From: a bacterium
GTDB lineage: Bacteria > Patescibacteriota > Patescibacteriia > Patescibacteriales > GWC2-42-12
NCBI GenBank assembly: GCA_030655095.1
Contig: JAURWF010000032.1
Span: 1 to 48,776 of the forward strand
Direction: 5' to 3'
DNA length: 48,776 bases
Shown: positions 1 through 48,776 of the stretch, in pieces
Position numbering within the stretch: the first letter of the stretch is position 1
Layout: every line of letters begins with the position of its first letter
The notes under the pieces: generated by a model
What the model saw: the letters and a program-made list of their open reading frames with translations, nothing else
What the model was told of the DNA's origin: nothing
Database searches by the model: none
Made by a program: the position numbers and the translations under genes

Positions 1-17
1 AAAACCCTAAACTTCTT

Positions 18-1151
18 TTATTTTTTACTTCTTGCTGTTAGAACAAAAAGAGTAATCAAAACAATGGAGGCAAAACCGACTCCAACCCATGGAATCCAAG
101 CATGACGCTCTGTTATTCTGCTTTCCTCTTTGTCGCAAACATCTCCAATACCATCACTGTCTATGTCTTCTTGATATTGATTTGGATTATTCGGGCAATT
201 ATCTTTTGAATTAATTATTCCATCTTGATCAAAATCATCACAAACATCGCCTCTGTTGTTATTATTTACATCTTGTTGATCCGAATTAGAAACAAAAACA
301 CAATTATCGCGAATATCTGCAACTCCATCGCTATCAACATCTGCAATAATATAATTTGAATTATTCTGAGATAAAATAACAGGCATTATAAAAATATCTT
401 TTGTAAAAGCTAAGTTACCAATTTCTCCAACAGGAGCTATCGCCGTTCTATCTGGATTAAAATAAACACGATAAGAATGAGCTGGTTGAGCTAAAAACCG
501 AACATCGTAAGTATTAAATCCGGCAATTTGCTCTTGATTTAATCGCAATTCGCTAATGCGAAGTGGTTGAGAAAATATAAAAGTAATTATCCATTTATTT
601 GAAGTAGTTTGCGGGAAACGAACAGTTTGTTGATCCATTCTTTGATTAGCAACAACGATTCTATTCTGACCATTTACAAACGCACGAATTTCTACAGAGC
701 TAGGCAAAGCAACATTGCTATCAAGTAAAGCTGTTAATATAGATGAAGTAATTGGACTCATATATGACAATGTAATTTGAGTTTGGCCTTGTATATTATT
801 AGGTAATGGAAAATCAGCATATGTTTGAATATTATTATCATTCATTTGATCTACAGTGTCAGTATTTGGGTTTGAGCTTATTGATACAGGCGTTTTACTT
901 ATTAATTCTTGTTTTAAAAAATATGGCTCAAAAGAATTTGTTGTTTTATCTAAAACAGCAAATTCAGAACGTTCAATAAATTCATTAGCAAAAGGAACTT
1001 CAACTACTGTTGGAACATTTATTGAAATATTTTCAATATCTTTATAATAACGATATGCGCTAATTATTAAATTTTGATCTATCTCTTGCGCGTTTACAGT
1101 TAAAGTAGCGCTAAAAATAATAAAAGATAAAAATAATATTTTTAATTTCAT
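18..1151 (-). CDS. Secreted, C-terminally anchored surface protein with thrombospondin type-3-like Asp-rich repeats
   Basis: 377-aa ORF. Signal peptide MKLKILFLSFIIFSATLTVNAQE. DxDxDGxxDxxDNC-type motifs (DVDSDGVADIRDNC, DDFDQDGIINSKDNC, DIDSDGIGDVCD). C-terminal TM helix WIPWVGVGFASIVLITLFVLT followed by RSKK. Confidence 0.7.
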   Translation of the reverse strand: MKLKILFLSFIIFSATLTVNAQEIDQNLIISAYRYYKDIENISINVPTVVEVPFANEFIERSEFAVLDKTTNSFEPYFLKQELISKTPVSISSNPNTDTVDQMNDNNIQTYADFPLPNNIQGQTQITLSYMSPITSSILTALLDSNVALPSSVEIRAFVNGQNRIVVANQRMDQQTVRFPQTTSNKWIITFIFSQPLRISELRLNQEQIAGFNTYDVRFLAQPAHSYRVYFNPDRTAIAPVGEIGNLAFTKDIFIMPVILSQNNSNYIIADVDSDGVADIRDNCVFVSNSDQQDVNNNNRGDVCDDFDQDGIINSKDNCPNNPNQYQEDIDSDGIGDVCDKEESRITERHAWIPWVGVGFASIVLITLFVLTARSKK

Positions 1152-1256
1152 AAAATTTTGGATTTAAAAAAAATTATAAATTTGTTATTTTTAATGTTTG
1201 GAAATTCGACTTCCAAACATATAATTTTCTAATTGTTAGATATTATTTGTTGATTA

Positions 1257-1922
1257 TCAGTTGTTTTTTTGTTTTTTTCCTAAAAAAGCAGTGCTAATTA
1301 ATAGTGTGCCAATAAGAAAAAAAGTAATAATCTTACCAGTAAGATCCATTCCCCAAATATCAACCAAAAACAATCTAGCAACAACAAGTCCGACAATCAC
1401 ACCTCCATAAATTTTGCGACATTTTTTTTGATTTATAAGTCCGTAAAAATAACAAATAAGTCCAATAATTGTGTAAATTACTAAAGAAATCATTATCGCA
1501 GTATTGTCGTCTTTAAGACCTGAATGCAAAGATAGCCATAAAAGCATATAGCCATATATTGAACCAATAATAATCATAGTTGCATTAAGTTGTCGTGGTT
1601 CTTTATCTTTAACTTCATAAACCTTGTGTAGAAAAAATAAACCAAGCCCAATAAGAGTAAGTGCCAAAACAAGAAGCACAAAAAAATCTTTATTAAAAAC
1701 ATTATAAATCCAAGCGGTAGATCCAATACTTTCTAAAGCTAAAATACCGGGTCCTATAAAAAGCAAGCTAACTCGTTCTGCAATTTTAATATCTCGCAAA
1801 ACAAAATATGTAACAAGAGAAATGACAGCACATTCAATTATATAGGCGGTGGTAAGTGTTGCGCCATTTAACTCAGCAGAAGTTGCAGAAGCTAACATAG
1901 CAATACCAATTCCAGCATACAC
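1257..1922 (-). CDS. Polytopic membrane protein, DUF2339-like C-terminal segment (GTG start in track; in frame with 1941..3134)
   Basis: 221 aa, about 7 hydrophobic helices. It lies in the same frame as the upstream ORF, separated only by TAA (1941-1943) plus 6 codons. Confidence 0.5.
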   Translation of the reverse strand: MYAGIGIAMLASATSAELNGATLTTAYIIECAVISLVTYFVLRDIKIAERVSLLFIGPGILALESIGSTAWIYNVFNKDFFVLLVLALTLIGLGLFFLHKVYEVKDKEPRQLNATMIIIGSIYGYMLLWLSLHSGLKDDNTAIMISLVIYTIIGLICYFYGLINQKKCRKIYGGVIVGLVVARLFLVDIWGMDLTGKIITFFLIGTLLISTAFLGKKQKNN

Positions 1923-1940
1923 ATAAAATGGCTCTCGTCT

Positions 1941-3134
1941 TTACGTAGTTTTAAATATTAAAAACGCTCCTACTGTAAATACAATCATCCATACTGCAAT
2001 AATTAAACTTTTCCATTCATCTTGCGCTACCTGTACAATCCAGGCAAGTAAAAATAATCCATTAATAGATGCTGTTATAAGATCAGGAATAATTTCTTTG
2101 CCTTTTAATTTTAAAATACCAATTGTATTTGTTAAAAAAAACAATGCTGAAAATGCAAACGCAAAAAGAAGTAAAATTTCTCGCGTATTTGTTGAAGTCA
2201 AAGAAAAAAGATGTGGTAAGCTATAAAATATAATTAATAAAAGAGCAGCGAATGTAAGCTCTCGTTTTTTAGTTAAAACAACAATCCAGATTACGCCCAA
2301 AACTACAACAAATAAATATGAAAATAATCCAATATAATCAGTTATTGGCGAGCTAGTAAGTAATGGCGCAATTCCTGCAAGAATAAGACTCGTCAAAGAA
2401 AGTCCGCTATTTTTGTATTTAACACTCGCAAATGCAACCAATGCCGTGCTTAAAAACATTATAACAAGCGCAGAAATTGGATCAAAAAAATCATAAATTT
2501 CACGACCAGCAAATATTGTTAATAGAATTATTGTTGAACCAAGAACTAAAAAAATTCCGCCCTGTTGAATATATTTTGTCATTCTCAACCATCCAAATGA
2601 TAAGAATAAAGCACCAATAATAATTCCGAGGGAAATACGACCCATTGGTCCAATCCAATTATTTAAAAATGCATAAGTAGTAAGCCAACCAAATCCAAAA
2701 AGCAAAAGAAGAGCGCCTAATTTAAGCAACCAATCTTCTTTTATCCAATTAATAAATTTATCAGATTCAGATAAAGTTGGTTCTACTTGAGGATAATTAA
2801 CCATCGGTTGACTTGATTGATCTAATTGACCTAATAAAGCTACTGAATTAAATGCTTTTTCAATATCAGATGCTTGCCAACCATTGGCTAAAAGAGAATT
2901 TTTAATTTCTTCTTTACTTTTTCCTTGTTCGCGTTGTTGTTTAATATAATTAGATGCTGGATTTAAATCCACTGACTGTTGCGCTATAAATTGTTGTGGC
3001 TTAAAACTTAACTCAGATACATGTTGAGTTGCGCCACTTTTTATAAATTGTTCTAAACTTCGTACTCGCTCACTAAGATTAATTACAAGAACTAAAAGTA
3101 CCACGCCACCAACAAAAATAAAAAATTCAATCAT
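1941..3134 (-). CDS. DUF2339-family polytopic membrane protein (N-terminal part)
   Basis: 397 aa. Has an N-terminal TM, then a soluble segment, then many TM helices. The segment WIGPMGRISLGIIIGALFLSFGWL is typical of the DUF2339 repeat pattern. Family assignment is from memory of that pattern. Confidence 0.6.
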   Translation of the reverse strand: MIEFFIFVGGVVLLVLVINLSERVRSLEQFIKSGATQHVSELSFKPQQFIAQQSVDLNPASNYIKQQREQGKSKEEIKNSLLANGWQASDIEKAFNSVALLGQLDQSSQPMVNYPQVEPTLSESDKFINWIKEDWLLKLGALLLLFGFGWLTTYAFLNNWIGPMGRISLGIIIGALFLSFGWLRMTKYIQQGGIFLVLGSTIILLTIFAGREIYDFFDPISALVIMFLSTALVAFASVKYKNSGLSLTSLILAGIAPLLTSSPITDYIGLFSYLFVVVLGVIWIVVLTKKRELTFAALLLIIFYSLPHLFSLTSTNTREILLLFAFAFSALFFLTNTIGILKLKGKEIIPDLITASINGLFLLAWIVQVAQDEWKSLIIAVWMIVFTVGAFLIFKTT

Positions 3135-3358
3135 ATAGTTTTAATTAAAAAAATAAATAAAATTTTTAAATTCTTACAATATTCAATTAGTATAACACAA
3201 TACTAATTATTAAAACACAATAATTTCTTAACAATTACTTTTTTTTAAAAAAAATTTGACATAATAACTTATTAATGCTATATATTAATTATTATTAATA
3301 GAGATTAGTTTAAAATGATCTCGCAAAACTCGAATCTCATGTCATAACAATAATGTAA

Positions 3359-4624
3359 ATGGCCTATAGAAACGGGTCATTTATTTTTTTTATGTCTGAA
3401 CAAATCAAACAAACAAAATCTGGGTTCGCAGAATTAGGCGTTAACCCATTAGTTTCAAGTGCGCTTGAAACTTTAAATTTAAACTCCCCTACTCCAATTC
3501 AAGCAAAATCAATTCCAGTAATTCTTGCTGGTCAAGATTTAATTGGCGTAGCTCAAACAGGTACTGGAAAAACTTTTGCTTTTGGCATTCCTTTGATAGA
3601 ACGATTAGCTTTTAATAAAGGAAAAGGTCTTGTATTACTCCCGACTCGCGAATTAGCATTACAAGTTGATGAAAATTTAAGAAAATTAGGAAATAAATTT
3701 GGCTTAAGAACAGCCGTCTTAATTGGTGGCGAAGCCATTGGACGTCAAGCACAAAGTCTTAGAAGAAATCCTCATATTTTTATTGCTACTCCAGGAAGAC
3801 TAATTGATCATTTAAAAAGAGGCTGGGTAAAATTAGATGATATTAAAATCTTAGTTTTAGATGAGGCTGATTTAATGCTTGACATGGGATTTGCTCCTCA
3901 AATAGAAGAAATTATTAAACAAACTCCAAAAGAACGACAAGCATTACTGTTTTCCGCAACTATGCCTTTGTCTATTTTAAAACTTGCTTCTTTACATATG
4001 AATTTACCAATTCACATTGAAGTCGCTCCGCAAGGAACAACCGTTGAGCGTGTTGATCAAGAGATTTATGTAATGAGAAAAGAAGACAAATATATCCAAT
4101 TAGAAAAAATTCTTAATCAATTTAATGGAGCTATTTTAATTTTTGCTCGCACTAAGCATGGCGTTAAAGAATTAACCAAAGATCTTAAGACGAGTGGTCA
4201 TAAAGTAGCTGAAATTCATTCTAATCTTTCCTTTAATCAACGTTGTGAATCAATGGCAGGATTTAAAAATAAAAGATATCGGATTTTAATAGCCACTGAC
4301 ATTGCCGCGCGTGGCATAGACGTTAGTAATATAGAATTAGTAGTAAACTATGACTTACCTGATAGTTCAGAGGATTATGTTCATCGCATTGGTCGTACTG
4401 CTAGAGCTGGAAATGTTGGCAAAGCGATTTCTTTTGCAACACCAAATCAAGGAAAAGATATTATTAGTATTGAAAGATTAATTAATAAAAAATTAAATTT
4501 AACAAAATTTGCCGAATTAGAACGGTCTAATACGCGTCCAACATATTCAAGATACGGCAAAACCTCAAGCTTCGGCAGATCAAATACTTCTCGCTCAAAA
4601 CCTAATAACTTTAGAAGAAAATAA
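3359..4624 (+). CDS. DEAD-box ATP-dependent RNA helicase
   Basis: Motifs AQTGTGKT (I), PTRELA (Ia), VLDEADLMLDMGF (II, DEAD), SAT (III), HRIGRTARAG (VI). Basic C-terminal tail. An alternative, more plausible start is ATG 3392 (MSEQIKQTK...). Confidence 0.93.
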   Translation: MAYRNGSFIFFMSEQIKQTKSGFAELGVNPLVSSALETLNLNSPTPIQAKSIPVILAGQDLIGVAQTGTGKTFAFGIPLIERLAFNKGKGLVLLPTRELALQVDENLRKLGNKFGLRTAVLIGGEAIGRQAQSLRRNPHIFIATPGRLIDHLKRGWVKLDDIKILVLDEADLMLDMGFAPQIEEIIKQTPKERQALLFSATMPLSILKLASLHMNLPIHIEVAPQGTTVERVDQEIYVMRKEDKYIQLEKILNQFNGAILIFARTKHGVKELTKDLKTSGHKVAEIHSNLSFNQRCESMAGFKNKRYRILIATDIAARGIDVSNIELVVNYDLPDSSEDYVHRIGRTARAGNVGKAISFATPNQGKDIISIERLINKKLNLTKFAELERSNTRPTYSRYGKTSSFGRSNTSRSKPNNFRRK

Positions 4625-4690
4625 TTAACAAAAAACGGCACAGTCCTCCAATAGGAAACTATGCCTAAATAAAATAAACCTAATAACTTT

Positions 4691-4730
4691 ACAAGCAAAT
4701 AATTTTAACAATTTATTTGCTTGTATTTTT
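4691..4730 (+). terminator. Hairpin plus T-run after the helicase gene; overlaps the 3' end of the convergent PAP2 gene
   Basis: 12-bp stem acaagcaaataa (4691-4702) / ttatttgcttgt (4713-4724), followed by attttt. Confidence 0.5.
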
Positions 4731-5253
4731 GTTTATAGAGTGCAAAAACAACTATAAGAATAAAAAAACCGAGTAGATATCCACCTAATACATCACTTAC
4801 ATAATGAACTCCCAAATATAATCTGCTAAAACCAATAGCAAGGATTATAATAAAACAGACAAAAAATATAACTACCTTGTGCCACCAAGTTTTTATGCAA
4901 CGAGCTAAGACATACGCAAGAAAACCATAAAAAATCATAGCAAAAATTGCATGTCCGCTTGGAAAAGAGAACGAATGCTCAAAATATACTGAATTAACTG
5001 GTCGATCCCTATGAATAAGTAATTTCAATAAATAGCCGAATATTCCACCAGTCGTAAGTGCTAGCCAAAGATAAAAAATATAATCCTTCTTTTTCCAAAA
5101 CCAAAAAATGACTGAAGCAATAATTGCTAAACCAAAAACAATCTGCAATTTTCCCAAAAACGTAATTAATAAAAATACTTTAACTAGCTCAGGATTTCGA
5201 ACAGATACTAAAAAATTAGCAATTTGTAGATCCATATTTTCGTGGAAGCTCAT
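4705..5253 (-). CDS. PAP2-family (type 2 phosphatidic acid / undecaprenyl-diphosphate) phosphatase
   Basis: 182 aa, multi-TM. PAP2 signature motifs KLLIHRDRP, SFPSGH, SRLYLGVHYVSDV. Confidence 0.85.
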   Translation of the reverse strand: MSFHENMDLQIANFLVSVRNPELVKVFLLITFLGKLQIVFGLAIIASVIFWFWKKKDYIFYLWLALTTGGIFGYLLKLLIHRDRPVNSVYFEHSFSFPSGHAIFAMIFYGFLAYVLARCIKTWWHKVVIFFVCFIIILAIGFSRLYLGVHYVSDVLGGYLLGFFILIVVFALYKQKYKQINC

Positions 5254-5292
5254 AGAAGCTTAGCTTCCAAATTTGTGGAAGCTAAGCTTCTA
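5253..5292. repeat. Perfect 17-bp-stem palindrome spanning the PAP2 start codon
   Basis: tagaagcttagcttcca (5253-5269) / tggaagctaagcttcta (5276-5292), with loop aatttg. The left arm begins at the start codon complement (cat 5251-5253). Confidence 0.8.
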
Positions 5293-5307
5293 CAAAAAAA
5301 TCAAATT

Positions 5308-5463
5308 TTATTTAGTCTCCTTGTGTAGAGTATGTTTTTTGCAATGCTTGCAAAATTTCATCATTTCCAATCTATCCTTAAGAGTTTTTTTATTCTTTCT
5401 TGAAAAATAGTTAATTCTTTTACACTCCTTGCACTCCAATTTCATCATGTTATCTTGTGGCAT
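5308..5463 (-). CDS. rpmG: 50S ribosomal protein L33
   Basis: [51 protein letters not shown], showing the CxxC...CxxC zinc ribbon and the HKETK terminus. The track ORF (to 5589) runs upstream into tRNA-Tyr, so it is trimmed to M43. Confidence 0.9.
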
Positions 5464-5495
5464 AATTTTGTTATTTAAAAAGTTAAAATTTAAAA

Positions 5496-5581
5496 TGGTG
5501 GGCCGGGTAGGATTCGAACCTACGAAGACGAACGCCAGCAGATTTACAGTCTGCCCCAGTTGACCGCTTTGGTACCGACCC
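5496..5581 (-). tRNA. tRNA-Tyr (GTA), type II long variable arm, CCA encoded
   Basis: The reverse complement folds as GGGTCGG acceptor / anticodon stem GCAGA-CTGTAAA-TCTGC / T arm GTAGG-TTCGAAT-CCTAC / CCGGCCC-A-CCA. Confidence 0.9.
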
Positions 5582-5596
5582 ATAATCAATTATAAT

Positions 5597-5720
5597 TTGT
5601 ATTTTGTATTTTATATTTTATATTTTATATTTTGTATTTCTCAGTATTTTCAGAGCCCCTCAGAAACTATCAGTGGTTCAGACAACTTCTCAAAAACTAT
5701 CAGTGGTTCAGACAACTTCG
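5597..5720 (+). repeat. Heptamer microsatellite (tatttt[ag]) plus two tandem copies of the dispersed CAGTGGTTCAGACAA repeat (family 1), in the tRNA-Thr/tRNA-Tyr spacer
   Basis: ttctcagtattttcagagcccctcagaaactatcagtggttcagacaactt followed by ctcaaaaactatcagtggttcagacaactt. The same element occurs at 34255, 35591, 36377-36522, 44630-44725 and 45446-45523. Confidence 0.9.
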
Positions 5721-5721
5721 G

Positions 5722-5794
5722 AGCCGTTGCGCGGAATTGAACCGCGGACCTACTCCTTACCATGGAGTTGCTCTACCAGCTGAGCTACAACGGC
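5722..5794 (-). tRNA. tRNA-Thr (GGT), CCA not encoded
   Basis: Reverse complement is GCCGTTG-TA-GCTCAGCTGGTAGAGC-A-ACTCC-ATGGTAA-GGAGT-AGGTC-CGCGG-TTCAATT-CCGCG-CAACGGC-T. Confidence 0.9.
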
Positions 5795-5862
5795 AAATAA
5801 AAAAATTTTCAATTTTTATATTACAAAATTTCTAAAAATTGTAAAACAAAAATCAAAAATTA

Positions 5863-6729
5863 TTACAACTCGTCAATTTGTTTTTTAAATAGCTCAATTT
5901 TCTTATTCTCCAGATTAGCTACTACTAACTTATCATAAATATCTAAAGCTAACATTTTATCTTTTGTTATTATACTTAACTCTAACATTATGTCAAGATA
6001 ACGAGGATTATTTGGCTCTATTTCAAGAGCTTCTTTTAAGCTATTGATTGCTTCGGGAAGACTATTTAATGCTTGATAAACTAATGCTAAATTATAAAAA
6101 GTCTGGGCATTTTGTTTATTTCCTTTTAATGATTCGATGTAATCACGCTCAGATTGACTAAGACCATCTTTTTTATTAGCAATTTGCGCTAAATTATCAC
6201 TAACATTTTTATCGTCTTGTTTTAACTTTAAAACATGCTCAAACGCTTGCTTAGCTTCTTCAAAACTTTTCTGCTCAAAATATAACCGTCCCAACTCTTC
6301 AAATGCTCTAATATTCTTACTGTCTAACCCTATAATTTTAATATATTTTTTCTCTGCCATTGCCAAATCATCTTGTTTTTTTAACATAACTGCCTCATCA
6401 AACAGCTGATCAATCGTTGCATTATTATTATCTAAATTAGCCACTGGCTTTTGATGCTCATCTTTTAATCTTTGCAATCTCTTATATAACAAACTAAATA
6501 AATTATTTAAAACTGTTACCAATGGTCCTGTAAATCTAACAAATTGCAACCACCATTTAATAACATTTCTTTTTAATCTTGCGCTAATAATTTGTTCCTT
6601 AATTTTAGCTTCTTTTTCAGCGGGGATACTTTTAATATCTAATGTTGCTAAAAGAGGAAATTTTTTAAAAACAATAACTATAATTATAATCAAACTAATC
6701 AAAATTAAAACTACTGAAATAATATTCAT
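5863..6729 (-). CDS. N-terminally anchored TPR-repeat protein
   Basis: 288 aa. N-terminal TM MNIISVVLILISLIIIIVIVF. TPR-like units (EEAKQAFEHVLKLKQDD; YNLALVYQALNSLPEAINSLKEALEIEPNNP). Confidence 0.7.
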   Translation of the reverse strand: MNIISVVLILISLIIIIVIVFKKFPLLATLDIKSIPAEKEAKIKEQIISARLKRNVIKWWLQFVRFTGPLVTVLNNLFSLLYKRLQRLKDEHQKPVANLDNNNATIDQLFDEAVMLKKQDDLAMAEKKYIKIIGLDSKNIRAFEELGRLYFEQKSFEEAKQAFEHVLKLKQDDKNVSDNLAQIANKKDGLSQSERDYIESLKGNKQNAQTFYNLALVYQALNSLPEAINSLKEALEIEPNNPRYLDIMLELSIITKDKMLALDIYDKLVVANLENKKIELFKKQIDEL

Positions 6730-6745
6730 ATATATTAGCTTCTTA

Positions 6746-6795
6746 GACTTTATGAACTTTACAGACTTTTGACTTTATGGACTTTACAGACTTTC
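6746..6795. repeat. 25-bp x2 tandem repeat (gactttatgRactttacagacttt)
   Basis: Units lie at 6746-6770 and 6771-6795. The core gactttacagactt is the reverse complement of the aagtctgtaaagtc word repeated at 11801-11898 and 12427-12450. Confidence 0.8.
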
Positions 6796-7670
6796 TATAT
6801 TTCCGTTTTACCAATAATAATTTGGCCTGCGCTACCAAATAATTTCATTTTTGCAATAACCACCTCTTCCATTGCGCTAATTGTTGGTTTTAATAAATTT
6901 CTTGGATCAGTTTCTTTCTTATTCTTTAAACACTCTTTCATTAAAGTTCGGCAAAAAGCTACTTTTAAATCCGTGCCAATATTAATAATACTCACACCTT
7001 CTTTTATTGCTCTCCTTATTTTAGCATCATCAACTCCTGACGCGCCATGCAAAACAAAAGGAATTTTTACAAGCTCTTTTATGGCTTTTAATAATTTAAA
7101 AACAATGCTTTCGTTTATATGTATACCGTGTGCCGTACCAACTGCTGCCGCAATTGTATCAACTCCAGTCTCTTTGGCAAATTTAACAACTTCATCCAAA
7201 TTTGCTAAAGGTATATTTTCTAATTTACTTATAATATCTCCATGAGACCCAGCAATAGCCCCAACTTCTCCTTGTACCCAAACATTCTTAGCATGTGCTA
7301 CTCTAATAACTTGCTTAGTTAAATTAATATTTTCGTCTAAAGGCAGACTTGAAGCATCAATATGCACTGAAGAAAAACCAGCGCTAATACATTCAAAAAC
7401 AGAATCAAAACTAGAGCCATGATCAAGGTGCAAAGCAATTGGAACATCAACTGCCACATTTTTAGCAACAGTAGATACTATATGAGTAATCGGCTTAAGT
7501 CCCATGTATTGGATCGCGCTTTCCGAAACTTGAATTATTGCTGGTGAATTTGCTTTAACAGCTGCTTGTGCCACTGCTAAAATTGACTCCAAGTTGGTAA
7601 CATTAAACGCTCCAACAGCATAACCACCCTTCTGAGCATTTTTAACTAAAGTTTTTATATGAACTAACAT
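6795..7670 (-). CDS. fba: Class II fructose-1,6-bisphosphate (ketose-bisphosphate) aldolase
   Basis: 291 aa. GYAVGAFNV, PIALHLDHG, HIDAS and GTAHG motifs of class II aldolases. Confidence 0.9.
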   Translation of the reverse strand: MLVHIKTLVKNAQKGGYAVGAFNVTNLESILAVAQAAVKANSPAIIQVSESAIQYMGLKPITHIVSTVAKNVAVDVPIALHLDHGSSFDSVFECISAGFSSVHIDASSLPLDENINLTKQVIRVAHAKNVWVQGEVGAIAGSHGDIISKLENIPLANLDEVVKFAKETGVDTIAAAVGTAHGIHINESIVFKLLKAIKELVKIPFVLHGASGVDDAKIRRAIKEGVSIINIGTDLKVAFCRTLMKECLKNKKETDPRNLLKPTISAMEEVVIAKMKLFGSAGQIIIGKTEI

Positions 7671-7681
7671 AAATTTAAAAT

Positions 7682-7755
7682 TTAGCTTTTTAGCTTGTAG
7701 CTTGTAGCTTTTTAGTAAATTTCTAAGAAGCTACAAGCTACAACCTAAAAAGCTA
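7682..7755. repeat. Long imperfect palindrome built from agctttttag / gctacaa words, between fba and tpiA
   Basis: Left arm ttagctttttagcttgtagcttgtagctttttag, right arm ctaagaagctacaagctacaacctaaaaagcta. The same words recur at 27983-28068 and 46172-46212. Confidence 0.8.
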
Positions 7756-7756
7756 G

Positions 7757-8530
7757 TTAAAAACTAGAGGCTATTTTATAAAATTCATCTGCTTTTAAGC
7801 TCGCTCCACCAACTAATAAGCCATCTATATTTTCTAAATTAGCGAAACCTTTAACACTCTGACTATCAATACTGCCTCCATAAATTATACGAAAATTATC
7901 ACTTACCGCTTTTATACCGAACATATCATTCAAAGTTAGCTTAATAATCTTATGAGCATATTCAGCTTCAGCGGGTTCAATGGTGGAGCCAGTTCCTTTT
8001 CCAGAACTAATTGCCCAAATCGGCTCATAAGCAATAATAATTTGCTGATTACCTAAAACATCAACGCCACTCAAAGCTTGTTGCAACTGATCAACCAAAA
8101 CAAAATCACGCTGATCTGTTTTCTTTTCCTCCCAACTTTCACCAATACAAATAATTGGAGTTAATTTTTCAGTTTTAACAACAGCTTTGACTTTTTTATG
8201 TACCATTTCATAATTTTCTGATAAATACCTACGTCGTTCACTATGACCAATAATAACATATTCACAACCAAGTTCAACGAGCATATTAGGAGAAATTTCT
8301 CCAGTATATGTACCCTTGTCTTGCCAAAAAACATTCTGTGCACCTAATTTTAATGACGTTTTACTAATAATTTCTCCTACTTTTGCTAAAGCTGGTGCTG
8401 TGCAACAAAGGACAGCTTCACTGCTAGAAAAATCTTTAAACTTCTTTGCAAATTCATTAGCAGTATCCAAAGTCTCCTGCAAATTTAAATACATCTTCCA
8501 ATTAGCAATAATTATTTTTTTAGTAGTCAT
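7757..8530 (-). CDS. tpiA: Triosephosphate isomerase
   Basis: 257 aa. IIANWKMY, IIGHSERR, AYEPIWAI and YGGS motifs. Confidence 0.93.
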   Translation of the reverse strand: MTTKKIIIANWKMYLNLQETLDTANEFAKKFKDFSSSEAVLCCTAPALAKVGEIISKTSLKLGAQNVFWQDKGTYTGEISPNMLVELGCEYVIIGHSERRRYLSENYEMVHKKVKAVVKTEKLTPIICIGESWEEKKTDQRDFVLVDQLQQALSGVDVLGNQQIIIAYEPIWAISSGKGTGSTIEPAEAEYAHKIIKLTLNDMFGIKAVSDNFRIIYGGSIDSQSVKGFANLENIDGLLVGGASLKADEFYKIASSF

Positions 8531-8743
8531 AAATTTTATTTTTTTTATATCTTAATATTTTAATTAAGTTTAACTATAACATCTAAATTAATATTTTACA
8601 AATTAAAAAATTTGCCAAAAGAGGAAAAGCTTTATATAGTAATATCATACGAATCTATAAATTATGAATAAAGCTAGATTATTAGTAATATTCGTATTAT
8701 TCTATAGAATTCATGTTTTAATTAACAAATTTGTATTATATTT

Positions 8744-10252
8744 ATGAATAGAAAAATTAACTTGCTTGACATTGAATCACAATCAGAAACAAACGAACAT
8801 CACAATTCTTTAACAAAAAAACATTTAAAAGCAAAAAAAAATAAAACTTTTAGTATTTTATTTTATATTTTTATATTCTTTTTAATAACTGGTTTCTGCT
8901 TTTTTTTAAAAACTAATCATGCGAATCAATCATTAACATCATCCACGTGGATAGATAAACTACCGATATTCAGTAATATCAAACAACTAGCTGAAAGCGC
9001 TACAAATAAACTTAAAGGAGATGATCGTGGAAGAATTAATATTCTATTTTTAGGAATGGGTGGCAAAAATCATGATGGCGGTTATTTAACTGATACTATT
9101 ATGCTTGCCAGCTTTGAACCTTCAACTAAAAAAGTAGCATTTATTTCTATTCCGCGCGATATGGCAGTGCCAATAGAAAATATTGGCTGGAGAAAAATAA
9201 ATAGCGTCAATGCTCTTGCCGAAGCCAATGAACAAAATAGCGGCGGATTAGCAATCAGTCAAGCCGTAAGCGACATTTTAAACATTCCTATTGATTATTA
9301 TATAAGAGTTGATTTTACAGGATTCGCAAAAATAATTGACGAACTAGGCGGTGTCAATATTTATGTTGATAACACATTTGATGATTATAGATATCCAATT
9401 TTAGGAAATGCGTCAGCTCCATGGGAAGAGCGTTATCAACATTTACATCTTGATCAGGGCTGGCAAAATATGGATGGTTCATTAGCTCTAAAATATGCTC
9501 GTTCACGCCATGCTTTTGGCGTAGAAGGTTCTGATTTTGCTCGCGCCCGTCGTCAACAAAAAATACTTAAAGCAGCTAAAGATAAAATCGGTTCATTTGA
9601 CACATTGCTCAATCCAATTAAAATAAGTGGTCTAATAAATCAAGTACAAAATAATCTAGACACTAATCTAAAGATCTGGGAAATGCTCCAATTATGGAAT
9701 ACTTTTAAAGACATAAAAGAAGAACAAATAATTACTAAAGTTCTTGATAATGGTCCTAACGGATTATTAACAAACACTACGGGCGAAGATGGCGCCTATA
9801 TCCTACTACCACGCGGAGGCGATTTTTCAGAAATTCAATATTTAATAAATAATGTCTTTACTGATGTTCCTGCCGAAGATAAAACAAAGGTTAATATGGA
9901 AAAAGCCAGCATTGAAATACGAAATGGTACATGGATAAATGGTTTAGCCAGCAAAGTCTCTATGGATTTAGAAAAATACGGCTTTGATATTATTCGCGTA
10001 GGCAACTCTAGTCAACAAAATTTCCAAAAATCAGTTATTTACGACTTAACTTATGGCGCCAAAGTTGAATCACTTACTGTTTTAAAAGATAAAACGAGCG
10101 CTAATGTTTCTTTAGGCTTGCCTCAATGGCTTCAAAATGATTTAGCCAAAGAACTAGCTGAAAAACAACATCCAATCCAACCTGATTTCATCTTAGTACT
10201 AGGCACTGACGCAGACGCTAGTCAATCAGGATTAAAAAATAATAATAATTAG
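8744..10252 (+). CDS. LytR-CpsA-Psr (LCP) family cell-envelope phosphotransferase with C-terminal LytR_C-like domain
   Basis: 502 aa. N-terminal TM. LCP core INILFLGMGGKNHDGGYLTDTIMLASFEP...ISIPRDM...LKYARSRH...DFARARRQQ. Confidence 0.85.
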   Translation: MNRKINLLDIESQSETNEHHNSLTKKHLKAKKNKTFSILFYIFIFFLITGFCFFLKTNHANQSLTSSTWIDKLPIFSNIKQLAESATNKLKGDDRGRINILFLGMGGKNHDGGYLTDTIMLASFEPSTKKVAFISIPRDMAVPIENIGWRKINSVNALAEANEQNSGGLAISQAVSDILNIPIDYYIRVDFTGFAKIIDELGGVNIYVDNTFDDYRYPILGNASAPWEERYQHLHLDQGWQNMDGSLALKYARSRHAFGVEGSDFARARRQQKILKAAKDKIGSFDTLLNPIKISGLINQVQNNLDTNLKIWEMLQLWNTFKDIKEEQIITKVLDNGPNGLLTNTTGEDGAYILLPRGGDFSEIQYLINNVFTDVPAEDKTKVNMEKASIEIRNGTWINGLASKVSMDLEKYGFDIIRVGNSSQQNFQKSVIYDLTYGAKVESLTVLKDKTSANVSLGLPQWLQNDLAKELAEKQHPIQPDFILVLGTDADASQSGLKNNNN

Positions 10253-10334
10253 GCTTTAAATTTTAGCTACAATGTGCTAAACAATTCAAGTACAGAAAGA
10301 CTTTAACTTTTTATAAAACCAAAAACCCAAATTT

Positions 10335-11837
10335 ATGAACTATAAAAAAAATAATAATATCCCACTTGTTGTGATATTCGGTCGCGCTAATGTTGGCAAG
10401 TCAACATTATTTAATACATTAATAGAAAAAAAACAAGCATTAGTAACTGATATTCCTGGAACAACGCGCGACAGCAACCTTGGTATTGTAGAATGGCAAC
10501 GTCAAGAATTTAATTTAGTTGACACAGGAGGTATTCTTGACATTAAATGTTTAACTAGCAAATCAGCTAAAACTGATGACATAGAAACTAAAGTGCAACT
10601 ACAGGCGCGTCAATATTTAGCTCAAGCTGATTTAATTTTATTTTTAATAGACAATAAAAGCGGTTTACTATTTCAAGATAAACAATTAGCTCTTTTTTTG
10701 AAAAAAAATGTTGATCAAAATAAAATTCTTTTAGTGGCTAATAAAGTGGACAATCCTAATCAACAATTCAAAACAGCAGAATTTTTTAAACTAGGGCTAG
10801 GACAACCACACGCAATATCTGCTTCTAGTGGCAGTGGAACAGGAGATTTGTTAGATATTATAACTGATAAACTTAGCCAAGCTGGATTAAGCAATACAAC
10901 AAAAGAAGAAGAGAAAGAAGAAGAAGAGGAGGAATATGATGATGATGCGAAAAAAGAGACAGACACAGAAGAAGAAGAGAAAGAAGAAAAAAAAGAAACA
11001 AAAAAAGATATTATTAAAATTTGCATTATTGGTAAGCCAAATGTTGGTAAATCTAGTTTATTAAATTCCATTTTAGGCTATGAACGAGTAATTGTAAGCC
11101 CAATCCCTCACACAACACGCGAACCGCAAGATACAGAAATTATTTATCAAGACAAAAAAATAAAATTAATTGACACTGCAGGAATTAGCAAAAGAGGCAC
11201 AAAAACCAAAGGACTAGAAAAATATGGAATAGAAAAATCTTTAGGAATTTTAGGCAAAGTAGATATTGCCTTATTAGTTTTGGATATAAATGAAGAAATC
11301 ACTCGTCAAGATTCAAAAATAGTTGCAGAAATATTAGACAGGAGAAAAAGTTTAATTTTTATTGCTAATAAATGGGACAAAATAGAAGATAGGGATAGCA
11401 AAAAATATATTGAATATATTTACACCAATCTACCTTTTGCTCAATTTGTACCAATTCAATTTACTTCGGCTTTAACAGGCGAAAAAGTTCAAAAAGTTTT
11501 GGATGTAATCTTACAAATTGCTGAAGAAAGAAAATTATTATTAAGCGATTCACAATTAGATAAATTTTTAGCTCGCATTGTTAAAATTCATAAACCAGCT
11601 AAAGGCAAAGGAGTAAAACATCCTCGCATTTATGAATTAACACAATTTTCTGCTAATCCTCCAAAATTTGAATTACGAATTGGTATTAAAGATAATTTAC
11701 ATTTTTCTTATGTAAGATTTATAGAAAATAGATTACGAGAAAAATTCGGCTTCAGCGGAACCCCAATATCTATAAAAATAAATAAAGGAAGGGAAGAGTC
11801 TATAAAGTCTGTAAAGTCCGTAAAGTCTAAAGTCTAA
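10335..11837 (+). CDS. der: Ribosome-associated GTPase Der/EngA (two G domains + KH-like domain)
   Basis: G1 motifs GRANVGKST and GKPNVGKSS; DTGG/DTAG; NKVD/NKWD. A 37-aa acidic linker lies at aa 189-225. The last ~10 codons (SIKSVKSVKSKV) read into the taaagtc microsatellite. Confidence 0.92.
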   Translation: MNYKKNNNIPLVVIFGRANVGKSTLFNTLIEKKQALVTDIPGTTRDSNLGIVEWQRQEFNLVDTGGILDIKCLTSKSAKTDDIETKVQLQARQYLAQADLILFLIDNKSGLLFQDKQLALFLKKNVDQNKILLVANKVDNPNQQFKTAEFFKLGLGQPHAISASSGSGTGDLLDIITDKLSQAGLSNTTKEEEKEEEEEEYDDDAKKETDTEEEEKEEKKETKKDIIKICIIGKPNVGKSSLLNSILGYERVIVSPIPHTTREPQDTEIIYQDKKIKLIDTAGISKRGTKTKGLEKYGIEKSLGILGKVDIALLVLDINEEITRQDSKIVAEILDRRKSLIFIANKWDKIEDRDSKKYIEYIYTNLPFAQFVPIQFTSALTGEKVQKVLDVILQIAEERKLLLSDSQLDKFLARIVKIHKPAKGKGVKHPRIYELTQFSANPPKFELRIGIKDNLHFSYVRFIENRLREKFGFSGTPISIKINKGREESIKSVKSVKSKV

Positions 11838-11898
11838 AGTCTAAAGTCTGTAAAGTCCGTAAAGTCTAAAGTCTAAAGTCTAAAGTCTGTAAAGTCTA
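11801..11898. repeat. taaagtc(t/c)(g) microsatellite, about 12 units
   Basis: tataaagtctgtaaagtccgtaaagtctaaagtctaaagtctaaagtctgtaaagtccgtaaagtctaaagtctaaagtctaaagtctgtaaagtcta. Confidence 0.9.
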
Positions 11899-12024
11899 TT
11901 TCAAAGTTTCATTGTTTTTAAAAAACATTTCTCCCTTTTGTCATCTTGAACCCGCGCATTTGGCGGGTGAAAGATCTATAATACTTGATACTTCCACATA
12001 ATTTATTTTTTACGCTTATTAGGT

Positions 12025-12164
12025 CTATTGTTGCGAAGAGCCTGCAATCAGACGAACGCGGATCCTTCGCTTTACTCGGGACAGGCTCCGCAGTCTCTGA
12101 TTAAGAGACGCGTCCATTAATTTTTACCGAAGATTGCTTCGCACGATTACGTGACTCGCAATAG
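12025..12164. repeat. Palindromic GC-richer element, family 3 (...attgcga... / ...tcgcaat...), nested in the MITE-like element
   Basis: ctattgttgcgaagagcctgcaatcagacgaacgcg ... tctctgattaagagacgcg ... gattgcttcgcacgattacgtgactcgcaatag. Homologous to 23348-23457 (shared tctctgattaagagac core) and 33511-33605. Confidence 0.75.
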
Positions 12165-12268
12165 CAATGGCAATACAAATTACAAATTTATTAAAGCGCG
12201 GAATTGATATTACTTTTCTAATTTAATTAGCTTGGCAAAATAACAATCTATCATAGATCTCTCACCCC

Positions 12269-12384
12269 GATTACGGGGTTCGAGATGACAAAAGAGAGAT
12301 TACGAGGTTCGAGATGACAAAAGGGAGATTACATGATTCGAAATGACAAAAGGGAGATTACGAGGTTCGAGATGACAAAAGGGA
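12269..12384. repeat. 29-bp x4 tandem repeat inside the right TIR
   Basis: Unit gattacgaggttcgagatgacaaaaggga at 12269, 12298, 12327 and 12356. Copies 2 and 4 are identical. Confidence 0.9.
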
Positions 12385-12503
12385 GAAATGTTTTTTAAAA
12401 ATAATTAAGATTGAGAATAGAATTCAAGAAGTCCGTAAAGTCTAAAGTTATTGCTAGAAGATTTATGATTAAAGTGATGTGGCAATCTCTTTAAATTAAA
12501 AAT

Positions 12504-13055
12504 ATGTTTAAAATAATTGTTGGATTGGGCAATCCAGGCGAACAATACAAAACGACCCGCCACAATGCGGGTTTTATGGCAATAGACGCTTTAGCAAAAC
12601 GTCTTGATTTAGTATGGGAAAATAGCAAAAAATTTTCTTCCGAAATAGCAAAAAATAATGAAGTAATTTTAGTTAAGCCCCTTGCTTATATGAATAATTC
12701 AGGACAAGCGGTCCAGGCAGTTTTAAATTTTTATAAATTATTGCCAAAAAAAAATTTTTTATTTAAAACAACAAATTCTGATTTATCGCAAATTTTAACT
12801 GTTATTCACGATGATTTAGATATTGATTTTAATAAATATAAAATTTCCATTGATTCACGTAGTGCAGGACACAATGGAGTTGAGTCTATTATTAATTATT
12901 TAAAAACTAAAAATTTTAAAAGAATTAGAATTGGAATTAAAAATTCCACATTAACAAAAATTCCAACAGAAAAATTTGTCTTACAAAATTTTAATCAAGA
13001 AGAGTTAGTCAGCTTGGATAAATTAATAGGCGAAATAACAAATAATTTTACTTAA
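12504..13055 (+). CDS. pth: Peptidyl-tRNA hydrolase
   Basis: 183 aa. IVGLGNPGEQYKTTRHNAGF, YMNNSGQAV and AGHNGV motifs. Confidence 0.92.
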   Translation: MFKIIVGLGNPGEQYKTTRHNAGFMAIDALAKRLDLVWENSKKFSSEIAKNNEVILVKPLAYMNNSGQAVQAVLNFYKLLPKKNFLFKTTNSDLSQILTVIHDDLDIDFNKYKISIDSRSAGHNGVESIINYLKTKNFKRIRIGIKNSTLTKIPTEKFVLQNFNQEELVSLDKLIGEITNNFT

Positions 13056-13102
13056 ACAAACAATTTGAAAATTAACTTAAGCCAAAAATTACTTTTTGTG
13101 GT

Positions 13103-13152
13103 AAAAAAAATAAGAGAGGTGCGATCTATATTATATCGCAAAGCCCTCTCTT
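13103..13152 (-). terminator. Rho-independent terminator of the small minus-strand operon
   Basis: Minus strand reads aagagagggctttgcgatataatatagatcgcacctctctta followed by tttttttt. Outer stem aagagagg/cctctctt, inner stem gcgat/atcgc. It lies 25 nt after the stop at 13176. Confidence 0.7.
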
Positions 13153-13175
13153 TATATGACCCATTCGCTTCATAT

Positions 13176-13379
13176 TCACATAGCTTCAGATGCTCTGTCT
13201 CTTGCCCACTTGATACACCCGTCGCAACAACGAGTGAACGAATTATTATTCTCCTTGCGGTTTGGCTTGAGACCAAAACGCTCTCCCACAAAAAACAACA
13301 AGCCAGAAAGAACCCCATCTTCAAAAAAATCTTTTAAGCTTGTCTTTATCTCATGGATGGTGTTTTGTCTTCTCTCCAT
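13176..13379 (-). CDS. Hypothetical 67-aa protein (third gene of small operon)
   Basis: Its ATG overlaps the upstream stop (TAATG at 13377-13381). It ends just before the terminator. No recognisable family. Confidence 0.5.
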   Translation of the reverse strand: MERRQNTIHEIKTSLKDFFEDGVLSGLLFFVGERFGLKPNRKENNNSFTRCCDGCIKWARDRASEAM

Positions 13380-13603
13380 TACAAAAAAACTTTGTGATTT
13401 TTTAAGTCTCTTCCTAATAAGAAAAGACTATGTTCTATCGACAAAACTATTTCTTTGTAGCACTTGCGGACTACACCGTCCGCACTAATAAAATATGTCA
13501 TATCGTAACCGTCTACTGGCGATGCATAAAGCACCGCATACTCTAATTTCCTGTTTCCCATCGCCGACCTTATTTTTAATTCCAAGATACGTTCTTTTAA
13601 CAT
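13379..13603 (-). CDS. Hypothetical 74-aa protein (second gene of small operon)
   Basis: Strong SD AGGAGGG (complement of 13611-17), 7 nt before the ATG. No recognisable family. Confidence 0.55.
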   Translation of the reverse strand: MLKERILELKIRSAMGNRKLEYAVLYASPVDGYDMTYFISADGVVRKCYKEIVLSIEHSLFLLGRDLKNHKVFL

Positions 13604-13626
13604 GATGATACCCTCCTACTTTTTAT

Positions 13627-13734
13627 TCAAACTCTCACTTCTTTTTTTTCGTCAATTACCCCTAACTGATAACCGACAATCCCTGCCACCACAGCCAATA
13701 GCCAAGGAGCAAAGACATTAATTAAATCTCCCAT
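13627..13734 (-). CDS. 35-aa single-TM peptide (not in ORF track)
   Basis: Hand translation gives MGDLINVFAPWLLAVVAGIVGYQLGVIDEKKEVRV, ending in TGA. SD AAGGAGGT lies 6-7 nt upstream (complement of 13742-13749). Confidence 0.5.
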   Translation of the reverse strand: MGDLINVFAPWLLAVVAGIVGYQLGVIDEKKEVRV

Positions 13735-13740
13735 TTCATT

Positions 13741-13880
13741 TACCTCCTTTTTTTACTTGAATAATCTACAAAATTTCACCTAAGAGCCAGAGACTTGCCC
13801 CATTTGAGGTTCCGGCCAAAACCAGGAGGAGGTTTTAGTTTTCACCACTCCTAGGCAAAATTTTGTAGATTATTTTTTTA
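13741..13880 (-). promoter_or_regulatory. Highly structured ~140-nt 5' leader / possible ncRNA with an anti-SD loop
   Basis: Perfect 17-bp closing stem, 13760-13776 with 13858-13874 (aataatctacaaaattt / aaattttgtagattatt). An inner hairpin aaaacc-UCCUCCU-ggtttt (13817-13836) presents CCUCCU, which is complementary to the downstream GGAGG SD. Confidence 0.5.
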
Positions 13881-13910
13881 ATTTTCAAAGAACTTTTTGC
13901 TTAATAGAAC

Positions 13911-13939
13911 AGTATGACACACCTTTATATCCCTGTCAA
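13911..13939 (-). promoter_or_regulatory. Sigma70-like promoter for the small operon
   Basis: Minus strand reads TTGACA (13934-13939), 17-nt spacer, CATACT (13911-13916). Confidence 0.4.
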
Positions 13940-13990
13940 GCATTTTTAATATTTAATCGTAGAGGGTATAATGTATAATGTGATTTTATC

Positions 13991-14250
13991 GTTGTTTAAT
14001 GACAGGGCGGGGGCAAGCCCCGCCCCTACGGTGAAATTATTATAAACGATCCCTGAAATTATTATTATAAACGATCCCTGAAATAAAATATAAATTCCGG
14101 TAGGGGCGCCCGTATTTTTAAAATGTAAATAAAAATAACAAATTCCGGTAGGGGCGCCCCTTGCGGGCGCCCAATTCTTGGCAGGATGATTATTTAAATA
14201 ACATTGTTTGATGACAGGGCGGGGGCAAGCCCCGCCCCTACGGTGAAATA
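13991..14250. repeat. Cluster of GC-rich hairpins with nested direct repeats, family 4
   Basis: A 45-bp direct repeat ttgttt[a/g]atgacagggcgggggcaagccccgcccctacggtgaaat occurs at 13991 and 14205. Between the copies lie tattataaacgatccctgaaat x2 and aaattccggtaggggcgccc x2, the second extended to hairpin ggggcgcccc-ttgc-gggcgccc. Confidence 0.85.
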
Positions 14251-14254
14251 AAAA

Positions 14255-14316
14255 CTATTGCAAATTTAATTTGCAATAGTTTTTATGAACAAATAAATTA
14301 TTATTTTATAAACTCT
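14255..14316. terminator. Bidirectional terminator palindrome (copy A of a 61-bp duplication)
   Basis: aaaaa-ctattgcaaatttaatttgcaatag-ttttt. About 90% identical over ~61 bp to 15077-15137. Confidence 0.65.
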
Positions 14317-14331
14317 AAAAATAATTTATTA

Positions 14332-14691
14332 TTAGCTAATAATTCTAATTTTATTTTTACCAATAATAGCAAGACGATTTTTGAGTCCACCACTATTTTC
14401 CATAGCATTAAGAAAATTAATAATAGCAATAATAATTTCGTCTTTATTAAATTGCCCAACTAAAATAATAATTATTCCAAAACAACGAGAAATATTAAAA
14501 CGAAAAATATCACCAAAACCACGATCAAAAGTCAAAAGAATTCTTTTGCTTTGACAAGCAAAATTAAAAACACAATCATCATTAGCTTTAGCTAAGTTTG
14601 CTTCTCGGACAGTTAAAACATCAAATCCACTTTTTCTAAGAGCAATTACAACATCTCCGTGTATACATTCATCAATAAAAAATTTAATCAT
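14332..14691 (-). CDS. DUF5615 (PIN-like / Mut7-C-like) putative toxin
   Basis: 119 aa. MIKFFIDECI...GFDV...ANDDCVFNFACQSKRILLTFDRGFGD matches the DUF5615 pattern. Sits immediately downstream of a DUF433 gene. Confidence 0.75.
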   Translation of the reverse strand: MIKFFIDECIHGDVVIALRKSGFDVLTVREANLAKANDDCVFNFACQSKRILLTFDRGFGDIFRFNISRCFGIIIILVGQFNKDEIIIAIINFLNAMENSGGLKNRLAIIGKNKIRIIS

Positions 14692-14697
14692 AAAAAT

Positions 14698-14946
14698 TTA
14701 GCAAGATTTAATCTCCAATACTTCTTCTTTACCAAGAACACTAGCTGCATAATTAAGAGCGACTCTTGCTTTAGCCGTAGTAATCCCAGGATATTGAGTA
14801 GGAATATCTTTAATAACATATCCCATTTGTAAAAGCTGAAGAATATCAGTAATAGCAACTCGCGTTCCTTTAATACAAGGCTTTCCAAAACGAACGTCCT
14901 GTTTAACAGCAATACCTTTAGGAAAATTAATTTTAGCAATTTTCAT
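14698..14946 (-). CDS. DUF433 putative antitoxin
   Basis: 82 aa. DVRFGKPCIKGTRVAITDILQLLQMGYVIKDIPTQYPGITTAKARVALNYA is the DUF433 signature. Confidence 0.8.
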   Translation of the reverse strand: MKIAKINFPKGIAVKQDVRFGKPCIKGTRVAITDILQLLQMGYVIKDIPTQYPGITTAKARVALNYAASVLGKEEVLEIKSC

Positions 14947-15076
14947 AGAAATAAATTTAATAATAATTATAATTATAATAGCAATAAAAATAAAATTTCG
15001 TCAAATTATGTATCGAATATGGTGTTCGGCGACAGACCCTCAAATATTCAAAAATAAACTCCTAAAACAAAAAAAC

Positions 15077-15137
15077 CATTGCAAATTTAATTTGCAATAG
15101 TTTTAACGAACAAATAAATTACTATTTTATTAAATCT
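15077..15137. terminator. Bidirectional terminator palindrome after clpP (copy B of the duplication)
   Basis: aaaaa-ccattgcaaatttaatttgcaatag-tttt, then aacgaacaaataaattactattttat as in copy A. Confidence 0.65.
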
Positions 15138-15161
15138 ATCGCCAACAACAACAAACTCTTA

Positions 15162-15743
15162 TTATCCTTTAAAAATTACCTTATCAATTATGCCATATTT
15201 TACTGCTTCCTCTGCAGACATAAAATAATCACGATCAGTGTCTTTCTCAATTGTACTAATTGGTTGACCTGTATGTTTTGCTAAAATTTTATTTAATTTT
15301 TCTCTTGTTCTTAAAATATGTTCGGAATGAATTTTAATATCAGATGCTTGACCTTCAAAACCACCCATAACTTGATGAATTAAAATTTCAGAATTAGGCA
15401 AAGAAAAACGCTTTCCTTTTGCGCCTGCAGACAAAAGCACAGCTCCCATTGAAGCTGCTAAGCCAACGCAAATAGTTGAGATATCAGATTTAACATATTG
15501 CATAGTATCATAAATTGCCATCCCTGCTGTGACTGACCCGCCAGGAGTATTAATATAAAATCTAATGTCTTTATTTTTTTCTTCTGCATCCAAAAATAAA
15601 AGTTGAGCAATTATAATATTTGCCACATGATCGCTTACTGGTTCGCCTAAAAAAATAATTCTATCTTTTAATAAACGAGAATAAATATCATAAGCTCGTT
15701 CCCCTTGCCCTGATTTTTCAATAACTGTTGGTATTAAAGTCAT
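15162..15743 (-). CDS. clpP: ATP-dependent Clp protease proteolytic subunit
   Basis: 193 aa. [45 protein letters not shown] (catalytic Ser), IHQ. Confidence 0.95.
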
Positions 15744-15780
15744 ATAATTTTAGATTTTAGATTTTAGATTTAAAATTATG

Positions 15781-15826
15781 TTAATTCGGATACAGGCGGA
15801 TAAAAATCAACCTATATCCGAATTAA
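15781..15826 (-). terminator. 12-bp-stem hairpin downstream of ORF 15835..16242 (no clear U-tract)
   Basis: ttaattcggata (15781-92) / tatccgaattaa (15815-26). Confidence 0.35.
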
Positions 15827-15834
15827 CTAATACA

Positions 15835-16242
15835 CTATTTTTGCACTTTTTTAAGCGCTTCTTCTATTTCTTCCTGTTTTTCTAAAAGCTGTTGCTCTTT
15901 TAACATCAGCTTTTCTATTAAGCTCTCTTTTGTCTCTTGGCTCAACTTCCCCAAAAAACATGGGGTGTCAAAATAATTTTCATCACCTTCTACCGCAACC
16001 ATTTCAAGAAATCCACAAGCGAACACCGAGGGATATCCTCGTGGCACTTTATAACTGCAAGCAAAATGACAATTTCCACAGAGATCAAATACCGTTTCTT
16101 TTTTTTCAAACTTACCATCTTTAAAAATGGCTAGCATATCATCTATTTCTTTTATCGAAGAAGAAACTTTTTTCAATTTCTGTTTTGACCAAGGTTCAAC
16201 AACCTCGTCCCAAAGACCAGATTCCATAATCAACTCAATCAT
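15835..16242 (-). CDS. Hypothetical Cys-containing protein with coiled-coil tail
   Basis: 135 aa. CGNCHFAC...FACGF...TPC. SD GGGAGG lies upstream. Locally higher GC than its neighbours. Confidence 0.55.
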   Translation of the reverse strand: MIELIMESGLWDEVVEPWSKQKLKKVSSSIKEIDDMLAIFKDGKFEKKETVFDLCGNCHFACSYKVPRGYPSVFACGFLEMVAVEGDENYFDTPCFLGKLSQETKESLIEKLMLKEQQLLEKQEEIEEALKKVQK

Positions 16243-16457
16243 AAAAACCTCCCAACAATACTAAATCTTTTGCAATTTATTAAAATTGCAGTTGCGTAGC
16301 AACTTTTTGATTAAAATAAAAAAATAATTTAAACCAAAAAACTGCTACGCAATAAAAAATTATTTATAAAGAACAATTGTTTATACAAATTTGGAAAAAT
16401 ATTCCAGATTATGCTATTGTTGTATTAACTAATTAACCCTAACCTAAATTAAAAAAT

Positions 16458-16826
16458 ATGTCCACTAAAAAAGTGTCTGACAAAAAAATAGAAACAAAGG
16501 AACAGCCAAAAAAATCAGAGAATGACAATCTTGCTGATATTACAAAAAATAAAAATATCGCTGCTATATCATATATTTGGATTCTTTGTTTAGTTCCACT
16601 TTTAGGCAATCGCAATTCAAAGTTCGCTCAATTCCATGCCAAACAAGGATTGGTTTTATTTATTATAGAAATTATCGCAGGTATTTTAATTTGGGTTCCA
16701 CTTTTTGGTCAACTTCTTGCATTAGCACTACTAGTAATTTCAGTAATGGGCATTATTAAAGCTCAAAATGGCGAATGGTGGAAAATTCCTTATATTTATG
16801 AATGGAGTAAAAAAATAAAAATTTAA
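16458..16826 (+). CDS. DUF4870-like small membrane protein
   Basis: 122 aa. IAAISYIWILCLVPLL...FAQFHAKQGLVLFIIE pattern. 3 TM helices. Confidence 0.65.
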   Translation: MSTKKVSDKKIETKEQPKKSENDNLADITKNKNIAAISYIWILCLVPLLGNRNSKFAQFHAKQGLVLFIIEIIAGILIWVPLFGQLLALALLVISVMGIIKAQNGEWWKIPYIYEWSKKIKI

Positions 16827-16859
16827 TTTAATAATGAAATAAAAAATAATAATAAAATT

Positions 16860-19223
16860 ATGACTTTTGTAAAATTTTTTGATCAGATAACTATTAAAGA
16901 CGTGCCACAAGTTGGTGGCAAAAATGCTTCTTTGGGAGAAATGTATTGCAAACTAACAAAAACTGGTGTTCGCGTACCCAATGGATTTGCAACAACAGCA
17001 GAAGCTTATAATTCTTTTTTAACAACAACTGATCTTAAAGAAAAAATCAAAGAAATTCTTGACGGACTAGACACTCATAATGTTATTGATTTGGCTAAAC
17101 GTGGCGATGTCATCCGTAAATTAATAATTGCCACACCATTTCCTCTACAATTTGAAACGGCCATAATTGATGCTTATAAAAAATTATCTCAATTTTATCA
17201 TTCCAAAGATTTGCATGTAGCTGTTCGTTCAAGTGCTACTGCTGAAGATTTACCTAACGCCTCTTTCGCAGGTCAGCAAGATACATATTTAAATATTTCT
17301 GGCAAAACTGAACTTTTACTCGCTGTCAAAAAATGTATTGCTTCCTTATTTACTAATCGTGCTATTTCTTATCGCGTTGATAAAGGATTTGACTATTCTA
17401 AAATTTCATTATCAGTCGGAGTGCAAAAAATGATCCGCTCTGACATCGCCTCTTCTGGGGTAATGTTCACTATTGATACTGAAAGTGGTTTTACTAATGC
17501 CGTTTTAATAAACTCAATCTTTGGATTAGGCGAAAACATTGTCCAAGGCAAAGTCAATCCAGATGAATTCTATGTTTTTAAGCCAACTCGCGCTATTATC
17601 TCCCGCTCTTTAAGCAGAAAAAAAATTAAAATGATTTACAGTTCTAATCCTAAACAACCAGTTCGCGATGTTCCTGTAGCAATAAACGAGCAAACTAAAC
17701 AATCAATTAGCGACCAGCAGGTACTTGAATTAGCTGATTGGGGCATATTAATTGAAAAACATTACAATAGACCAATGGATATTGAATGGGCGCTGGATGG
17801 TACAGATAATCAACTTTATATCATTCAAGCTCGTCCAGAAACTATTCACTCAGTTCGCAACTATAGCGTTATTGAAGAATATGTTTTAGAAAAAAAAGGT
17901 GCAATTATTACTAGCGGTCGTAGTGTTGGAAGCAGAATTGGCGCAGGAGCTGCTAATAGAATTATGAGCATAAAAGATATTAGCAAATTCAAACAAGGTG
18001 AAATTTTAGTAACAGATATGACAGATCCTGACTGGGAGCCAATTATGAAAATCGCTTCGGCAATTGTTACTGACAAAGGCGGTCGCACCTGCCATGCAGC
18101 TATTATTTCTCGCGAACTAGGAATTCCCTGTTTAGTCGGCACTAACGATGCTAGTAAAAAAATTATTACTGGACAAGAAATAACAATAAGTTGCGCTGAA
18201 GGTGATACTGGTTTTGTTTATCAAGATAAATTATTATTTAAAATAAACAAAACTAATATTAAAAATCTGCAACGTCCAAAAACTAAAATAATGATGAACA
18301 TTGGCTCACCTGAAATCGCTTTTGCTTCTTCTTTTATTCCCAACGACGGTGTTGGTTTAGCTCGCGAAGAATTTATTATTAATGACTCTATTAAAATTCA
18401 TCCGTTAGCTTTAATAAATTATGCTAAATTAAAAGATACAAAAGTCAAAAAGCAAATTGATGAATTAACAAATGGTTATGCTGATAAAAAACAATTTTAT
18501 GTTGACAAATTAGCTGAAGGTATGGCTACTATTGCTTCTGCCTTTTATCCTAAAGATGTTATTATCAGATTTTCTGATTTTAAAACCAACGAATATGCCA
18601 ACTTAATCGGTGGCGCTGAATACGAACCTGTTGAAGGCAATCCGATGATTGGATGGAGAGGTGCCTCTCGCTATTATGATGAAAAATTTAAACCAGCATT
18701 TGTTTTAGAATGTTTAGCTCTTAAAAAAGTCCGCGAAGAAATGAAGCTTACAAACTTAAAAGCAATGGTTCCTTTTTGTCGCACGATTGAAGAAGCTAAA
18801 AAAGTTATTAAAATTATTGCTGAAAATGGCTTAAAGCAAGGCAAAAATAATTTTGAGCTTTATTGTATGATAGAAATACCTTCTAATGTTATTTTAGCTG
18901 AAGAATTTGCTAAATTATTTGACGGTTTTTCAATTGGTTCTAACGATTTGACTCAATTAACTTTAGGAGTAGATCGCGATAGCTCATTAGTTAGCCATAT
19001 TTATGATGAAAATAATCAAGCAGTTAAAACTTTAATCAAACAAATAATTCAAGTTGCCAAAAAAAATAAAGTTAAGATCGGCATCTGCGGTCAAGCACCA
19101 AGCGATTTTCCAGACTTTGCTAAATTTTTAGCTACCTGCAAAATTGACAGCATTTCTCTAAATCCAGACACAGTAATTAAAACAACTTTAGCAATTTTAC
19201 AAACAGAAAAAAATATAAAATAA
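16860..19223 (+). CDS. ppsA: Phosphoenolpyruvate synthase (pyruvate, water dikinase)
   Basis: 787 aa. GGKNASLGEM N-terminus. Phosphohistidine loop TDKGGRTCHAAIISRELGIPCLVG. C-terminal PEP-utilising TIM-barrel motifs (GSNDLTQL). Confidence 0.93.
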   Translation: MTFVKFFDQITIKDVPQVGGKNASLGEMYCKLTKTGVRVPNGFATTAEAYNSFLTTTDLKEKIKEILDGLDTHNVIDLAKRGDVIRKLIIATPFPLQFETAIIDAYKKLSQFYHSKDLHVAVRSSATAEDLPNASFAGQQDTYLNISGKTELLLAVKKCIASLFTNRAISYRVDKGFDYSKISLSVGVQKMIRSDIASSGVMFTIDTESGFTNAVLINSIFGLGENIVQGKVNPDEFYVFKPTRAIISRSLSRKKIKMIYSSNPKQPVRDVPVAINEQTKQSISDQQVLELADWGILIEKHYNRPMDIEWALDGTDNQLYIIQARPETIHSVRNYSVIEEYVLEKKGAIITSGRSVGSRIGAGAANRIMSIKDISKFKQGEILVTDMTDPDWEPIMKIASAIVTDKGGRTCHAAIISRELGIPCLVGTNDASKKIITGQEITISCAEGDTGFVYQDKLLFKINKTNIKNLQRPKTKIMMNIGSPEIAFASSFIPNDGVGLAREEFIINDSIKIHPLALINYAKLKDTKVKKQIDELTNGYADKKQFYVDKLAEGMATIASAFYPKDVIIRFSDFKTNEYANLIGGAEYEPVEGNPMIGWRGASRYYDEKFKPAFVLECLALKKVREEMKLTNLKAMVPFCRTIEEAKKVIKIIAENGLKQGKNNFELYCMIEIPSNVILAEEFAKLFDGFSIGSNDLTQLTLGVDRDSSLVSHIYDENNQAVKTLIKQIIQVAKKNKVKIGICGQAPSDFPDFAKFLATCKIDSISLNPDTVIKTTLAILQTEKNIK

Positions 19224-19246
19224 ATAATAAAATAATTAATAAAATT

Positions 19247-19468
19247 ATGAAAGAACAATTAATAACAACTCCTCAACAACCTAAAAGAAGAACACTTTTA
19301 GAATTAGAATCAATAATTAGTGATAGGGACAATTATATAGAAAAGCATTCCGAAGAAAAATATGCTGCAGCTTTTAATGAACTTGTGAGACGAAAAAGCA
19401 CAAAAGAGAGAAATGGGAAGGAATATGTTGCAAATCTTTTAAAAAACAGAGAAATGTATTCAGAATAA
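19247..19468 (+). CDS. Hypothetical 73-aa charged protein
   Basis: ORF only; no recognisable motif. Confidence 0.4.
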   Translation: MKEQLITTPQQPKRRTLLELESIISDRDNYIEKHSEEKYAAAFNELVRRKSTKERNGKEYVANLLKNREMYSE

Positions 19469-19483
19469 TTATTTAAATATTAT

Positions 19484-20632
19484 TTGAATACAAAAATGGT
19501 ATTTACTACTAATAAAAAATATTTATTTTTCTCTTTATTTTTATTCTTATTTTTCTCTTTCTATTCTCCATTAAAAGTTAACGCTCAAGAAAAAATAAAA
19601 GATATAGGATTTTTGACCAAAAATATTTGGTATTCAAAAACGCCTTTTTTTGATGGCGATCCAATAAGAATTTATACAATTGTTAATAATAGTACTAAAG
19701 AAGATGTAATTGGAAAAATAACATTTTATAATAATAAAAAAATAATCGGTACTAATGATTTTTCAATAATTGGCGGTGGTCCAGGAGCAATAGTTTGGAT
19801 AGATTGGCAAGCTACTTCAGGGGAACATTTTATTTTAGCCGAAATTAATAATGCAAAAATTGCTAAAAAAGATGGGACTTTTGTTAATATAACTTTAGAA
19901 AATTCCAATTCTTCTGTTGACTCTCTTGATATTGATATTGACACTGATAAAGACGGAATTGGAAATAAAGAAGATGAAGATGATGATAATGATGGATTAT
20001 CAGACATAGAAGAAATAGCGCTAGGTTTAGACCCACTAAATCCAGATAGTGATCATGACAAAGTAAAAGACTCTATTGACGCAGATCCAAAAGATCCTAA
20101 TATTTCCAAAAAAACGCCTATCTTAAAATTAGACACGCTAAAACCTAATGTCTTAGAATCAGATACTAAAAAAGATGAAATAAAAAATTCTGTTAATACT
20201 TCTCCTGAAGATTCAAATATTTCTAAAGAAGAATCTTCTGCATATGAATCCTCTGGTTTTGCTTCAATCATTAAAAAATCTCAAGAAGAAATAACTTCAT
20301 TAATTAAAAAAACTACTCAAAAAATTGATTTATTTTTTGAAGAAAAAGAAGAAAACTTAAAATTAAAAGCAGAAGAAAAAAAAGAAATTCCAGAAATAAA
20401 AAAAACTAAAGAAATAAAAAAAAGAATTTTTTCTTTTGAAAAAGAAAAAAGAGAAGATGGAATTTCTCAACTTAAAAAACTAATAGAAGAAAAAAAAGAG
20501 AAAAAAGAAATTGCTGAATGGATATTTTTTGATTTTTTAATCTTTCTTTTAGAAAAAAGAAAGATTGTCTTTTATATTAGCTTAGTTTTGCTATTTTTAT
20601 TTTTATTAAAACACATTAAACGACGTAAATAA
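19484..20632 (+). CDS. Secreted, C-terminally anchored protein with Asp-rich (TSP3-like) repeats and a Lys/Glu-rich stalk
   Basis: The track start is TTG; ATG at 19496 (MVFTTNKK) is more likely. Signal peptide ...SPLKVNAQE. DIDTDKDGIGNKEDEDDDNDGLSDIEE..DPLNPDSDHD. C-terminal TM IVFYISLVLLFLFLL. Confidence 0.7.
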   Translation: MNTKMVFTTNKKYLFFSLFLFLFFSFYSPLKVNAQEKIKDIGFLTKNIWYSKTPFFDGDPIRIYTIVNNSTKEDVIGKITFYNNKKIIGTNDFSIIGGGPGAIVWIDWQATSGEHFILAEINNAKIAKKDGTFVNITLENSNSSVDSLDIDIDTDKDGIGNKEDEDDDNDGLSDIEEIALGLDPLNPDSDHDKVKDSIDADPKDPNISKKTPILKLDTLKPNVLESDTKKDEIKNSVNTSPEDSNISKEESSAYESSGFASIIKKSQEEITSLIKKTTQKIDLFFEEKEENLKLKAEEKKEIPEIKKTKEIKKRIFSFEKEKREDGISQLKKLIEEKKEKKEIAEWIFFDFLIFLLEKRKIVFYISLVLLFLFLLKHIKRRK

Positions 20633-20654
20633 ATTATTAAATAAATTGTCTATT

Positions 20655-20849
20655 GCATTATTTTTTAGCATATGTTAAAGTGCTAGCATAATTTAATATG
20701 TTAAAAATAAACCTTTTCCATACTCCGAATTTTCGGAAGTAGCAACACTAAACACGTCGCTAAAGGTATTCTCGTTTCCCAGAACTAGCTTATTAATAGC
20801 TATTAGAGAATATCTGGGATTTTTTTATTTAGGTTAATAAAATAATATT
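20655..20849 (+). promoter_or_regulatory. Possible promoter plus structured leader upstream of rpsF-ssb-rpsR
   Basis: ttgcat-17 nt-taaagt. Hairpins ctccgaa-ttt-tcggaag and cccaga...tctggg followed by attttttt. Confidence 0.3.
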
Positions 20850-21353
20850 ATGTCTAAAGTAAAATCATCAGCAATTCCTCATTATGAAATCCTTTATATA
20901 GTCGCTAATAAATATAGCGAGGATGAAGCTAAATTAATTGAAAAAAAAATAAACAAAGTTCTTATTGATAGAGGTGGTAAAATTACCTTCAATCAAGCAT
21001 GGGGCAAAAAACGTTTAATTTATCCAATCAAAAGCTTTACTTATGGTTATTATTTTTTAGCAGAGTTTGATTTAGCTGGTTCATTATTGGCGCAAGTTGA
21101 TAAAGACTTACGAATGATGAGCGATGTCCTAAGACATCAAATTGTTGTTAAAAAAATTAAAACAGCAGAAAGAATTGCTAAAGATAAAAAAATTGCAGAT
21201 AAAATTGCAGCAAGAGGCTTAAAAGAAGAAAAAACCATAGAAGATCAAAAAAAAGTTAAAGAAGAAACCAAAGAAAAGATCAAAACTGAAGTTAACTTAA
21301 AAGAACTTGACGAAAAATTAGACAAAATTTTAGAAACAAGCGATTTATTATAA
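20850..21353 (+). CDS. rpsF: 30S ribosomal protein S6 with ~70-aa Lys/Glu-rich C-terminal extension
   Basis: HYEILYIV...WGKKRLIYPIK...GYYFL core. Sits in the conserved order rpsF-ssb-rpsR. Confidence 0.9.
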   Translation: MSKVKSSAIPHYEILYIVANKYSEDEAKLIEKKINKVLIDRGGKITFNQAWGKKRLIYPIKSFTYGYYFLAEFDLAGSLLAQVDKDLRMMSDVLRHQIVVKKIKTAERIAKDKKIADKIAARGLKEEKTIEDQKKVKEETKEKIKTEVNLKELDEKLDKILETSDLL

Positions 21354-21380
21354 TTTTTTTTAATAACTAAAATTAATCTT

Positions 21381-21848
21381 ATGAATCTAAACAAAGCCCA
21401 AATTATTGGCAATTTAGTAAGAGACCCTGAAATTAAAAGTACTGCAACTGGTAAATCAGTTACTTCTTTTTCTATAGCTACTAGCTTTATATGGACAGAT
21501 CAGTCTGGACAAAAACAAGAAAAAACTGAATTTCATAATATTGTCGCATGGGGAAAATTAGCAGAAATTTGTGGACAGTATTTGAAAAAGGGTTCAAAAA
21601 TTTATTTAGAAGGTCGCTTACAAACTAGAGATTGGACTGGTCAAGACGGAATTAAAAGATATCGCACAGAAATTGTTGCTGAAAATATGATTATGCTAGA
21701 CAGCAGAATGAATAATGGCAATCAAGCAATTCCTAACAAACAACCAATCGCACCAAGCGAACCTATAATTGACATTGACGAACCAATTGAAAATGCTGGA
21801 GTCAATCCTACAGAAGAAGAAATTAGAGTAGAAAATATTCCTTTTTAA
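21381..21848 (+). CDS. ssb: Single-stranded DNA-binding protein
   Basis: MNLNKAQIIGNLVRDPE...FHNIVAWGKLAEICGQYLKKGSKIYLEGRLQTRDW. C-terminal acidic tip ending IPF. Confidence 0.93.
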   Translation: MNLNKAQIIGNLVRDPEIKSTATGKSVTSFSIATSFIWTDQSGQKQEKTEFHNIVAWGKLAEICGQYLKKGSKIYLEGRLQTRDWTGQDGIKRYRTEIVAENMIMLDSRMNNGNQAIPNKQPIAPSEPIIDIDEPIENAGVNPTEEEIRVENIPF

Positions 21849-21886
21849 TAAATACGTTTTAAATAAATAACTTTAGTTATACCAAC

Positions 21887-22108
21887 ATGGAAAATGCAAT
21901 AAAAAAAGCAAAACAATGTTATCTTTGTTTAAATAATATTAATGATCTTGATTACAAAGATACTCAACTTTTACGTCGTTTTATCAATTCTTACGGCAAA
22001 ATTTTATCAAAAAAACGAACAGGAGTTTGTACTACTCATCAACGCAAATTAGCGTTAGCTGTCAAACGAGCTAGAATTATGGCTTTATTGCCCTTTACTG
22101 GTAAATAA
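21887..22108 (+). CDS. rpsR: 30S ribosomal protein S18
   Basis: DYKDTQLLRRFINSYGKILSKKRTGVCTTHQRKLALAVKRARIMALLPF. Confidence 0.93.
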   Translation: MENAIKKAKQCYLCLNNINDLDYKDTQLLRRFINSYGKILSKKRTGVCTTHQRKLALAVKRARIMALLPFTGK

Positions 22109-22119
22109 TAAACAACTTC

Positions 22120-22677
22120 ATGTTAAGTTTAAATGAAATTAAAATAGGTAAATTACTTGAAATTGCTAATGAGCCTTTTGTTGTTATTAAAGCTGACCAT
22201 CATAAAATGGGACGGGGTGGTGCTGTATTAAAAACAAAACTTAAAAATTTAATCAATGGCAATGTTATAGAAAAAACTTTTCAAGGCAATGACAAAGCTA
22301 ATGAAGCAGTTACGGAAACTAATAAAGCAAATTATTTATATAAAACTGACGCTGAAGCTTGTTTTATGAATAATGAAACTTATGAGCAATTTGGTCTGCC
22401 GATAGAACAAGTCGGCGATAAAATAAATTACCTAAAAGAAGGCACAGATGTTGATATATTTTATTTTCAAGGTTCTCCTGTAGCAATGAAATTACCGATT
22501 AAAATTGCTTTAAAAGTTACAAGCGCTCCACCAGGAGTTAAAGGTAATTCAGCTGGAAATGTTACTAAAATAATTGAATTAGAAACTGGCGTTCAAATTA
22601 ACGCACCAATGTTTATTAACGAAGGTGAAACAGTTATAGTAAATACTGACACAGGGGAATATGTAGAAAGAGCATAA
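22120..22677 (+). CDS. efp: Elongation factor P
   Basis: 185 aa. HHKMGRGGAVLKTKLKNL (KPGKG-loop equivalent)...VTSAPPGVKGNSAG...ETG..INAPMFI. Confidence 0.9.
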   Translation: MLSLNEIKIGKLLEIANEPFVVIKADHHKMGRGGAVLKTKLKNLINGNVIEKTFQGNDKANEAVTETNKANYLYKTDAEACFMNNETYEQFGLPIEQVGDKINYLKEGTDVDIFYFQGSPVAMKLPIKIALKVTSAPPGVKGNSAGNVTKIIELETGVQINAPMFINEGETVIVNTDTGEYVERA

Positions 22678-22744
22678 ATTAATTTTTAATTTATAAACAA
22701 TTTTCAATTTATAAATTTACTAAAAAACATTAGATCAAGAAAAT

Positions 22745-22789
22745 AAAAAAAGCCATCTTTGATTTTAATTTCTCAAAATGGCTTTTTTT
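22745..22789 (+). terminator. Hairpin plus T-run after efp
   Basis: aaaaaagccat ... atggctttttttt, with a ~22-nt loop. Confidence 0.45.
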
Positions 22790-22797
22790 ATTTTCAG

Positions 22798-22870
22798 TGC
22801 ACCGTGCAGGATTTGAACCTGCGACAATCTCCTTAAGAGGGAGCTGCTCTACCAACTGAGCTAACGGTGC
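22798..22870 (-). tRNA. tRNA-Lys (CTT), CCA not encoded
   Basis: Reverse complement is GCACCGT-TA-GCTCAGTTGGTAGAGC-A-GCTCC-CTCTTAA-GGAGA-TTGTC-GCAGG-TTCAAAT-CCTGC-ACGGTGC-A. Confidence 0.9.
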
Positions 22871-22883
22871 TTATATTTTTATA

Positions 22884-22959
22884 CCCGTAGGGGCGGGGAT
22901 TGCCCCCGCCCTATTACCTCTATTATTAAAATTTGGGCACCCGCAAGGGATGCCCCTAC
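22884..22959. repeat. Two GC-rich hairpins (family 4) between tRNA-Lys and tRNA-Met
   Basis: cccgtaggggcgggg-attg-cccccgccctat and gggcaccc-gcaa-gggatgcccctac. Confidence 0.8.
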
Positions 22960-22967
22960 AAATTTTG

Positions 22968-23041
22968 TAGCGACGAGTGGAATTGAACCACTGACCTTAG
23001 CGTTATGAGTGCTACGCTCTAACCAACTGAGCTACGTCGCC
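22968..23041 (-). tRNA. tRNA with CAT anticodon (elongator Met or lysidine-Ile2; not initiator-like)
   Basis: Reverse complement is GGCGACG-TA-GCTCAGTTGGTTAGAGC-G-TAGCA-CTCATAA-CGCTA-AGGTC-AGTGG-TTCAATT-CCACT-CGTCGCT-A. There is no GGG/CCC anticodon stem and positions 1:72 are paired (G-U). Confidence 0.85.
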
Positions 23042-23045
23042 GTGA

Positions 23046-23115
23046 CAATTATCAATTACGAATTATCAATTTATAATTTATAATTTATAATTTATAATTC
23101 GTAATTGATAATTGG
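23046..23115. repeat. Perfect 20-bp inverted repeat with a (tttataa)n centre, between tRNA-Met and tRNA-Arg
   Basis: caattatcaattacgaatta (23046-65) / taattcgtaattgataattg (23096-115). Confidence 0.85.
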
Positions 23116-23125
23116 TTTGAAATAG

Positions 23126-23197
23126 TGCCTTCGCCAGGATTCGAACCTGGATTACTTGGTTCGAAGCCAAGCGTGATATCCGTTTCACTACGAAGAC
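23126..23197 (-). tRNA. tRNA-Arg (TCG), CCA not encoded
   Basis: Reverse complement is GTCTTCG-TA-GTGAAACGGATATCAC-G-CTTGG-CTTCGAA-CCAAG-TAAT-CCAGG-TTCGAAT-CCTGG-CGAAGGC-A. Confidence 0.85.
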
Positions 23198-23347
23198 ATA
23201 TTGGATTTGTCGCCAAATGCCGTATTTTGTATAAAATTTTATTGTAAAATACAAAATTTAATAAAAACCAATAAAACACAGACAAATAAAAATGCTGAGT
23301 TCTTTTTGATAATAGCACCTGATTTAAATTTTATCAAGCCAAAACTA

Positions 23348-23457
23348 TGTCATTGCGAGAAGCCTGTAATCAGGCGACGAAGCAATCTCTGATTAAGAGA
23401 CACTTTTGTAAATTTTACAGGAGATTGCTTCGTCTGATTACAAACCCGCAATAACAG
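23348..23457. repeat. Palindromic element, family 3
   Basis: tgtcattgcgagaagcctgtaatcaggcgacgaagcaatctctgattaagagac ... ggagattgcttcgtctgattacaaacccgcaataacag. Confidence 0.8.
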
Positions 23458-23493
23458 ATTTTTGAAGTTGTAATACAAAATACAAAACACGCC

Positions 23494-24234
23494 CTATCCA
23501 TTAGCAACTACCAACCCCCAAACTTTGCTAGCACCGTGATGTTTTAAAATCTTTGCACACTCGTTTAAAGTCGCCCCTGTAGTAACTACATCGTCAACTA
23601 AAATAATCTGACGCCCTTCTAAATTATTTGCACACCAACTAAAGCAACCTTTGATATTATTTTCCCTTTGCATTTTATTTAATTTTACTTGCGGTTTAGT
23701 ATGCTTATTTCTAATTAACTCATTAACACTCAATTCTAAATTAAAATGATCTGCCACCAAACGAGCTAAAATTTCTGCTTGATTAAAGCCTCTCCACCGC
23801 CTACGATAAGCTGACAAAGGAACCGGCATAATTAAACATTCTTGAAAATTAAATTTTTGTCCTTTTTTATTAAGAAAATCATTTAAAAATAAAATTAAAA
23901 TTTTACCTAAATCTTGATACAACTCTCTAATAAAATAATATTTAAAACTTTTAATTAATTTACTAATAATTTTTTGCTCATAATAACCAGCAATAAGCAC
24001 ACCGTCCAAATCATAATTTAAAACGCAACTTGGACAAAATTGAGCAAAACTAGTTTTTTGTTTACAAGCCAAACAGGAATGTTCTGATCTTAATTTTATA
24101 TTACTAAAACATTTTTGACACAACCATGTCCCTTCACGACCACAACCCAAGCATTCCTTAGGAAAAATTAAATCTAAAAAAAATACCCAAATTTCATTGG
24201 CATTTTTAATTAATTTACTAAAAGAAAATAACAT
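23494..24234 (-). CDS. comFC: ComF-family protein (double zinc ribbon + phosphoribosyltransferase domain)
   Basis: 246 aa. CLGCG...CQKC, CLACK...CPSC. RRRWRGFNQAE. PRTase loop ILVDDVVTTGATL. Confidence 0.85.
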   Translation of the reverse strand: MLFSFSKLIKNANEIWVFFLDLIFPKECLGCGREGTWLCQKCFSNIKLRSEHSCLACKQKTSFAQFCPSCVLNYDLDGVLIAGYYEQKIISKLIKSFKYYFIRELYQDLGKILILFLNDFLNKKGQKFNFQECLIMPVPLSAYRRRWRGFNQAEILARLVADHFNLELSVNELIRNKHTKPQVKLNKMQRENNIKGCFSWCANNLEGRQIILVDDVVTTGATLNECAKILKHHGASKVWGLVVANG

Positions 24235-24846
24235 TTATTTCTCCTGCCAAATTGCGCTATCAATCTTCCAAGCACCTTTCTCGCGAATAAACTTAATTAT
24301 TATATTTTGATAAAAAGTGCTAGCATTAATTGTTGTGCCAATCGCTTCTTTTCTCTGATTTTTAATTAAAATTTCTGCTTGACCAGATTCACTATCAAAT
24401 TGCTTAACCTCAGTAGTAATAGCTTTTGTTGTGATGCCATAATAAATAGCTGTTTGTTGATTACTCGCTTGCGCTTGACTAATATAATTATCAGCCCAAG
24501 TTTGCATTTTAGAACTCATAAATAATTTTAAATCACGTATATTTCCATAATCCGACTGATTAGAAAAACTACCAAATCTCTCAGTAAAAGCTGAAGCAAT
24601 CCTTGCTAAATCGTCCTGATTAATTTCAGTCTTTTTTATTGGCGCCACTTTAATAGTCGTGCCTGTTGGAGGAACAGCGATTGTCTGCTCAATCGGTTTT
24701 TTTGGCTGATCTGAAATAACTGGCTCTTTTTCTACTGCTTCGGGTTGCTGAGAAGTAAATTTATATATAAAAATAACATAAACTATGCCAAAAATAAGGA
24801 TTAGTCCTGTTAGAATAATTATTATACCAACTGTTCTTCTACTCAT
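24235..24846 (-). CDS. N-terminally anchored protein with an alpha+beta C-terminal domain (possible VirB8/TcpC-like NTF2 fold)
   Basis: 203 aa. TM VGIIIILTGLILIFGIVYVIFIY. Its stop abuts the comFC start (24235/24234). The fold guess rests only on position and sequence pattern. Confidence 0.55.
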   Translation of the reverse strand: MSRRTVGIIIILTGLILIFGIVYVIFIYKFTSQQPEAVEKEPVISDQPKKPIEQTIAVPPTGTTIKVAPIKKTEINQDDLARIASAFTERFGSFSNQSDYGNIRDLKLFMSSKMQTWADNYISQAQASNQQTAIYYGITTKAITTEVKQFDSESGQAEILIKNQRKEAIGTTINASTFYQNIIIKFIREKGAWKIDSAIWQEK

Positions 24847-24873
24847 AATAATAAATTTTTAAAATTTTTAATA

Positions 24874-26766
24874 TTATAGACTATCTTCTTCTTGTGATGC
24901 TGCAAATTCTTTTTTAGCTTCTTCAATTTCCAATAATTGTCGCGGATCAGAAGTTATTAATTGATCTTCAGTGTAAGAAGCTACTACTTTTATAGCTACG
25001 TGCTTATTTCCTGCAAAAAAGATTCCTTCACCAACTCCACATTCTAATAATAAATATTTTTCACCCTCAGTAAGAACAAAAGTTTTTTGAATTAAATCAA
25101 TAGAAGCTGGAGACTGTTTAAGCAAAAGCTGTAATGCCGAATTGGTAACAATTGCCTGTCCATAAGGTGAAACTAAAAAATCATTGACATCCTGAGTAAT
25201 AGTAGTAACACCTAAATAATATTTACGGCAACGTTTAACTAACGCATAAACAAACTTCGCGCTATCTTCATGTTGCATCAACCACCATGCCTCGTCAATC
25301 ACTAAAACTCTTTTTTTCAATTCGCTTCTTACGACATTCCAGATATAATTAATAATTACATAAATAGCAATCGGTCGCAACTCATCTTCTAAGTCTCTAA
25401 CAGAAAAACAAATTAATTGATTGTCCATTTTAACATTAGTCGGGCTATTAAACAAACCGGCAAAAGTTCCTTGTGTGTATTTTCTAAGACGCATAGCCAA
25501 ACTTGCTCCGCCTTCCATGCCTTCTAAAATATCTTGAAAATCCTGCATAATCGGCGCTTCTATTTTAGTCAAATCACAATCAGCAGTAATATCTTTTTTA
25601 GCATAAGTTTCCAATAATGCCCGATCAACAATAGAATCTTCTTCGTGCGACAAATTTCCCAACATTAATCTTATTAATCCTTTAACAGTAATAACGCCAC
25701 TTCTAATAATATCTTCTGCCTTAGACTCGCCACTTACTGACCTAGGCAAATCAAAGGGATTAATTTTATTATCGCTAGCCAAAGAAATATTAATGTAAGT
25801 TCCGCCAACGGCCTCAGATAAATGTTTGTATTCATTTTCAGGATCAATAATAATTACATCAGTCCCCATCATCAAACTACGCAAAACTTCTAATTTAATA
25901 GTATAACTTTTTCCAGCCCCAGAAGTAGCAAAAACTACGCTATTAGCATTTTGCAAACTAAAACGGTCGAACAAAATCAAACTATTATTATGACGATTAA
26001 TACCATAAAGTATCCCATTGTCAGAAGTAAGCTCACTTGAAATAAAAGGAAAAGAAGACGCAACTGGCGAAGAGTTCATATTAAAAGCTATAAATAATTC
26101 ATCATTTCCTAATGGCAATGTTGAATTAAATCCTTGTTCTGCTTGCCAATAAACTCTTTTAGAATAAACCAATCGGGAACCAAAAATATTTTCAACATCA
26201 TTAGATAATTTATCAAGCTCTTCAATTTTATCAGCATAAAGAGTGATGTATAAAGCGAATTGAAAAAATTTTTCTGTCCCCTGTGTTAAAGCATCACGCA
26301 AAGCTTCAATATCTCGTAAAGCTGTTTCTCTCAATGGATCACGCGCAGCGCCTTTTTCTGCATCAGAAATTATTTGCGCCTCTAAATTACCAACTTTATT
26401 TTTAAGTTGCTTTAAAACTACTGTGCTATTCACTGGATAAAAAAACATCCCAATATCAAAAGTTGAATTTAAATTAATAATCGGCGCAAACCAACCAATA
26501 CTAATAAAACGTGGGTAACTTACAACAAAAATCGTTCTAACATATTTTCCTCCCAATCTTAAATAATTAGGATTAACTTGAAAACTTGCTGGAGCAATTA
26601 AGTCCTTAATAGAAATGGCTCCTTGACGATAAGTCTTTTCAGCCTCTACCATCTCCATTGTTAATTCAGGAATCTGCGCTATCTTTTTTGCTTGTTGCGC
26701 TTTAGATGTTGCCTGAACACGCGAACTTTGCTTTTCAGATTTTTTAATTTGTTCTAATTTAAACAT
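24874..26766 (-). CDS. VirB4/TrbE/ConE-like T4SS ATPase
   Basis: 630 aa. N-domain GGKYVRTIFVVSYPRFISIGW. Walker A VVFATSGAGKS. Walker B RVLVIDEAWWLM. TTITQDVNDF. Confidence 0.88.
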   Translation of the reverse strand: MFKLEQIKKSEKQSSRVQATSKAQQAKKIAQIPELTMEMVEAEKTYRQGAISIKDLIAPASFQVNPNYLRLGGKYVRTIFVVSYPRFISIGWFAPIINLNSTFDIGMFFYPVNSTVVLKQLKNKVGNLEAQIISDAEKGAARDPLRETALRDIEALRDALTQGTEKFFQFALYITLYADKIEELDKLSNDVENIFGSRLVYSKRVYWQAEQGFNSTLPLGNDELFIAFNMNSSPVASSFPFISSELTSDNGILYGINRHNNSLILFDRFSLQNANSVVFATSGAGKSYTIKLEVLRSLMMGTDVIIIDPENEYKHLSEAVGGTYINISLASDNKINPFDLPRSVSGESKAEDIIRSGVITVKGLIRLMLGNLSHEEDSIVDRALLETYAKKDITADCDLTKIEAPIMQDFQDILEGMEGGASLAMRLRKYTQGTFAGLFNSPTNVKMDNQLICFSVRDLEDELRPIAIYVIINYIWNVVRSELKKRVLVIDEAWWLMQHEDSAKFVYALVKRCRKYYLGVTTITQDVNDFLVSPYGQAIVTNSALQLLLKQSPASIDLIQKTFVLTEGEKYLLLECGVGEGIFFAGNKHVAIKVVASYTEDQLITSDPRQLLEIEEAKKEFAASQEEDSL

Positions 26767-26770
26767 AGTA

Positions 26771-26841
26771 ATAGGTGTTAGGTTTTAGGTGTTAGGTTTT
26801 AGGTTTTAGGAAATTTTCTAACAGCTAAAACCTAACACCTG
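26771..26841. repeat. Word-repeat palindrome (aggtgttaggtttt units) between the 224-aa gene and virB4-like gene
   Basis: taggtgttaggttttaggtgttaggttttaggttttaggaaattttctaacagctaaaacctaacacctg. Confidence 0.8.
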
Positions 26842-27516
26842 CTATTCTATCTTTAGCTGGCTAACATCAACTAATTTTTGGTTAGCTGATGTTTCGGGAT
26901 TGTAAGTATTATAAAATAATTCAATTAAACTTTGAGTATCTAAAACTGCTGAATTAATACCAAGCGAAGCTAATCCACCGATTGTATTATCAGTTCGTCT
27001 AGTTAATTCAACGCGCCTTTGCAAAAATTTTTCCTCTTTCATTTTTATTAAAGAGACTGGTTTAAATAATTCAAGTAATTTAGAAAAAAAACCTTTTTGT
27101 TTATCTGACATTGGACTATATGGCACTATCGCATAAAACTTCTTGTTCATTATTTTGCCTAAAGAAATTAATTCATTAATATATTGAATATATTCAGTTG
27201 TCTGCATTTTTAATAACTCATTAGTTTGCTCTTTCTCTTTCTGTCTTAAAGTACCAATATAATTATCAATATTCAACTCGCGTGACTGAATAACAATTTG
27301 CAAAGAAAAATCCAAATTATTCAAAAAACTTACATAAGACATAATAATAGCATCTTGCTCATCTTCACTTTTTAAAGCAAAATTAATACTAGACACCATA
27401 ATAACAGCACGCAATGTCCCATCACGCATAATAATTGTATCATCTCTAATCTCAGCAATATCAAGACATTGCTGAGTTGAACTAGTTATTTTATTTGCAT
27501 TTAGTTTATTAGGCAT
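26842..27516 (-). CDS. Hypothetical protein resembling a VirB4 N-terminal domain without the ATPase
   Basis: 224 aa. LDIAEIRDDTIIMRDGTLRAVIMVSSINFALKSEDEQDAIIMSYVSFLNNLDFSLQIVIQS. No P-loop. Confidence 0.6.
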   Translation of the reverse strand: MPNKLNANKITSSTQQCLDIAEIRDDTIIMRDGTLRAVIMVSSINFALKSEDEQDAIIMSYVSFLNNLDFSLQIVIQSRELNIDNYIGTLRQKEKEQTNELLKMQTTEYIQYINELISLGKIMNKKFYAIVPYSPMSDKQKGFFSKLLELFKPVSLIKMKEEKFLQRRVELTRRTDNTIGGLASLGINSAVLDTQSLIELFYNTYNPETSANQKLVDVSQLKIE

Positions 27517-27537
27517 TTTTTAATTTTAATTTTAATT

Positions 27538-27975
27538 TTAATTTTTAACTTTTTCTTCTCCTTTATACGCGCCTTTAGTATCAACAATTAAAGATAATTC
27601 TGCTAAACGAGAAGCATTATAACGCCTAGCCGAAGGAATAACCTGTTCTATCTGCTTCTTATCTTCTACTTCATATTCTGCCTCAATTTTACCAATAGTA
27701 TGATTCCAAACGCGTACTCCTGGCCGCTTTAATGTTTGAGTTATATTTAAAATAAAAAAATGAAGTGGCCTACCATTAACTTTGATAAAAGAAAAAGCGA
27801 CTGCAATTATAAGAACTGAAATACTAGCAACTATAAATAAAGTAAAATCAAATATTTTATAAAAAACCGCAATTAACATAGCCCCGGCCAACAAAATAAC
27901 AAATTGTCTAGTTGTTATTGGTCCGATAATCTTGTCTTCAACGTCAATAAATTGTGGAATAGTAAATTGTTGCAT
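27538..27975 (-). CDS. PrgI-family (VirB3-like) two-TM T4SS protein
   Basis: 145 aa. MQQFTIPQFIDVEDKIIGPITTRQFVILLAG followed by a TM hairpin. Located just upstream of the 224-aa and virB4-like genes. Confidence 0.7.
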   Translation of the reverse strand: MQQFTIPQFIDVEDKIIGPITTRQFVILLAGAMLIAVFYKIFDFTLFIVASISVLIIAVAFSFIKVNGRPLHFFILNITQTLKRPGVRVWNHTIGKIEAEYEVEDKKQIEQVIPSARRYNASRLAELSLIVDTKGAYKGEEKVKN

Positions 27976-27982
27976 ACATTAA

Positions 27983-28068
27983 GTTAGGTTGTAGCTTTTT
28001 AGGTTGTAGCTTTTTAGGAAATTTCCTAAAAAGCTACAACCTAAAAAACTAAGAAGCTAAGAAGCTAG
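27983..28068. repeat. Word-repeat palindrome (ttaggttgtagcttt units)
   Basis: ttaggttgtagctttttaggttgtagctttttaggaaatttcctaaaaagctacaacctaaaaaactaagaagctaagaagctagct. Confidence 0.8.
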
Positions 28069-29532
28069 CTAAAATCGCAAACTTTTATTTAGGTCCATAA
28101 TAGCTTCAAACTCAGAAATCGTTAAATAATCTTCTTTTTTCTTTTTTCTTTCCTCTATTATAACATTAATTGATTTGTTAGCGCTAATGCCAGATTGCCC
28201 CATATTTAGATATAATTTATTTACAAAACTGGAACGCCAAGCTTTAATCCCTTCTAAACGTTTAGTGTATTTTTCTTCTTCTAATAAATTAATTTTCTCT
28301 TTAATTTTTTCAACAGCTTTTCCTGCGTCTGCGCCTAAACGTCGAAAATTCACAAGATCAAGATATTTTAATTCATCAATCGGACTCATTATCCGAGGCA
28401 CAAATTTAATATCCTCTATTTTAATTTTATTAGCTGACTCTGTCTGAGGCCTAATAATTGAATACTGTGATAAATTAATATTTTTTTGAGAAATCTCTTT
28501 TTTTAATTCTTTTACTATTGTGCTTTGATTTAAAACTGGTTGTTGCTGTTGCAATTTTTCAACAGATTTAATAGGCTCAACTGCCTTAGCTACTGGAAGC
28601 GGAGGCAACGGTATTTTTTTAACTAACTCAACTGACTTAACTATTTCAATTTTTGCAGGAACCAACGGAGCAAGTTCATAAGTAGTATCTATTTTTTTAA
28701 ACACCTCTTCTTTTTTTAACTCTTCCTCTGGTATATTCTCATTAACCTTTTTTTGTTTTGCCAAAGCTGTTAAATCATATTCAAAATCACGAACTCCGAT
28801 ATTTTTCAAACTAGCCATAACATCTTTTTTAATTTCCACTGTGTCCATTTTAACCAAAGGTTTTTGCTCTTGTTTTTGATCAGAATTTTTTAAATTACTG
28901 TCAGTAATAGATAAAGCTTGCTCGGCTAAATCATCGTCAAAACTTAAACCGCCAGTTTCAAATGACTTAATCAGCGCTTGTTTAGTTTCAATTCTGCTTC
29001 TAATTCCACGCAAATAAGTTTTTAAAAATTGTTTAAATCTTCCAGCTAAAACATCTGAACTAAAATTAATTTTTGCTTGACTAATTATTTGATTAAGTAA
29101 ATATTCTTCTGGCACAGCTTTGTTTGAATAATTACTAATTTCTTCAGTAAGTTTCGTCACTTCAGCCTCGTCATCAGATGAAAAAAAGAAACTAGCACCT
29201 TTGACTGACGTTTTTTCAACTTCTGATAATGACTTAGAAATTTCTCCATCACCAGCATATTTTACAAAAGGTTGTTCAGCTTTTTCAAATAGTATTTCTG
29301 TTTGCAAAATTTTAACAAGTTTTTGAGCATCAGCTAGCCCCAAAGAAACAGCTAAATTATTTTCTAAATCACTTAAAGTAATTTCTTTAATTATTACTTT
29401 TATAATTAAGACTGCCAATTTTACCCCATATTCTTTTTCTAATTGGGTAATTTTAGATACAACAGCCTGAGAAGAAATTTTTTGCTTCGCTTCTGCGGGC
29501 AATTTATCAAATTTGTCTAGATAATCAAGCAT
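28069..29532 (-). CDS. Hypothetical 487-aa protein (cluster member)
   Basis: Long ORF co-directional with the T4SS-like genes. Lys/Glu-rich, no TM, no recognised motif. Confidence 0.6.
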   Translation of the reverse strand: MLDYLDKFDKLPAEAKQKISSQAVVSKITQLEKEYGVKLAVLIIKVIIKEITLSDLENNLAVSLGLADAQKLVKILQTEILFEKAEQPFVKYAGDGEISKSLSEVEKTSVKGASFFFSSDDEAEVTKLTEEISNYSNKAVPEEYLLNQIISQAKINFSSDVLAGRFKQFLKTYLRGIRSRIETKQALIKSFETGGLSFDDDLAEQALSITDSNLKNSDQKQEQKPLVKMDTVEIKKDVMASLKNIGVRDFEYDLTALAKQKKVNENIPEEELKKEEVFKKIDTTYELAPLVPAKIEIVKSVELVKKIPLPPLPVAKAVEPIKSVEKLQQQQPVLNQSTIVKELKKEISQKNINLSQYSIIRPQTESANKIKIEDIKFVPRIMSPIDELKYLDLVNFRRLGADAGKAVEKIKEKINLLEEEKYTKRLEGIKAWRSSFVNKLYLNMGQSGISANKSINVIIEERKKKKEDYLTISEFEAIMDLNKSLRF

Positions 29533-29544
29533 AAAAAAATTTTA

Positions 29545-29580
29545 TCATTACGAGCTTTGTAATCAAAGCGCGGCAATCTC
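29545..29580. repeat. Half-copy of the family 3 palindromic element
   Basis: tcattacgagctttgtaatcaaagcgcggcaatctc. Only one arm is present. Confidence 0.5.
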
Positions 29581-29689
29581 TTTTTACATATTAGCAAAAA
29601 AATTTTGACAACTCCATAAAATATGTCAAATTTATGGAATGTAAATCCCTAAATTATTGATAATTTAAAGATTAACAATTCTAATAATT

Positions 29690-30067
29690 TTAGCTCTTGG
29701 TCGCCAACTCTGGATTTTCAATTTCAAGTATTCTCTCGTAACCAACTTTAGCCAACCAGCGCTTAAACGGCTCTGCTTTAGGCGATGGAATAGATTGAAT
29801 AAGACGAAACAAGCCTTCGGTATCAGCGCAGTCGGTTTCATAATATTTGCCATCATTAGCTATTAATTTCAGTTGTCTACAGATTGTAGACAACTCAACC
29901 CCATCCTCACTTTTGATTCTCGTTTTCATGGCATTCCAATAAACACGTGGCTTCACGCTATCAGTCAACGCCTCAACTACATCCACAACCGAGAACCACC
30001 ATTCTTTATTAAAAATAGTTTTTCTAATCTTCCTGTTTTTAAATATAGCGATGTGATTGTCTTGCAT
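29690..30067 (-). pseudogene. Bro-N domain protein, apparently C-terminally truncated
   Basis: 125 aa. WWFSVVDVVEALTDS...CRQLKLIANDGKYYETDCADTEGLFRLIQSIPSPKAEPFKRWLAKVGYERILEIENPELA. From memory, homologues continue ~130 aa past the ...PELA point. Confidence 0.6.
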
Positions 30068-30133
30068 GTTAATATTTTTTAATTTTAATTTGTACTTTGT
30101 CGTTTAATCTTTTTCTTCTTATCTCAATTTTTT

Positions 30134-31054
30134 TTAACTTCTTACTTTTTCCATTTCTTCCTCAATAGCTTTTCTTTCTAAACTATCAACTGGATATTGT
30201 TCTGCCATTTTAATTAAATTATCTTTTTCACTTATTTCTGTTTTAGCTTCTATTGCTTTAATTTCTTCTGTTTTTACTATTTTCTCTTCAATCTCATCTA
30301 TCGGAATTATTTCCCAACCTTCGCCAGTGTCTGTTGGCATACTTTCTGGGAAAAATTTTATATTACGATATAATAATAATAATTTTCTTAACAATTCTCT
30401 TTCTTTACTTTCTAATTTTTTAGCATTTTCTGAATTAATTAAATATTCTGCTAAAACCAAATTATCAAAAATCCCGCTCCCATTTTTCTTAATAAAATCT
30501 TTTAACCAATTTCCAATATTTGGAGAATGAGGCTTACCATCCAAAATAAATTCCTTATGAGTTAATTTTTCTTGATTAACATAAAGTGCATTCTCAAGTT
30601 CTTTTTTAAAATTTAAATCATTAGCTAAGATATAAAAAAGCTTTGCATTAACAGCTTCAGCAATAACAAAATGATTATTTAGTTCATTAACCAACCCTTG
30701 TTTAAATATTTCTTCAGCTACACTTTTCTCTTCCAAAAATGAGAGTTGTTTATTTTGATCTAAATTCAAAAAATTTAATCTCCTAATAATTGGATTAAAA
30801 ATAAACTCATCTAAATCTTTTCCAATTTTTTCAGCAACTTCTCTATCTAGCTCAAACTCTCTTTGTAAATATTTAATAATTTCCTCGCCTTTTAATTCAT
30901 CAACGGCAACAAAAATAATAAGCGAACTTAAATCGATTTTATACTTTTCCTCTATTTTTTTCACTTTTACCATAAATACGCCACTACCAAATTCTAGTTG
31001 GACTATTGGAGGAAAATTATTAAATTTTTCTAAAGCCTCTTCAATATAAATCAT
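30134..31054 (-). CDS. Hypothetical 306-aa protein (cluster member)
   Basis: ORF 9 nt downstream of the VirB6-like gene. No recognised motif. Confidence 0.6.
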   Translation of the reverse strand: MIYIEEALEKFNNFPPIVQLEFGSGVFMVKVKKIEEKYKIDLSSLIIFVAVDELKGEEIIKYLQREFELDREVAEKIGKDLDEFIFNPIIRRLNFLNLDQNKQLSFLEEKSVAEEIFKQGLVNELNNHFVIAEAVNAKLFYILANDLNFKKELENALYVNQEKLTHKEFILDGKPHSPNIGNWLKDFIKKNGSGIFDNLVLAEYLINSENAKKLESKERELLRKLLLLYRNIKFFPESMPTDTGEGWEIIPIDEIEEKIVKTEEIKAIEAKTEISEKDNLIKMAEQYPVDSLERKAIEEEMEKVRS

Positions 31055-31063
31055 ATTTTTTAT

Positions 31064-33436
31064 TTATGTTCTACTAACAACATCATACTCATCAACTCTT
31101 TTATTTTCTTTTAATCTGCCCTTTTCCATCATCTCCGTATTAATTCTATTAAGCGCGTCTATTAAATCCTTATCAACAGATTTACCACCTTTTATTTGCG
31201 CCTGTACTCCTTGCTTTAAATTTATAACCCCTAATTTCTCATTATTAGATAAATTTTTAAATTCTAATGTTTTCAAAACCTTTATCATGTTTCTCATTGA
31301 AGCTTTTGATTTTACTGTCCCATCAGCTAATAAATCAAATAATTTATTTTGACCAGAAGTAGGACCATTTTGTGAATAAAAAGCATTTTTAAAATCACCA
31401 AAATCTAAACCCTCATTAGTAAGACTTTCTCTGCGTTCTTTATTCGCTTTATTTTCTACTGTTCCTTTCTCTATGGCTTTTATTGTAAGCTCGTTTGGTC
31501 CAAGCATTTCTTTTGACATATCCACCATTCCTTTTTGAAAAGAATTTCTTCTTTCTTTTTTTGTTTCTAAGTCGTCATTAGCTGTTTTTACTCTATTATT
31601 AGCTGCGTCCAAACCACGACTAGTAGCATGTCTTTTATAAATAGCATCCTTTTTCTCTTCAAAAAATTCTTCTGCATTTTTCTGTTTATTGTCTTGTTCA
31701 ACGTTAATTGTTTTTACATCAGCTTCGTGACGTTTTCTTTCTACAACAGTGCTAGCAATTCCTAGCTGTGGAAGATTCCCAATTTCTAATTCTCTTCTAA
31801 TTTTAATTTGCTCTAACATATTACTCTTTTGTCTCTCAACTCTTCCTATTTCAGGCTCAGCATCTGTATTTACTTGTTCTTTTGTCTTTTCCCTATCCTC
31901 TTCTGCTGATTTCTTTTCTTTTTCAGCATCTATCACGTCTTTTCCTTTTCCCGCTCTTTCTAAAGCATCGGCTGTAAAACCTTTTTTAGTCTTTATTGCT
32001 TTTGCTATACCGGCCACAACCATGCCAATTGCAAGAGGTGAGCCTCCTCCAAGTGCTCCTGCAGTCACTAGTGTTGCTCCTCTCTTTAGTCCTTTTATAT
32101 TTTTATCTTCAGCTAACTCTTTTAATTTTTCCTGTCCTTCACCTTCTCCTGATCCTAGTCCCATTTTTTCTAATGTTTTTCTTCTTCTGGCTACTTGCTC
32201 ATCTCTTACGCCCCCATGCAAATCTACCCCCCATTGATTAGCAAAGCTACCAGCTTTTTTTATAGACTCAGCGCCACTACCAAGAAATTTGCCAGCGAAT
32301 TTACTGCCACCAAAAGCACCAACTGCTGTGCCCGCTCCTCTCAATGCTAAACTTGCGCCTATTTTTCCTCTTTCAACTAATGCCTCTTTTCCTTTTTTTG
32401 CAACCCACCCTTGTCCTTTCTGAATTGCTGCCATTCCTTTTCCTGCGACTTTGCCTGCTGCTCCGCCGACCTGTTGAGCAATCATTAATCCACCGATTAA
32501 CATACCAATAGAAATAATAAATTTAATCAAATTATCAGTACTCCCTGCCTCTGTTATTCCTGTAGCTAAAGTTACATTACTACCTTTATTAATATTTGCC
32601 ATCAATCCTGCTGTAGATGAAGCAGAAACAAATGACAACCAAATAAAAAAAGCTAAAACTGGACCAACAATTACATTGCTGGTAAAATCTTTCCACCACT
32701 GTTGTGAATATGATTGACCAGCTGGAAAAGCTGCTAATAAATAAGCTAATGGAGATAAAACAATATAAATCCATAACATCACCATTCTCATCACTAACAC
32801 GGCCAGCATAGTCGCAATTACTACTGAAGAAATAAGCACATAAATCAACGCCAATATATAAGAGCCAAGAACAGTAAGAGTATTAACATCCTTTGCATCT
32901 GCGCTAATATTATATATATCCTTAAGCCCCAACATATCTGCCAAATTTCCCCTACCTACTTCTTTAAAACCATTAACAAAAGTAAGCATTATTACTTGCG
33001 CGCAATCTATAATTAACCCACAAATTGTCTTAGAAAAATTTATTAAAATAGCCATTAATAAAAGTTTCGGTAATAACTTTTTAACACTGTAATTCTCCTG
33101 CCTTAATATCGTTGCAAAAGCAATAATTAACAAAATTAAAATAAAAAACATATTGCACAGATCCCTAACAATTTTCCAACCGTTAGAAACCGCTGATGAA
33201 TCTATAAATCCATTATAACTACAAACAAGAATTAGAATATTAATTAAAGCAATCAATATAAGACCAATACCATTAATGATAACTGCGATTAAAGAACCTA
33301 AAATTTTAGCTATTCCAACTCCTATATCGTCGGGGCCAGCAAAAACATAATGTCCAATAAAAAAAGTTCCTGATACTATTAATAATAATATCAATCCAAG
33401 AAAAAAATATTTTTTACTAAAAAAATTAATTTTCAT
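31064..33436 (-). CDS. Polytopic VirB6/TrbL-like membrane protein with Gly-rich segment and long charged coiled-coil C-terminus
   Basis: 790 aa. Signal/TM, then ~7-8 TM helices (GWKIVRDLCNMFFILILLIIAFATIL...LINFSKTICGLIIDCAQVIMLTF). The C-terminal ~400 aa is Lys/Glu-rich. Confidence 0.65.
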   Translation of the reverse strand: MKINFFSKKYFFLGLILLLIVSGTFFIGHYVFAGPDDIGVGIAKILGSLIAVIINGIGLILIALINILILVCSYNGFIDSSAVSNGWKIVRDLCNMFFILILLIIAFATILRQENYSVKKLLPKLLLMAILINFSKTICGLIIDCAQVIMLTFVNGFKEVGRGNLADMLGLKDIYNISADAKDVNTLTVLGSYILALIYVLISSVVIATMLAVLVMRMVMLWIYIVLSPLAYLLAAFPAGQSYSQQWWKDFTSNVIVGPVLAFFIWLSFVSASSTAGLMANINKGSNVTLATGITEAGSTDNLIKFIISIGMLIGGLMIAQQVGGAAGKVAGKGMAAIQKGQGWVAKKGKEALVERGKIGASLALRGAGTAVGAFGGSKFAGKFLGSGAESIKKAGSFANQWGVDLHGGVRDEQVARRRKTLEKMGLGSGEGEGQEKLKELAEDKNIKGLKRGATLVTAGALGGGSPLAIGMVVAGIAKAIKTKKGFTADALERAGKGKDVIDAEKEKKSAEEDREKTKEQVNTDAEPEIGRVERQKSNMLEQIKIRRELEIGNLPQLGIASTVVERKRHEADVKTINVEQDNKQKNAEEFFEEKKDAIYKRHATSRGLDAANNRVKTANDDLETKKERRNSFQKGMVDMSKEMLGPNELTIKAIEKGTVENKANKERRESLTNEGLDFGDFKNAFYSQNGPTSGQNKLFDLLADGTVKSKASMRNMIKVLKTLEFKNLSNNEKLGVINLKQGVQAQIKGGKSVDKDLIDALNRINTEMMEKGRLKENKRVDEYDVVSRT

Positions 33437-33441
33437 TTAAC

Positions 33442-33470
33442 ATATCTTTTAATCATACCTAAAACTTTTT
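33442..33470. repeat. 29-bp direct repeat, copy A (5' end and upstream region of the DUF4143 ATPase gene)
   Basis: atatcttttaatcatacctaaaacttttt. Identical to 35509-35537 and 35549-35577. Confidence 0.9.
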
Positions 33471-33510
33471 TTTACTATCCAATTTAGTAACTGCTCACAA
33501 TCCTAAAAAT

Positions 33511-33605
33511 CTGTTATTGCGAGCCCGAAACTTTGGTAAAAATTCACGAACGTATTTTCTGACCAGCGATTGCTTCGTCGCTGATTACAGCTCCTCGCAA
33601 TGACA
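33511..33605. repeat. Palindromic element, family 3
   Basis: ctgttattgcgagcccgaaac ... gattgcttcgtcgctgattacagctcctcgcaatgacatgg. Confidence 0.75.
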
Positions 33606-33650
33606 TGGCACTGTCGCCGAATACTCTTTTTAATATAAAAAATTCCAAAT

Positions 33651-34211
33651 TTATTTACCTACGACTCTGCCCCAAAGCATCTTTAAAACCTCTCCTATAT
33701 AACTCAATGGATTTTGAATTATATTGCAGATTAAAAGAAATAATGCCAATATTCCCAAAATAACTACCCCAACCACCAAATCTAATAACGCTAAACCAAT
33801 TTTATCTCCTAATCTAAATTTAATTTTTTCTACTACTCCAAATAAATCTATTCCTGTTATTTTTAAAAAAGCAAGAATATTTAATCCTAGAAAACCAGGA
33901 ATAGAGCCAACCCATGACGCTGTTAATTCCCATAAAGAATTTAACACTTGAGTAGATGCTCTTTTAGACAATTCGTCTGTTGCTGATTCTCCTGTTTTTA
34001 AACTTTCTTTTTTTAATCCTGCTTCTTTTTTCTTTCTCGCTTCCATTACTTGCTCCCGCAGAGTACTGCTTTCAGTATTATTTTCTTCATTATTTGTATC
34101 ATCATCTTCATTATTTTCTTCTCTTTTTTTTGTTGCTAATTCTCTTGCAACACTATTTTGCTGTTCTGGATTTAAAGTATTATTCATTAATCTACTATCT
34201 TTATTTTCCAT
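33651..34211 (-). CDS. Small membrane protein with acidic disordered N-terminus and 2-3 C-terminal TM helices
   Basis: 186 aa. EENNEDDDTNNEENNTESS, then WVGSIPGFLGLNILAFL and LALLDLVVGVVILGILALFLLICNII. Confidence 0.55.
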   Translation of the reverse strand: MENKDSRLMNNTLNPEQQNSVARELATKKREENNEDDDTNNEENNTESSTLREQVMEARKKKEAGLKKESLKTGESATDELSKRASTQVLNSLWELTASWVGSIPGFLGLNILAFLKITGIDLFGVVEKIKFRLGDKIGLALLDLVVGVVILGILALFLLICNIIQNPLSYIGEVLKMLWGRVVGK

Positions 34212-34254
34212 AAATTTTTATTATCCATTCTCTTTATTTATCTTACCATAATTA

Positions 34255-34310
34255 TCTGAACCACTGAAAGTTTCTGAGGGGCTCTGAAAATACTGTCAGT
34301 GATTCATACA
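34255..34310 (-). repeat. Family 1 repeat (inverse copy plus degenerate forward half)
   Basis: tctgaaccactgaaagtttctgaggggctctgaaaatactg, then tcagtgattcataca. Confidence 0.85.
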
Positions 34311-34317
34311 ATTTCAA

Positions 34318-35523
34318 TTACTGCAATCTGCTTAAAAAATCCAAAATATTCATATGCTTAACGCCTTCAACCCCGCCTTCAACCATTTTATCCATTGATA
34401 CCACTAATTTTGGATAATTATCTTTTATTGCTAAAAGATTACCAAACTCTCTTTCTTTAACAGCTTCGCTACTTATAAGATACGCAACTTGAATATAAAG
34501 TTTTTCTCCTTTTTTTTCACACACAAAATCAATTTCTTTTTTACCCAACTGACCAATTGTTACTTTGAACCCAGATACTTTAAGATGCATAAAAACCAAA
34601 TTTTCCAATATTTTATTAATATCAGTCTGTCTGTAGCCAATTATAGAATGTCTAAGTCCTAAATCTTCAAAATAATATTTTTCATTAATTTCAAAAATTT
34701 TTTTACCATTTACATCCGACCTTCTTACTTTAAAAATAAAAAATGACGATGCTAAAAAATGAATATAATTTAAAATTATATTAGGAGCCATTTTAATTTT
34801 TTGTGATTTCAAAAAATCACTAATTTTTTTTGCCGAGACTAAACTGCCTACATTATCAGCTAAATATTCAACAAGCCTTTCTAAAAAATCCAAATTACGA
34901 ATATTATACCGCTTAACCACATCTTTAAATAAAATTGTATTGTAAATATTTTTTAAATAGTCATACACAATTTGATCATTAAGTTCCAGATTTATTAAAT
35001 ATGGCAAACCACCATATTTAATGTATTTAAACAACGCCTCTTCGGTATTTACAAGTTTATGAAAAACTAAAAATTCCGGATATGACAAACTAAAAACCTC
35101 AATTTCAACATATCTACCCGAAAGACATGTCGCCAACTCCGATGACAACATATTAGCATTAGAACCTGTGCAATAAATATCATGTTTACCTCCGGCCGAT
35201 AGATCTCTTAAAGCTTTTTCAAATTTTATTATATCCTGAATTTCATCAATAAAAATATACTTTTTCTTATTACCAGCTAATTTTTTTATATAAATAAGAA
35301 GATCCTTGTAATCTTTAATCATCTCAAACTCATATAGCTCTTTATTAATATAAATTATATCATCTCTTTTAGCGCCCTTTTTTATCAACTCATCCATAAT
35401 TTGAAAAAGCAAATAACTTTTTCCGACTCGCCTTTGCCCAACAATAACTTTAATAACATTTTTATTAAAAAATGGCGCTAGTTTTGCTAAATAGAAATTT
35501 CTTTTAATATATCTTTTAATCAT
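34318..35523 (-). CDS. AAA+ ATPase of the AAA_14/DUF4143 type
   Basis: 401 aa. Walker A GQRRVGKS. Walker B YIFIDEIQ. The C-terminal portion follows the DUF4143 pattern. Confidence 0.8.
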   Translation of the reverse strand: MIKRYIKRNFYLAKLAPFFNKNVIKVIVGQRRVGKSYLLFQIMDELIKKGAKRDDIIYINKELYEFEMIKDYKDLLIYIKKLAGNKKKYIFIDEIQDIIKFEKALRDLSAGGKHDIYCTGSNANMLSSELATCLSGRYVEIEVFSLSYPEFLVFHKLVNTEEALFKYIKYGGLPYLINLELNDQIVYDYLKNIYNTILFKDVVKRYNIRNLDFLERLVEYLADNVGSLVSAKKISDFLKSQKIKMAPNIILNYIHFLASSFFIFKVRRSDVNGKKIFEINEKYYFEDLGLRHSIIGYRQTDINKILENLVFMHLKVSGFKVTIGQLGKKEIDFVCEKKGEKLYIQVAYLISSEAVKEREFGNLLAIKDNYPKLVVSMDKMVEGGVEGVKHMNILDFLSRLQ

Positions 35524-35577
35524 ACCTAAAACTTTTTATTAATTGTTTATATCTTTTAATCATACCTAAAACTTTTT
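35509..35577. repeat. 29-bp direct repeat, copies B (35509-35537, spans the ATPase start codon) and C (35549-35577)
   Basis: atatcttttaatcatacctaaaacttttt twice, 11 bp apart. Confidence 0.9.
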
Positions 35578-35580
35578 TAA

Positions 35581-35629
35581 CTGTCTAAGCTGTCTGAACC
35601 ACTGACAGTTTCTGCGGTTCAGATAACTT
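35581..35629. repeat. Family 1 repeat (hairpin variant); supplies the stop codon of the HEPN gene
   Basis: ctgtctaagctgtctgaaccactgacagtttctgcggttcagataactt. tctgaacc and ggttcaga can pair. Confidence 0.8.
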
Positions 35630-36005
35630 CCTTTTTTATTCCTGCTAATAAATCTTTAAAATGTTTAAGCACGTCGGGTAATTTACTATAAACCTCTTCT
35701 GCTATTTCTTCTTTATAAGTATGAACTGTTTCATTACGCATATCAACAAAATTCATCCAATCATCGCTGTATTTAATAATCCCTTGCTGATAAGCTTCAC
35801 GAAAACATTCTTTAGGCGAGCGACAAATAATCCCATTATTTTCCTCTAAAAATGCCTTAACCATCTTCCATGACAAATCAAGTGTAAACTCAAAACGTTG
35901 AATAGCAGAATCACGAACAATATCAGATTCTGGAACATCTAAAACTTCGGTAAAACGAATTAACGCTTTTTCAAATTGTTTAATAATTGCTTCTAATTTT
36001 TCCAT
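35619..36005 (-). CDS. HEPN-domain protein, HI0074-type nucleotidyltransferase substrate-binding subunit (putative toxin)
   Basis: 128 aa. RDSAIQRFEFTLDLSWKMVKAFL. Rx4H motif RNETVH. Confidence 0.85.
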   Translation of the reverse strand: MEKLEAIIKQFEKALIRFTEVLDVPESDIVRDSAIQRFEFTLDLSWKMVKAFLEENNGIICRSPKECFREAYQQGIIKYSDDWMNFVDMRNETVHTYKEEIAEEVYSKLPDVLKHFKDLLAGIKKEVI

Positions 36006-36010
36006 ATTTT

Positions 36011-36319
36011 TTATAAAATAAATTCTATATTATGTTGCGCGACAGTTTTAAAATCACTAGACACAGTTTTAAAATCAACAACATCAATTTTGTAAAGAAT
36101 CGGTAATTCTTCTATTTCCTCTTTTATCTCGCTCATAATTTTAAGTGAAATTGGCTCTTGCCCTTCTATCCCAATATCAATATCTGATCGCTCGTCTCCT
36201 TTACCTGTAACACGAGAACCAAATAAAAAAACACGATATTTTTTAAGATCAAGATGTTTACCAATAATCTCTAATATCTCTTTTTTTAATTTTTCTGTTG
36301 AATAATGTTTAAGAAACAT
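36011..36319 (-). CDS. Minimal nucleotidyltransferase (MNT, putative antitoxin)
   Basis: 102 aa. LFGSRVTGKGDERSDIDIGI (GS...DxD). Sits 5 nt upstream of the HEPN gene. Confidence 0.85.
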   Translation of the reverse strand: MFLKHYSTEKLKKEILEIIGKHLDLKKYRVFLFGSRVTGKGDERSDIDIGIEGQEPISLKIMSEIKEEIEELPILYKIDVVDFKTVSSDFKTVAQHNIEFIL

Positions 36320-36334
36320 AATCCATATTTATAA

Positions 36335-36522
36335 TTGTATTTGTATTTGTAATTGTATTTGTATTTGTATTTGTAATTTTCAGTATTTTCAGCGCCCCTC
36401 AGAAACTGTCAGTGGTTCAGACAATTGTAATTGTAATTGTAGCTTTCAGTATTTTCAGAGAGCCTTTCAGAAACTGTCAGTGGTTCAGAGAGCCCCTCAG
36501 AAACTTTCAGTGGTTCAGACAA
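36335..36522 (+). repeat. gtattt/gtaatt microsatellites plus three family 1 copies
   Basis: ttttcagtattttcagcgcccctcagaaactgtcagtggttcagacaa (36377-), ctttcagtattttcagagagcctttcagaaactgtcagtggttcagaga (36444-), gcccctcagaaactttcagtggttcagacaaac (36490-). Confidence 0.9.
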
Positions 36523-36523
36523 A

Positions 36524-39500
36524 CTAATAACACCCAATTTCTGTGATAGTGGCAATCGCTGAACATTTCGCACTAGTGTTACAATCTTTACTTCCACCAT
36601 CTCCATCCTTATCCCATCGATGCCGTGCCGTACAAGATTCTTGCTTCTTATTCATAAAATTATGATCAAGCACATTACAACTTACCCAACCGTAACTATT
36701 TCCTCTATCATCACCACCAAAATTGCGAACACCATCTTTACCTAAACATTGATAACCATCCTCTTTCCACTCAGAGCAGTTACTCTCAATCTTACTTCCA
36801 GAGCCCATGCGATGCTCTGCTACTTTTTGTGTCGTGCTCCAATCCCCATACTTATTCCACTCAGTCCTGCCATTGCTATTACAATCCCCCCCAGGCAATC
36901 TACAAAAATAAACTGTTGGATATTCTGTACCGTTTAATGTTGTGCTGTTACCAACTCTGTCTGTAATTATTTCACCAGCATCATTAGTAACCTGCCAACC
37001 AGCATTATCAGCTGGACTAACACCACTAGCATGCGCCCAAACAACACCTCCAGCGTCCGCACATTGTTTTCTTCTATGCTGCACAGCAGTCACTACCGGA
37101 CGCACTAAATTATCTGAACACCCACTCTTATTGAACTCGCATTGTTTATAACTCTCGCTTGTACTACTACTTATATTACTATGATTATTGCAACCTAGGC
37201 TACCATGCAAATAATCAGTATATCCATCATGATTAAATTCAGTTGCCTTCTTCCAACAAGATTGCTGATTCAAAATAGGATTTATCATATCTTTCTCATT
37301 CCAATCACAATGCTCACCATTTGCCGTTTGAACAGCCCCATCTCCACACCAACCATCATCCCAATAACATTTATTGCAGGAATATTGATCAAGCCTATTT
37401 GAGCCAGTACTTATTTTAGTATCTATTCCATTGCACTTATCGCCATTATTAGAGCCACAATCACAGTCTTCTTCACCATTTACTTTTCCGTCGCCACACC
37501 ATTCACTTACACGGCTAGTTTCAGGTGGCGCTGACCACCAAAGTAAACAAACATCTGGATCTCCTGGAGAGCGATCATATTCAAGACAATGACCATACCA
37601 ACCTTTATATCTCATACCAGAATCATCATTATAAGCGCAAGACAATGAATCATTTTTTGGATAAAGCCGACAAGATTGCGGAGTATACCATTTACCATTA
37701 ACGCCATAATTTGTAACGCCATAATTTGCTGATTCTAAAACTGGTCTAATTTTTACATCATCAAAATAATAATCTCCTAAAGCATTGTCGCTAGCTGTTA
37801 AAATAACTTTAATTTTCGTAGTACTTGCTTGAGTTTTAAATGCTTTGCCTCCAATTTTTCCAATCTCAAGCGTCCAAGGTTTTGAAGAATCAACACTTAT
37901 AACAGTTGAGGAGCTAATTAGCTCTTCTGTTGTGCTACTTGCAATAGCAATTAATTTATATTCCTCTATTTTTATTTTTGCTTGTCCTCTGTTCATTCTT
38001 TGAGTATTAACATAAGCAGTAAGTACATACTCTTGATTGTATCTTACTGGAATACTTACGCTACTAGTAAGCGTTGAAACTTTATTATCAGCTGTTAATT
38101 TTACAAAATTCCTACCTTCTGGCGCATAAACATAGCAATCTCCATTATTATCCTTTTTAAAACAAATTTTTTCATCTTGCGATTCTATAGGATCATCAAT
38201 AATTTCACATTGTGCTATCTCGTTTATTTTTTTATACTCATTAATTATTTCTTTAATTATTTCTTTGCATTTTTCCAATACAGTTGTTGATGTGGTTGTT
38301 GATGCCATTAATATCTGACAATTACTATTTTTAAATAAATTTTTCTGCGTTTGCTCATCAGCTTCTTTGCCTTTGTATCCACAATCCCAATTAGTAGGCC
38401 AATCAGGATCTTCTGTGTTGTAAATAACGCTCTCAGTGCCAGAGGCATCTGTAGTAATTGTATTTTTATATAAAACAGATTCAAATTGACCGTTAAGAAC
38501 ACTCGCTGTTAAACCAATAGCGGAAGCTTGTCCTAAAGGATAATAATCATTTGGATAAAAACTTACACTAGAATTAGCCCAACCAACTTTGGCATAACCA
38601 GACATATTACTCATAGCTTCGGCAGTAATAGTGCTGGTGGCTGTCTGGTTTTGTTTTACAGTATTACTAATAAACCGAGAACAACTTCCGCTATCATTAA
38701 ATTTATTACAAACACCCACTTTTTCACACACTCCGCCAGGAACACCCGCTACCTGCGTTATTGTTTCACAAGCTAACCATTTATCACAAACACGATCAGG
38801 AGAAACTTTTAATAATTTATTAGCATTATTATTTACATCTCCCTCCGCAGTCTTACCGCTACCATCATTTTCGGTTATATTAGCATTAAACGTTAAATTA
38901 GATAAACTACTACCATTTTGACTTCTTTCATTAAATAAAACACACCCTTTTTCAAAATCAACCATCCCATTGCAATCACCTGCGTTCATATTCTGCTTTA
39001 AATTATATCCAACAACAGCACGTCTAAGCTCTACATCTGTACCAGTTAGAATACACTGAACACTATCACTAGTGTAAAATTGTTTACTACTAGTCGCAGT
39101 CGCTGAAAGACTATTAACTGCTACTAAATTATTTTTATTTATTAATTCATAAATTACCCCGTTACTATAGTTATCTCTCATAAAATCTCCTGCAGAAGAA
39201 CAATAATAATTAATACAATTATTTCTATTTATTTGACTAGAACAGTTTCTAGTAATACAGGCCTGCAGCGCAACCGTATCAAAAATCGGATTATTTATAT
39301 TGCAGTTTATGCTTCCATTTTTAAAAATATAAACTGTATTTGGCTCAACTTTAACAGTTGCGGTAGCTATATCCATTGAAAATTTACTGATTGGATCAAT
39401 ATATTCTGTACAACCAGCTTCTCTTGCTGGGCAAATTCCTGCCCACATATCTTTAGGTTGAGAAACAGAAGCTCCGCCAGTGCCTAAAGTTTTTAATGTA

Positions 39501-42500
39501 TCTACTGGACAAACAATATCTATTGTTTCTAGACAGCTTACGCCAATAGCACAATCATTATCAGTTAAACAAACCGAATTAGCATTAACACCACCGCAAT
39601 GTTTAACTTTTTTCTTATACCAACCCCAACTGTCAGTAGCTTTTCCAGTTATCTGTCTCCAATCACAAACCATATCACCTGGACTTTTAAAATAGCTATC
39701 ACCATTGCCAGCAGTCCATTTTTGACAACCGATAGCATTTGAAGAACATAAAATCTCATTATACTTATCGGGTTTATTTTTCAAATAAACATTACTATAT
39801 AACAAACTAGTGTCATATTGATAAGGTTTGCCCAAAAGTTGGCAACCTTCATCATCAGCGTTACATTGTTTGCTTTTATCAAAAACAACATATTTTATTT
39901 TATCTTCAAGCACAGTAATTTTGCTAGGATCATTATCGTTAAAAACCTCTTTTTTATAATTATCAGAATTTTTAGTGTCTATCATTAATTCACAACCAAC
40001 AGCAGACTCTGCGCACAAATCACTAAAACTACGCAAATTATGAAGAACATTATCACGATCATTATATGCATCGCAACGCAACATAAATTGTGGCGAAATT
40101 GCACCATTCAAATCTCTATCGCAAATATCAGGAGTTTGCCACGAATCTTTAATTAAATAATAATGATCAACAACTTCAGTTAATCTAATATTATCAATAA
40201 AAAAATTACCATTAGCTTTAATAATTAATTTTTCAGAAATATTTGGCTCATGATCTAAATTTGTCAAATTAATTTTATAAGAATTCCAATTATTATTACT
40301 AGACAATATTGCTGTTGCAAAAGTTGAAGTAGCTAGATTATTAGTTAATTCAGCAGTTAATTGAGTAGCTGATCCTTTTTTAATTTCAAAAGACAAAATA
40401 TAGTCCTGCCCAGCAGAAATAGTCTGTCCGATAACAACGCCTGCACTATAATTTCCGACACTTACTGCAAGCGAATGACCAGGAGTAATCGCTGTTTCTG
40501 AAGATTGCTCAACTGTTGTCCCGCTAATACTCATCCAATCTTGTGTAGGATTTGATAAATCTTCAAAATTATTATTTAAAATAAAACGTATATTATTGCC
40601 CGTACTACCAACATATTCTCTGCAACCATTTTGCGAAGCCGAGCAAATCTTTCCTTGTCCAGGGATTGCCATATAAATACAAGCTGATTGGTCATCATCC
40701 CAAGTTCCTTTTCTCTCGCTACAAGTAGAGCTAGAATCATCGCTTAAAGCAGTTTTGCGATAAGGATGACAATCTTCTGAACAACTAATTGTATTATTAA
40801 CTAAATGATAAGAAATTTGCCCTGCACGATTATAAAATTGCCTGCAATCTGGCTGATAACTAGGATTATTAGATAAATATTTATAACTCGCCTCATTACA
40901 AACAACACTATCATTCTCAGTTACTTCGGGATTTTCCCCAGCCTTTTTTAATTTTACTACTCTTAATTGAAAACCTGATTTATCAGATCCCTCCCAACTA
41001 TAAAATTCGGCACATTGACCTGCATCAGGCTTAATGCATCGTCTTAATGCAGAATAATATTCTTTAGCTTCGGCTCCTTTGCCTAATTCATCTAAATTAG
41101 TAAATTCATCACAACCAATAGCTTCGGCTGAACAAGTTTTTGCTGTTTTTGGTATAAAATAAGAATCACTCAAAGAATCAAAAGAAGATTTGCTTTGAAT
41201 AAAAGTATTATAACCGACACAAACATCTGGACAATAATCTTTTGCTCTTACTTGTGCTGGAATCTTTACATTATCTTTAATAGAAGTATATAATTCACAA
41301 CCAACATCTTCAGCTTTACAATCTGTAACATATTTATCACATTCATTTGGATCATTAATTCCATCACAACTTAGATAACCGGGGGCATATTTTTGATAAA
41401 CAATACCATTTTCTCCATAAGAACTATAAGTTGTAGGATCGCCACGTTCTAATTTAATAGTATCAATAATACAAGAAGCTGAATTAATTTTAATTTTTAT
41501 AGTAGTAGAAGAAGCTGGCAAAATATATGAAGTTTCATATGTTTGCCAATCAGTTCCTGCATTTAATGGAACAACGGTTTGATCAGCTAATTGAAAATTA
41601 TTTCCTACAGCACACTCTTTAGCAGCAAAAGACAAGGAAAAAGACTCGCCAACTAATGCATTAACAGTAATATCTTCTTCTAAATTACCTGATAATAAAT
41701 TACCTGATAATTGCAAAGCCTTAGAGCCATCATATCCATCAGTTGTGCTTGCCATTCCATCCCAAATAGTTCCGGCAAAATCTTCTTCAAAACTAGAGTT
41801 AGTTAATAAATTAACACCTAATCCTGTTTTAAGCCTAATAAATTTATGACAACCCTCATTTGTTTGCTCACAAGTTTGAACATCTTTATCTAAATAAATT
41901 TTATTATTAGTAGAAGTACTTACATTAGTGCTATTGCAAGTAAATTTACTAGTAGAAGCATTATAGCTAGCACAATAAGCAAGACAACCAACATTATCAA
42001 CATTGCATTGTCCGTAATTTAAAGTATTTTCCAAATAAGACACTGTCTCGCCAGCTGATCCGCGAAAAGTTTGGCAAGTATTATATTTTGGCTCGCATGT
42101 TTTTACATCATTCCCAAATCTCCATTCTCTTCTTTCTTCTGTGCAATAACCATATATATCGCATTGTCCATTATTTTTTTCTTTAATACAGGATTGTTCA
42201 TCAGCGCAATATTCATCATTACGGGCGATTGTTAATTGTGAGCTAGCACCATCACCAGAAGTTTCCGCAGAAAGTATTTCATTGCCAGACCCTTCTCGTT
42301 TACAATAATTAAGAGGAGCTTTAAGTACCCAATTTGGATCAACTAATCCTCTGCACCAAGTAGCGTCATATCCTTTAAAATCATCGTCTGACGCAAAACA
42401 AGCAACCATCTTTTCCAAAGTATTATTTCTACCAACATCAGTAAGATCGCCAGAAATATCTTTAGAATGATCTTTAATGTATTGACCAGCAACCTCCCAT

Positions 42501-43945
42501 CCAACAGGCAAAATCCTAAACTTACGAAGAATTATCATTGAACGATAAGGAAAACCTTCAAGATAATTTGGCTCAACTCCTGCGCTAGAAAAACCAAAAA
42601 TTCCATCTTTTTTTAAATACGATCCAAGCGCTTCTCCAACTGTTTTTCTTTCAGTAATAGCAAGACTAAATTTATCATCAATAACACAATTTGTTGGTCC
42701 AGCTTTAGTAGGATCGGGACACATTGTTAATTCAGTCAAAATATTATAATCACCTCGTACAGTAAAATTCGGCTCAATCAACCCAGCCAAACGATCTTTA
42801 GCCCCAGAAACCCCTTCATTATACGGCTGCCCAGCGTAGTCATCTAATCCACCCCAATTACCAGGATACTTTTCCGTAGAAGGGCCTTTATCTTCACTAG
42901 CCTTTCTCATTAACTTATTATACGCAGTTATAGCTAACTGATTTATAAAAACATTTGAAGCATCTACCAAAGCATCTCCAGTAAACTGCCCGAATTTTCC
43001 TGCTTGTATTTGTTCAATTTGTTCCTTTTCTGATTTTGCCTGGCCTGGAACGCCTGTTAATCTACCAGCGATATTTCTAGGATCCAACCAACCACTACCT
43101 TCAACTCTATCTTTCGCTTTTGTGTCTTTTAATAAATCTATATTGTCAGCCATTTTTGTCTGCAAAGAAAGTGCTATTCCTAAATCATTAGATTGAGGAT
43201 TAAACATATCCTGAAATTGAGTTAAAAAATCATTTCCACGCATAGCTTCTTCCCAGTTTTTTGTCATCTTCATAAAAGTACAAGCAGGCTTCTTCATTTC
43301 TGGTCTTACTTGATTTCTTAGTCCTAAACCAATTTTCCATTTAACATTAAAATCTGGTTCACACAAATTAAACTTTTTTCCAAAAATCCCTTCTTTACCC
43401 AATTCTTCAATAAAAGTCCCTGCTGCATTATCAGCAATATTTAAATAATACTCCTCCCAATTTTCTGTTATAAACATTGGCTTTTGCCCCTCTCTTCCTG
43501 AGCCAATATATGTTGCCAAATCAAAAGCCATCTGATTAAGCGCGGTAGAAACAGCTTTAGCTAATGTATTCGATCCTCTTTCTTGTACTGTTTTTATTAA
43601 CTTTTCCCACCGCACTTTCCATTTCTCAGCATTCTGTGCCTTTTTAGCTGCTTTTTCAGCCGCTTTTTTCTCTTCTGGAGAAACTGTTTTAATTACAGGC
43701 ATAATTGCTTGTGCAGTAGCATAAGCTTCATCTGTTCCCAAAGAAACATCGGGAAAACCATCACCATCAGCGTCAGTAAATTCTAATGGCGGAGGAATGT
43801 TTGATCCAGCAGCATTAACGATATTACCTATAACGCTAACACTAAAATTTAAAAATAAAAATATTATAAAAAACAATACACACGAGCTTAAAAAATCTTT
43901 ACTTTTTTTACTTCTCTTTTGTTGAATTTTATTTAGGCTTGACAT
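36524..43945 (-). CDS. Giant (2473-aa) secreted/anchored cysteine-rich multidomain surface protein
   Basis: Uninterrupted 7.4-kb ORF. N-terminal signal anchor CVLFFIIFLFLNFSVSVIGNIVNA. Cys-poor N-domain (aa ~45-560). Nine C-x5-GC-x2-[YFLMW] motifs. Three N-x-x-FE...[FI][IF]D[DNT][IV][KR]L jelly-roll/CBM-like modules. Two CGDG...E(E/H)CD repeats near the C-terminus. Confidence 0.85.
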   Translation of the reverse strand: MSSLNKIQQKRSKKSKDFLSSCVLFFIIFLFLNFSVSVIGNIVNAAGSNIPPPLEFTDADGDGFPDVSLGTDEAYATAQAIMPVIKTVSPEEKKAAEKAAKKAQNAEKWKVRWEKLIKTVQERGSNTLAKAVSTALNQMAFDLATYIGSGREGQKPMFITENWEEYYLNIADNAAGTFIEELGKEGIFGKKFNLCEPDFNVKWKIGLGLRNQVRPEMKKPACTFMKMTKNWEEAMRGNDFLTQFQDMFNPQSNDLGIALSLQTKMADNIDLLKDTKAKDRVEGSGWLDPRNIAGRLTGVPGQAKSEKEQIEQIQAGKFGQFTGDALVDASNVFINQLAITAYNKLMRKASEDKGPSTEKYPGNWGGLDDYAGQPYNEGVSGAKDRLAGLIEPNFTVRGDYNILTELTMCPDPTKAGPTNCVIDDKFSLAITERKTVGEALGSYLKKDGIFGFSSAGVEPNYLEGFPYRSMIILRKFRILPVGWEVAGQYIKDHSKDISGDLTDVGRNNTLEKMVACFASDDDFKGYDATWCRGLVDPNWVLKAPLNYCKREGSGNEILSAETSGDGASSQLTIARNDEYCADEQSCIKEKNNGQCDIYGYCTEERREWRFGNDVKTCEPKYNTCQTFRGSAGETVSYLENTLNYGQCNVDNVGCLAYCASYNASTSKFTCNSTNVSTSTNNKIYLDKDVQTCEQTNEGCHKFIRLKTGLGVNLLTNSSFEEDFAGTIWDGMASTTDGYDGSKALQLSGNLLSGNLEEDITVNALVGESFSLSFAAKECAVGNNFQLADQTVVPLNAGTDWQTYETSYILPASSTTIKIKINSASCIIDTIKLERGDPTTYSSYGENGIVYQKYAPGYLSCDGINDPNECDKYVTDCKAEDVGCELYTSIKDNVKIPAQVRAKDYCPDVCVGYNTFIQSKSSFDSLSDSYFIPKTAKTCSAEAIGCDEFTNLDELGKGAEAKEYYSALRRCIKPDAGQCAEFYSWEGSDKSGFQLRVVKLKKAGENPEVTENDSVVCNEASYKYLSNNPSYQPDCRQFYNRAGQISYHLVNNTISCSEDCHPYRKTALSDDSSSTCSERKGTWDDDQSACIYMAIPGQGKICSASQNGCREYVGSTGNNIRFILNNNFEDLSNPTQDWMSISGTTVEQSSETAITPGHSLAVSVGNYSAGVVIGQTISAGQDYILSFEIKKGSATQLTAELTNNLATSTFATAILSSNNNWNSYKINLTNLDHEPNISEKLIIKANGNFFIDNIRLTEVVDHYYLIKDSWQTPDICDRDLNGAISPQFMLRCDAYNDRDNVLHNLRSFSDLCAESAVGCELMIDTKNSDNYKKEVFNDNDPSKITVLEDKIKYVVFDKSKQCNADDEGCQLLGKPYQYDTSLLYSNVYLKNKPDKYNEILCSSNAIGCQKWTAGNGDSYFKSPGDMVCDWRQITGKATDSWGWYKKKVKHCGGVNANSVCLTDNDCAIGVSCLETIDIVCPVDTLKTLGTGGASVSQPKDMWAGICPAREAGCTEYIDPISKFSMDIATATVKVEPNTVYIFKNGSINCNINNPIFDTVALQACITRNCSSQINRNNCINYYCSSAGDFMRDNYSNGVIYELINKNNLVAVNSLSATATSSKQFYTSDSVQCILTGTDVELRRAVVGYNLKQNMNAGDCNGMVDFEKGCVLFNERSQNGSSLSNLTFNANITENDGSGKTAEGDVNNNANKLLKVSPDRVCDKWLACETITQVAGVPGGVCEKVGVCNKFNDSGSCSRFISNTVKQNQTATSTITAEAMSNMSGYAKVGWANSSVSFYPNDYYPLGQASAIGLTASVLNGQFESVLYKNTITTDASGTESVIYNTEDPDWPTNWDCGYKGKEADEQTQKNLFKNSNCQILMASTTTSTTVLEKCKEIIKEIINEYKKINEIAQCEIIDDPIESQDEKICFKKDNNGDCYVYAPEGRNFVKLTADNKVSTLTSSVSIPVRYNQEYVLTAYVNTQRMNRGQAKIKIEEYKLIAIASSTTEELISSSTVISVDSSKPWTLEIGKIGGKAFKTQASTTKIKVILTASDNALGDYYFDDVKIRPVLESANYGVTNYGVNGKWYTPQSCRLYPKNDSLSCAYNDDSGMRYKGWYGHCLEYDRSPGDPDVCLLWWSAPPETSRVSEWCGDGKVNGEEDCDCGSNNGDKCNGIDTKISTGSNRLDQYSCNKCYWDDGWCGDGAVQTANGEHCDWNEKDMINPILNQQSCWKKATEFNHDGYTDYLHGSLGCNNHSNISSSTSESYKQCEFNKSGCSDNLVRPVVTAVQHRRKQCADAGGVVWAHASGVSPADNAGWQVTNDAGEIITDRVGNSTTLNGTEYPTVYFCRLPGGDCNSNGRTEWNKYGDWSTTQKVAEHRMGSGSKIESNCSEWKEDGYQCLGKDGVRNFGGDDRGNSYGWVSCNVLDHNFMNKKQESCTARHRWDKDGDGGSKDCNTSAKCSAIATITEIGCY

Positions 43946-44017
43946 ATTTATAATAATATAGTAAGATGTTATTTGTAAAATTTATTTTACAATAGTTTAG
44001 TAAGTCGGAGGTGCGTT

Positions 44018-44554
44018 ATGTTTAGATGTTTGTTTGTTTGTATTTGTTTTTGTATTTTCTTGAGCGAAGCTAAGATCGTGTCTGCGGACGACACAATCCT
44101 GGGGGCACTCATCGATCTAGCGATGTGTCCGAAGGAGGAAATACCAAAAATCTTAAACGCGCGGTTTGAGATAGAAGAGATTTTACAGGGAAAAAAAATC
44201 CCTTGTAAAAAAGTAACTCTACAGAAAGAAAGGCTGCAAATTGTCGTTGGGCAAAATGAGTTCTGTTTTTACTGGGGAGAAAAGAATCCCAAAAAAAACA
44301 GCGTTTTTTTGCTAAGAATCAACAACAGCCCGACAAGATGCATTTGGGGGGAAGACGAAAAGGACTGGAATGATTACAAACTTTTCTTGAAGATGGATAA
44401 CGAGCAAAAAGAGGTTTTTCTTCGTGCATATTTCGAGAAATATGCAAAGATCAAAATTCCTTATCCAAACCCAGCACCTCCTTGTCCATGGACAGTACCA
44501 GCCACTACAACGACGACCAGCACATCTGGTCAACCAGCGATCCACGGCCAATAA
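44018..44554 (+). CDS. Hypothetical secreted protein (GC-richer, SD-bearing)
   Basis: 178 aa. SD GGAGGT 6 nt before the ATG. Signal peptide MFRCLFVCICFCIFLSEAKIVSA. Thr/Pro-rich tail. Confidence 0.65.
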   Translation: MFRCLFVCICFCIFLSEAKIVSADDTILGALIDLAMCPKEEIPKILNARFEIEEILQGKKIPCKKVTLQKERLQIVVGQNEFCFYWGEKNPKKNSVFLLRINNSPTRCIWGEDEKDWNDYKLFLKMDNEQKEVFLRAYFEKYAKIKIPYPNPAPPCPWTVPATTTTTSTSGQPAIHGQ

Positions 44555-44593
44555 AAGGCCTGGATTGCAAAAAAAAATTTAAAAAGTGCATGT

Positions 44594-44629
44594 AAGCCCC
44601 CTCTGTTACATTGGGGGCTTCTTTTTTTT
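44594..44629 (+). terminator. Canonical rho-independent terminator
   Basis: aagccccc-tctgttacatt-gggggctt followed by cttttttttg. Confidence 0.8.
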
Positions 44630-44725
44630 GTCTGAACCACTGAAAGTTTCTGAAAAGCTCTGAAAATACTGAAAATTGCAAATACAATTATCTGAACCAC
44701 TGAAAGTTTCAGTGACTCAGATAAT
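44630..44725 (-). repeat. Two family 1 copies (inverse orientation; the second is a palindromic variant)
   Basis: gtctgaaccactgaaagtttctgaaaagctctgaaaatactgaaaa ... tatctgaaccactgaaagtttcagtgactcagataat. Confidence 0.85.
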
Positions 44726-45259
44726 CTAATTACACTTAAATCCAATTTCCTCTTTTTCTTTATAATCTTTTTTATCATCAACTAATCTATCAATAATATT
44801 CATAATCTCACTTATTCTTATATCAAACTTTTTTTCTATCTCCGCTATTTTCATCGCCAACCCTTCGTATGTTGAAACAAACTTTCTAATATTCACAAAA
44901 GTTCTCATTATCGCAATATTAATATCAATAGCTCTTTTACTCTTTAACACCGATGACAACATAGCTACACCCTGTTCAGTAAAAACATAAGGGCAACTTG
45001 ATGAATGTTTTAATATTGCAAACCGGTCACAATTTGTGACCAGTACATTAGTTTCAATTTTATTTAACCGAAACATAAAATCATCAGGAAATCTTTCAAT
45101 ATTTCTTTTTACTGCTTGATTTAAAACCTTAGTCTCAACTCCATAAAGCACTGCCAAATCACGATCAATCATTACTTTTTGTCCACGAATATATAAAATC
45201 TTATTTTCAATAATATCAACTGAAATCAAATTTTTTACTACTTCTATTTTTTTACTCAT
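44726..45259 (-). CDS. ORF6N (KilA-N-related) DNA-binding domain protein
   Basis: 177 aa. IRGQKVMIDRDLAVLYGVETKVLNQAVKRNIERFPDDFMFRL...PYVFTEQGVAMLSSVLKSKRAI. Confidence 0.85.
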   Translation of the reverse strand: MSKKIEVVKNLISVDIIENKILYIRGQKVMIDRDLAVLYGVETKVLNQAVKRNIERFPDDFMFRLNKIETNVLVTNCDRFAILKHSSSCPYVFTEQGVAMLSSVLKSKRAIDINIAIMRTFVNIRKFVSTYEGLAMKIAEIEKKFDIRISEIMNIIDRLVDDKKDYKEKEEIGFKCN

Positions 45260-45405
45260 TTTTTTGATTTTACTAACTTATTTATTATTTCAAATATCTT
45301 AACAATACTTTTATCATACTTTTTCTCCATTTGCATTATTTTTTTTGCTAATTTATCATATAACCTCTTATTTTCAATTTTCTCTAAAAGAATTATATTT
45401 TGCAT
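45256..45405 (-). pseudogene. 49-aa ORF resembling the C-terminal helix of an ORF6N protein (remnant or small paralogue)
   Basis: LAKKIMQMEKKYDKSIVKIFEIINKLVKSKK compared with LAMKIAEIEKKFDIRISEIMNIIDRLVDDKK in the neighbour. ATGA stop/start overlap at 45256-45259. The track N-terminus (to 45468) is translated repeat DNA. Confidence 0.45.
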
Positions 45406-45445
45406 ATTTTTTAATTTAAGATTATATTTGAAATTATATTTGTAA

Positions 45446-45523
45446 TTTTCAGTATTTTCAGAGCCCATCAGAAACTATCAGTGGTTCAGACAACTTTTCA
45501 GAAACTTTCAGTGGTTCAGACAA
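45446..45523 (+). repeat. Two family 1 copies (forward)
   Basis: ttttcagtattttcagagcccatcagaaactatcagtggttcagacaactt, then ttcagaaactttcagtggttcagacaac. Confidence 0.9.
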
Positions 45524-46162
45524 CTATTGTGAAGAACTATTTAATGTTTCTTCATAACTATCTAATAAATCCTTATCACTAATTTTATCCAAAACTTCTT
45601 TTTGCATACCTTGCTGAAGTAATAGTTGTCGCAAAGTCGCAACATCTGGCTGTCCGCTTGCGGGAGCAACAACATTACCAATATTTGAATTAGGCGCAAC
45701 AACTGGTTGAGTGCCAATAACTGCATTAACATTATTAATATCTGAATTAATTGTAGTAGTTGCTTGTTGATTAATTTGATCAACGTTGCAATCACGACCA
45801 GCTGGACAATTAGGATCTTTACCACTATCAACTTCCTGCTTGTCAGAAAATCCATCGCTATCACTATCTTCTAAATATGGAGAAGTCTTGTATAAATTAA
45901 GCTCATCCCAATCAGATAAACCATCTTTATCACTATCTTTAGTTTTTAAAATTTCATCACTATTTTCTGTCGTAATATTATTTAGCTGATTTTGACCATC
46001 TCCTTTATAAGCAAATGGACTACTAATACTATTTTTCAATTGAATAGTCCAAGCAACTAAAACAAAAACACCAAAAACAACCAAAATTCCCGCAGCAATT
46101 TTGTGTTTTCTGCCTAGCGGTTGCTGTTCTTGTTGTCCAATTTGAAAATTATTATTTTCCAT
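45524..46162 (-). CDS. N-terminally anchored protein with TSP3-like Asp-rich repeats
   Basis: 212 aa. TM IAAGILVVFGVFVLVAWTI. DSDKDGLSDWDE, DSDSDGFSDKQE..DPNCPAGRDC. Confidence 0.7.
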   Translation of the reverse strand: MENNNFQIGQQEQQPLGRKHKIAAGILVVFGVFVLVAWTIQLKNSISSPFAYKGDGQNQLNNITTENSDEILKTKDSDKDGLSDWDELNLYKTSPYLEDSDSDGFSDKQEVDSGKDPNCPAGRDCNVDQINQQATTTINSDINNVNAVIGTQPVVAPNSNIGNVVAPASGQPDVATLRQLLLQQGMQKEVLDKISDKDLLDSYEETLNSSSQ

Positions 46163-46171
46163 AATAACTAA

Positions 46172-46212
46172 TAACCTAAAAAGCTAAAAACCTAAAAAGC
46201 TAACAAGCTAAC
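46172..46212. repeat. Word repeat (cctaaaaagcta units)
   Basis: taacctaaaaagctaaaaacctaaaaagctaacaagctaac. The same words occur at 7682-7755 and 27983-28068. Confidence 0.75.
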
Positions 46213-46226
46213 TATACCACTTTTCA

Positions 46227-47096
46227 TCAAAATTCTCCAAACAATTTTATCCAATTATTAACACTCAAATTCTCAGCTCTTATTTTAACATCTAGTCCAA
46301 TATTTTTCAACTTATTTTCAACTTCATTCGGCTCAATCTTATATCCATTTGCTAAATTATTTTTCAACATTTTTCTTTTTGAACTAAACCCAATTTTTAC
46401 TAATCTAAAAAAATCTTTTTCTCTTTCCGATTCACCTAATAAAACAGAATCAGAATTATTAGGAACAATTTTAATTATCGCAGAATCTACTGCTGGCTTT
46501 GGCCAAAAATTATCAGCAGGTACTATTTTAATAATTTCAGGTTGAGCATAAAATTGAACTGACACAGCCAAAATACTCATTTTAGGTGGCTTAGCAACAA
46601 CTCTTTCTGCCACTTCTTTTTGCAACATCAAAACCACTAATTCAGGCTTTATCTCTACTTCTAAAAATTTTCTTAAAAAAATAGAAGTTATATTAAAAGG
46701 CAAATTTGCAACAATTTTAAACTTTAAATTTTGTTTATCATTCAAAAATAAAATTTTATGATCATTTAAAAACTGAGAAATTGAAAATTCCAAAATATTT
46801 TTATTTATTACTTCAACATTTTTAACTCCTTGCGCTATTAAACCAATATGTAAAATCTCTGCCAACTTATCATCAAGTTCTACTGCGATTACCTGCTTAA
46901 CTTTGCTAGCTAATTTAGCTGTTAAAAATCCTAAACCAGGGCCAACTTCTAATACAATATCATCTGGCTTTAAATCAGCGTTTGCAATAATTTCATCATA
47001 AATTTCTTCTTTAATTAAAAAATTCTGCCCCTTTGAACGGGCAGGCTTTATTTCATACAAATTACATAAATTTCTAGTCTGTTGCAATAAATCCAT
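46227..47096 (-). CDS. rsmA: 16S rRNA (adenine1518/1519-N6)-dimethyltransferase
   Basis: 289 aa. KGQNFL, VLEVGPGLGFLT, IVANLPFNI. Confidence 0.92.
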   Translation of the reverse strand: MDLLQQTRNLCNLYEIKPARSKGQNFLIKEEIYDEIIANADLKPDDIVLEVGPGLGFLTAKLASKVKQVIAVELDDKLAEILHIGLIAQGVKNVEVINKNILEFSISQFLNDHKILFLNDKQNLKFKIVANLPFNITSIFLRKFLEVEIKPELVVLMLQKEVAERVVAKPPKMSILAVSVQFYAQPEIIKIVPADNFWPKPAVDSAIIKIVPNNSDSVLLGESEREKDFFRLVKIGFSSKRKMLKNNLANGYKIEPNEVENKLKNIGLDVKIRAENLSVNNWIKLFGEF

Positions 47097-47108
47097 AAGT
47101 AACTATTA

Positions 47109-48314
47109 TTAATTACTTGCTATTTTTTTTATCTGTTTTTTTAATTCTACCATTTTTAATTCTCTTCCAATAGTTAGTCTTTGAAATTTTTCCAATTCTT
47201 CCAACTTTGATTGAAGTTCTTTTGTTCTTTCTTTTACTTTTTCTTCAAGATTTATATTCGCCTCTTCTAATGCAACTCGCGATTTTTTTAAATCAAATGT
47301 CATTTGATTAAATTCTTTAGCCAACTGCTCAATCTCGTCGCCTGTTTTTATATCTACTTTATAATCCAAATCCCCCTGACCAATTATTTCAACTCCTTTA
47401 TGAAGTTTTCTAATTGGTTCAATAATTAATTTAGATAAAGCTATAGTTGCAAAAAGAATAAAAATCAAAGTTATTACTATAATAATAATCGCTCTTTGTC
47501 CTAAAATTAACGTTGATTTATAAATCTCTGAGGTCGGTCTAAAAACCACAAGCTCCCAATTTAAAGAAGGGATATGTTCAGCAATAGACAATAATTTGCC
47601 AATTTTAGTATCTATTTCTTCAAAAGAAGTAGCTTCTTCTGAAGCAAGATTATCAGCAACTTCCCTTAAATCCTCTGAACGAAAATTTTCAGTAGTAGCA
47701 AGAATTTTTGCTATCGGCTTTCCCTCTTTTGTTAAAAAATAAATATTATCTTTTAAAGAAGTAAACCCTGACAATACTTTATTCCAAATATCAGAAAAAA
47801 ATACTTCTGCAACTAATATTTTTTGAGAACCATCTTTTTCTATAACTGGGACTGAAATAGCTATTGTTGGCATATCAACCACTGGATTATAGCTTAACCA
47901 ACCGATATAACGTCCTTTTTCTTTAGCTTGAAGAAATTCAGGTTTTTCACTTCTATCTTTAAGCGGGTTGTCATCACTTCTAATTATCTCTTTTCCTGTT
48001 TCATCTAAAAGAGCTAAAAAATTTATATTGTAAGCAAATTTTTCTTTAGTTTTTAAAATAAAATCTTTTTTTTCTTCAATCGTATTAAAATAATTAATAT
48101 TATCTCCTGTAGATTCTAGTATTTTTTCATAATTTAAAACAGTATCTTCTATAGCCAAAGCCATACCATGAACAAGAACCTCATTGTAAGTTTTAATGCC
48201 ATCCATTAAAACTTTTCTAGCGCTAAAATAAGACGACAAGCTTACAGTTAGTAAAGGAATTAAAGCCAATACTAAAATCATAATTAAAAATTTTTCCTTC
48301 AACAAAATTTTCAC
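47109..48314 (-). CDS. Membrane sensor with Cache-like extracytoplasmic domain, HAMP domain and a coiled coil; no output domain
   Basis: 401 aa. TM1 aa ~10-30 and TM2 AIIIIVITLIFILFATIALSKLII. HAMP EPIRKLHKGVEIIGQGDLDYKVDIKTGDEIEQLAKEFNQM. Ends after ...FQRLTIGRELKMVELKKQIKKIASN. Confidence 0.7.
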   Translation of the reverse strand: MKILLKEKFLIMILVLALIPLLTVSLSSYFSARKVLMDGIKTYNEVLVHGMALAIEDTVLNYEKILESTGDNINYFNTIEEKKDFILKTKEKFAYNINFLALLDETGKEIIRSDDNPLKDRSEKPEFLQAKEKGRYIGWLSYNPVVDMPTIAISVPVIEKDGSQKILVAEVFFSDIWNKVLSGFTSLKDNIYFLTKEGKPIAKILATTENFRSEDLREVADNLASEEATSFEEIDTKIGKLLSIAEHIPSLNWELVVFRPTSEIYKSTLILGQRAIIIIVITLIFILFATIALSKLIIEPIRKLHKGVEIIGQGDLDYKVDIKTGDEIEQLAKEFNQMTFDLKKSRVALEEANINLEEKVKERTKELQSKLEELEKFQRLTIGRELKMVELKKQIKKIASN

Positions 48315-48335
48315 TTTTTTTATAAGACAATAAGT

Positions 48336-48776
48336 CTATTTAATTAATAATTCTTCTGGAACAATAAAATTTTTAACATACTCGGAAACGTCCATTATAT
48401 CCAATGGAATTTGCAATCTTTTATCTCTATTAGTCATTAATTTTTCTGCTTTTTTTACCAAGACCAAAGCTTCTTCGGGAATATATTTTTTTGTATATTT
48501 CATTTCGCTAATTCCAGTATCCCCATCTTTAAAATCCACGAGATGTAAACCATTTCTAAAATTATTTTTTGTAATATCTTCTATTGCGCTATAAATAGTT
48601 TCAGGCATTTTTTTTAAACCAGTAACCAAAACTTCTCCTGGAAACATTCCATCATGGTCTATATCAGTGGCAACAGCAAAATATTTAGGAACTTTTGAAC
48701 CGCTAGCTATTTCCTCTTTTGTTATTCCCTCTGCTCTATTAGCCTCTTGAATAACTTCAAATACTCCCTTGCCAGT
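48336..48776 (-). CDS. BMP-family (Med/PnrA-like) ABC-transporter substrate-binding protein, C-terminal part; continues beyond the window
   Basis: The frame is open from 48776. Hand translation gives TGKGVFEVIQEANRAEG...YFAVATDIDHDGMFPGEVLVTGLKKMPETIYSAIEDI..., matching the BMP family pattern. Confidence 0.6.
   Translation of the reverse strand, partial: TGKGVFEVIQEANRAEGITKEEIASGSKVPKYFAVATDIDHDGMFPGEVLVTGLKKMPETIYSAIEDITKNNFRNGLHLVDFKDGDTGISEMKYTKKYIPEEALVLVKKAEKLMTNRDKRLQIPLDIMDVSEYVKNFIVPEELLIK

Follow-up and report, generated by a model that had tools for sequence, protein, structure and literature searches.

A conserved structured RNA gene was identified on the minus strand of the window, the whole stretch of 48,776 nucleotides that was analyzed. 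The segment 13761-13874 and its promoter are a member of an uncatalogued family of structured RNAs of about 114 nt, found in a clade of Patescibacteria. In the lineage of the window a segment of approximately 0.66 kb with atypical composition has replaced the native terminator of the RNA. At the level of sequence, the RNA is associated with downstream genes led by Shine-Dalgarno (SD) sites. An explanation which joins the uncatalogued RNA family, an insert of orphan open reading frames (ORFs) and a loop that gates SD-led mRNAs is judged to have somewhat better than an even chance of being correct. From 13939 down to 13101 on the minus strand the order is promoter, structured RNA, ORF35, ORF74, ORF67 and terminator.

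A structured RNA gene of Patescibacteria

The features of the RNA gene are as follows.

13911-13939, minus strand: sigma-70-type promoter of the RNA gene (TTGACA at 13939-13934, 17 nt, TG-n-CATACT at 13916-13911)
13761-13874, minus strand: type A anti-SD-loop RNA of about 114 nt (27-bp P1, 3-bp P2a, 9-bp P2, 5-bp P3)
13824-13830, minus strand: apical loop UCCUCCU, in the P2 loop (family consensus CCCUCCU)

The genes of the window include those encoding Der, Pth, ClpP, TIM, EF-P and PEP-utilising enzymes. The nearest relatives of its Pth are from Patescibacteria MAGs, with identity of at most 72% among GTDB genomes. The mean GC content is 31.4% (sd 3.6). Other insertions are found around the locus, namely a MITE-like element, a GC-rich repeat block and a TA pair. 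The closest relative, locus L113, has a Pth 81% identical to that of the window and shares with it an acidic insertion in Der. The read depth of the L113 metatranscriptome contigs was flat, like that of a DNA run, and is therefore uninformative on expression.

The promoter matches the consensus at 10 of 12 positions and carries a TG extension. It had been read in an earlier note on this DNA and is present as described. The transcription start site would lie near 13904. In the alignment with L113 and a second locus, L092, the -35 box, the spacer, the -10 box and a following GTTyTATTAAG are all kept. TTGACA, 17 nt and TAAnAT were found 15-19 nt upstream of the RNA in at least 19 related loci.

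P1 is a helix of 27 bp (13848-13874 with 13760-13786). The perfect 17-bp stem of the earlier note forms its core, and the UCCUCCU inner loop was likewise found where the note had placed it. The 201-nt leader has a predicted fold of -56 kcal/mol (z = -4.9), which was equalled by none of 200 shuffles. The CUCCU of the loop is identical in 42 of 42 aligned homologues, and the loop ranks as the family's most conserved feature. Also invariant is CUAGGAG, located at the top of P1. The three-way junction is kept across the family and its nucleotides are conserved.

The region was compared by blastn to 80 loci fetched via Pth. Only the structured segment was matched, in every case on the strand opposite to pth and immediately downstream of that gene. 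A covariance model, R1, was seeded with six copies, one of them the window sequence, and metagenomes were scanned with a pattern of the conserved core, which gave 43 contigs. One match per locus, scoring 60-123 bits, was obtained in the window and in 52 further contigs, all from Patescibacteria. These included a Falkowbacteria MAG and, more weakly, a Doudnabacteria MAG. The window RNA, itself one of the six seeds, scored 100.6 bits (E ~1e-24) over model positions 1-114, the full length, compared to 34 bits for the opposite strand. No copies of the RNA were found in viral contigs.

The earlier note had proposed that the leader be scanned against Rfam and that covariation be looked for among homologues. 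Rfam 15 (4227 covariance models) returned only five tRNAs from the whole window at the gathering threshold, and scattered sub-threshold matches from the region at E <= 10. In 20 homologous loci no Rfam family consistently overlapped the RNA. No family was thus matched, known riboswitch classes included, and literature searches turned up no report of an RNA of this kind in Patescibacteria. Covariation was clear. Among 42 distinct sequences 93.3% of the pair cells were paired, compared to 33-55% with slid partners. Double-sided, compensatory changes were present at 31 of the 44 base pairs, all four helices covaried and the observed values were reached by 0 of 500 shuffles. The transcribed strand is fixed by the frequent G-U pairs together with the strand asymmetry of 100 to 34 bits. 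SRP RNA, 6S RNA, 5S RNA, Y RNA, tmRNA and the known riboswitches were rejected on architecture and the lack of an Rfam signal.

No gene follows the RNA in approximately 40 of the 53 loci. In these the RNA is followed by a terminator hairpin and, 40-100 nt away, by the pth stop codon. A few loci have tRNA-Pro directly behind the RNA. RNA and pth are convergent in nearly all loci, including the window, where the gap between them is 709 nt because of the insert. In at least 45 loci a sibling RNA, termed type B, precedes type A in tandem. It has a long P1 and a loop UUCCUCCUU with CCUCC, and is absent from the window, L113 and L092. The conserved structure, the strong promoter of its own and the usual terminator without cargo identify the RNA as an autonomous small-RNA gene and not a leader built for an operon.

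The insert and its reading frames

Between the RNA and pth the following features were annotated.

~13076-13760, minus strand: lineage-specific insert between the RNA and pth (right edge exact, left edge approximate)
13627-13734, minus strand: ORF35 (SD GGAGG at 13743-13747, 8 nt before the ATG)
13379-13603, minus strand: ORF74 (SD AGGAGGG at 13611-13617, 7 nt before the ATG)
13176-13379, minus strand: ORF67 (no SD; coupled to ORF74 by a TAATG overlap)
13101-13152, minus strand: intrinsic terminator of the insert (hairpin at 13112-13152, -18.2 kcal/mol, followed by UUAUUUUUUUU, UUAU8)

The alignment with L113 and L092 breaks off precisely where P1 finishes on its 3' side (13761). Homology is regained only near 13064-13075, some 20 nt away from the pth stop codon. 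L113 has 97 nt from the RNA to the pth stop and no ORFs between them, and L092 is also without the insert. The insert has no relative among viral contigs and the phage collection searched. Its GC content of 38.0% places it among the highest 4% of segments of its size. The GC3 of its ORFs is 0.33-0.44, compared to 0.195 for the genes of the window. The GC contrast of the earlier note was thus right in direction (38.0% against 31.4%, with raised GC3) and overstated in size, the flanks of the insert having 27-29% GC. The three ORFs with their TAATG coupling and their GGAGG and AGGAGGG SDs, and the strong hairpin with its U8 tract, are as the note had them. The terminator is missed by a simple terminator scanner owing to an internal loop.

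ORF35 encodes MGDLINVFAPWLLAVVAGIVGYQLGVIDEKKEVRV, with one hydrophobic stretch of transmembrane length and a charged tail, and looks like a single-pass membrane peptide. Its codon score is gene-like (0.51 bit/codon). No Pfam family was matched at E <= 1 and no PDB sequence at E <= 10. ORF74 has a codon score of 0.12 bit/codon. Its AlphaFold2 (AF2) model is a two-helix hairpin of low confidence (pLDDT 64). An exhaustive HMMER search of 1.84 billion representatives with ORF74 returned two low-complexity repeat proteins, which were judged spurious. A NUMOD4 homing endonuclease assignment for ORF74 was rejected, as the Pfam match (E = 0.085) reached 13.5 bits where the gathering threshold is 23.4. 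ORF67 scores 0.06 bit/codon, which is weak yet above every alternative frame. At the ORF74/ORF67 junction, GUUUUUUUGUAAUG, the T7 run at 13383-13389 creates the slippery heptamer U UUU UUG. Either a frameshift of -1 or an error in sequencing this homopolymer would yield a single 142-aa product.

Scans of the three ORFs against Pfam, PHROGs, PADLOC and NCBIfam gave nothing significant, and PDB sequence searches gave no match. Word-indexed searches of 5.8 billion proteins returned no candidates for ORF74 and ORF67, and all fetched loci were searched with the three ORFs by tblastn, which returned nothing at E <= 0.1. The 74- and 67-aa proteins therefore keep the status given to them earlier, as partners without a known family. 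The lack of homologues and the weak codon scores of ORF74 and ORF67 mean that the ORFs may not be expressed proteins. They are the best-scoring frames of the insert, with alternative frames at -0.1 to -0.65 bit/codon. The three ORFs are probably, though not provenly, real and recently acquired accessory genes.

Shine-Dalgarno sites behind the RNA and the proposed gate

SD sites are rare in the clade (14 of 306 ORFs). In the window an SD-like motif precedes only 3 of 41 large ORFs, in agreement with the earlier statement that the neighboring genes lack them. The genes behind the RNA differ. Behind ten of 43 distinct RNA variants, an ORF in the same direction with 80 codons or more starts within 150 nt, and one of the ten was set aside as an artefact inside a tRNA. 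A strong SD was present on 9 of the 9 real cargo ORFs. Among flanking ORFs of 150 codons or more it was present on 1 of 84. With the ORFs of the window and a TTG-started DUF218 gene added to the count, at least six independent cargo types were found. These are a family of about 100 aa, a HAD hydrolase, a DUF218 protein, an 87-aa protein, a family of about 300 aa and the ORFs of the window. They are mutually unrelated and all are SD-led. The RNA lies 72-82 nt upstream of the ~100-aa cargo protein in 5 of 5 independently fetched contigs. This family has no Pfam match, and its AF2 model (pLDDT 75) gave no match in a Foldseek search against the PDB. The earlier idea that the loop is related to the downstream SDs is strengthened by these SD-led genes in at least six independent lineages.

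The SDs of the cargo could alternatively stem from a foreign origin or from initiation beside a very stable structure. Several cargo genes have a host-like GC3, so foreignness alone does not explain the SDs.

The unpaired C/U-rich loop is complementary to the SD and conserved in homologues, as in the sRNAs that mask SDs with C-rich loops. Its core matches the canonical 16S anti-SD; neither the window nor the fetched loci contain a 16S gene of the clade. Duplexes of about -12 kcal/mol were predicted between the loop and the SDs of ORF35 and ORF74. The window has two more orphan genes led by SDs, at 16252 and 44007, and similar duplexes were predicted for these. Both the loop and the SDs are invariant and neither partner varies.

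The likeliest model, to judge from these features, is an anti-SD sRNA or leader that gates the translation of SD-led genes. Because the insert removed the native terminator, we infer that the ORFs are expressed by read-through. Transcription from the RNA promoter would give one RNA-ORF35-ORF74-ORF67 transcript ending at 13101-13152. The CCUCC loop may pair with GGAGG SDs. Such pairing would limit or time the access of the 30S subunit to a few SD-led mRNAs in a host whose genes are almost SD-free. The targets of the loop would be whatever gene follows the RNA in cis, here ORF35 and ORF74, and probably other genes in trans. RNase III or another processing activity could plausibly cut at the 27-bp P1, which would split a stable sRNA from the mRNA. 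As most family members have no downstream gene, cis control is not the main role of the RNA and would be secondary to a trans or other role. The SD of ORF35 is only 13 nt past the base of the 27-bp helix, which makes a contact between loop and SD in cis sterically awkward.

RsaE/RoxS and RNAIII of Staphylococcus and Bacillus and the LhrC siblings of Listeria are sRNAs with C-rich or UCCC loops that mask SD sites. The type A RNA resembles them in its unpaired C/U-rich apical loop complementary to GGAGG, in its own promoter and terminator and in the tandem sibling copies, here type A and type B. It has no sequence or covariance model similarity to these families. It differs from them in its single seed loop, three-way junction and 27-bp closing stem, and in belonging to a clade that scarcely uses SDs and in which an SD-led gene is often co-transcribed downstream. 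The 6S RNA (ssrS)-ygfA locus is an example of a stable sRNA which is co-transcribed with a downstream ORF and freed by processing. The likeness is that of a conserved sRNA gene with a long closing stem, the transcript of which may run into a protein-coding gene. In contrast to 6S RNA, the type A RNA is only 114 nt, lacks a central bubble and has no Rfam 6S match, and the gene behind it is variable where that of ssrS-ygfA is conserved.

Alternative explanations and significance

The main rival is an unrelated RNA function combined with a gene-collecting slot. The RNA would be a housekeeping sRNA with a conserved loop that serves to bind the ribosome or a protein, independently of any downstream SDs. 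The slot behind it would be a permissive, highly transcribed landing pad, and the insert would be decaying with non-functional ORFs. In most loci the RNA does stand alone, followed by its own terminator or by a tRNA. The ORFs are orphans throughout, the codon scores of ORF74 and ORF67 are weak, and the other insertions nearby are many (the MITE-like element, the GC-rich repeat block and the TA pair). The SD-led state of all nine real cargo ORFs against a background of 1-5% is not expected of such a slot, and the host-like GC3 of several of them means that foreignness is not enough to account for their SDs. The ORFs of the insert are moreover its best-scoring frames and two have ideally spaced SDs. 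This reading is a serious possibility which we nevertheless consider the less likely one.

A cis-regulatory sensor was also considered, in which a riboswitch or protein-binding leader controls read-through into the cargo or, where there is no cargo, into transcription antisense to pth. Several features are in keeping with a sensor. These are the conserved three-way junction and its nucleotides, the constant convergence with pth, the terminator directly behind the RNA and the tight operon of RNA and cargo in the five independently fetched loci. A P1 of 27 bp is unable to serve as a switching helix. The functions of the cargo are heterogeneous, tRNA-Pro follows the RNA directly in some loci and known riboswitch models gave no match. 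This explanation is improbable. A metabolite riboswitch in particular was rejected, since a downstream gene is missing from about 40 of 53 loci, the cargo genes are mutually unrelated and P1 has 27 bp. Riboswitch expression platforms and the ROSE and fourU thermometers share with the locus an anti-SD upstream of an SD in the same transcript. Such SD-sequestering elements form a local hairpin with the SD, whereas the anti-SD of the type A RNA is within an autonomous stable fold 60-200 nt from the SD and most members have no gene to regulate.

The earlier note had taken the locus for a self-contained foreign module, with a dedicated SD-sequestering leader controlling a 35-aa peptide of type I toxin or holin type and two partners. 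ORF35 is indeed a small hydrophobic peptide, the generic description of a type I toxin, with a single transmembrane segment followed by a charged tail, and the loop is complementary to the SDs. Its best PHROG match is a holin, at E = 0.012. A phage holin was rejected, as this match is weak, no endolysin or other phage gene is nearby and the insert matches no phage. Against the module, the promoter and leader form a conserved RNA gene which is kept in 52 other contigs without these ORFs, and the ORFs were found nowhere else, so that the self-contained operon does not hold. The toxin reading fared no better, with no match in Pfam or the PDB, no alignment by BLASTP to the Fst sequence used as query or match to another toxin family, and a peptide that is not conserved with the leader. 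Fst and Ldr loci (par of pAD1) also have a hydrophobic peptide of about 35 aa with a charged C-terminus, preceded by a 5' structure able to mask the SD. Here, an insensitive consensus scan of the plus strand within 13100-13900 predicted no promoter or terminator of an antisense RNA gene. The 5' structure is an independent conserved gene, and two further cistrons behind a type I toxin would be atypical. The module is considered very improbable.

A MITE or other palindrome at the DNA level has next to no probability; the 27-bp AT-rich inverted repeat and the further MITE-like elements nearby would suit one, but there is a single copy in the 48.8-kb window, syntenic across relatives with Pth 45-81% identical, the promoter is conserved, viral contigs lack it, and the compensatory changes in all four helices, the abundant G-U pairs and the covariance model asymmetry of 100 to 34 bits between the strands are those of an RNA.

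Gating of SD-led mRNAs by the loop is retained as the preferred model. A broader form of it is that in SD-poor Patescibacteria the two sibling RNAs with anti-SD loops would be abundant and would together make up a class-specific translational gate. The gate would silence or, as an adaptor, license SD-carrying mRNAs, which are rare and accessory or foreign. This extension is speculative and is regarded as unlikely.

In annotation the promoter and leader should not be assigned to one "operon" with the three orphan ORFs. Patescibacteria (CPR) account for much of the diversity of bacteria and, to our knowledge, almost nothing is known of their regulatory RNAs. The family described here adds a new structured RNA and its sibling, a covariance model and an invariant anti-SD loop as a testable functional site. 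It also adds a genomic rule, in that SDs are found on the genes behind the RNA and not on the rest of the genome. If the loop gates SD-led translation, it would show how an SD-independent system handles SD-dependent, possibly foreign, genes. If the class-specific gate were true, it would be an RNA-level counterpart of xenogeneic silencing, covering whatever integrates behind the RNA gene.

Insertions behind the type A RNA, and a sibling RNA

The slot directly behind the type A RNA (the RNA with the anti-SD loop), where unrelated genes recur, also attracts other insertions, as is shown by two repeats there in the related locus L092 (GGGTCTGTCGCCGAATACCGTATTCG...GAGTATTCGGCGATAGACCC).

L092 3620-3990, MITE-like repeat of ~190 nt in two copies, immediately behind the type A RNA

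A sibling RNA of ~110 nt, type B, is closed by a long stem whose basal sequence matches that of type A, and its apical loop is UUCCUCCUU. It was absent from the window, L092 and L113, the closest relative of the window locus. Where present it is placed in tandem upstream of type A, as at the three loci below and at least 40 others.

L089 4631-4741, type B RNA
L097 8055-8164, type B RNA
L003 9261-9369, type B RNA

The der-pth gap and the ORF74-ORF67 junction

Window 11820-11900 (+), tandem 7-nt AAGTCTA repeats, der 3' end and sequence beyond
Window 11915-12400, MITE-like element between der and pth
Window 13383-13389 (-), T7 run directly before the ORF74 stop

The AAGTCTA repeats encode the SVKSVKSKV tail of Der. 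The two GTPase domains of this protein are separated by a long acidic insertion, rich in E, D and K, which is common to the window and L113. The MITE-like element has terminal inverted repeats AAAAAACATTTCTCCCTTTTGTCATCTTGAACC and GGTTCGAGATGACAAAAGGGAGAAATGTTTTTT and four tandem subterminal copies of ~30 nt (GATTACGAGGTTCGAGATGACAAAAGGGA, ~12268-12385). In L113 and L124, der directly adjoins pth or overlaps it. At the junction of the orphan ORFs ORF74 and ORF67, the T7 run makes a U UUU UUG -1 slippery heptamer. A -1 shift or a homopolymer error at this run would fuse both ORFs into one 142-aa protein.

Upstream repeats and other SD-led genes

Window 13987-14250, GC-rich (44%) local repeat block, immediately upstream of the type A RNA promoter
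Window 14332-14946 (-), DUF433/DUF5615 (PIN-like) pair, between the repeat block and clpP
Window 15835-16242 (-), SD-led gene (GGGAGG)
Window 44018-44554 (+), SD-led gene (GGAGG)

Within the repeat block, a 51-nt repeat that carries the hairpin GGGCGGGG-CUUG-CCCCCGCCC, the sequence GGGCGCCCCTACCGGAATT and a 24-nt repeat (ATTATTATAAACGATCCCTGAAAT) each occur twice. The block did not recur elsewhere in the window, and none of 123 fetched loci contained the 29-nt core of its hairpin. The DUF433 and DUF5615 genes presumably form a type II toxin-antitoxin module; their GC3 is host-like and they lack an SD.

The last two genes listed are the sole further clearly SD-led genes within the window, both with an SD-to-ATG distance of 5-6 nt. 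Both are orphans without a Pfam family, and their GC3 is raised (0.32 and 0.44, respectively, compared to 0.195 for window genes). They are candidate trans targets of the anti-SD loop.

Follow-up and report, generated by a model that had tools for sequence, protein, structure and literature searches.

A probable vertically inherited type IV secretion system with comFC as its last gene in a Patescibacteria genome

Introduction

A type IV secretion system (T4SS) of Patescibacteria, the same as the one studied here, was described without a relaxase by Quinonero-Coronel et al. (2025, PMC12102498). It includes TrsD, PrgI and VirB6, with VirB8 mostly in ABY1 and KsgA nearby, and comF, recG and radA were found near the T4SS in ABY1. 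A ComB-like DNA-uptake function has been proposed as speculation (PMC11665869). The only genetic test was made in a Saccharibacterium, Southlakia, which belongs to a different class. There the T4SS was essential, comF and comEC were not among the fitness genes, and dprA was likewise dispensable (PMC10633639; the essentiality of the Saccharibacterial T4SS is summarised in PMC12857230).

We analysed one whole contig of 48,776 bases (hereafter, the window) from a genome of the Patescibacteria (CPR). It carries a cluster that is very probably a chromosomal, vertically inherited T4SS of the "Patescibacteria-clade", of the Falkowbacteria/ABY1 type. This system and the conjugation machinery of monoderms (MPF_FATA) are related, but the former has lost the relaxase and a linked coupling protein. 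Relaxase-less chromosomal T4SS are typical of the ultrasmall Patescibacteria, and here comFC is the last gene. The sense of novelty about the arrangement in the first-pass annotation of this DNA is not justified: the system and its comF, recG and radA neighbourhood were published in 2025 (PMC12102498), and the uptake idea is in PMC11665869.

Results and Discussion

Organisation and conservation of the cluster

We found 14 large ORFs between positions 23494 and 43945, all on the minus strand. The plus-strand ORFs of at least 80 aa in this interval (28175-28447, 31749-32237, 31996-32241 and 38631-38921) are all nested within larger minus-strand genes. The ORF listing thus bears out two earlier claims, that every credible ORF is on the minus strand and that the genes run in the following order from the giant protein to comFC:

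36524..43945 (-): giant Cys-rich protein of 2473 aa, secreted or N-terminally anchored; first gene of the cluster
36011..36319 (-): MNT-type nucleotidyltransferase, antitoxin-like (Pfam Polbeta 7e-13, NTP_transf_2 1e-9)
35619..36005 (-): HEPN-like nucleotidyltransferase substrate-binding protein, toxin-like (Pfam NTase_sub_bind 2.6e-31, HepT-like 1.6e-4)
34318..35523 (-): AAA_14/DUF4143 ATPase (Pfam AAA_14 4e-31, DUF4143 2e-14)
33651..34211 (-): 186-aa membrane protein (TM segments, alignment with relatives, tblastn)
31064..33436 (-): extended VirB6-like polytopic membrane protein of 790 aa (7-8 hydrophobic segments, Pfam matches of orthologues)
30134..31054 (-): 306-aa soluble protein, p306 (hhalign, conserved position)
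29690..30067 (-): stand-alone Bro-N domain protein of 125 aa (Pfam Bro-N 5e-15, model positions 2-92 of 96)
28069..29532 (-): 487-aa all-alpha protein, p487 (AlphaFold2, family search)
27538..27975 (-): PrgI/VirB3-like small membrane protein (Pfam PrgI, two TM helices, conserved position)
26842..27516 (-): TrsD-like protein of 224 aa, a detached VirB4 N-terminal domain (NCBIfam, orthologues)
24874..26766 (-): VirB4 ATPase of the monoderm (MPF_FATA-like) type (NCBIfam, PDB profile match, motifs)
24235..24846 (-): VirB8-like bitopic protein of 203 aa (AlphaFold2, Foldseek)
23494..24234 (-): ComF-family protein (ComFC/GntX-like), last gene of the operon (Pfam, NCBIfam, motifs)
23350..23455 (-): long hairpin directly 3' of comFC (RNA folding, dG -50.3 kcal/mol, z -8.8)

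Intergenic gaps across the cluster are 0-214 nt long. The 203-aa gene ends in TAA (24235-24237), and the ATG of comFC comes immediately after it at 24234, a zero-nt junction that had been correctly noted. A GGAG lies 7 nt upstream of this start. The accompanying statement that ComFC is "fused" to the T4SS does not hold, as the two are adjacent in an operon, with no protein fusion.

As many as 80 species-level genomes share the core gene order, beyond what chance would give, all of them MAGs labelled Falkowbacteria, Uhrbacteria, Kerfeldbacteria, Magasanikiibacteriota or Patescibacteria. The conserved order is giant protein, small membrane protein, VirB6, p306, p487, PrgI, TrsD, VirB4 and VirB8-like protein.

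The motor and the membrane channel

Homology, structure and synteny show that the motor is a split VirB4, made of the TrsD-like N-domain protein and a 630-aa ATPase. The latter had been recognised as VirB4-like by its Walker A (GAGKS) and Walker B (VLVIDEAWW) motifs, which we located at residues 283 and 487, and protein profiles confirm it. It matched the NCBIfam conju_CD1110 model with 372 bits (cut-off 325 bits; model positions 153-734 of 752), its N-terminus being about 150 residues short of full-length relatives. It also matched Pfam P-loop_TraG (3.7e-28) and AAA_10, and its profile retrieved the C-domain of the Thermoanaerobacter VirB4 (PDB 4ag5, 6e-56). Its identity among the 80 MAGs is 70-95%. 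The 224-aa protein had been described as similar to the VirB4 N-domain, and NCBIfam matches and orthologues agree in making it TrsD-like. It matched VirB4_plasma (model positions 92-253, 1.9e-9), the CD1110 VirB4 model (positions 2-105, 2e-5) and TrsD/TraD (NF041427, 1.8e-6), the last with 28 bits, under the 200-bit cut-off. Pfam TraC_F_IV was matched by 25 of 27 orthologues, and identity across relatives is 48-92%. An hhalign comparison of its profile with the VirB4 profile of the same cluster found nothing.

The same three lines of evidence show that the membrane channel set consists of PrgI/VirB3, the extended VirB6 and the VirB8-like bitopic protein. PrgI, already named as such from the sequence, scored above the Pfam cut-off (2.2e-7; 31.8 bits vs 27). 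The VirB6-like protein has a conserved N-terminal TM domain of about 330 aa and a variable, charged hydrophilic tail of about 460 aa (K/R/D/E fraction 0.34), with conservation limited to residues ~50-330. Its earlier assignment is supported through orthologues only: five of 25 matched TrbL/VirB6 (PF04610, best 4.6e-5) and the copy in the window had no Pfam match. We detected neither a VirB1-like hydrolase nor a VirB2-like pilin in the window.

Structure prediction, which the first-pass annotation had suggested for the proteins it could not name, assigned the 203-aa protein as VirB8-like and left p487 without a PDB match. The AlphaFold2 model of the former (mean pLDDT 82.6) has a predicted TM helix, a disordered linker and an NTF2-like domain. 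Its top Foldseek matches in the PDB were CagV (6iqt, E 1e-4, TMt 0.68), VirB8 of R388 (8rtd_Y) and PrgL (7aed), followed by TraE, TraM (3wz3), TraH (5aiw) and VirB8 (2cc3); the NTF2-like fold was also matched by proteins outside T4SS, e.g., ARC6/PARC6. Some orthologues weakly matched NTF2_YvbJ (5 of 45) or VirB8 (2 of 45).

Conserved components without a known family

Four conserved components have no known family: the giant Cys-rich protein, the 186-aa protein with two TM helices, p306 and p487. The giant protein contains 4.1% Cys and a single hydrophobic segment, which is N-terminal (22-40). It has no LPXTG motif and no sequence match in Pfam, NCBIfam or the PDB. Conservation is seen at residues ~1911-2137, and at least eight relatives have the gene upstream of the VirB6 block. 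It is a candidate host-contact or adhesin component.

The 186-aa protein has a charged N-terminal half, two C-terminal TM helices (109-127 and 143-161) and no Pfam family. Alignment with 15 proteins encoded upstream of VirB6 in relatives identified it as a diverged member of a family of ~200 aa, found directly upstream of VirB6 in most relatives holding that region, and tblastn matched it to the equivalent genes of two of them (L011 and L034). The N-terminal ~180 aa of p306 are paralogous to the N-terminus of p487 (hhalign probability 98.4%, E 4e-15). We found no match to p306 in Pfam, NCBIfam or the PDB, and its gene is kept between those of VirB6 and p487 in relatives. In the AlphaFold2 model of p487, helical domains are predicted with confidence at three places (pLDDT >90 at 1-84, 119-218 and 380-487), and the middle of the protein is disordered. 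Its best Foldseek match in the PDB had an E of 4.5, and sequence searches of Pfam and the PDB gave no match. The protein is one of a large family that lacks annotation, with 2757 representative clusters at E <= 1e-3, and is encoded upstream of PrgI in 58+ relatives.

The MNT/HEPN, DUF4143 and Bro-N genes are recent insertions of selfish or defence type, outside the machine. The first-pass annotation had already taken MNT/HEPN and DUF4143 for insertions, and the gene order of relatives makes these, and likewise Bro-N, lineage-specific. In relatives the gene of the ~200-aa membrane protein directly links the giant gene to VirB6; MNT is not present at the corresponding position, and AAA_14/DUF4143 genes occur at other positions in three genomes (L023, L024 and L033). 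Relatives show a hotspot of insertions at the p306/p487 junction, where Bro-N lies here. In L001, the closest of them (VirB4 95% identical), the gap between the two genes is 55 nt, with no Bro-N.

comFC and its linkage to the T4SS

The last gene encodes a protein with Pfam matches to a double zinc ribbon (DZR_2, 7e-8) and Pribosyltran (4e-8). It matched TIGR00201 comF (5.4e-31) and GntX (7e-29), both under the curated cut-offs. Four CxxC motifs (residues 28, 39, 54 and 67) account for the double zinc ribbon, and a PRPP loop lies at residue 213. Nearly all bacteria, non-competent ones among them, are known to carry genes of the ComF family.

Among 60 informative loci, comFC directly follows the VirB8-like gene in 25, with gaps of -24 to +295 nt (mostly <45 nt), and occurs at no other place within 10 kb on either side. 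On the VirB4 tree, the loci with this linkage are spread across deep clades. In the other 35 the slot is taken by different genes (dsbA in 19, radA in 10), with no comFC within 10 kb. A comFC with its own promoter and no conserved linkage had been named as an outcome that would count against the earlier reading. As comFC has stayed closely linked in 25 of the 60 relatives, this objection fails. Also frequent neighbours in the loci of relatives are radA and recG (c7 in 30 ORFs, c6 in 32), the former named from Pfam and the latter from its sequence by eye.

Possible functions

The system probably works much like the Saccharibacterial T4SS, which is essential for epibiotic growth. The VirB4 hexamer would dock on VirB3, VirB6 and VirB8 and power the movement of macromolecules across the single membrane at a site of host-cell contact, the contact itself being supplied by the giant surface protein. 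A possibility that we slightly favour is that the T4SS imports nucleic acid from the host or the environment and that ComFC, with RadA and RecG in relatives, handles the incoming strand. CPR lack nucleotide synthesis, and import has been discussed in this context (PMC11665869). The known DNA-import T4SS, ComB, is likewise without a coupling protein (PMC12857230). Functions other than uptake, export or adhesion take the remaining share of probability.

Possible too, if somewhat doubtful, is a machine for export or adhesion, which delivers effectors or builds a surface attachment structure. Here comFC would be merely co-transcribed. It would sit last in a compact operon, as dsbA and radA do in relatives, with no shared pathway. 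The varying occupant of the downstream slot is consistent with this, dsbA makes more sense with the Cys-rich giant protein than with DNA handling, effector delivery has already been speculated upon in the literature (PMC11665869), and the Southlakia genetics point the same way (PMC10633639). In several relatives the cluster is interrupted by housekeeping genes, which were identified by eye from their sequences as metK, ahcY and riboflavin genes, and operon membership is therefore loose in these genomes. However, the adjacency of comFC outlasts the divergence of the VirB8-like protein to 24-30% identity, and chance synteny is usually shorter-lived. No pilin was detected in the window. The known effector-exporting T4SS of monoderms rely on a coupling protein, whereas this cluster has none linked to it.

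We regard as unlikely the more specific proposal that the cluster is dedicated to nucleic-acid uptake and that ComFC, as an integral part of it, serves as the receptor in the cytoplasm and replaces the coupling protein. By analogy with H. pylori ComB and ComEC/ComFC, and with archaeal Ced, ssDNA would pass from the VirB6/VirB4 channel to ComFC. The zero-nt junction and GGAG predict translational coupling with comFC, whose adjacency reaches deep clades and which has no other site in the loci. The radA and recG neighbours, with which PMC12102498 agrees, the lack of coupling protein (T4CP) and relaxase in the window, as of T4CP in ComB, and the hypothesis already voiced in PMC11665869 argue in the same direction. 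Yet the slot holds dsbA, radA or another gene in 35 of the 60 relatives, and the Southlakia T4SS is essential whereas ComF, ComEC and DprA are not required (PMC10633639). Moreover, comEC, dprA and comEA are missing from the window, and the match to CedB reflects generic VirB4 similarity (46.7 bits vs a cut-off of 700).

Genomic context

The neighbours of the cluster in the window are housekeeping genes (tRNAs, EF-P, S6/SSB, PPDK, KsgA, aldolase and TIM), it is flanked by housekeeping genes in relatives also, and its GC content is not distinct from that of the flanks. None of the large ORFs of the window carries a domain of a relaxase, VirD4/TcpA coupling protein, VirB11, VirB9/10 or integrase, in agreement with the first-pass annotation; for the relaxase and the coupling protein this result covers the one contig of the genome. 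Nor are there direct or inverted repeats of at least 13 nt between the two cluster borders, hence no att repeat. Because relaxase, coupling protein, integrase and att repeat are all missing from the window, the cluster is not an ordinary integrative conjugative element (ICE), in line with the first-pass annotation, and judging from sequence comparisons it is inherited vertically across the whole class-level group. That it is a remnant or cargo of an ICE inserted beside the tRNA cluster, as the three tRNA genes directly beside comFC, the Bro-N, ORF6N, MNT/HEPN and DUF4143 genes typical of mobile DNA, and a VirB4 of the family of Firmicute conjugative elements could suggest, is effectively refuted by these absences, by the lack of a compositional island, by the same order and chromosomal setting in 80 species with a very highly conserved VirB4, and by the mobile-type genes missing in the closest relatives.

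The hairpin downstream of comFC has no Rfam family. It is the only one of its kind in the window and possibly marks the operon end or stabilises the RNA.

A T4SS gene cluster in a housekeeping neighbourhood

The 14 genes between positions 23494 and 43945 are all on the minus strand and are separated by gaps of 0–214 nt; plus-strand ORFs of at least 80 aa within this interval are all nested in larger minus-strand genes. The ORF listing bore out the first-pass annotation, which had placed every credible ORF of the region on the minus strand, and matched exactly the gene order it proposed for the cluster. It had also stated that the start of comFC abuts the previous stop, which we confirmed as a 0-nt junction: the ATG of comFC comes directly after the stop codon of the gene for the 203-aa protein, with GGAG 7 nt upstream. 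Scans for sigma-70 promoters and intrinsic terminators gave scores not above those of shuffled controls. In the window, which is an entire contig of 48,776 bases, the remaining large ORFs belong to housekeeping genes, and an Rfam search of the window returned five tRNAs and nothing else. The features are as follows.

36524-43945, minus strand: giant protein (2473 aa), first in the gene order of the cluster
26842-27516, minus strand: TrsD-like protein (224 aa)
24235-24846, minus strand: VirB8-like protein (203 aa)
22797-23197: tRNA-Lys, tRNA-Met, tRNA-Arg
Opposite side of the cluster from these tRNAs: KsgA and a Cache/HAMP protein
Housekeeping genes outside the cluster: class II aldolase, TIM, Der GTPase, Pth, ClpP, PPDK
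Further housekeeping genes outside the cluster: S6, SSB, EF-P

We rejected the hypothesis that the cluster is an integrative conjugative element (ICE) or plasmid with a T4SS of the MPF_FATA type, in line with the initial impression that the arrangement looks less like a conjugative element. Pfam analysis of all large ORFs of the window revealed no relaxase, coupling protein (T4CP) or integrase, the two cluster borders have no 13-mer in common that could represent att repeats, and the GC content of the cluster is no different from that of its flanks (around 31% for the window). Synteny is conserved across 80 species (the best 80 of 390 relatives), which is not the patchy distribution expected of a conjugative element. 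In relatives, inspection by eye of recurrent ORF clusters from the ±10 kb loci likewise revealed no recognisable relaxase, T4CP or integrase. Three of these loci (L025, L042, L077) have a gene of ~500–560 aa, read by eye as a large serine recombinase (ORF cluster c37). In the gene order it follows recG and then a gene of ~170 aa; the T4SS genes, to which it is not linked, lie several kb upstream.

A split VirB4 and its membrane partners

VirB4 (630 aa) matched Pfam P-loop_TraG (3.7e-28) and the NCBIfam model for the "VirB4-like conjugal transfer ATPase, CD1110 family" with 372 bits, above the cut-off of 325. Both Walker motifs listed by the first-pass annotation were found in the sequence. The profile of its orthologues retrieved from PDB the C-terminal domain of the Thermoanaerobacter VirB4 (4ag5, 6e-56), and the protein is 70–95% identical to the copies in the best 80 of 390 relatives. 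These matches assign VirB4, at the sequence level, to the monoderm lineage related to MPF_FATA. The archaeal Ced system was not supported, since the CedB model gave VirB4 46.7 bits (cut-off of 700) and no CedA-like match was found.

The 224-aa protein, encoded beside virB4, had been described as resembling the N-terminal domain of VirB4. This was right: it matched positions 92–253 of the VirB4_plasma model (1.9e-9) and 2–105 of the CD1110 model (2e-5), both from NCBIfam. It also matched the TrsD/TraD family NF041427 (1.8e-6, under the curated cut-off), and 25 of its 27 orthologues matched Pfam TraC_F_IV. The protein is thus predicted to correspond to TrsD. The 630-aa VirB4 aligns to the CD1110 model from position 153 onward only. 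Since one protein matches the N-terminal part of the models and the other starts at position 153, the two genes together correspond to a split VirB4. This relationship was visible solely via the NCBIfam and Pfam VirB4 models: the comparison of the TrsD-like profile with the cluster's own VirB4 profile using hhalign was negative (probability 0.1, both alignments being of low diversity), and the PDB sequence search with the TrsD-like protein returned nothing useful.

The membrane components VirB3/PrgI, VirB6 and a VirB8-like protein are encoded near virB4. The PrgI/VirB3-like protein scored over the Pfam cut-off. The 790-aa protein has 7–8 hydrophobic segments within its first ~330 residues, followed by a charged and variable tail. 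The copy in the window had no Pfam match, five of its 25 orthologues matched TrbL/VirB6 (best 4.6e-5), and the VirB6 profile gave only low-complexity matches in PDB sequences. From its topology and these matches, the protein is best described as a putative extended VirB6. The 203-aa protein was modelled with AlphaFold using 65 homologues (mean pLDDT 82.6). In the model, a disordered linker joins a transmembrane (TM) helix to a domain in which a four-stranded sheet is packed with three helices. Its best Foldseek match in PDB was CagV (6iqt, E 1e-4, TMt 0.68), and the other top matches included the VirB8 of R388, PrgL of pCF10, TraE of pKM101, the Agrobacterium VirB8, and TraM and TraH of pIP501. 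Hence, the predicted fold suggests a VirB8-like protein. Other NTF2-like proteins (ARC6/PARC6) score similarly against the model, so the assignment leans partly on genomic context. The PDB sequence search with the VirB8-like profile matched only TM or linker regions.

Conserved components of no known family

Several members of the cluster are conserved and unannotated, which makes them candidates for lineage-specific parts of the machine. The 306- and 487-aa proteins (p306 and p487) match each other over ~180 residues at the N-terminus (hhalign probability 98.4%, E 4e-15). The model of p487 shows three confident all-alpha domains and a disordered middle, and had no structural neighbour in PDB using Foldseek (best E 4.5). 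Neither p487 nor its family had a match in Pfam or PDB sequences, and p306 retrieved nothing useful from PDB sequences. The family is large: its HMM matched 2757 representative clusters at E ≤ 1e-3 among 1.84 billion representatives. The 186-aa protein (p186) belongs, as a diverged member, to a family of ~200-aa proteins that have two TM helices and a charged N-terminus and that matched no Pfam family. A member of this family is encoded directly upstream of VirB6 in most relatives holding the region.

The giant protein has one N-terminal hydrophobic segment, 4.1% of Cys residues and no LPXTG motif. It had no match to a family or to a solved structure, including when its C-terminal parts were scanned with Pfam. 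Genes located upstream of VirB6 in relatives retain a block that corresponds to residues ~1911–2137.

Conservation of the cluster in relatives

Relatives were identified by a VirB4 search with one genome per species, of which the best 80 of 390 were retained. They are metagenome-assembled genomes labelled Patescibacteria, Falkowbacteria, Uhrbacteria, Kerfeldbacteria, Magasanikiibacteriota or Parcubacteria. Some records of VirB4 relatives are labelled Gammaproteobacteria or Nanoarchaeota, and were taken as mislabelled. Genomes closely related to ABY1 have been recovered via contigs classed as Ca. Falkowbacteria by NCBI taxonomy (PMC11809585). Using tblastn and ORF clustering over the loci of these best 80 relatives, we found the conserved order giant protein, small two-TM protein, VirB6, p306, p487, PrgI, TrsD, VirB4 and VirB8-like protein. 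The MNT/HEPN, DUF4143 and Bro-N genes were not found at the window's positions in relatives.

The junction between p306 and p487 is a hotspot of insertion or rearrangement in several loci (L004, L007, L009, L010, L016, L024, L030, L042, L049). The genes found there were read by eye as metK, ahcY, riboflavin synthase, lumazine synthase, ribokinase-like or riboflavin-kinase-like genes. Others encode small four-helix proteins or are of toxin-antitoxin type, with resemblance to 23S-rRNA-intervening-sequence proteins, to MNT/HEPN pairs or to DUF4143. The occupant in the window is Bro-N. In the closest relative (L001, VirB4 95% identical), the gap between p306 and p487 is of 55 nt. An ORF6N-domain (KilA-N-like DNA-binding) protein is encoded at 44726-45259 and recurs near the T4SS in L007, L012, L024, L049 and L050; it may act as a regulator or be carried along as a mobile passenger.

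Two spacers of the cluster consist almost entirely of a long hairpin on the minus strand: the one between p487 and PrgI (27976-28068, dG -43.8 kcal/mol, z -8.5) and the one between TrsD and VirB4 (26767-26841, dG -29.7 kcal/mol, z -8.3). Both are made of short tandem repeats (CCTAAAA/CCTAACA) plus their complements. In the closest relative, the spacer between p487 and PrgI also has a hairpin, though of another sequence (z -5.9), and the one between TrsD and VirB4 has none. Possible roles of these hairpins within the operon are RNA processing, RNA stability or attenuation.

Linkage of comFC to the T4SS

ComFC has four CxxC motifs and matched Pfam DZR_2 (7e-8) and Pribosyltran (4e-8), with VDDVVTTGAT as the PRPP loop, i.e., it has the ComF architecture of N-terminal zinc ribbon(s) and a type I phosphoribosyltransferase fold. 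Its scores of 108 bits (5e-31) with TIGR00201 comF and 100.8 bits (7e-29) with GntX did not reach the curated cut-offs of 233.55 and 304 bits, respectively, and the search against PDB gave only a generic PRPP-loop match. Judging from E-values and domain architecture, we class it as a divergent member of the ComF family (ComFC/GntX).

The conservation of the comFC linkage in relatives had been set beforehand as a test, and the linkage was indeed found: comFC is directly downstream of the VirB8-like gene, on the same strand, in 25 of the 60 informative loci (those extending 900 nt or more past the VirB8-like gene). The spacing ranges from -24 to +295 nt and is mostly under 45 nt. The comFC HMM, used over all loci, found the gene at no other position. 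Among the 35 loci lacking comFC, the first downstream ORF encodes a DsbA-like thioredoxin in 19 (e.g., L013, L018, L019, L034, L036) and RadA/Sms in ten. Many of the negative loci hold a ~250-aa ORF in this slot, and we therefore suspected that tblastn had missed divergent comFC genes. This was ruled out: the ORFs were DsbA-like thioredoxins according to Pfam and negative with the comFC HMM. The gene recG, recognised by eye, is also frequent near the T4SS of relatives; neither radA nor recG is present in the window. In a neighbour-joining tree of VirB4, the comFC state occurs in several deep clades, including that of the window, and the dsbA and radA states form nested clades. Hence, the adjacency of comFC is probably ancestral for this part of ABY1 and was lost at least twice.

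A hairpin of ~100 nt lies directly 3' of comFC, before tRNA-Arg (23350-23455, minus strand, dG -50.3, z -8.8). It is unique within the window and corresponds to no Rfam family. It lacks a clear T-run and is thus not a classical intrinsic terminator.

Comparison with known systems

A system of this kind has already been published, and the cluster is one more example of it. Quinonero-Coronel et al. (2025, PMC12102498) described a monophyletic clade of Patescibacteria VirB4, chromosomal and related to MPF_FATA. The commonest companion of VirB4 is TrsD, and PrgI/VirB3 and VirB6 are also found; most clusters are without relaxase, a T4CP is rarely nearby, and KsgA is among the frequent neighbours. 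VirB8 homologues are few, "nearly all" of them in class ABY1. The window shares with the ABY1 arrangement the chromosomal location, the MPF_FATA-related VirB4 with TrsD beside it, PrgI/VirB3, VirB6, the VirB8 detectable mainly in ABY1, the KsgA neighbourhood and the lack of a nearby relaxase or T4CP. It also has, as comFC, the ABY1-specific co-location with comF; recG and radA are co-located in relatives. Nothing essential differs. The window copy stands apart by the lineage-specific MNT/HEPN, DUF4143 and Bro-N insertions, and no VirB2-like pilin or VirB1-like hydrolase was detected in the window. That study does not name the conserved giant protein or the families of p186 and p306/p487.

Some relatives (L063, L065, L067, L068, L070, L072, L073, L075, L076) encode Cys-rich secreted proteins downstream of virB4, near radA (ORF clusters c14 and c49). 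Read by eye, these fuse a pilin-resembling hydrophobic hairpin to a VanY/M15-like peptidase motif. It is possible that they provide the VirB2-like and VirB1-like functions missing from the window.

Three further systems were compared with the cluster. The MPF_FATA systems of the pGO1/pIP501 type (TrsC-TrsD-TrsE; VirB8-like TraH/TraM) have the same local order of VirB3-like protein, TrsD, VirB4 and bitopic VirB8-like protein, a VirB4 of the CD1110/Firmicute type and no outer-membrane components. Yet, they reside on plasmids and export DNA, and their relaxase, T4CP and VirB1-like hydrolase are all absent from the window, where the system is chromosomal and vertically inherited. The T4SS of Southlakia epibionticum (SEML1_0006-0019), a host-dependent epibiont with growth-relevant adhesin-like surface proteins, is likewise made of Gram-positive-like subunits, and neither a relaxase nor a coupling protein is recognisable among its clustered genes. 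Wang et al. (2023, PMC10633639) showed that epibiotic growth requires these T4SS genes. It differs by its class, Saccharimonadia, by VirB2-like pilins and peptidoglycan hydrolases that form an essential array adjacent to virB4, and by the lack of a reported structural VirB8 homologue; comF is not described in its T4SS cluster and is dispensable (PMC10633639).

The ComB system of Helicobacter pylori is, like the window's, a T4SS without coupling protein or VirB11, and a functional association of the T4SS with ComF-family proteins in DNA uptake is conceivable. But ComB is a diderm MPF_T system with VirB2 and VirB7/9/10, whereas no VirB2 or VirB7/9/10 outer-membrane core domains were detected in the window and the organism is a monoderm. 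The sequence relation is no closer than generic VirB4, VirB6 and VirB8 homology. The comB operons of H. pylori are not known to include comFC, and comEC is absent from the window.

Possible functions of the T4SS

As shown by homology, structure and synteny, the products of the cluster comprise a split VirB4 motor, a membrane set of VirB3, VirB6 and VirB8, and conserved orphan partners, with comFC as its abutting last gene. The VirB4 ATPase would drive the transfer of macromolecules across the single membrane at a site of host contact, which the giant Cys-rich protein may mediate. That dsbA is often a neighbour in relatives is consistent with an extracellular partner rich in disulfides. The Cys-rich giant protein and the dsbA slot suggest that disulfide formation is important for the extracellular parts of the T4SS.

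Quite possibly, the system imports nucleic acids, in line with the lack of a linked coupling protein and with the DNA-handling neighbours. It might instead export or adhere, with comFC as a passenger, a reading that is also possible given the variable occupant of the downstream slot and the genetics of Southlakia. The first-pass annotation favoured a DNA-uptake or host-contact machine over a conjugative element. This is partly supported: the cluster is not an ICE and the comFC linkage is conserved, but a role of ComFC in the machine is a hypothesis. A more specific version of nucleic-acid import, in which a reversed ABY1 T4SS is the epibiont's main route for host nucleic acid, ComFC (with RadA and RecG) is the dedicated cytoplasmic acceptor replacing the coupling protein, and p306/p487 and the giant protein are lineage-specific import parts, seems unlikely.

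The function of the Patescibacteria T4SS matters: it is essential in the one species tested. Among genomic clues that it may handle nucleic acids, the best is the conserved operon link with ComFC, RadA and RecG seen across one large class, and this clue is already in the literature. The T4SS has been proposed as a ComB-like uptake route for nucleotides (PMC11665869), and a review summarises the T4SS literature (PMC12857230). Both finding and interpretation are therefore already in print (PMC12102498, PMC10633639, PMC11665869). The additions of the window are modest: a clean example of the arrangement, a comFC linkage that is quantified and phylogenetically mapped, and a list of conserved, wholly unannotated members. 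The residual interest lies in these components and in two further additions, the structure-based VirB8-like assignment of the 203-aa protein and the evidence for TrsD and VirB4 as a split VirB4.

Other features of the window

An AT-rich, imperfect palindrome of 33 nt (88% complementary) lies between tRNA-Met and tRNA-Arg (23046-23114). The region 14332-14946 encodes a DUF5615/PIN-like protein (14332-14691) with a small upstream ORF (14688-14939), which are probably a toxin-antitoxin pair. Thrombospondin type 3 (calcium-binding) repeats were found in three further predicted proteins (18-1151, 19484-20632 and 45524-46162), the last of which has an N-terminal hydrophobic segment. These proteins may be part of the cell-surface repertoire.

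Follow-up and report, generated by a model that had tools for sequence, protein, structure and literature searches.

Our preferred reading, to which we give a probability of about 0.5, is that the short repeats dispersed over the 48,776 nt of DNA from an uncultured Patescibacteria bacterium analyzed here (the window) represent arms, relic or non-autonomous, of a palindromic mobile element that is associated with a PDDEXK_3 nuclease gene, produces no target-site duplication and marks the junctions of gene modules. The element would be lineage-specific, MITE- or REPIN-like and confined to one Patescibacteria sub-clade, and its complete form, as in the relatives described below, would consist of two inverted arms around a small GxxExxY/PDDEXK_3 nuclease gene. 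The window would contain derivatives only: solo arms with tandemly amplified cores, palindromes of 37–59 nt made of two termini, and pairs of arms that now surround an ORF6N gene, an MNT/HEPN pair and a DUF4143 ATPase gene.

That the repeat family exists, at six loci and in both orientations, was confirmed. The window contains the 19-nt core AAACTNTCAGTGGTTCAGA 11 times without mismatch, against 0.05 matches expected by chance from shuffles: seven on the + strand (5664, 5694, 36403, 36471, 36501, 45472 and 45502) and four on the − strand (34255, 35593, 44631 and 44691). Two degenerate inverted partner half-sites of the core (34290+ and 44703+, 3 mismatches) and a third, partial one (35611-35623) were also detected. 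A head-plus-core 18-mer matched 7 times (0.01 expected), and the 12-mer with the highest count in the window is CTGAACCACTGA. Longer inverted pairs were found at 44628-44689 / 45432-45493 (62 nt, 90%) and 34250-34321 / 36355-36426 (72 nt, 82%). The outer end of the arm is a conserved terminus, TTRTCTGAAYCACTGA, and each arm contains five CTGA motifs at offsets of approximately 0, 8, 18, 28 and 37 nt, i.e., about one per helical turn. The spacings of 8-10-10-9 are constant in the arms of the window and in those of the types found in the relatives L066 and L071, while the spacers diverge. Such a phased array may be the binding platform of a trans-acting protein, for which the PDDEXK_3 nuclease would be the first candidate. 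The inner part is a TACAAA/TACAAT repeat that finishes with a TATAAT-like hexamer. The GTATTT/GTAATT tract described in the original prediction does precede the long form of the repeat (5588-5637, 36326-36376, 36423-36444 and 45420-45445, with a short version at 44676-44688), but it is part of the arm and not a separate microsatellite. It is the ACAAAT motif, which the more distant relative L081 also has in the arms of another PDDEXK_3 element.

The first locus is a solo arm with two tandem cores (5638..5719, + strand, cores at 5664-5682 and 5694-5712, nhmmer E 3.5e-16), whose terminus is 4 nt from the 3' end of a tRNA-Thr (5720), with a tRNA-Tyr on the other side. Its inner AT-rich repeat of (G/A)TATTTT units (5588..5637, +) reads TACAAA/ATACAAA from the terminus inwards, and the − strand bases 5582-5596, ATTATAATTGATTAT, bear a likeness, no more than suggestive, to codons 2-6 of the PDDEXK_3 gene. 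At 34252..34311 (− strand) a long arm (34252-34299) and an inverted degenerate terminus (34290-34311) form a 59-nt hairpin that stops 6 nt from the stop codon of the DUF4143 gene (34318), with −22.8 kcal/mol on the gene-sense strand (z −5.6) versus −15.6 on the opposite one. Next comes a 42-nt inverted doublet, TGTCTGAACCACTGACAGTTTCTG / CGGTTCAGATAA (35590..35631, −; −20.2 kcal/mol on the sense strand, z −5.1), which contains the HEPN stop codon TGA (35619-35621). The compound arm at 36326..36522 (+) consists of an inner repeat (36326-36376), an arm (36377-36425), (GTAATT)3 (36423-36444) and a two-core arm (36445-36522), with its terminus 1 nt from the stop codon of a giant gene (36524). Directly following its inner repeat, and overlapping the MNT start codon, we found ATGGATTATGTT (36315..36326, −), which is identical to the opening 12 nt of the PDDEXK_3 gene in the relatives and has no second exact copy in the window. 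In the relatives the ATG of this gene is also located directly after the inner repeat, and we read the 12 nt as a putative remnant of a former PDDEXK_3 cargo. A long arm at 44628..44688 (−, E 2.5e-16, inner repeat 44676-44688) begins where the orf178 terminator hairpin (44594-44627) has its T-run and is followed by a minimal palindrome of 37 nt, two joined termini TTATCTGAACCACTGAAAG / TTTCAGTGACTCAGATAA (44689..44725, no strand assigned; −21.2 kcal/mol sense, z −6.0), with the ORF6N stop codon (44726) just 1 nt away. The last locus (45420..45523, +) has an inner repeat (45420-45445) and an arm with two tandem cores (45446-45523) that ends 0 nt from the stop codon of a TSP3-repeat gene (45524).

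There are thus two types of arms, unstructured ones with tandem cores and inverted doublets forming strong hairpins. The self-complementary variants noticed before do fold strongly (z −5 to −6), and in 5/5 cases the hairpin was 3.4–7.2 kcal/mol stabler on the gene-sense strand; the hairpin forms probably also have a secondary role as RNA 3' stem-loops. The direct arms lack structure on both strands (z −0.2 to +1.9; +0.7/+0.9 for the solo arm, −0.2/+1.0 for the compound arm and +1.6/+1.9 for the last one) and so would be read by their sequence and not by a fold.

At all six loci the terminus overlaps the 3' end of the preceding gene or follows it by 0–6 nt, that end being a stop codon or a tRNA 3' end, and the same was true of the 8 arm sites of relatives that were checked. 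This position and the consistent stability on the sense strand fit a different explanation, which we regard as possible but rather improbable: that the repeats are only cis-acting expression signals, non-mobile, in which a stem-loop or primary sequence just past the stop codon serves to stabilise, terminate or process the upstream transcript, the next gene takes its promoter from the inner TACAAT/TATAAT repeat, and copies spread only as by-products of flank duplications linked to insertions. An inward-pointing CTGAAA-17-TACAAT/TATAAT is indeed present in every long arm (and may be a cargo promoter also in a mobile element), but 2/5 of these motifs are antisense, directed into gene 3' ends. Oligo-repeat hairpins also make up many further intergenic regions of this genome, and other gene insertions are edged by duplicated flank sequence (14250/15071 in the window, and in L074 and L071); flank duplication, however, gives direct repeats, whereas the brackets here are inverted. 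Besides, the direct arms, which make up half of the loci, have no structure whatsoever, the hairpins have no U-tract, and five phased CTGA motifs are superfluous for a terminator.

The original prediction held that the repeats bracket every accessory cassette. We have found inverted brackets around three insertions, all matching candidate defence families: the AAA_14 + DUF4143 ATPase (34318..35523, −; PADLOC family PDC-S01, E 1.9e-148), which is not in the L071 or L081 backbones; the type VII toxin-antitoxin-like pair MNT (36011-36319) / HEPN (35619-36005) (35619..36319, −), whose MNT matches PDC-S09; and the ORF6N-domain gene (44726..45259, −; PDC-S05). The latter belongs to the L071 type (75% identity, vs just 62% to the L066 type), and is accompanied by a C-terminal remnant of a second ORF6N of L066 type (45281..45361, −; 92.6% identity to residues 145-171). 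Nevertheless, the claim was too broad, as the search of the window gave no arms at the DUF5615/DUF433 pair (14332-14946) nor at the Bro-N gene (29690-30067). Not all loci are at accessory borders either: the solo arm at 5638-5719 lies upstream of rpmG in a core housekeeping tRNA operon without an accessory gene. Nor is the giant gene a cassette together with the 44018 ORF. It belongs to the conserved core, its synteny is fixed and 268 homologues are known, the ORF is its divergently transcribed partner (present in most relatives, not in L068 and L081), and both are outside the inverted brackets. The association as such holds, with arms in 5/10 of the intergenic gaps of the window that border accessory genes vs 1/29 of the others (hypergeometric p ~0.002). 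No arms lie in some 37 kb of the window, nor in most of the relatives' sequence.

We have compared the region with about ten relatives, all of them fragmentary contigs. The arm family is also present in the nearest ones, always around the giant gene, and at two separate loci a GxxExxY/PDDEXK_3 nuclease gene lies between inverted arms. In L066 the arms are at 2210-2275 / 2693-2761, and the same type of unit is found in L062, L065, L067 and L077. L071 has a homologous unit at another locus, the 3' end of the giant gene (82% identity, DNA and protein), although, given that both loci flank the same giant gene, they may reflect local rearrangement and not transposition. Between L065 and L066 the module is 97–99% identical and the flanks 91%, a greater similarity across lineages that cis signals leave unexplained, and the endpoint of a deletion in L065 is exactly the arm terminus, AATTGTCTGAACC. 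The haplotypes L075 and L077, from a single groundwater sample, show 100% identity as far as 3 nt beyond the TSP3 stop, and only L077 carries the arm-flanked module; the polymorphic segment exceeds the arm-flanked unit, and this left breakpoint is not at an arm. The PDDEXK_3 module is thus exchanged and polymorphic. The closer relatives also vary in ORF6N, PDDEXK_3, orf92 and orf142, always with adjoining arms, and L081 has the bare backbone KsgA-TSP3-giant-orf213-orf897, devoid of arms and accessory genes. The repeats are therefore at module junctions of a variable region as proposed and, in the DNA compared, neither spread at random nor free of rearrangement among relatives, and the arms would be recombination-active ends or junctions where modules are gained, lost or replaced.

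Variable gene content at the sites, inverted sites that bracket modules and adjoin stop codons, absence of target duplications and defence/TA-type cargo, which is also carried by pdif modules and sedentary integrons, would suit as well sites of a recombinase encoded elsewhere in the genome, integron-like or Xer/pdif-module-like, that moves the bracketed modules. We consider this unlikely. The Pfam scan of all plausible genes of the window gave no transposase, integrase, recombinase or PDDEXK_3 gene, inspection revealed neither attC GTTRRRY/RYYYAAC cores nor the 11-6-11 layout of dif, such sites would not account for solo arms or tandem cores, and the left breakpoint mentioned above speaks against it. 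Of the cassette-array layout that had been suggested, the arms at module junctions remain; the layout is one of inverted pairs with outward termini and not of a co-oriented attC-like array. Integron cassettes are alike in having sites next to stop codons, small accessory/defence genes between them and some imperfect palindromes, but the arms have no IntI or R'/R'' core sites and no uniform orientation, the genes inside the brackets do not lack promoters, and a core giant gene lies between arm sites. The pdif modules of Acinetobacter plasmids share the inverted short sites bracketing accessory/TA modules, the lack of target duplications and the varied contexts; the arms differ in being chromosomal, long and multi-motif, not 28-bp XerC/XerD sites. 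Integron, CRISPR and REP/RAYT identity was rejected for the arm repeats.

Mobilisation of REP/REPIN elements by a RAYT (Y1 transposase) is very improbable here. REP/BIME and REPIN-RAYT systems of Proteobacteria are similar in many aspects: species-specific extragenic repeats directly downstream of stop codons, single, inverted-doublet (hairpin) and mosaic-cluster forms, hairpins acting on the transcribed strand, and inverted copies flanking an enzyme gene (there RAYT, here PDDEXK_3). L071 even carries a RAYT-like Y1_Tnp gene, with a weak REP_Tyr_transpos match (32 bits vs the 80-bit cut-off). However, the arm profile search found no arm beside this gene, which has its own hairpin family, AGAAGCTAAGCT..., and the window has no Y1_Tnp. 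The arm unit is non-palindromic, of 45–55 nt with 10-nt-phased CTGA motifs and an AT-rich repeat, has no associated RAYT and, as far as the data reach, is found in one island and not genome-wide. A DNA-uptake sequence, with which this CPR bacterium would serve its competence machinery, can practically be discarded: the over-represented 12-mer, the inverted pairs after genes, which DUS also form, a GTCTGAA presumably common to the arm repeat and the Neisseria DUS, and the ComF-like gene present in the window go in its favor, but coding sequence is free of copies, these cluster in one island, and tandem arrays and long modular arms are unlike DUS.

Returning to the arms of a PDDEXK_3-associated element, MITEs such as Correia/NEMIS of Neisseria and RUP of pneumococcus are equally short, non-coding, with terminal inverted repeats, occur as empty and cargo-bearing size classes, and are located in intergenic positions beside genes, to which they can supply promoters or hairpins. 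Unlike them, the arms have no target-site duplication (none was seen at any copy) and no related DDE transposase, and solo arms are common; the tandem amplification of the terminal core is atypical of MITEs and counts against an element. So could the age of the arms: three loci of the window (the 3' end of the giant gene, and upstream and downstream of DUF4143) are conserved in position with L068, the first across the sub-clade, and several sites are therefore old and not recently mobile, so that selection for a cis function, as opposed to mobility, could have kept them. PDDEXK_3 could also be merely one more cargo. BOX elements of Streptococcus pneumoniae, unrelated in sequence, are also intergenic and modular, with a head, variable internal modules and a tail, and to our knowledge do not occur beside a dedicated nuclease gene. 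The arm-PDDEXK_3 architecture does recur with a different motif in L081, where inverted arms of phased ACAAAT are found at either side of a PDDEXK_3 pseudogene (Pfam E 4.9e-27), and an empty palindrome of the same ACAAAT family is located 5 nt past the stop codon of another gene.

We have analyzed the dispersed repeat of the window and compared it with about a dozen fragmentary contigs of relatives. The best-supported interpretation is that its copies are the arms of a lineage-specific palindromic element without target-site duplication, an element that in its complete form has a gene for a GxxExxY nuclease. The repeat is genuine, and its copies far outnumber those expected by chance. Exact copies of the 19-nt core AAACTNTCAGTGGTTCAGA number 11 and are spread over six loci and both strands of the window (shuffles gave 0.05 matches), accompanied by two more inverted half-sites with 3 mismatches each, and the 18-mer formed by head plus core had 7 matches against 0.01 expected. 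The commonest 12-mer of the window is CTGAACCACTGA, and the inverted pairs between loci extend over 62–72 nt at 82–90% identity. The coordinates of the original prediction were correct on re-inspection of all six loci, as were the GTATTT/GTAATT repeat beside the copies and the self-complementary variants, and the inverted doublets fold into strong hairpins. Exact scans with the core gave 28 single matches in genome contigs and 33 in metagenome contigs, all of them chance or coding matches with unrelated flanks, and none in viral contigs.

The window has a G+C content of 31% and carries housekeeping genes (fba, tpiA, der, pth, clpP, ppdK, rpsF, ssb, efp, ksgA), five tRNAs, a type-IV-secretion-like cluster (VirB4/TraG, PrgI) and a ComF-like gene. 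The nearest homologues of its KsgA are only 80–81% identical, and every named relative belongs to the Patescibacteria ("Candidatus Falkowbacteria" at ~62–66% identity). Oligonucleotide repeats and hairpins make up many other intergenic regions too; repeat-rich spacers are therefore a general trait of this genome, in which no other such family is as long or has as many copies as the arm family.

Read from its gene-proximal end, an arm starts with the terminus TTRTCTGAAYCACTGA (the terminal motif is also given as TTGTCTGAACC), continues with CTGA motifs at offsets 0, 8, 18, 28 and 37 and has as its third part a TACAAA/TACAAT repeat, the "microsatellite" of the original prediction. Every long arm contains an inward-pointing CTGAAA-17-TACAAT/TATAAT. 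The termini sit near the point where the upstream gene or tRNA ends, at 4 nt from the tRNA-Thr 3' end, 6 nt from the stop of the DUF4143 ATPase gene (34318–35523), 1 nt from those of the ORF6N gene (44726–45259) and of the long conserved gene that we call giant (stop codon at 36524), and 0 nt from that of the TSP3 gene (45524). The stop codon of HEPN, in the MNT/HEPN pair (35619–36319), lies inside the repeat element. Three inverted doublets (34252–34311, 35590–35631 and 44689–44725) form strong hairpins on the gene-sense strand (z from -5.1 to -6.0), and in 5/5 hairpins, three from the window and two from relatives, this strand was 3.4–7.2 kcal/mol more stable than its complement, a bias that selection on the transcript would produce. 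They were rejected as intrinsic terminators since the U-tract is absent, and no Rfam covariance model reached its gathering score at the repeat loci, where only chance-level matches appeared (E up to 1). The main alternative, namely that the repeats are a purely cis-regulatory, non-mobile signal, explains both the abutment to stop codons and the sense-strand bias. However, it leaves unexplained the unstructured phased arms and the inverted brackets. The direct arms with tandem cores (5638–5719, 36377–36522 and 45446–45523) are unstructured on both strands (z from -0.2 to +1.9), and the CTGA spacing of 8-10-9/10-9/10 is kept in window-, L066- and L071-type arms with different bases in between. 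The kept spacing and the lack of structure together point to a phased protein-binding array, so that the CTGA series is probably a binding platform for a protein.

The window-type core was absent from the relatives' contigs even allowing up to 4 mismatches, and the same arm family was found there by means of a shorter terminal motif and an nhmmer profile. The contigs of the nearest relatives have in common the synteny dCache-KsgA-TSP3-...-giant-..., and the giant gene, taken originally for a bracketed cassette, is core, with 268 homologues and a fixed position. An arm follows directly the giant-gene stop in five relatives (L063, L066, L068, L069 and L071), and in L068 the DUF4143 gene has arms on its upstream and downstream sides, placed just as they are in the window. 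The positions of three window loci are therefore conserved, something that a cis-regulatory signal would explain. The giant gene and a small secreted-protein ORF (44018–44554) diverge from a 72-nt spacer (43946–44017) with a palindrome, TTGTAAAATAAATTTTACAA at 43973–43992, conserved in L063, L066 and L067. This ORF is fast-evolving, with 52% identity to the L066 homologue and 22–26% to the others.

A more distant relative, L081, has the bare backbone KsgA-TSP3-giant-orf213-orf897 without arms, and therefore ORF6N, orf178, MNT/HEPN and DUF4143 are insertions in the window at two hotspots, TSP3|giant and giant|orf186. The gene content varies among relatives: ORF6N and a PDDEXK_3 (GxxExxY) gene are both absent from L063 and L075 and both present in the L066-type genomes, in L068 ORF6N follows the giant gene and two genes, orf92 and orf142, are additional, and L071 has only PDDEXK_3 after the giant gene. 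L063–L065, L075 and L077 come from samples of Hainich groundwater. Two contigs from the same sample, L075 and L077, are 100% identical over 1616 nt; the identity ceases 3 nt beyond the TSP3 stop codon, from where they are wholly different, with a dORF6N-arm-PDDEXK_3-arm module present in L077 only. Between L065 and L066 the module is 97–99% identical over flanks of 91%, and one deletion of L065 has its endpoint exactly at an arm terminus. This exchanged module is also left unexplained by a cis-regulatory signal. In the window, a C-terminal ORF6N remnant of the L066 type (92.6% identity) adjoins the full ORF6N, itself only 62% identical to the L066 copy and 75% to that of L071. Most close homologues of the window ORF6N were on contigs shorter than 2 kb, and several contigs of relatives (L076, L080) end right after the TSP3 gene, observations consistent with assemblies breaking at a variable, repeat-bounded region.

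The three bracketed units of the window match PADLOC candidate defence families, the DUF4143 ATPase to PDC-S01 (E 1.9e-148), ORF6N to PDC-S05 (E 4.6e-61) and MNT to PDC-S09. Phage protection has been reported for one PDC-S05 representative (preprint 10.1101/2024.09.26.614923). The original claim of a bracket around every accessory cassette was overstated, since a DUF5615/DUF433 pair and a Bro-N gene lack it, and the tRNA-Thr/tRNA-Tyr/rpmG locus shows that copies are also found at core genes. The enrichment at accessory-gene borders did hold in the window, with repeats in 5/10 such gaps and 1/29 of the others (hypergeometric p ~0.002, a value qualified by clustered copies and by accessory and core classes set after seeing the data).

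The complete form of the element would be the one found in five relatives (L062, L065, L066, L067 and L077), where two inverted arms (2210–2275 and 2693–2761 in L066) surround a gene for a 127-aa GxxExxY/PDDEXK_3 protein that matches TIGR04256 (E 1.5e-38). The unit is located between ORF6N and the small ORF that precedes the giant gene, and the ATG of the nuclease gene lies directly 3' of the inner repeat. L071 has a homologue of this unit elsewhere, directly after the giant gene, with 82% identity at both the DNA and the protein level. L081 has a different PDDEXK_3 pseudogene (Pfam E 4.9e-27, read through) between inverted arms of phased ACAAAT, also the motif of the inner repeat of the window arms. 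Its architecture is the same as that of the CTGA-arm unit with a different motif, and an empty palindrome of the ACAAAT family is found 5 nt after the AdoHcyase stop of L081. The window has no PDDEXK_3 gene, and searching it at the protein level for remnants of PDDEXK_3 or GIY-YIG gave nothing significant. The first 12 nt of the nuclease gene, ATGGATTATGTT, have their sole exact window copy at 36315–36326, overlapping the MNT start codon and exactly where cargo would begin after the arm; judging from this sequence match, the stretch would be the only surviving PDDEXK_3 remnant in the window.

Thus interpreted as arms of a palindromic element, the copies of the window would be relics or non-autonomous derivatives marking where the modules of a small defence-type island join. 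The CTGA array would offer the putative platform for a protein and the arms would act as recombination-active junctions, a step partly shown by the L075/L077 polymorphism and the L065 deletion endpoint. A second role is probable for the hairpin forms, as 3' stem-loops of RNA, and for the inner repeat, as a promoter. A much broader proposal, which we regard as rather unlikely, is that GxxExxY (PF13366/TIGR04256) PD-(D/E)XK nucleases mobilise or home undescribed palindromic elements without target-site duplication, in a RAYT/REPIN-like fashion. Their arms would consist of a helical-turn-phased motif (CTGA in this sub-clade, ACAAAT in L081) and decay to solo arms and mini-palindromes, remnants that would seed insertion hotspots for defence genes in the reduced CPR genomes.

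Among known systems, MITEs (derived from DDE transposons) have terminal inverted repeats, also present in the window arms (62–72 nt, 82–90% identity) and in those of L066. No direct repeat indicating target-site duplication flanks 34252–34311, 35590–35631, 44689–44725 or 44628...45523, and a possible one (TTAAA) was seen in L066 only. Integron attC, pdif, REP/RAYT, CRISPR and DUS were rejected, each failing at least one defining feature. The unit of REP/REPIN-RAYT systems, which have hundreds of copies dispersed over the genome, is a short imperfect palindrome of 20–40 nt. A single window arm has no fold, and the doublets do form REPIN-like hairpins. RAYT genes are flanked by the repeats of their system; no Y1_Tnp gene is present in the window, and the Y1_Tnp of L071 (7145–7864) has no arm nearby and carries another hairpin family. 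The attC sites are imperfect palindromes of 57–141 bp bounded by R'' (RYYYAAC) and R' (GTTRRRY), while the window palindromes measure 37–59 nt, end in TCAGAYAA / TTRTCTGA and have no GTTRRRY. Integron arrays have one site orientation and co-oriented cassettes, in contrast to the inverted brackets that alternate along the + strand of the window (-,-,+++,-,-,++). Such arrays also have an IntI tyrosine recombinase gene and attI beside them, and no integrase or recombinase was detected by Pfam in the plausible genes of the window (~45 ORFs, 48.8 kb). The pdif/Xer sites of 28 bp (an 11-nt XerC arm, a 6-nt spacer and an 11-nt XerD arm) differ from palindromes with 17–20-nt arms and centres of 1–3 nt or 15–20 nt, and no dif-like sequence was seen by inspection of the window palindromes. 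CRISPR are regularly spaced direct repeats with unique spacers of similar length, but arm copies are whole genes apart or abut at 30-nt or 68-nt periods in both orientations. DUS/USS are dense genome-wide, coding regions included, whereas all arm copies are intergenic and clustered, with none in ~37 kb of the window. Classical transposon nesting was rejected, as the 35590–35631 doublet would need a 37-nt overlap of two units.

CPR bacteria are uncultured, their small genomes are regarded as poor in mobile elements, and to our knowledge little has been learnt of the ways in which accessory and defence genes enter and leave them. The arm family offers a concrete marker, defined by sequence, for a variable island that adjoins a conserved gene for a giant surface protein, and the variation can be seen inside one groundwater population. 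Should a GxxExxY-nuclease element have these arms as its working ends, a very widespread small-protein family of unknown function would acquire a role, in a new enzyme/repeat partnership comparable to RAYT/REPIN. Even as REP-like 3' hairpins and promoters, they document species-specific intergenic elements in Patescibacteria. A literature search (GxxExxY; Patescibacteria and MITE; CPR and REP) gave no relevant report, and no repeat of this type described for the phylum.

Other repeats were found in the window. The spacers at 7671–7756, 23042–23124, 26767–26841, 27976–28068 and 46163–46226 are made nearly entirely of long imperfect hairpins of short oligonucleotide repeats (TAGCTTTTTAGCTTGTAGC..., AGGTGTTAGGTTTTAGG..., CAATTATCAATTACGAATT...), which appears to be a general style of gene 3' regions in this genome. 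Two inverted TAAAGTCT/GTAAAGTCC octamer arrays ~5 kb apart (6743–6797 and 11801–11897, with 35 nt 91% complementary) bracket fba-tpiA-lytR-der. In the gene-free 666-nt gap at 11838–12503, four 29-nt tandem repeats (12269–12413, GATTACGAGGTTCGAGATGACAAAAGGGA) lie between 61-nt inverted arms (11892–11952 and 12364–12424), and similar ...GGAATGACAAAG... repeats flank small GIY-YIG genes in L067 (1971–2671), L068 (10880–11000) and L070 (10683–11096). The 1.28 kb at 13056–14331 have no convincing gene and contain GC-rich palindromes AGGGCGGGGGCAAGCCCCGCCCCT (13987–14037 and 14199–14249), found again between tRNA-Lys and tRNA-Met (22871–22912); Rfam gave no match. Direct repeats of 68 nt, 91% identical and with a terminator-like palindrome (14250–14317 and 15071–15138), flank the DUF5615 (PIN-like)/DUF433 toxin-antitoxin pair, which looks like an insertion with duplicated flank. 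Similar flank duplications were seen for a NYN gene in L074 (2890 / 3700) and for ORF6N in L071 (9968 / 10520).

A 47-nt module with an AT-rich leader, AGG, ATG and first codons MIKRY... is present three times, in two tandem copies at the DUF4143 gene start (35495–35541 and 35535–35581) and just upstream of orf790 (33428–33474), where it reads as a short dead ORF. A second family, (G)GTCTGTCGCCGAATAC plus a small hairpin, adjoins gene ends in the window (15023–15045, 23198–23225 and 33613–33650) and in L063 (140, 3643, 4465, 7007–7061 and 16472). A third, ...ATTGCGAG...CGAAGCAATCTC..., forms inverted pairs in several long spacers (12130–12162, 23352–23432, 33516–33601 and ~29540–29590) and is also found in L070. 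The Y1_Tnp gene of L071, RAYT-like, has a perfect hairpin AGAAGCTAAGCTACTACAAAAA(N5)TTTTTGTAGTAGCTTAGCTTCT that reappears after ORF6N in the same contig (10548–10592), and a related one, AGAAGCTTAGCTTCC...GGAAGCTAAGCTTCT, follows the PAP2 gene of the window (5254–5291). Hairpins of the AGAAGCTAAGCTACTACAAAAA type and Y1_Tnp may form a separate REP/RAYT-type system of the clade. Finally, rpmG (ribosomal protein L33) is located at ~5308–5450 on the - strand, just downstream of tRNA-Tyr, and the mechanical ORF 5308–5589 over-extends from it into the tRNA.

Follow-up and report, generated by a model that had tools for sequence, protein, structure and literature searches.

A giant cysteine-rich protein with CBM-like jelly rolls at the head of a T4SS-like gene cluster in Patescibacteria

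The locus and its giant gene

The window, by which is meant the whole stretch of 48,776 nucleotides that was analysed, carries a gene for a protein of 2473 aa, accompanied on the same strand by a TSP3-repeat gene and a T4SS-like cluster.

45524..46162, minus strand: TSP3 partner, 212 aa, single transmembrane segment, bacterial TSP3 (Ca-binding) repeat (Pfam TSP3_bac, 6e-6)
36524..43945, minus strand: giant gene, one 2473-aa open reading frame with an ATG start
33651..34211, minus strand: 186-aa protein (p186) with two C-terminal transmembrane helices (hydropathy)
31064..33436, minus strand: VirB6/TrbL-like polytopic membrane protein, 790 aa, 8 hydrophobic segments
24235..31054, minus strand: remaining T4SS-like cluster (Pfam PrgI, P-loop_TraG and CagE_TrbE_VirB; NCBIfam TrsD)

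The first-pass annotation had described the open reading frame and four features of its product (a Cys-poor N-terminal region behind a signal anchor, a C-x5-GC motif, three jelly-roll-like modules and CGDG units), and all of these are present in the translation. It had also named an assembly chimera as a test of the gene, which proves to be intact. A chimera, or read-through of several genes, can be given practically no credence because collinear homologues of 2200-3100 aa recur in over 100 independent assemblies, in part on contigs longer than 1 Mb; moreover, the closest homologue among the matches listed is 68% identical across 95% of the length, and base composition, GC content and GC skew are even along the gene. 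The search yielded over 268 homologues, of which the best 120 are nearly all of 2000-3150 aa and come from Patescibacteria assemblies; every one of these 120 is annotated as hypothetical, with no functional name. A relative of the protein is encoded in 387 GTDB species genomes, and the family belongs to Falkowbacteria/Magasanikbacteria-type Patescibacteria, apparently GTDB class ABY1. As regards relatives beyond that lineage, the giant family itself fills the list among the best 120-150 matches listed.

About 79% of the protein has no match in Pfam, NCBIfam, PHROG or PDB families, and this part includes a conserved helical N-domain and a Cys-stapled scaffold. Cysteine is abundant, with 101 residues (4.1%) as against 0-1% in the neighbouring T4SS-cluster proteins, and 67 of the 101 are kept in at least 80% of homologues in an alignment of 116 full-length sequences. 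A phage or plasmid origin was rejected, since tblastn matched none of 50,697 phage and 72,556 plasmid records, PHROGs gave nothing, and the surroundings are housekeeping chromosome. The repeat scan revealed no long or significant DNA repeats inside the gene, ruling out CagY-like variation through DNA-repeat recombination, and promoter and terminator scans gave signals no better than those in shuffles.

Architecture of the protein

The regions of the protein are given below from the N-terminus onward; identities are mean pairwise values among homologues.

43811..43945, minus strand: aa 1-45, basic N-terminus and hydrophobic segment aa 22-40 (hydropathy scan)
43559..43810, minus strand: aa 46-129, poorly conserved linker (identity 0.21)
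42266..43558, minus strand: aa 130-560, conserved Cys-poor N-domain, predicted all-alpha (identity 0.52)
41810..42265, minus strand: aa 561-712, Cys scaffold 1, 12 Cys, C-x5-GC hairpins 1 (aa 647) and 2 (aa 692) (identity 0.57)
41444..41809, minus strand: aa 713-834, JR1, CBM4/9/22-like jelly roll (PDB profile match 4d0q, E 2e-3)
40583..41443, minus strand: aa 835-1121, Cys scaffold 2, 18 Cys, hairpins 3 (aa 876), 4 (aa 938) and 5 (aa 1101) (identity 0.56)
40175..40582, minus strand: aa 1122-1257, JR2, CBM4/9/22-like jelly roll (PDB profile matches 4xup, 4e-6, and 1gui, 4.5e-5)
39311..40174, minus strand: aa 1258-1545, Cys scaffold 3, 16 Cys, hairpins 6 to 9 (aa 1311, 1361, 1400 and 1505) (identity 0.52)
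39146..39310, minus strand: aa 1546-1600, lineage-specific variable insert (72% gaps in homologues, aligned fraction 0.23)
38501..39145, minus strand: aa 1601-1815, conserved beta-rich domain (AF2 pLDDT ~70-85 over aa 1600-1720)
37742..38500, minus strand: aa 1816-2068, JR3, CBM-like jelly roll (PDB profile matches 4d0q, 2.2e-5, and 1k42, 4e-4)
37532..37741, minus strand: aa 2069-2138, highly conserved 4-Cys module (identity 0.63)
36527..37531, minus strand: aa 2139-2473, fast-evolving, minority-type C-terminal region with two WCGDG units (BLAST, locus comparison)

The sole strongly hydrophobic segment, aa 22-40, reads as a Sec signal peptide, with a possible cleavage site between VNA and AG, or as a signal anchor. 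An N-terminal segment of this kind occurs in 109 of the 116 homologues, none of which has a further transmembrane or C-terminal hydrophobic segment, and LPxTG is found in one of them. The linker that follows has a weak Pfam FG-GAP match and carries DADGDGFPD, a Ca-binding-like motif confined among the 116 to the window protein alone. Beyond it, the N-terminal region is Cys-poor and without a recognised motif, as had been noted: residues 1-500 hold five Cys, of which C195, C222, C409 and C420 are invariant in homologues, and no family match was obtained. The N-domain is rich in other invariant residues, among them E458, E484, D399, D536, W483 and W539. When 59 members were searched against Pfam at E<=5, no family matched consistently, and none of the matches was to a glycoside hydrolase, a lyase or a lysozyme; the PDB profile search, run to E<=10, gave two chance-level matches, likewise to none of these. 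Two AF2 models were built, each from an alignment of 42 sequences, with mean pLDDT of 54 and 64; the N-domain model (54) is helical but of low confidence. No fold could be assigned to the N-domain or the scaffold, three Foldseek searches having returned jelly-roll matches only, and given the low confidence of the models for these two parts an elongated stalk stays a proposal.

The scaffold is defined by the motif C-x5-GC-x2-[YFLMW]. A regular-expression search recovers exactly the nine copies that had been listed, at the hairpin positions above, whereas shuffled versions of the protein average 0.05 copies, and none of the 2000 had more than 2. Each of the 18 Cys in these nine copies is kept in 100% of the 116 full-length homologues; a further, looser C-x5-GC at aa 2269, the tenth, lacks such conservation. 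The motif had been called unnamed, and it is without a match in Pfam, NCBIfam and PHROGs. Internal duplication is evident, the double-hairpin unit at 645-702 being paralogous to 874-948 and 1361-1410, and the 4-Cys module at 2069-2138 to the segment after JR2. This module closes the shared core (...CLLWW), and its C2092, C2103, C2120 and C2133 are invariant. Cys scaffold 2 contains a confident beta-rich subdomain at aa ~945-1095 (AF2), and Cys scaffold 3 a small Cys knot at aa ~1450-1480 together with weak Dickkopf_N/DUF7107 matches in 2 of 59 members; across the 59 middle regions there were no consistent weak Pfam matches, and aa 1601-1815 match neither Pfam nor PDB. The N-domain, the C-x5-GC-stapled scaffold and the WCGDG repeat described below are newly defined, unannotated sequence families.

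The three modules proposed as sugar-binding jelly rolls are CBM4/9/22-like by PDB profile (E 4e-6 to 2e-3). Their opening and closing motifs are present, with N-x-x-FE at aa 716, 1124 and 1818 and the closing motifs IIDTIKL (826), FIDNIRL (1249) and YFDDVKI (~2060), and the nucleotide coordinates given for them are arithmetically correct. The large insert ascribed to JR3 is real: it is helical, spans aa ~1860-1910, and is lineage-specific, being missing from most homologues. In the AF2 models JR1 forms a block with pLDDT mostly 76-90 and one 20-residue dip to 45-58, JR2 one of mostly 79-94, and JR3 has a confident core with a few lower-pLDDT blocks; block values for the three are mostly in the 70s-90s. 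Foldseek matches JR1 to CBMs and JR2 to 4xup_E (TM 0.67, rmsd 3.3 A); against CBM22 the jelly rolls give TM 0.65-0.67 and rmsd 3.3-3.8 A, with matches to CBM4, CBM16 and CBM6 as well. JR2 alone scores 18.2 bits against Pfam CBM_4_9 (PF02018; E 0.0034), where the gathering cut-off is 25.9, and many homologues have a precomputed PF02018 match. The three are paralogous, with hhalign probabilities of 93-97% (97% for JR1-JR2, 93-96% for JR3 against the other two). The modules are thus modelled in the beta-jelly-roll CBM fold, and glycan binding is a prediction from it. In phage tail fibres and in the CDTb, Ib, Vip3 and Cry toxins, jelly rolls resembling CBMs act in receptor binding, and these were the structural matches, the toxin receptor-binding domains (for Cry, that of the protoxin) being among those from Foldseek.

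The C-terminal region distinguishes this protein from most of its family. Its type occurs in ~16 of the best 120 homologues (BLAST), 57 of 59 locus proteins have a different C-terminus, and an exhaustive search of 1.84 billion representatives gave 13 matches to aa 2139-2473. CGDG units are present at aa 2150 and 2200, their Cys being common to ~12% of homologues. The suggested kinship with the Myxococcus cysteine-rich repeat (DUF4215/TIGR02232) did not hold up, since that family is undetected in the giant protein by Pfam (whole protein at E<=1, aa 2139-2473 at E<=0.1) and by NCBIfam (E<=0.1). The two share the CGDG...E-x-CD signature, and in a related protein (P0124) the array closes with a canonical copy that matches DUF4215 weakly (E 0.0023), but the units of the giant protein form a distinct repeat of ~37 aa, WCGDG-x-VQ-x3-GE-x-CE ... 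QY-x-C-x2-C-x-W-x-GG, which a handful of other surface proteins carry as tandem arrays of 4-11 copies.

Evolutionary rate is unequal along the chain. Pairwise identity is 0.36-0.41 in the jelly rolls (0.36 in JR1) versus 0.52-0.63 in the scaffold; jelly rolls and C-terminus evolve faster than the scaffold, and the C-terminus is swapped between lineages. This is the pattern expected of ligand-binding parts that track different hosts. A polymorphic toxin of the CdiA/Rhs kind was rejected: Pfam finds no toxin domain in the variable C-terminus, and the small downstream gene, p186, is common to loci with the other C-terminal type and so, not co-varying with it, bears no immunity-gene signature.

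Gene neighbourhood

The first-pass annotation had placed the protein next to a T4SS-like core, and the link is stronger than could be seen from the window, the giant gene being the usual large gene heading a same-strand cluster in relatives. There the order on one strand is KsgA, TSP3, giant, a small transmembrane protein, VirB6-like, two unknowns, PrgI/VirB3, TrsD-like and VirB4. In 64 of 68 loci the gene directly before the giant one is the TSP3 gene, and in 42 of the 48 informative loci a VirB6-like gene follows downstream in the same orientation. In two relatives (L001 and L002) the cluster genes share one strand with short gaps, an operon-like run straight into the VirB6-like gene. The p186 gene is the first after the giant in some canonical clusters, and a small gene occupies this position likewise in L001 and L002. 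Orthologues of the 790-aa protein have weak TrbL_3 matches. DsbA-like genes lie beside the cluster in two relatives, which fits an exported, disulfide-rich protein.

Within 24235..31054 the order is a 306-aa protein, a Bro-N insert, a 487-aa protein, PrgI/VirB3, a TrsD-like protein of 224 aa, VirB4 and a single-transmembrane protein of 203 aa, and it is repeated in L001, L002 and at least 15 other loci. Pfam identifies P-loop_TraG at 3.7e-28 and PrgI at 2.2e-7; the NCBIfam TrsD match (E 1.8e-6) is under the curated cut-off. With a VirB4 ATPase, PrgI/VirB3, a TrsD-like protein and a polytopic VirB6-like protein, the makeup is MPF_FATA-like. No relaxase or coupling protein was found by Pfam among the 39 of 45 window open reading frames of at least 100 aa that were scanned, matching reports of Patescibacteria T4SS without either (PMC12102498, PMC10633639). 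Neither Pfam nor NCBIfam recognises a VirB1-type hydrolase in the window cluster.

In the window, small mobile or defence-type genes break up the cluster, and ~2.3 kb of toxin-antitoxin and ATPase genes lie between the giant gene and the T4SS genes. Six of the 48 informative loci have non-T4SS genes after the giant gene. Four of these six were scanned against Pfam, and in L042, L063 and L066 the first such gene encodes a BNR/Por_Secre_tail protein, with tRNA synthetase genes next in L063 and L066. Synteny is just as strong for ksgA, a housekeeping gene present in 55 of 63 loci, so that conserved order is a weak guide to function in genomes this small.

Relation to known systems

The modules share with CBM4/CBM_4_9/CBM22/CBM16 (4xup, 1gui, 1k42, 2zex) the jelly-roll fold and a weak, consistent profile similarity. 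They differ in that they are not joined to a recognisable glycoside hydrolase, sit in a Cys-stapled scaffold, each after a C-x5-GC hairpin, and include the helical insert of JR3, and in that the window protein stays under the Pfam gathering threshold. Reelin repeats and the C-terminal halves of Cry protoxins, the top whole-chain Foldseek matches for aa 1100-2145, likewise have tandem jelly rolls parted by small Cys-rich modules, but with a whole-chain TM of ~0.1 and only jelly rolls aligned this is a structural analogy with no sign of homology.

As in the PrgB/aggregation-substance adhesins of MPF_FATA systems, a large surface protein is encoded with a monoderm T4SS of the VirB4/PrgI/VirB6 type, and contact with a target cell is plausible for the giant protein too. 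Unlike PrgB, it has an N-terminal hydrophobic segment instead of an LPxTG sortase signal and CBM modules rather than a polymer-adhesin domain and Ig domains; it is twice as large, with 4% Cys, shows no sequence or domain homology to PrgB in Pfam, NCBIfam or PDB, and its T4SS is chromosomal and relaxase-less. Very large membrane or surface proteins are also encoded by other ultra-small CPR episymbionts, those of Vampirococcus lugosii (1392-4163 aa) having been proposed to act in host recognition (PMC8080830). Their domains are of the WD40, PKD, integrin, fibronectin or DUF11 kinds, with no T4SS link reported there (PMC8080830), whereas the present family is built on an N-domain and a C-x5-GC scaffold of its own and keeps a conserved place in a T4SS cluster.

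Proposed role and alternatives

From domain content and gene order a role in host attachment is proposed, wherein the giant protein, exported and probably anchored by its N-terminus, would serve as a glycan-binding adhesin or stalk that is accessory to the T4SS and holds it against the host; this reading has about an even chance of being right. The protein would be exported by Sec and probably kept at the cell by its N-terminal hydrophobic segment, with the conserved helical N-domain near the envelope. A long scaffold would follow, stiffened by perhaps 30 or more conserved disulfides, including the nine C-x5-GC loop-plus-strand staples, each with a predicted local C(i)-C(i+7) bond, and would bear the three paralogous CBM4/9/22-type jelly rolls and then the fast-evolving C-terminal tip. 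In its lineage the gene stands together with that for a TSP3-repeat membrane protein where the chromosomal, relaxase-less T4SS-like cluster begins. The jelly rolls and tip would bind host-surface glycans and so keep the T4SS of the epibiont against the host. The protein would thus be a functional counterpart, not a homologue, of Gram-positive conjugation adhesins such as PrgB. An unlikely extension would make it an integral extracellular part of the T4SS, a disulfide-bonded stalk whose N-domain docks on the VirB6-like, TSP3 and small transmembrane proteins and which, as a bridge and possibly a conduit, replaces the pilus or adhesin; in that case both the N-domain and the C-x5-GC scaffold would represent new structural folds.

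A general surface, envelope or S-layer-like adhesin, adjacent to T4SS genes through inherited order in a streamlined genome, is possible but rather improbable. The equal synteny of ksgA is in line with it, as are the 6 of 48 loci that lack T4SS genes downstream, the giant surface proteins of other CPR bacteria that have no T4SS link (PMC8080830) and the Saccharibacterial T4SS cluster, which has no such giant protein; moreover, the closest linkage of the giant gene is to the TSP3 gene, not to T4SS genes. Against this, L001 and L002 show a one-strand, operon-like layout leading directly on to the VirB6-like gene, 42 of 48 loci keep the same order, and Gram-positive-type T4SS normally require a surface adhesin, none of which has been identified in these bacteria.

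The CBM-like modules raise the question of an exported enzyme, in which the N-domain would be a new glycan- or peptidoglycan-cleaving domain, VirB1-like or opening the host wall, that the CBMs target. CBM4/9/22 modules are usually appended to glycoside hydrolases, and the PDB matches are xylanases, a laminarinase and a lyase; the highly conserved N-domain has invariant acidic and aromatic residues, no VirB1-type hydrolase is recognised in the cluster, and VirB1 homologues are, according to the literature, seldom linked to virB4 outside Paceibacteria. The Pfam and PDB searches of the N-domain yielded no hydrolase, lyase or lysozyme family, however, and its low-confidence fold prediction allows no catalytic motif to be assigned, so the enzyme reading appears quite unlikely. 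A released toxin or translocator, with the helical N-domain remodelling or entering the host membrane, the CBM-like domains binding a receptor and the T4SS possibly handling the protein, is very improbable. Pertussis toxin, which is Sec-exported and then handled by Ptl, offers a parallel, and the toxin receptor-binding domains among the Foldseek matches, the predicted all-alpha N-domain and the missing coupling protein and relaxase, as reported for Patescibacteria, would all fit; the matches are nevertheless limited to a generic jelly roll, no hydrophobic helical hairpin exists apart from the signal segment, and both a known toxin domain and an immunity-gene signature are wanting.

Significance for Patescibacteria

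A large part of the bacterial diversity not yet in culture belongs to Patescibacteria, which live fixed to host cells. In a cultivated Saccharibacterium, the one system in which this was tested, epibiotic growth requires the T4SS (PMC10633639), and no PrgB-like adhesin emerged from a survey devoted to the T4SS of Patescibacteria (PMC12102498). The accessory-adhesin reading bears directly on this gap. The giant protein is a conserved, predicted glycan-binding and putatively exported protein of 270 kDa that heads a T4SS cluster in a major lineage, and by virtue of its conservation, predicted glycan binding and position it is a concrete candidate for the missing host-contact component of the Patescibacteria T4SS: a good, though unproven, candidate for the structure with which these cells may grip their hosts.

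A conserved family of giant cysteine-rich proteins

The window (48.8 kb, 31% GC) carries at 36524..43945 (-) one ORF with an ATG start, encoding 2473 aa, whose sole hydrophobic segment by hydropathy spans aa 22-40. The protein has 101 cysteines, five of them within the first 500 residues; this content of 4.1% compares with 0-1% in the proteins encoded by the adjoining cluster genes. Translation and motif scanning recovered every feature that the first-pass annotation had listed: exactly nine copies of C-x5-G-C-x2-[YFLMW], each where it had been placed (shuffled protein: mean 0.05 copies, maximum 2, n=2000); N-x-x-FE at aa 716, 1124 and 1818, opening three modules that close with IIDTIKL, FIDNIRL and YFDDVKI; and CGDG at aa 2150 and 2200. 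Composition is even along the gene, and no long DNA repeats were found inside it.

More than 268 relatives turned up among 5.8 billion proteins searched. Of the 120 best, nearly all are 2000-3150 aa long; their source assemblies are those of Patescibacteria, Parcubacteria or Falkowbacteria, and nearly all of the proteins are called 'hypothetical protein' or left without a name. The nearest among the matches listed shows 68% identity across 95% of the giant's length. With each GTDB species represented by a single genome, 387 genomes encode a relative, and 58 of the 83 fetched loci yielded an intact ORF of 2400-3030 aa on translation. Because full-length relatives thus recur in independent assemblies, the assembly chimera that had been entertained at first is excluded. 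An alignment of 116 sequences shows 100% conservation for all 18 cysteines in the nine motifs and at least 80% for 67 of the protein's 101 cysteines; 323 positions have at least 93% identity. With tblastn the giant protein matched none of 72,556 plasmids and none of 50,697 phage genomes, and a literature search found no published description of the family or of the C-x5-GC motif. The giant proteins are a genuine, strongly conserved, lineage-restricted, cysteine-rich family with an N-terminal signal.

Jelly rolls and cysteine scaffolds

The three jelly rolls (JR1, aa 713-834; JR2, aa 1122-1257; JR3, aa 1816-2068), about 21% of the protein, are paralogous to each other (hhalign probability 93-97%), and the repeated unit takes in the preceding C-x5-GC hairpin, aa 690-832 aligning with aa 1099-1255. 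Family profiles searched against the PDB matched CBM22 4xup (E 4e-6) and CBM4 1gui (4.5e-5) for JR2, 4d0q (2e-5) and CBM4-2 1k42 (4e-4) for JR3, and 4d0q (2e-3) for JR1. AlphaFold2 block pLDDT values are mostly in the 70s-90s, and Foldseek places the JR2 model on CBM22 (TM 0.67, rmsd 3.3 A). JR3 contains a helical insert (aa ~1860-1910) absent from most homologues. The Pfam CBM_4_9 match of the giant protein itself is under threshold, and the CBM assignment therefore rests on profiles and fold, which show three predicted CBM-fold modules, as first proposed.

Paralogy extends to the hairpins, which also come in pairs related to each other (645-702, 874-948, 1361-1410 and 1306-1371; hhalign probability 60-90%). 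For most of the nine motif copies, low-confidence AlphaFold2 models start a beta-strand at the second cysteine or no more than a few residues away, which suggests that the motif may be a disulfide-closed loop followed by a strand bearing the aromatic residue. Outside the jelly rolls there was no Pfam, NCBIfam, PHROGs or PDB-sequence match, in a search that included 59 family members scanned singly at E<=5. The following parts lack a family match:

aa 130-560: N-domain, conserved, predicted all-alpha
aa 561-712, 835-1121 and 1258-1545: three Cys scaffolds
aa 1601-1815: beta-rich domain
aa 2069-2138: module after JR3

Roughly 80% of the sequence falls outside any described family.

Gene order in relatives and in the window

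The order in relatives is uninterrupted: KsgA, a TSP3-repeat TM protein, the giant, a small protein, a ~800-aa TrbL_3-like protein, proteins of ~300 and ~500 aa, PrgI, a TraC/TrsD-like protein, VirB4 and a ~225-aa protein, with operon-like intergenic gaps of ~10-140 bp; locus L003 keeps only the first part. Of the 48 loci whose flank reaches at least 4 kb, 42 have a VirB6-like gene following the giant on the same strand; the TSP3 gene lies upstream in 64/68, and ksgA is present in 55/63. The position of the giant gene is conserved beside the TSP3-repeat membrane protein gene, usually at the head of a T4SS-like cluster, which bears out its initial placement beside a T4SS-like core.

The other six loci have non-T4SS genes downstream; in three of the four scanned with Pfam (L042, L063, L066) the first encodes a BNR/YCF48 protein with a Por_Secre_tail domain, and tRNA synthetases follow it in L063 and L066. 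These beta-propeller-like genes (L042:17819-19033, L063:15289-16566, L066:18035-19240) belong to a diverged sub-lineage, and Por_Secre_tail, a T9SS-type C-terminal domain, is unexpected in a presumed monoderm.

The window is ordinary chromosome (FBA, TIM, EngA, Pth, ClpP, PPDK, S6, SSB, EF-P, KsgA, tRNAs). The genes that lie downstream of the giant on its own strand encode:

186-aa protein, two TM helices
790-aa polytopic protein
306-aa and 487-aa proteins, function unassigned
PrgI/VirB3
TrsD-like protein
VirB4 ATPase
203-aa single-TM protein
ComF

This cluster is broken up by inserted genes; between the giant and the TSP3 gene, ordinarily its upstream neighbour, lie an ORF6N gene and an orphan ORF on the opposite strand:

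34318-36319 and 29690-30067 (-): inserts, comprising an MNT/HEPN-like toxin-antitoxin pair, an AAA_14/DUF4143 ATPase and a Bro-N gene
44726-45259 (-): ORF6N-domain gene (KilA-N-like DNA-binding), adjoining the giant gene; ORF6N also in L006, L009, L012, L024, L028, L035, L036, L046 and L076
44018-44554 (+): orphan ORF, 178 aa, N-terminal hydrophobic segment, 5.1% Cys, Thr-rich tail

AAA_14 and Bro-N recur at comparable positions in L006 and L015, which suggests that insertion hot spots flank the giant gene. The ORF6N gene lies directly after the giant's stop or close by in those ~9 other loci, and may be a recurrent cluster member or regulator, not a random insert. For the orphan ORF, Pfam has no match at E<=0.01 and NCBIfam only a weak one under threshold; tblastn against 83 related loci gave none.

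Several further observations concern these surroundings. Just 3' of the giant's stop, intergenic positions 36385-36522 hold three copies of a ~34-nt direct repeat (AGAGCCCCTCAGAAACTGTCAGTGGTTCAGA...), GC-richer than its surroundings and alternating with TTGTAT/TTGTAA hexamer arrays, with no Rfam match or inverted repeat. Adjacent ORFs at 1257-1922 and 1941-3134 (-) match the C-terminal and N-terminal halves of DUF2339 (membrane protein, Pfam) and could be a split or frameshifted gene. The window encodes several TSP3 (Ca-binding) repeat proteins (18-1151 (-), 19484-20632 (+), 45524-46162 (-)), one of them the giant's almost invariable upstream partner, and relatives L001-L003 have a second TSP3 gene upstream of ksgA on the opposite strand. 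A bAvd/23S_rRNA_IVP gene, encoding a diversity-generating retroelement (DGR) accessory protein, lies inside one relative's cluster (L003:21816-22208), raising the question whether DGRs target some members of the family or their neighbours. DsbA/thioredoxin-like genes flank the cluster in two relatives (L002:28379-28799; L003:2718-3425), which fits a need for extracytoplasmic disulfide formation; none turned up among window ORFs of at least 100 aa.

DIFFERENTIAL and evolution of the jelly rolls and C-terminus

In the jelly rolls mean pairwise identity is only 0.36-0.41, against 0.52-0.63 in the N-domain, scaffolds and post-JR3 module. The family-wide core stops at aa ~2138, past which the C-terminus differs from the giant's, and is longer, in 57/59 locus proteins. 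The window-type C-terminus occurs in only ~16 of the best 120 homologues, its identity dropping faster than that of the core. Exhaustive comparison of aa 2139-2473 with 1.84 billion representatives matched 13 proteins only, five of them unrelated surface proteins with beta-propeller or He_PIG domains. These five carry 4-11 tandem copies of a ~37-aa repeat, 'WCGDG-x-VQ...QY-x-C-x2-C-x-W-x-GG', whose units correspond to the segment around the giant's second CGDG unit. The array proteins (P0121, P0124, P0127, P0128, P0129) are large and exported, and several have a common conserved N-terminal region (…IALRVIPN…SPQSLLVDGY…).

Pfam does not recognise the arrays; DUF4215, the Myxococcus repeat, weakly matches one terminal canonical copy in one array protein only and, in Pfam and NCBIfam, has no match in the giant protein. 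Membership of the CGDG units in that repeat, a likeness drawn in the first-pass annotation, is rejected, while its interpretation was largely right on the CBM folds and the T4SS-cluster position.

A candidate role in host contact

The T4SS repertoire given for Patescibacteria in a 2025 survey is likewise VirB4/PrgI/TrsD/VirB6, with no relaxases and with ABY1-class loci linked to comF; the survey reports no adhesins such as PrgB and does not mention a giant gene (PMC12102498). Southlakia epibionticum cannot grow epibiotically without its T4SS cluster, which includes pilins; none of the genes listed for it exceeds ~1100 aa (PMC10633639). Giant surface proteins were described in Vampirococcus as a general feature of CPR predators or epibionts (PMC8080830); their domains differ from those found here.

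Given the full-length relatives, there is next to no chance that the giant is an artefact. A released toxin or translocator is very improbable. The giant could also be a CBM-targeted enzyme, in which the N-domain would be a new hydrolase, perhaps in the missing VirB1 role; we think this unlikely. Somewhat less so, though still a minority view, is a generic surface adhesin merely syntenic with T4SS genes. To the remaining reading we give about an even chance: the giant would be exported and disulfide-bonded, its faster-evolving jelly rolls and C-terminal tip would bind host-surface glycans, and in this way it would act for the T4SS as an adhesin or stalk in host contact.
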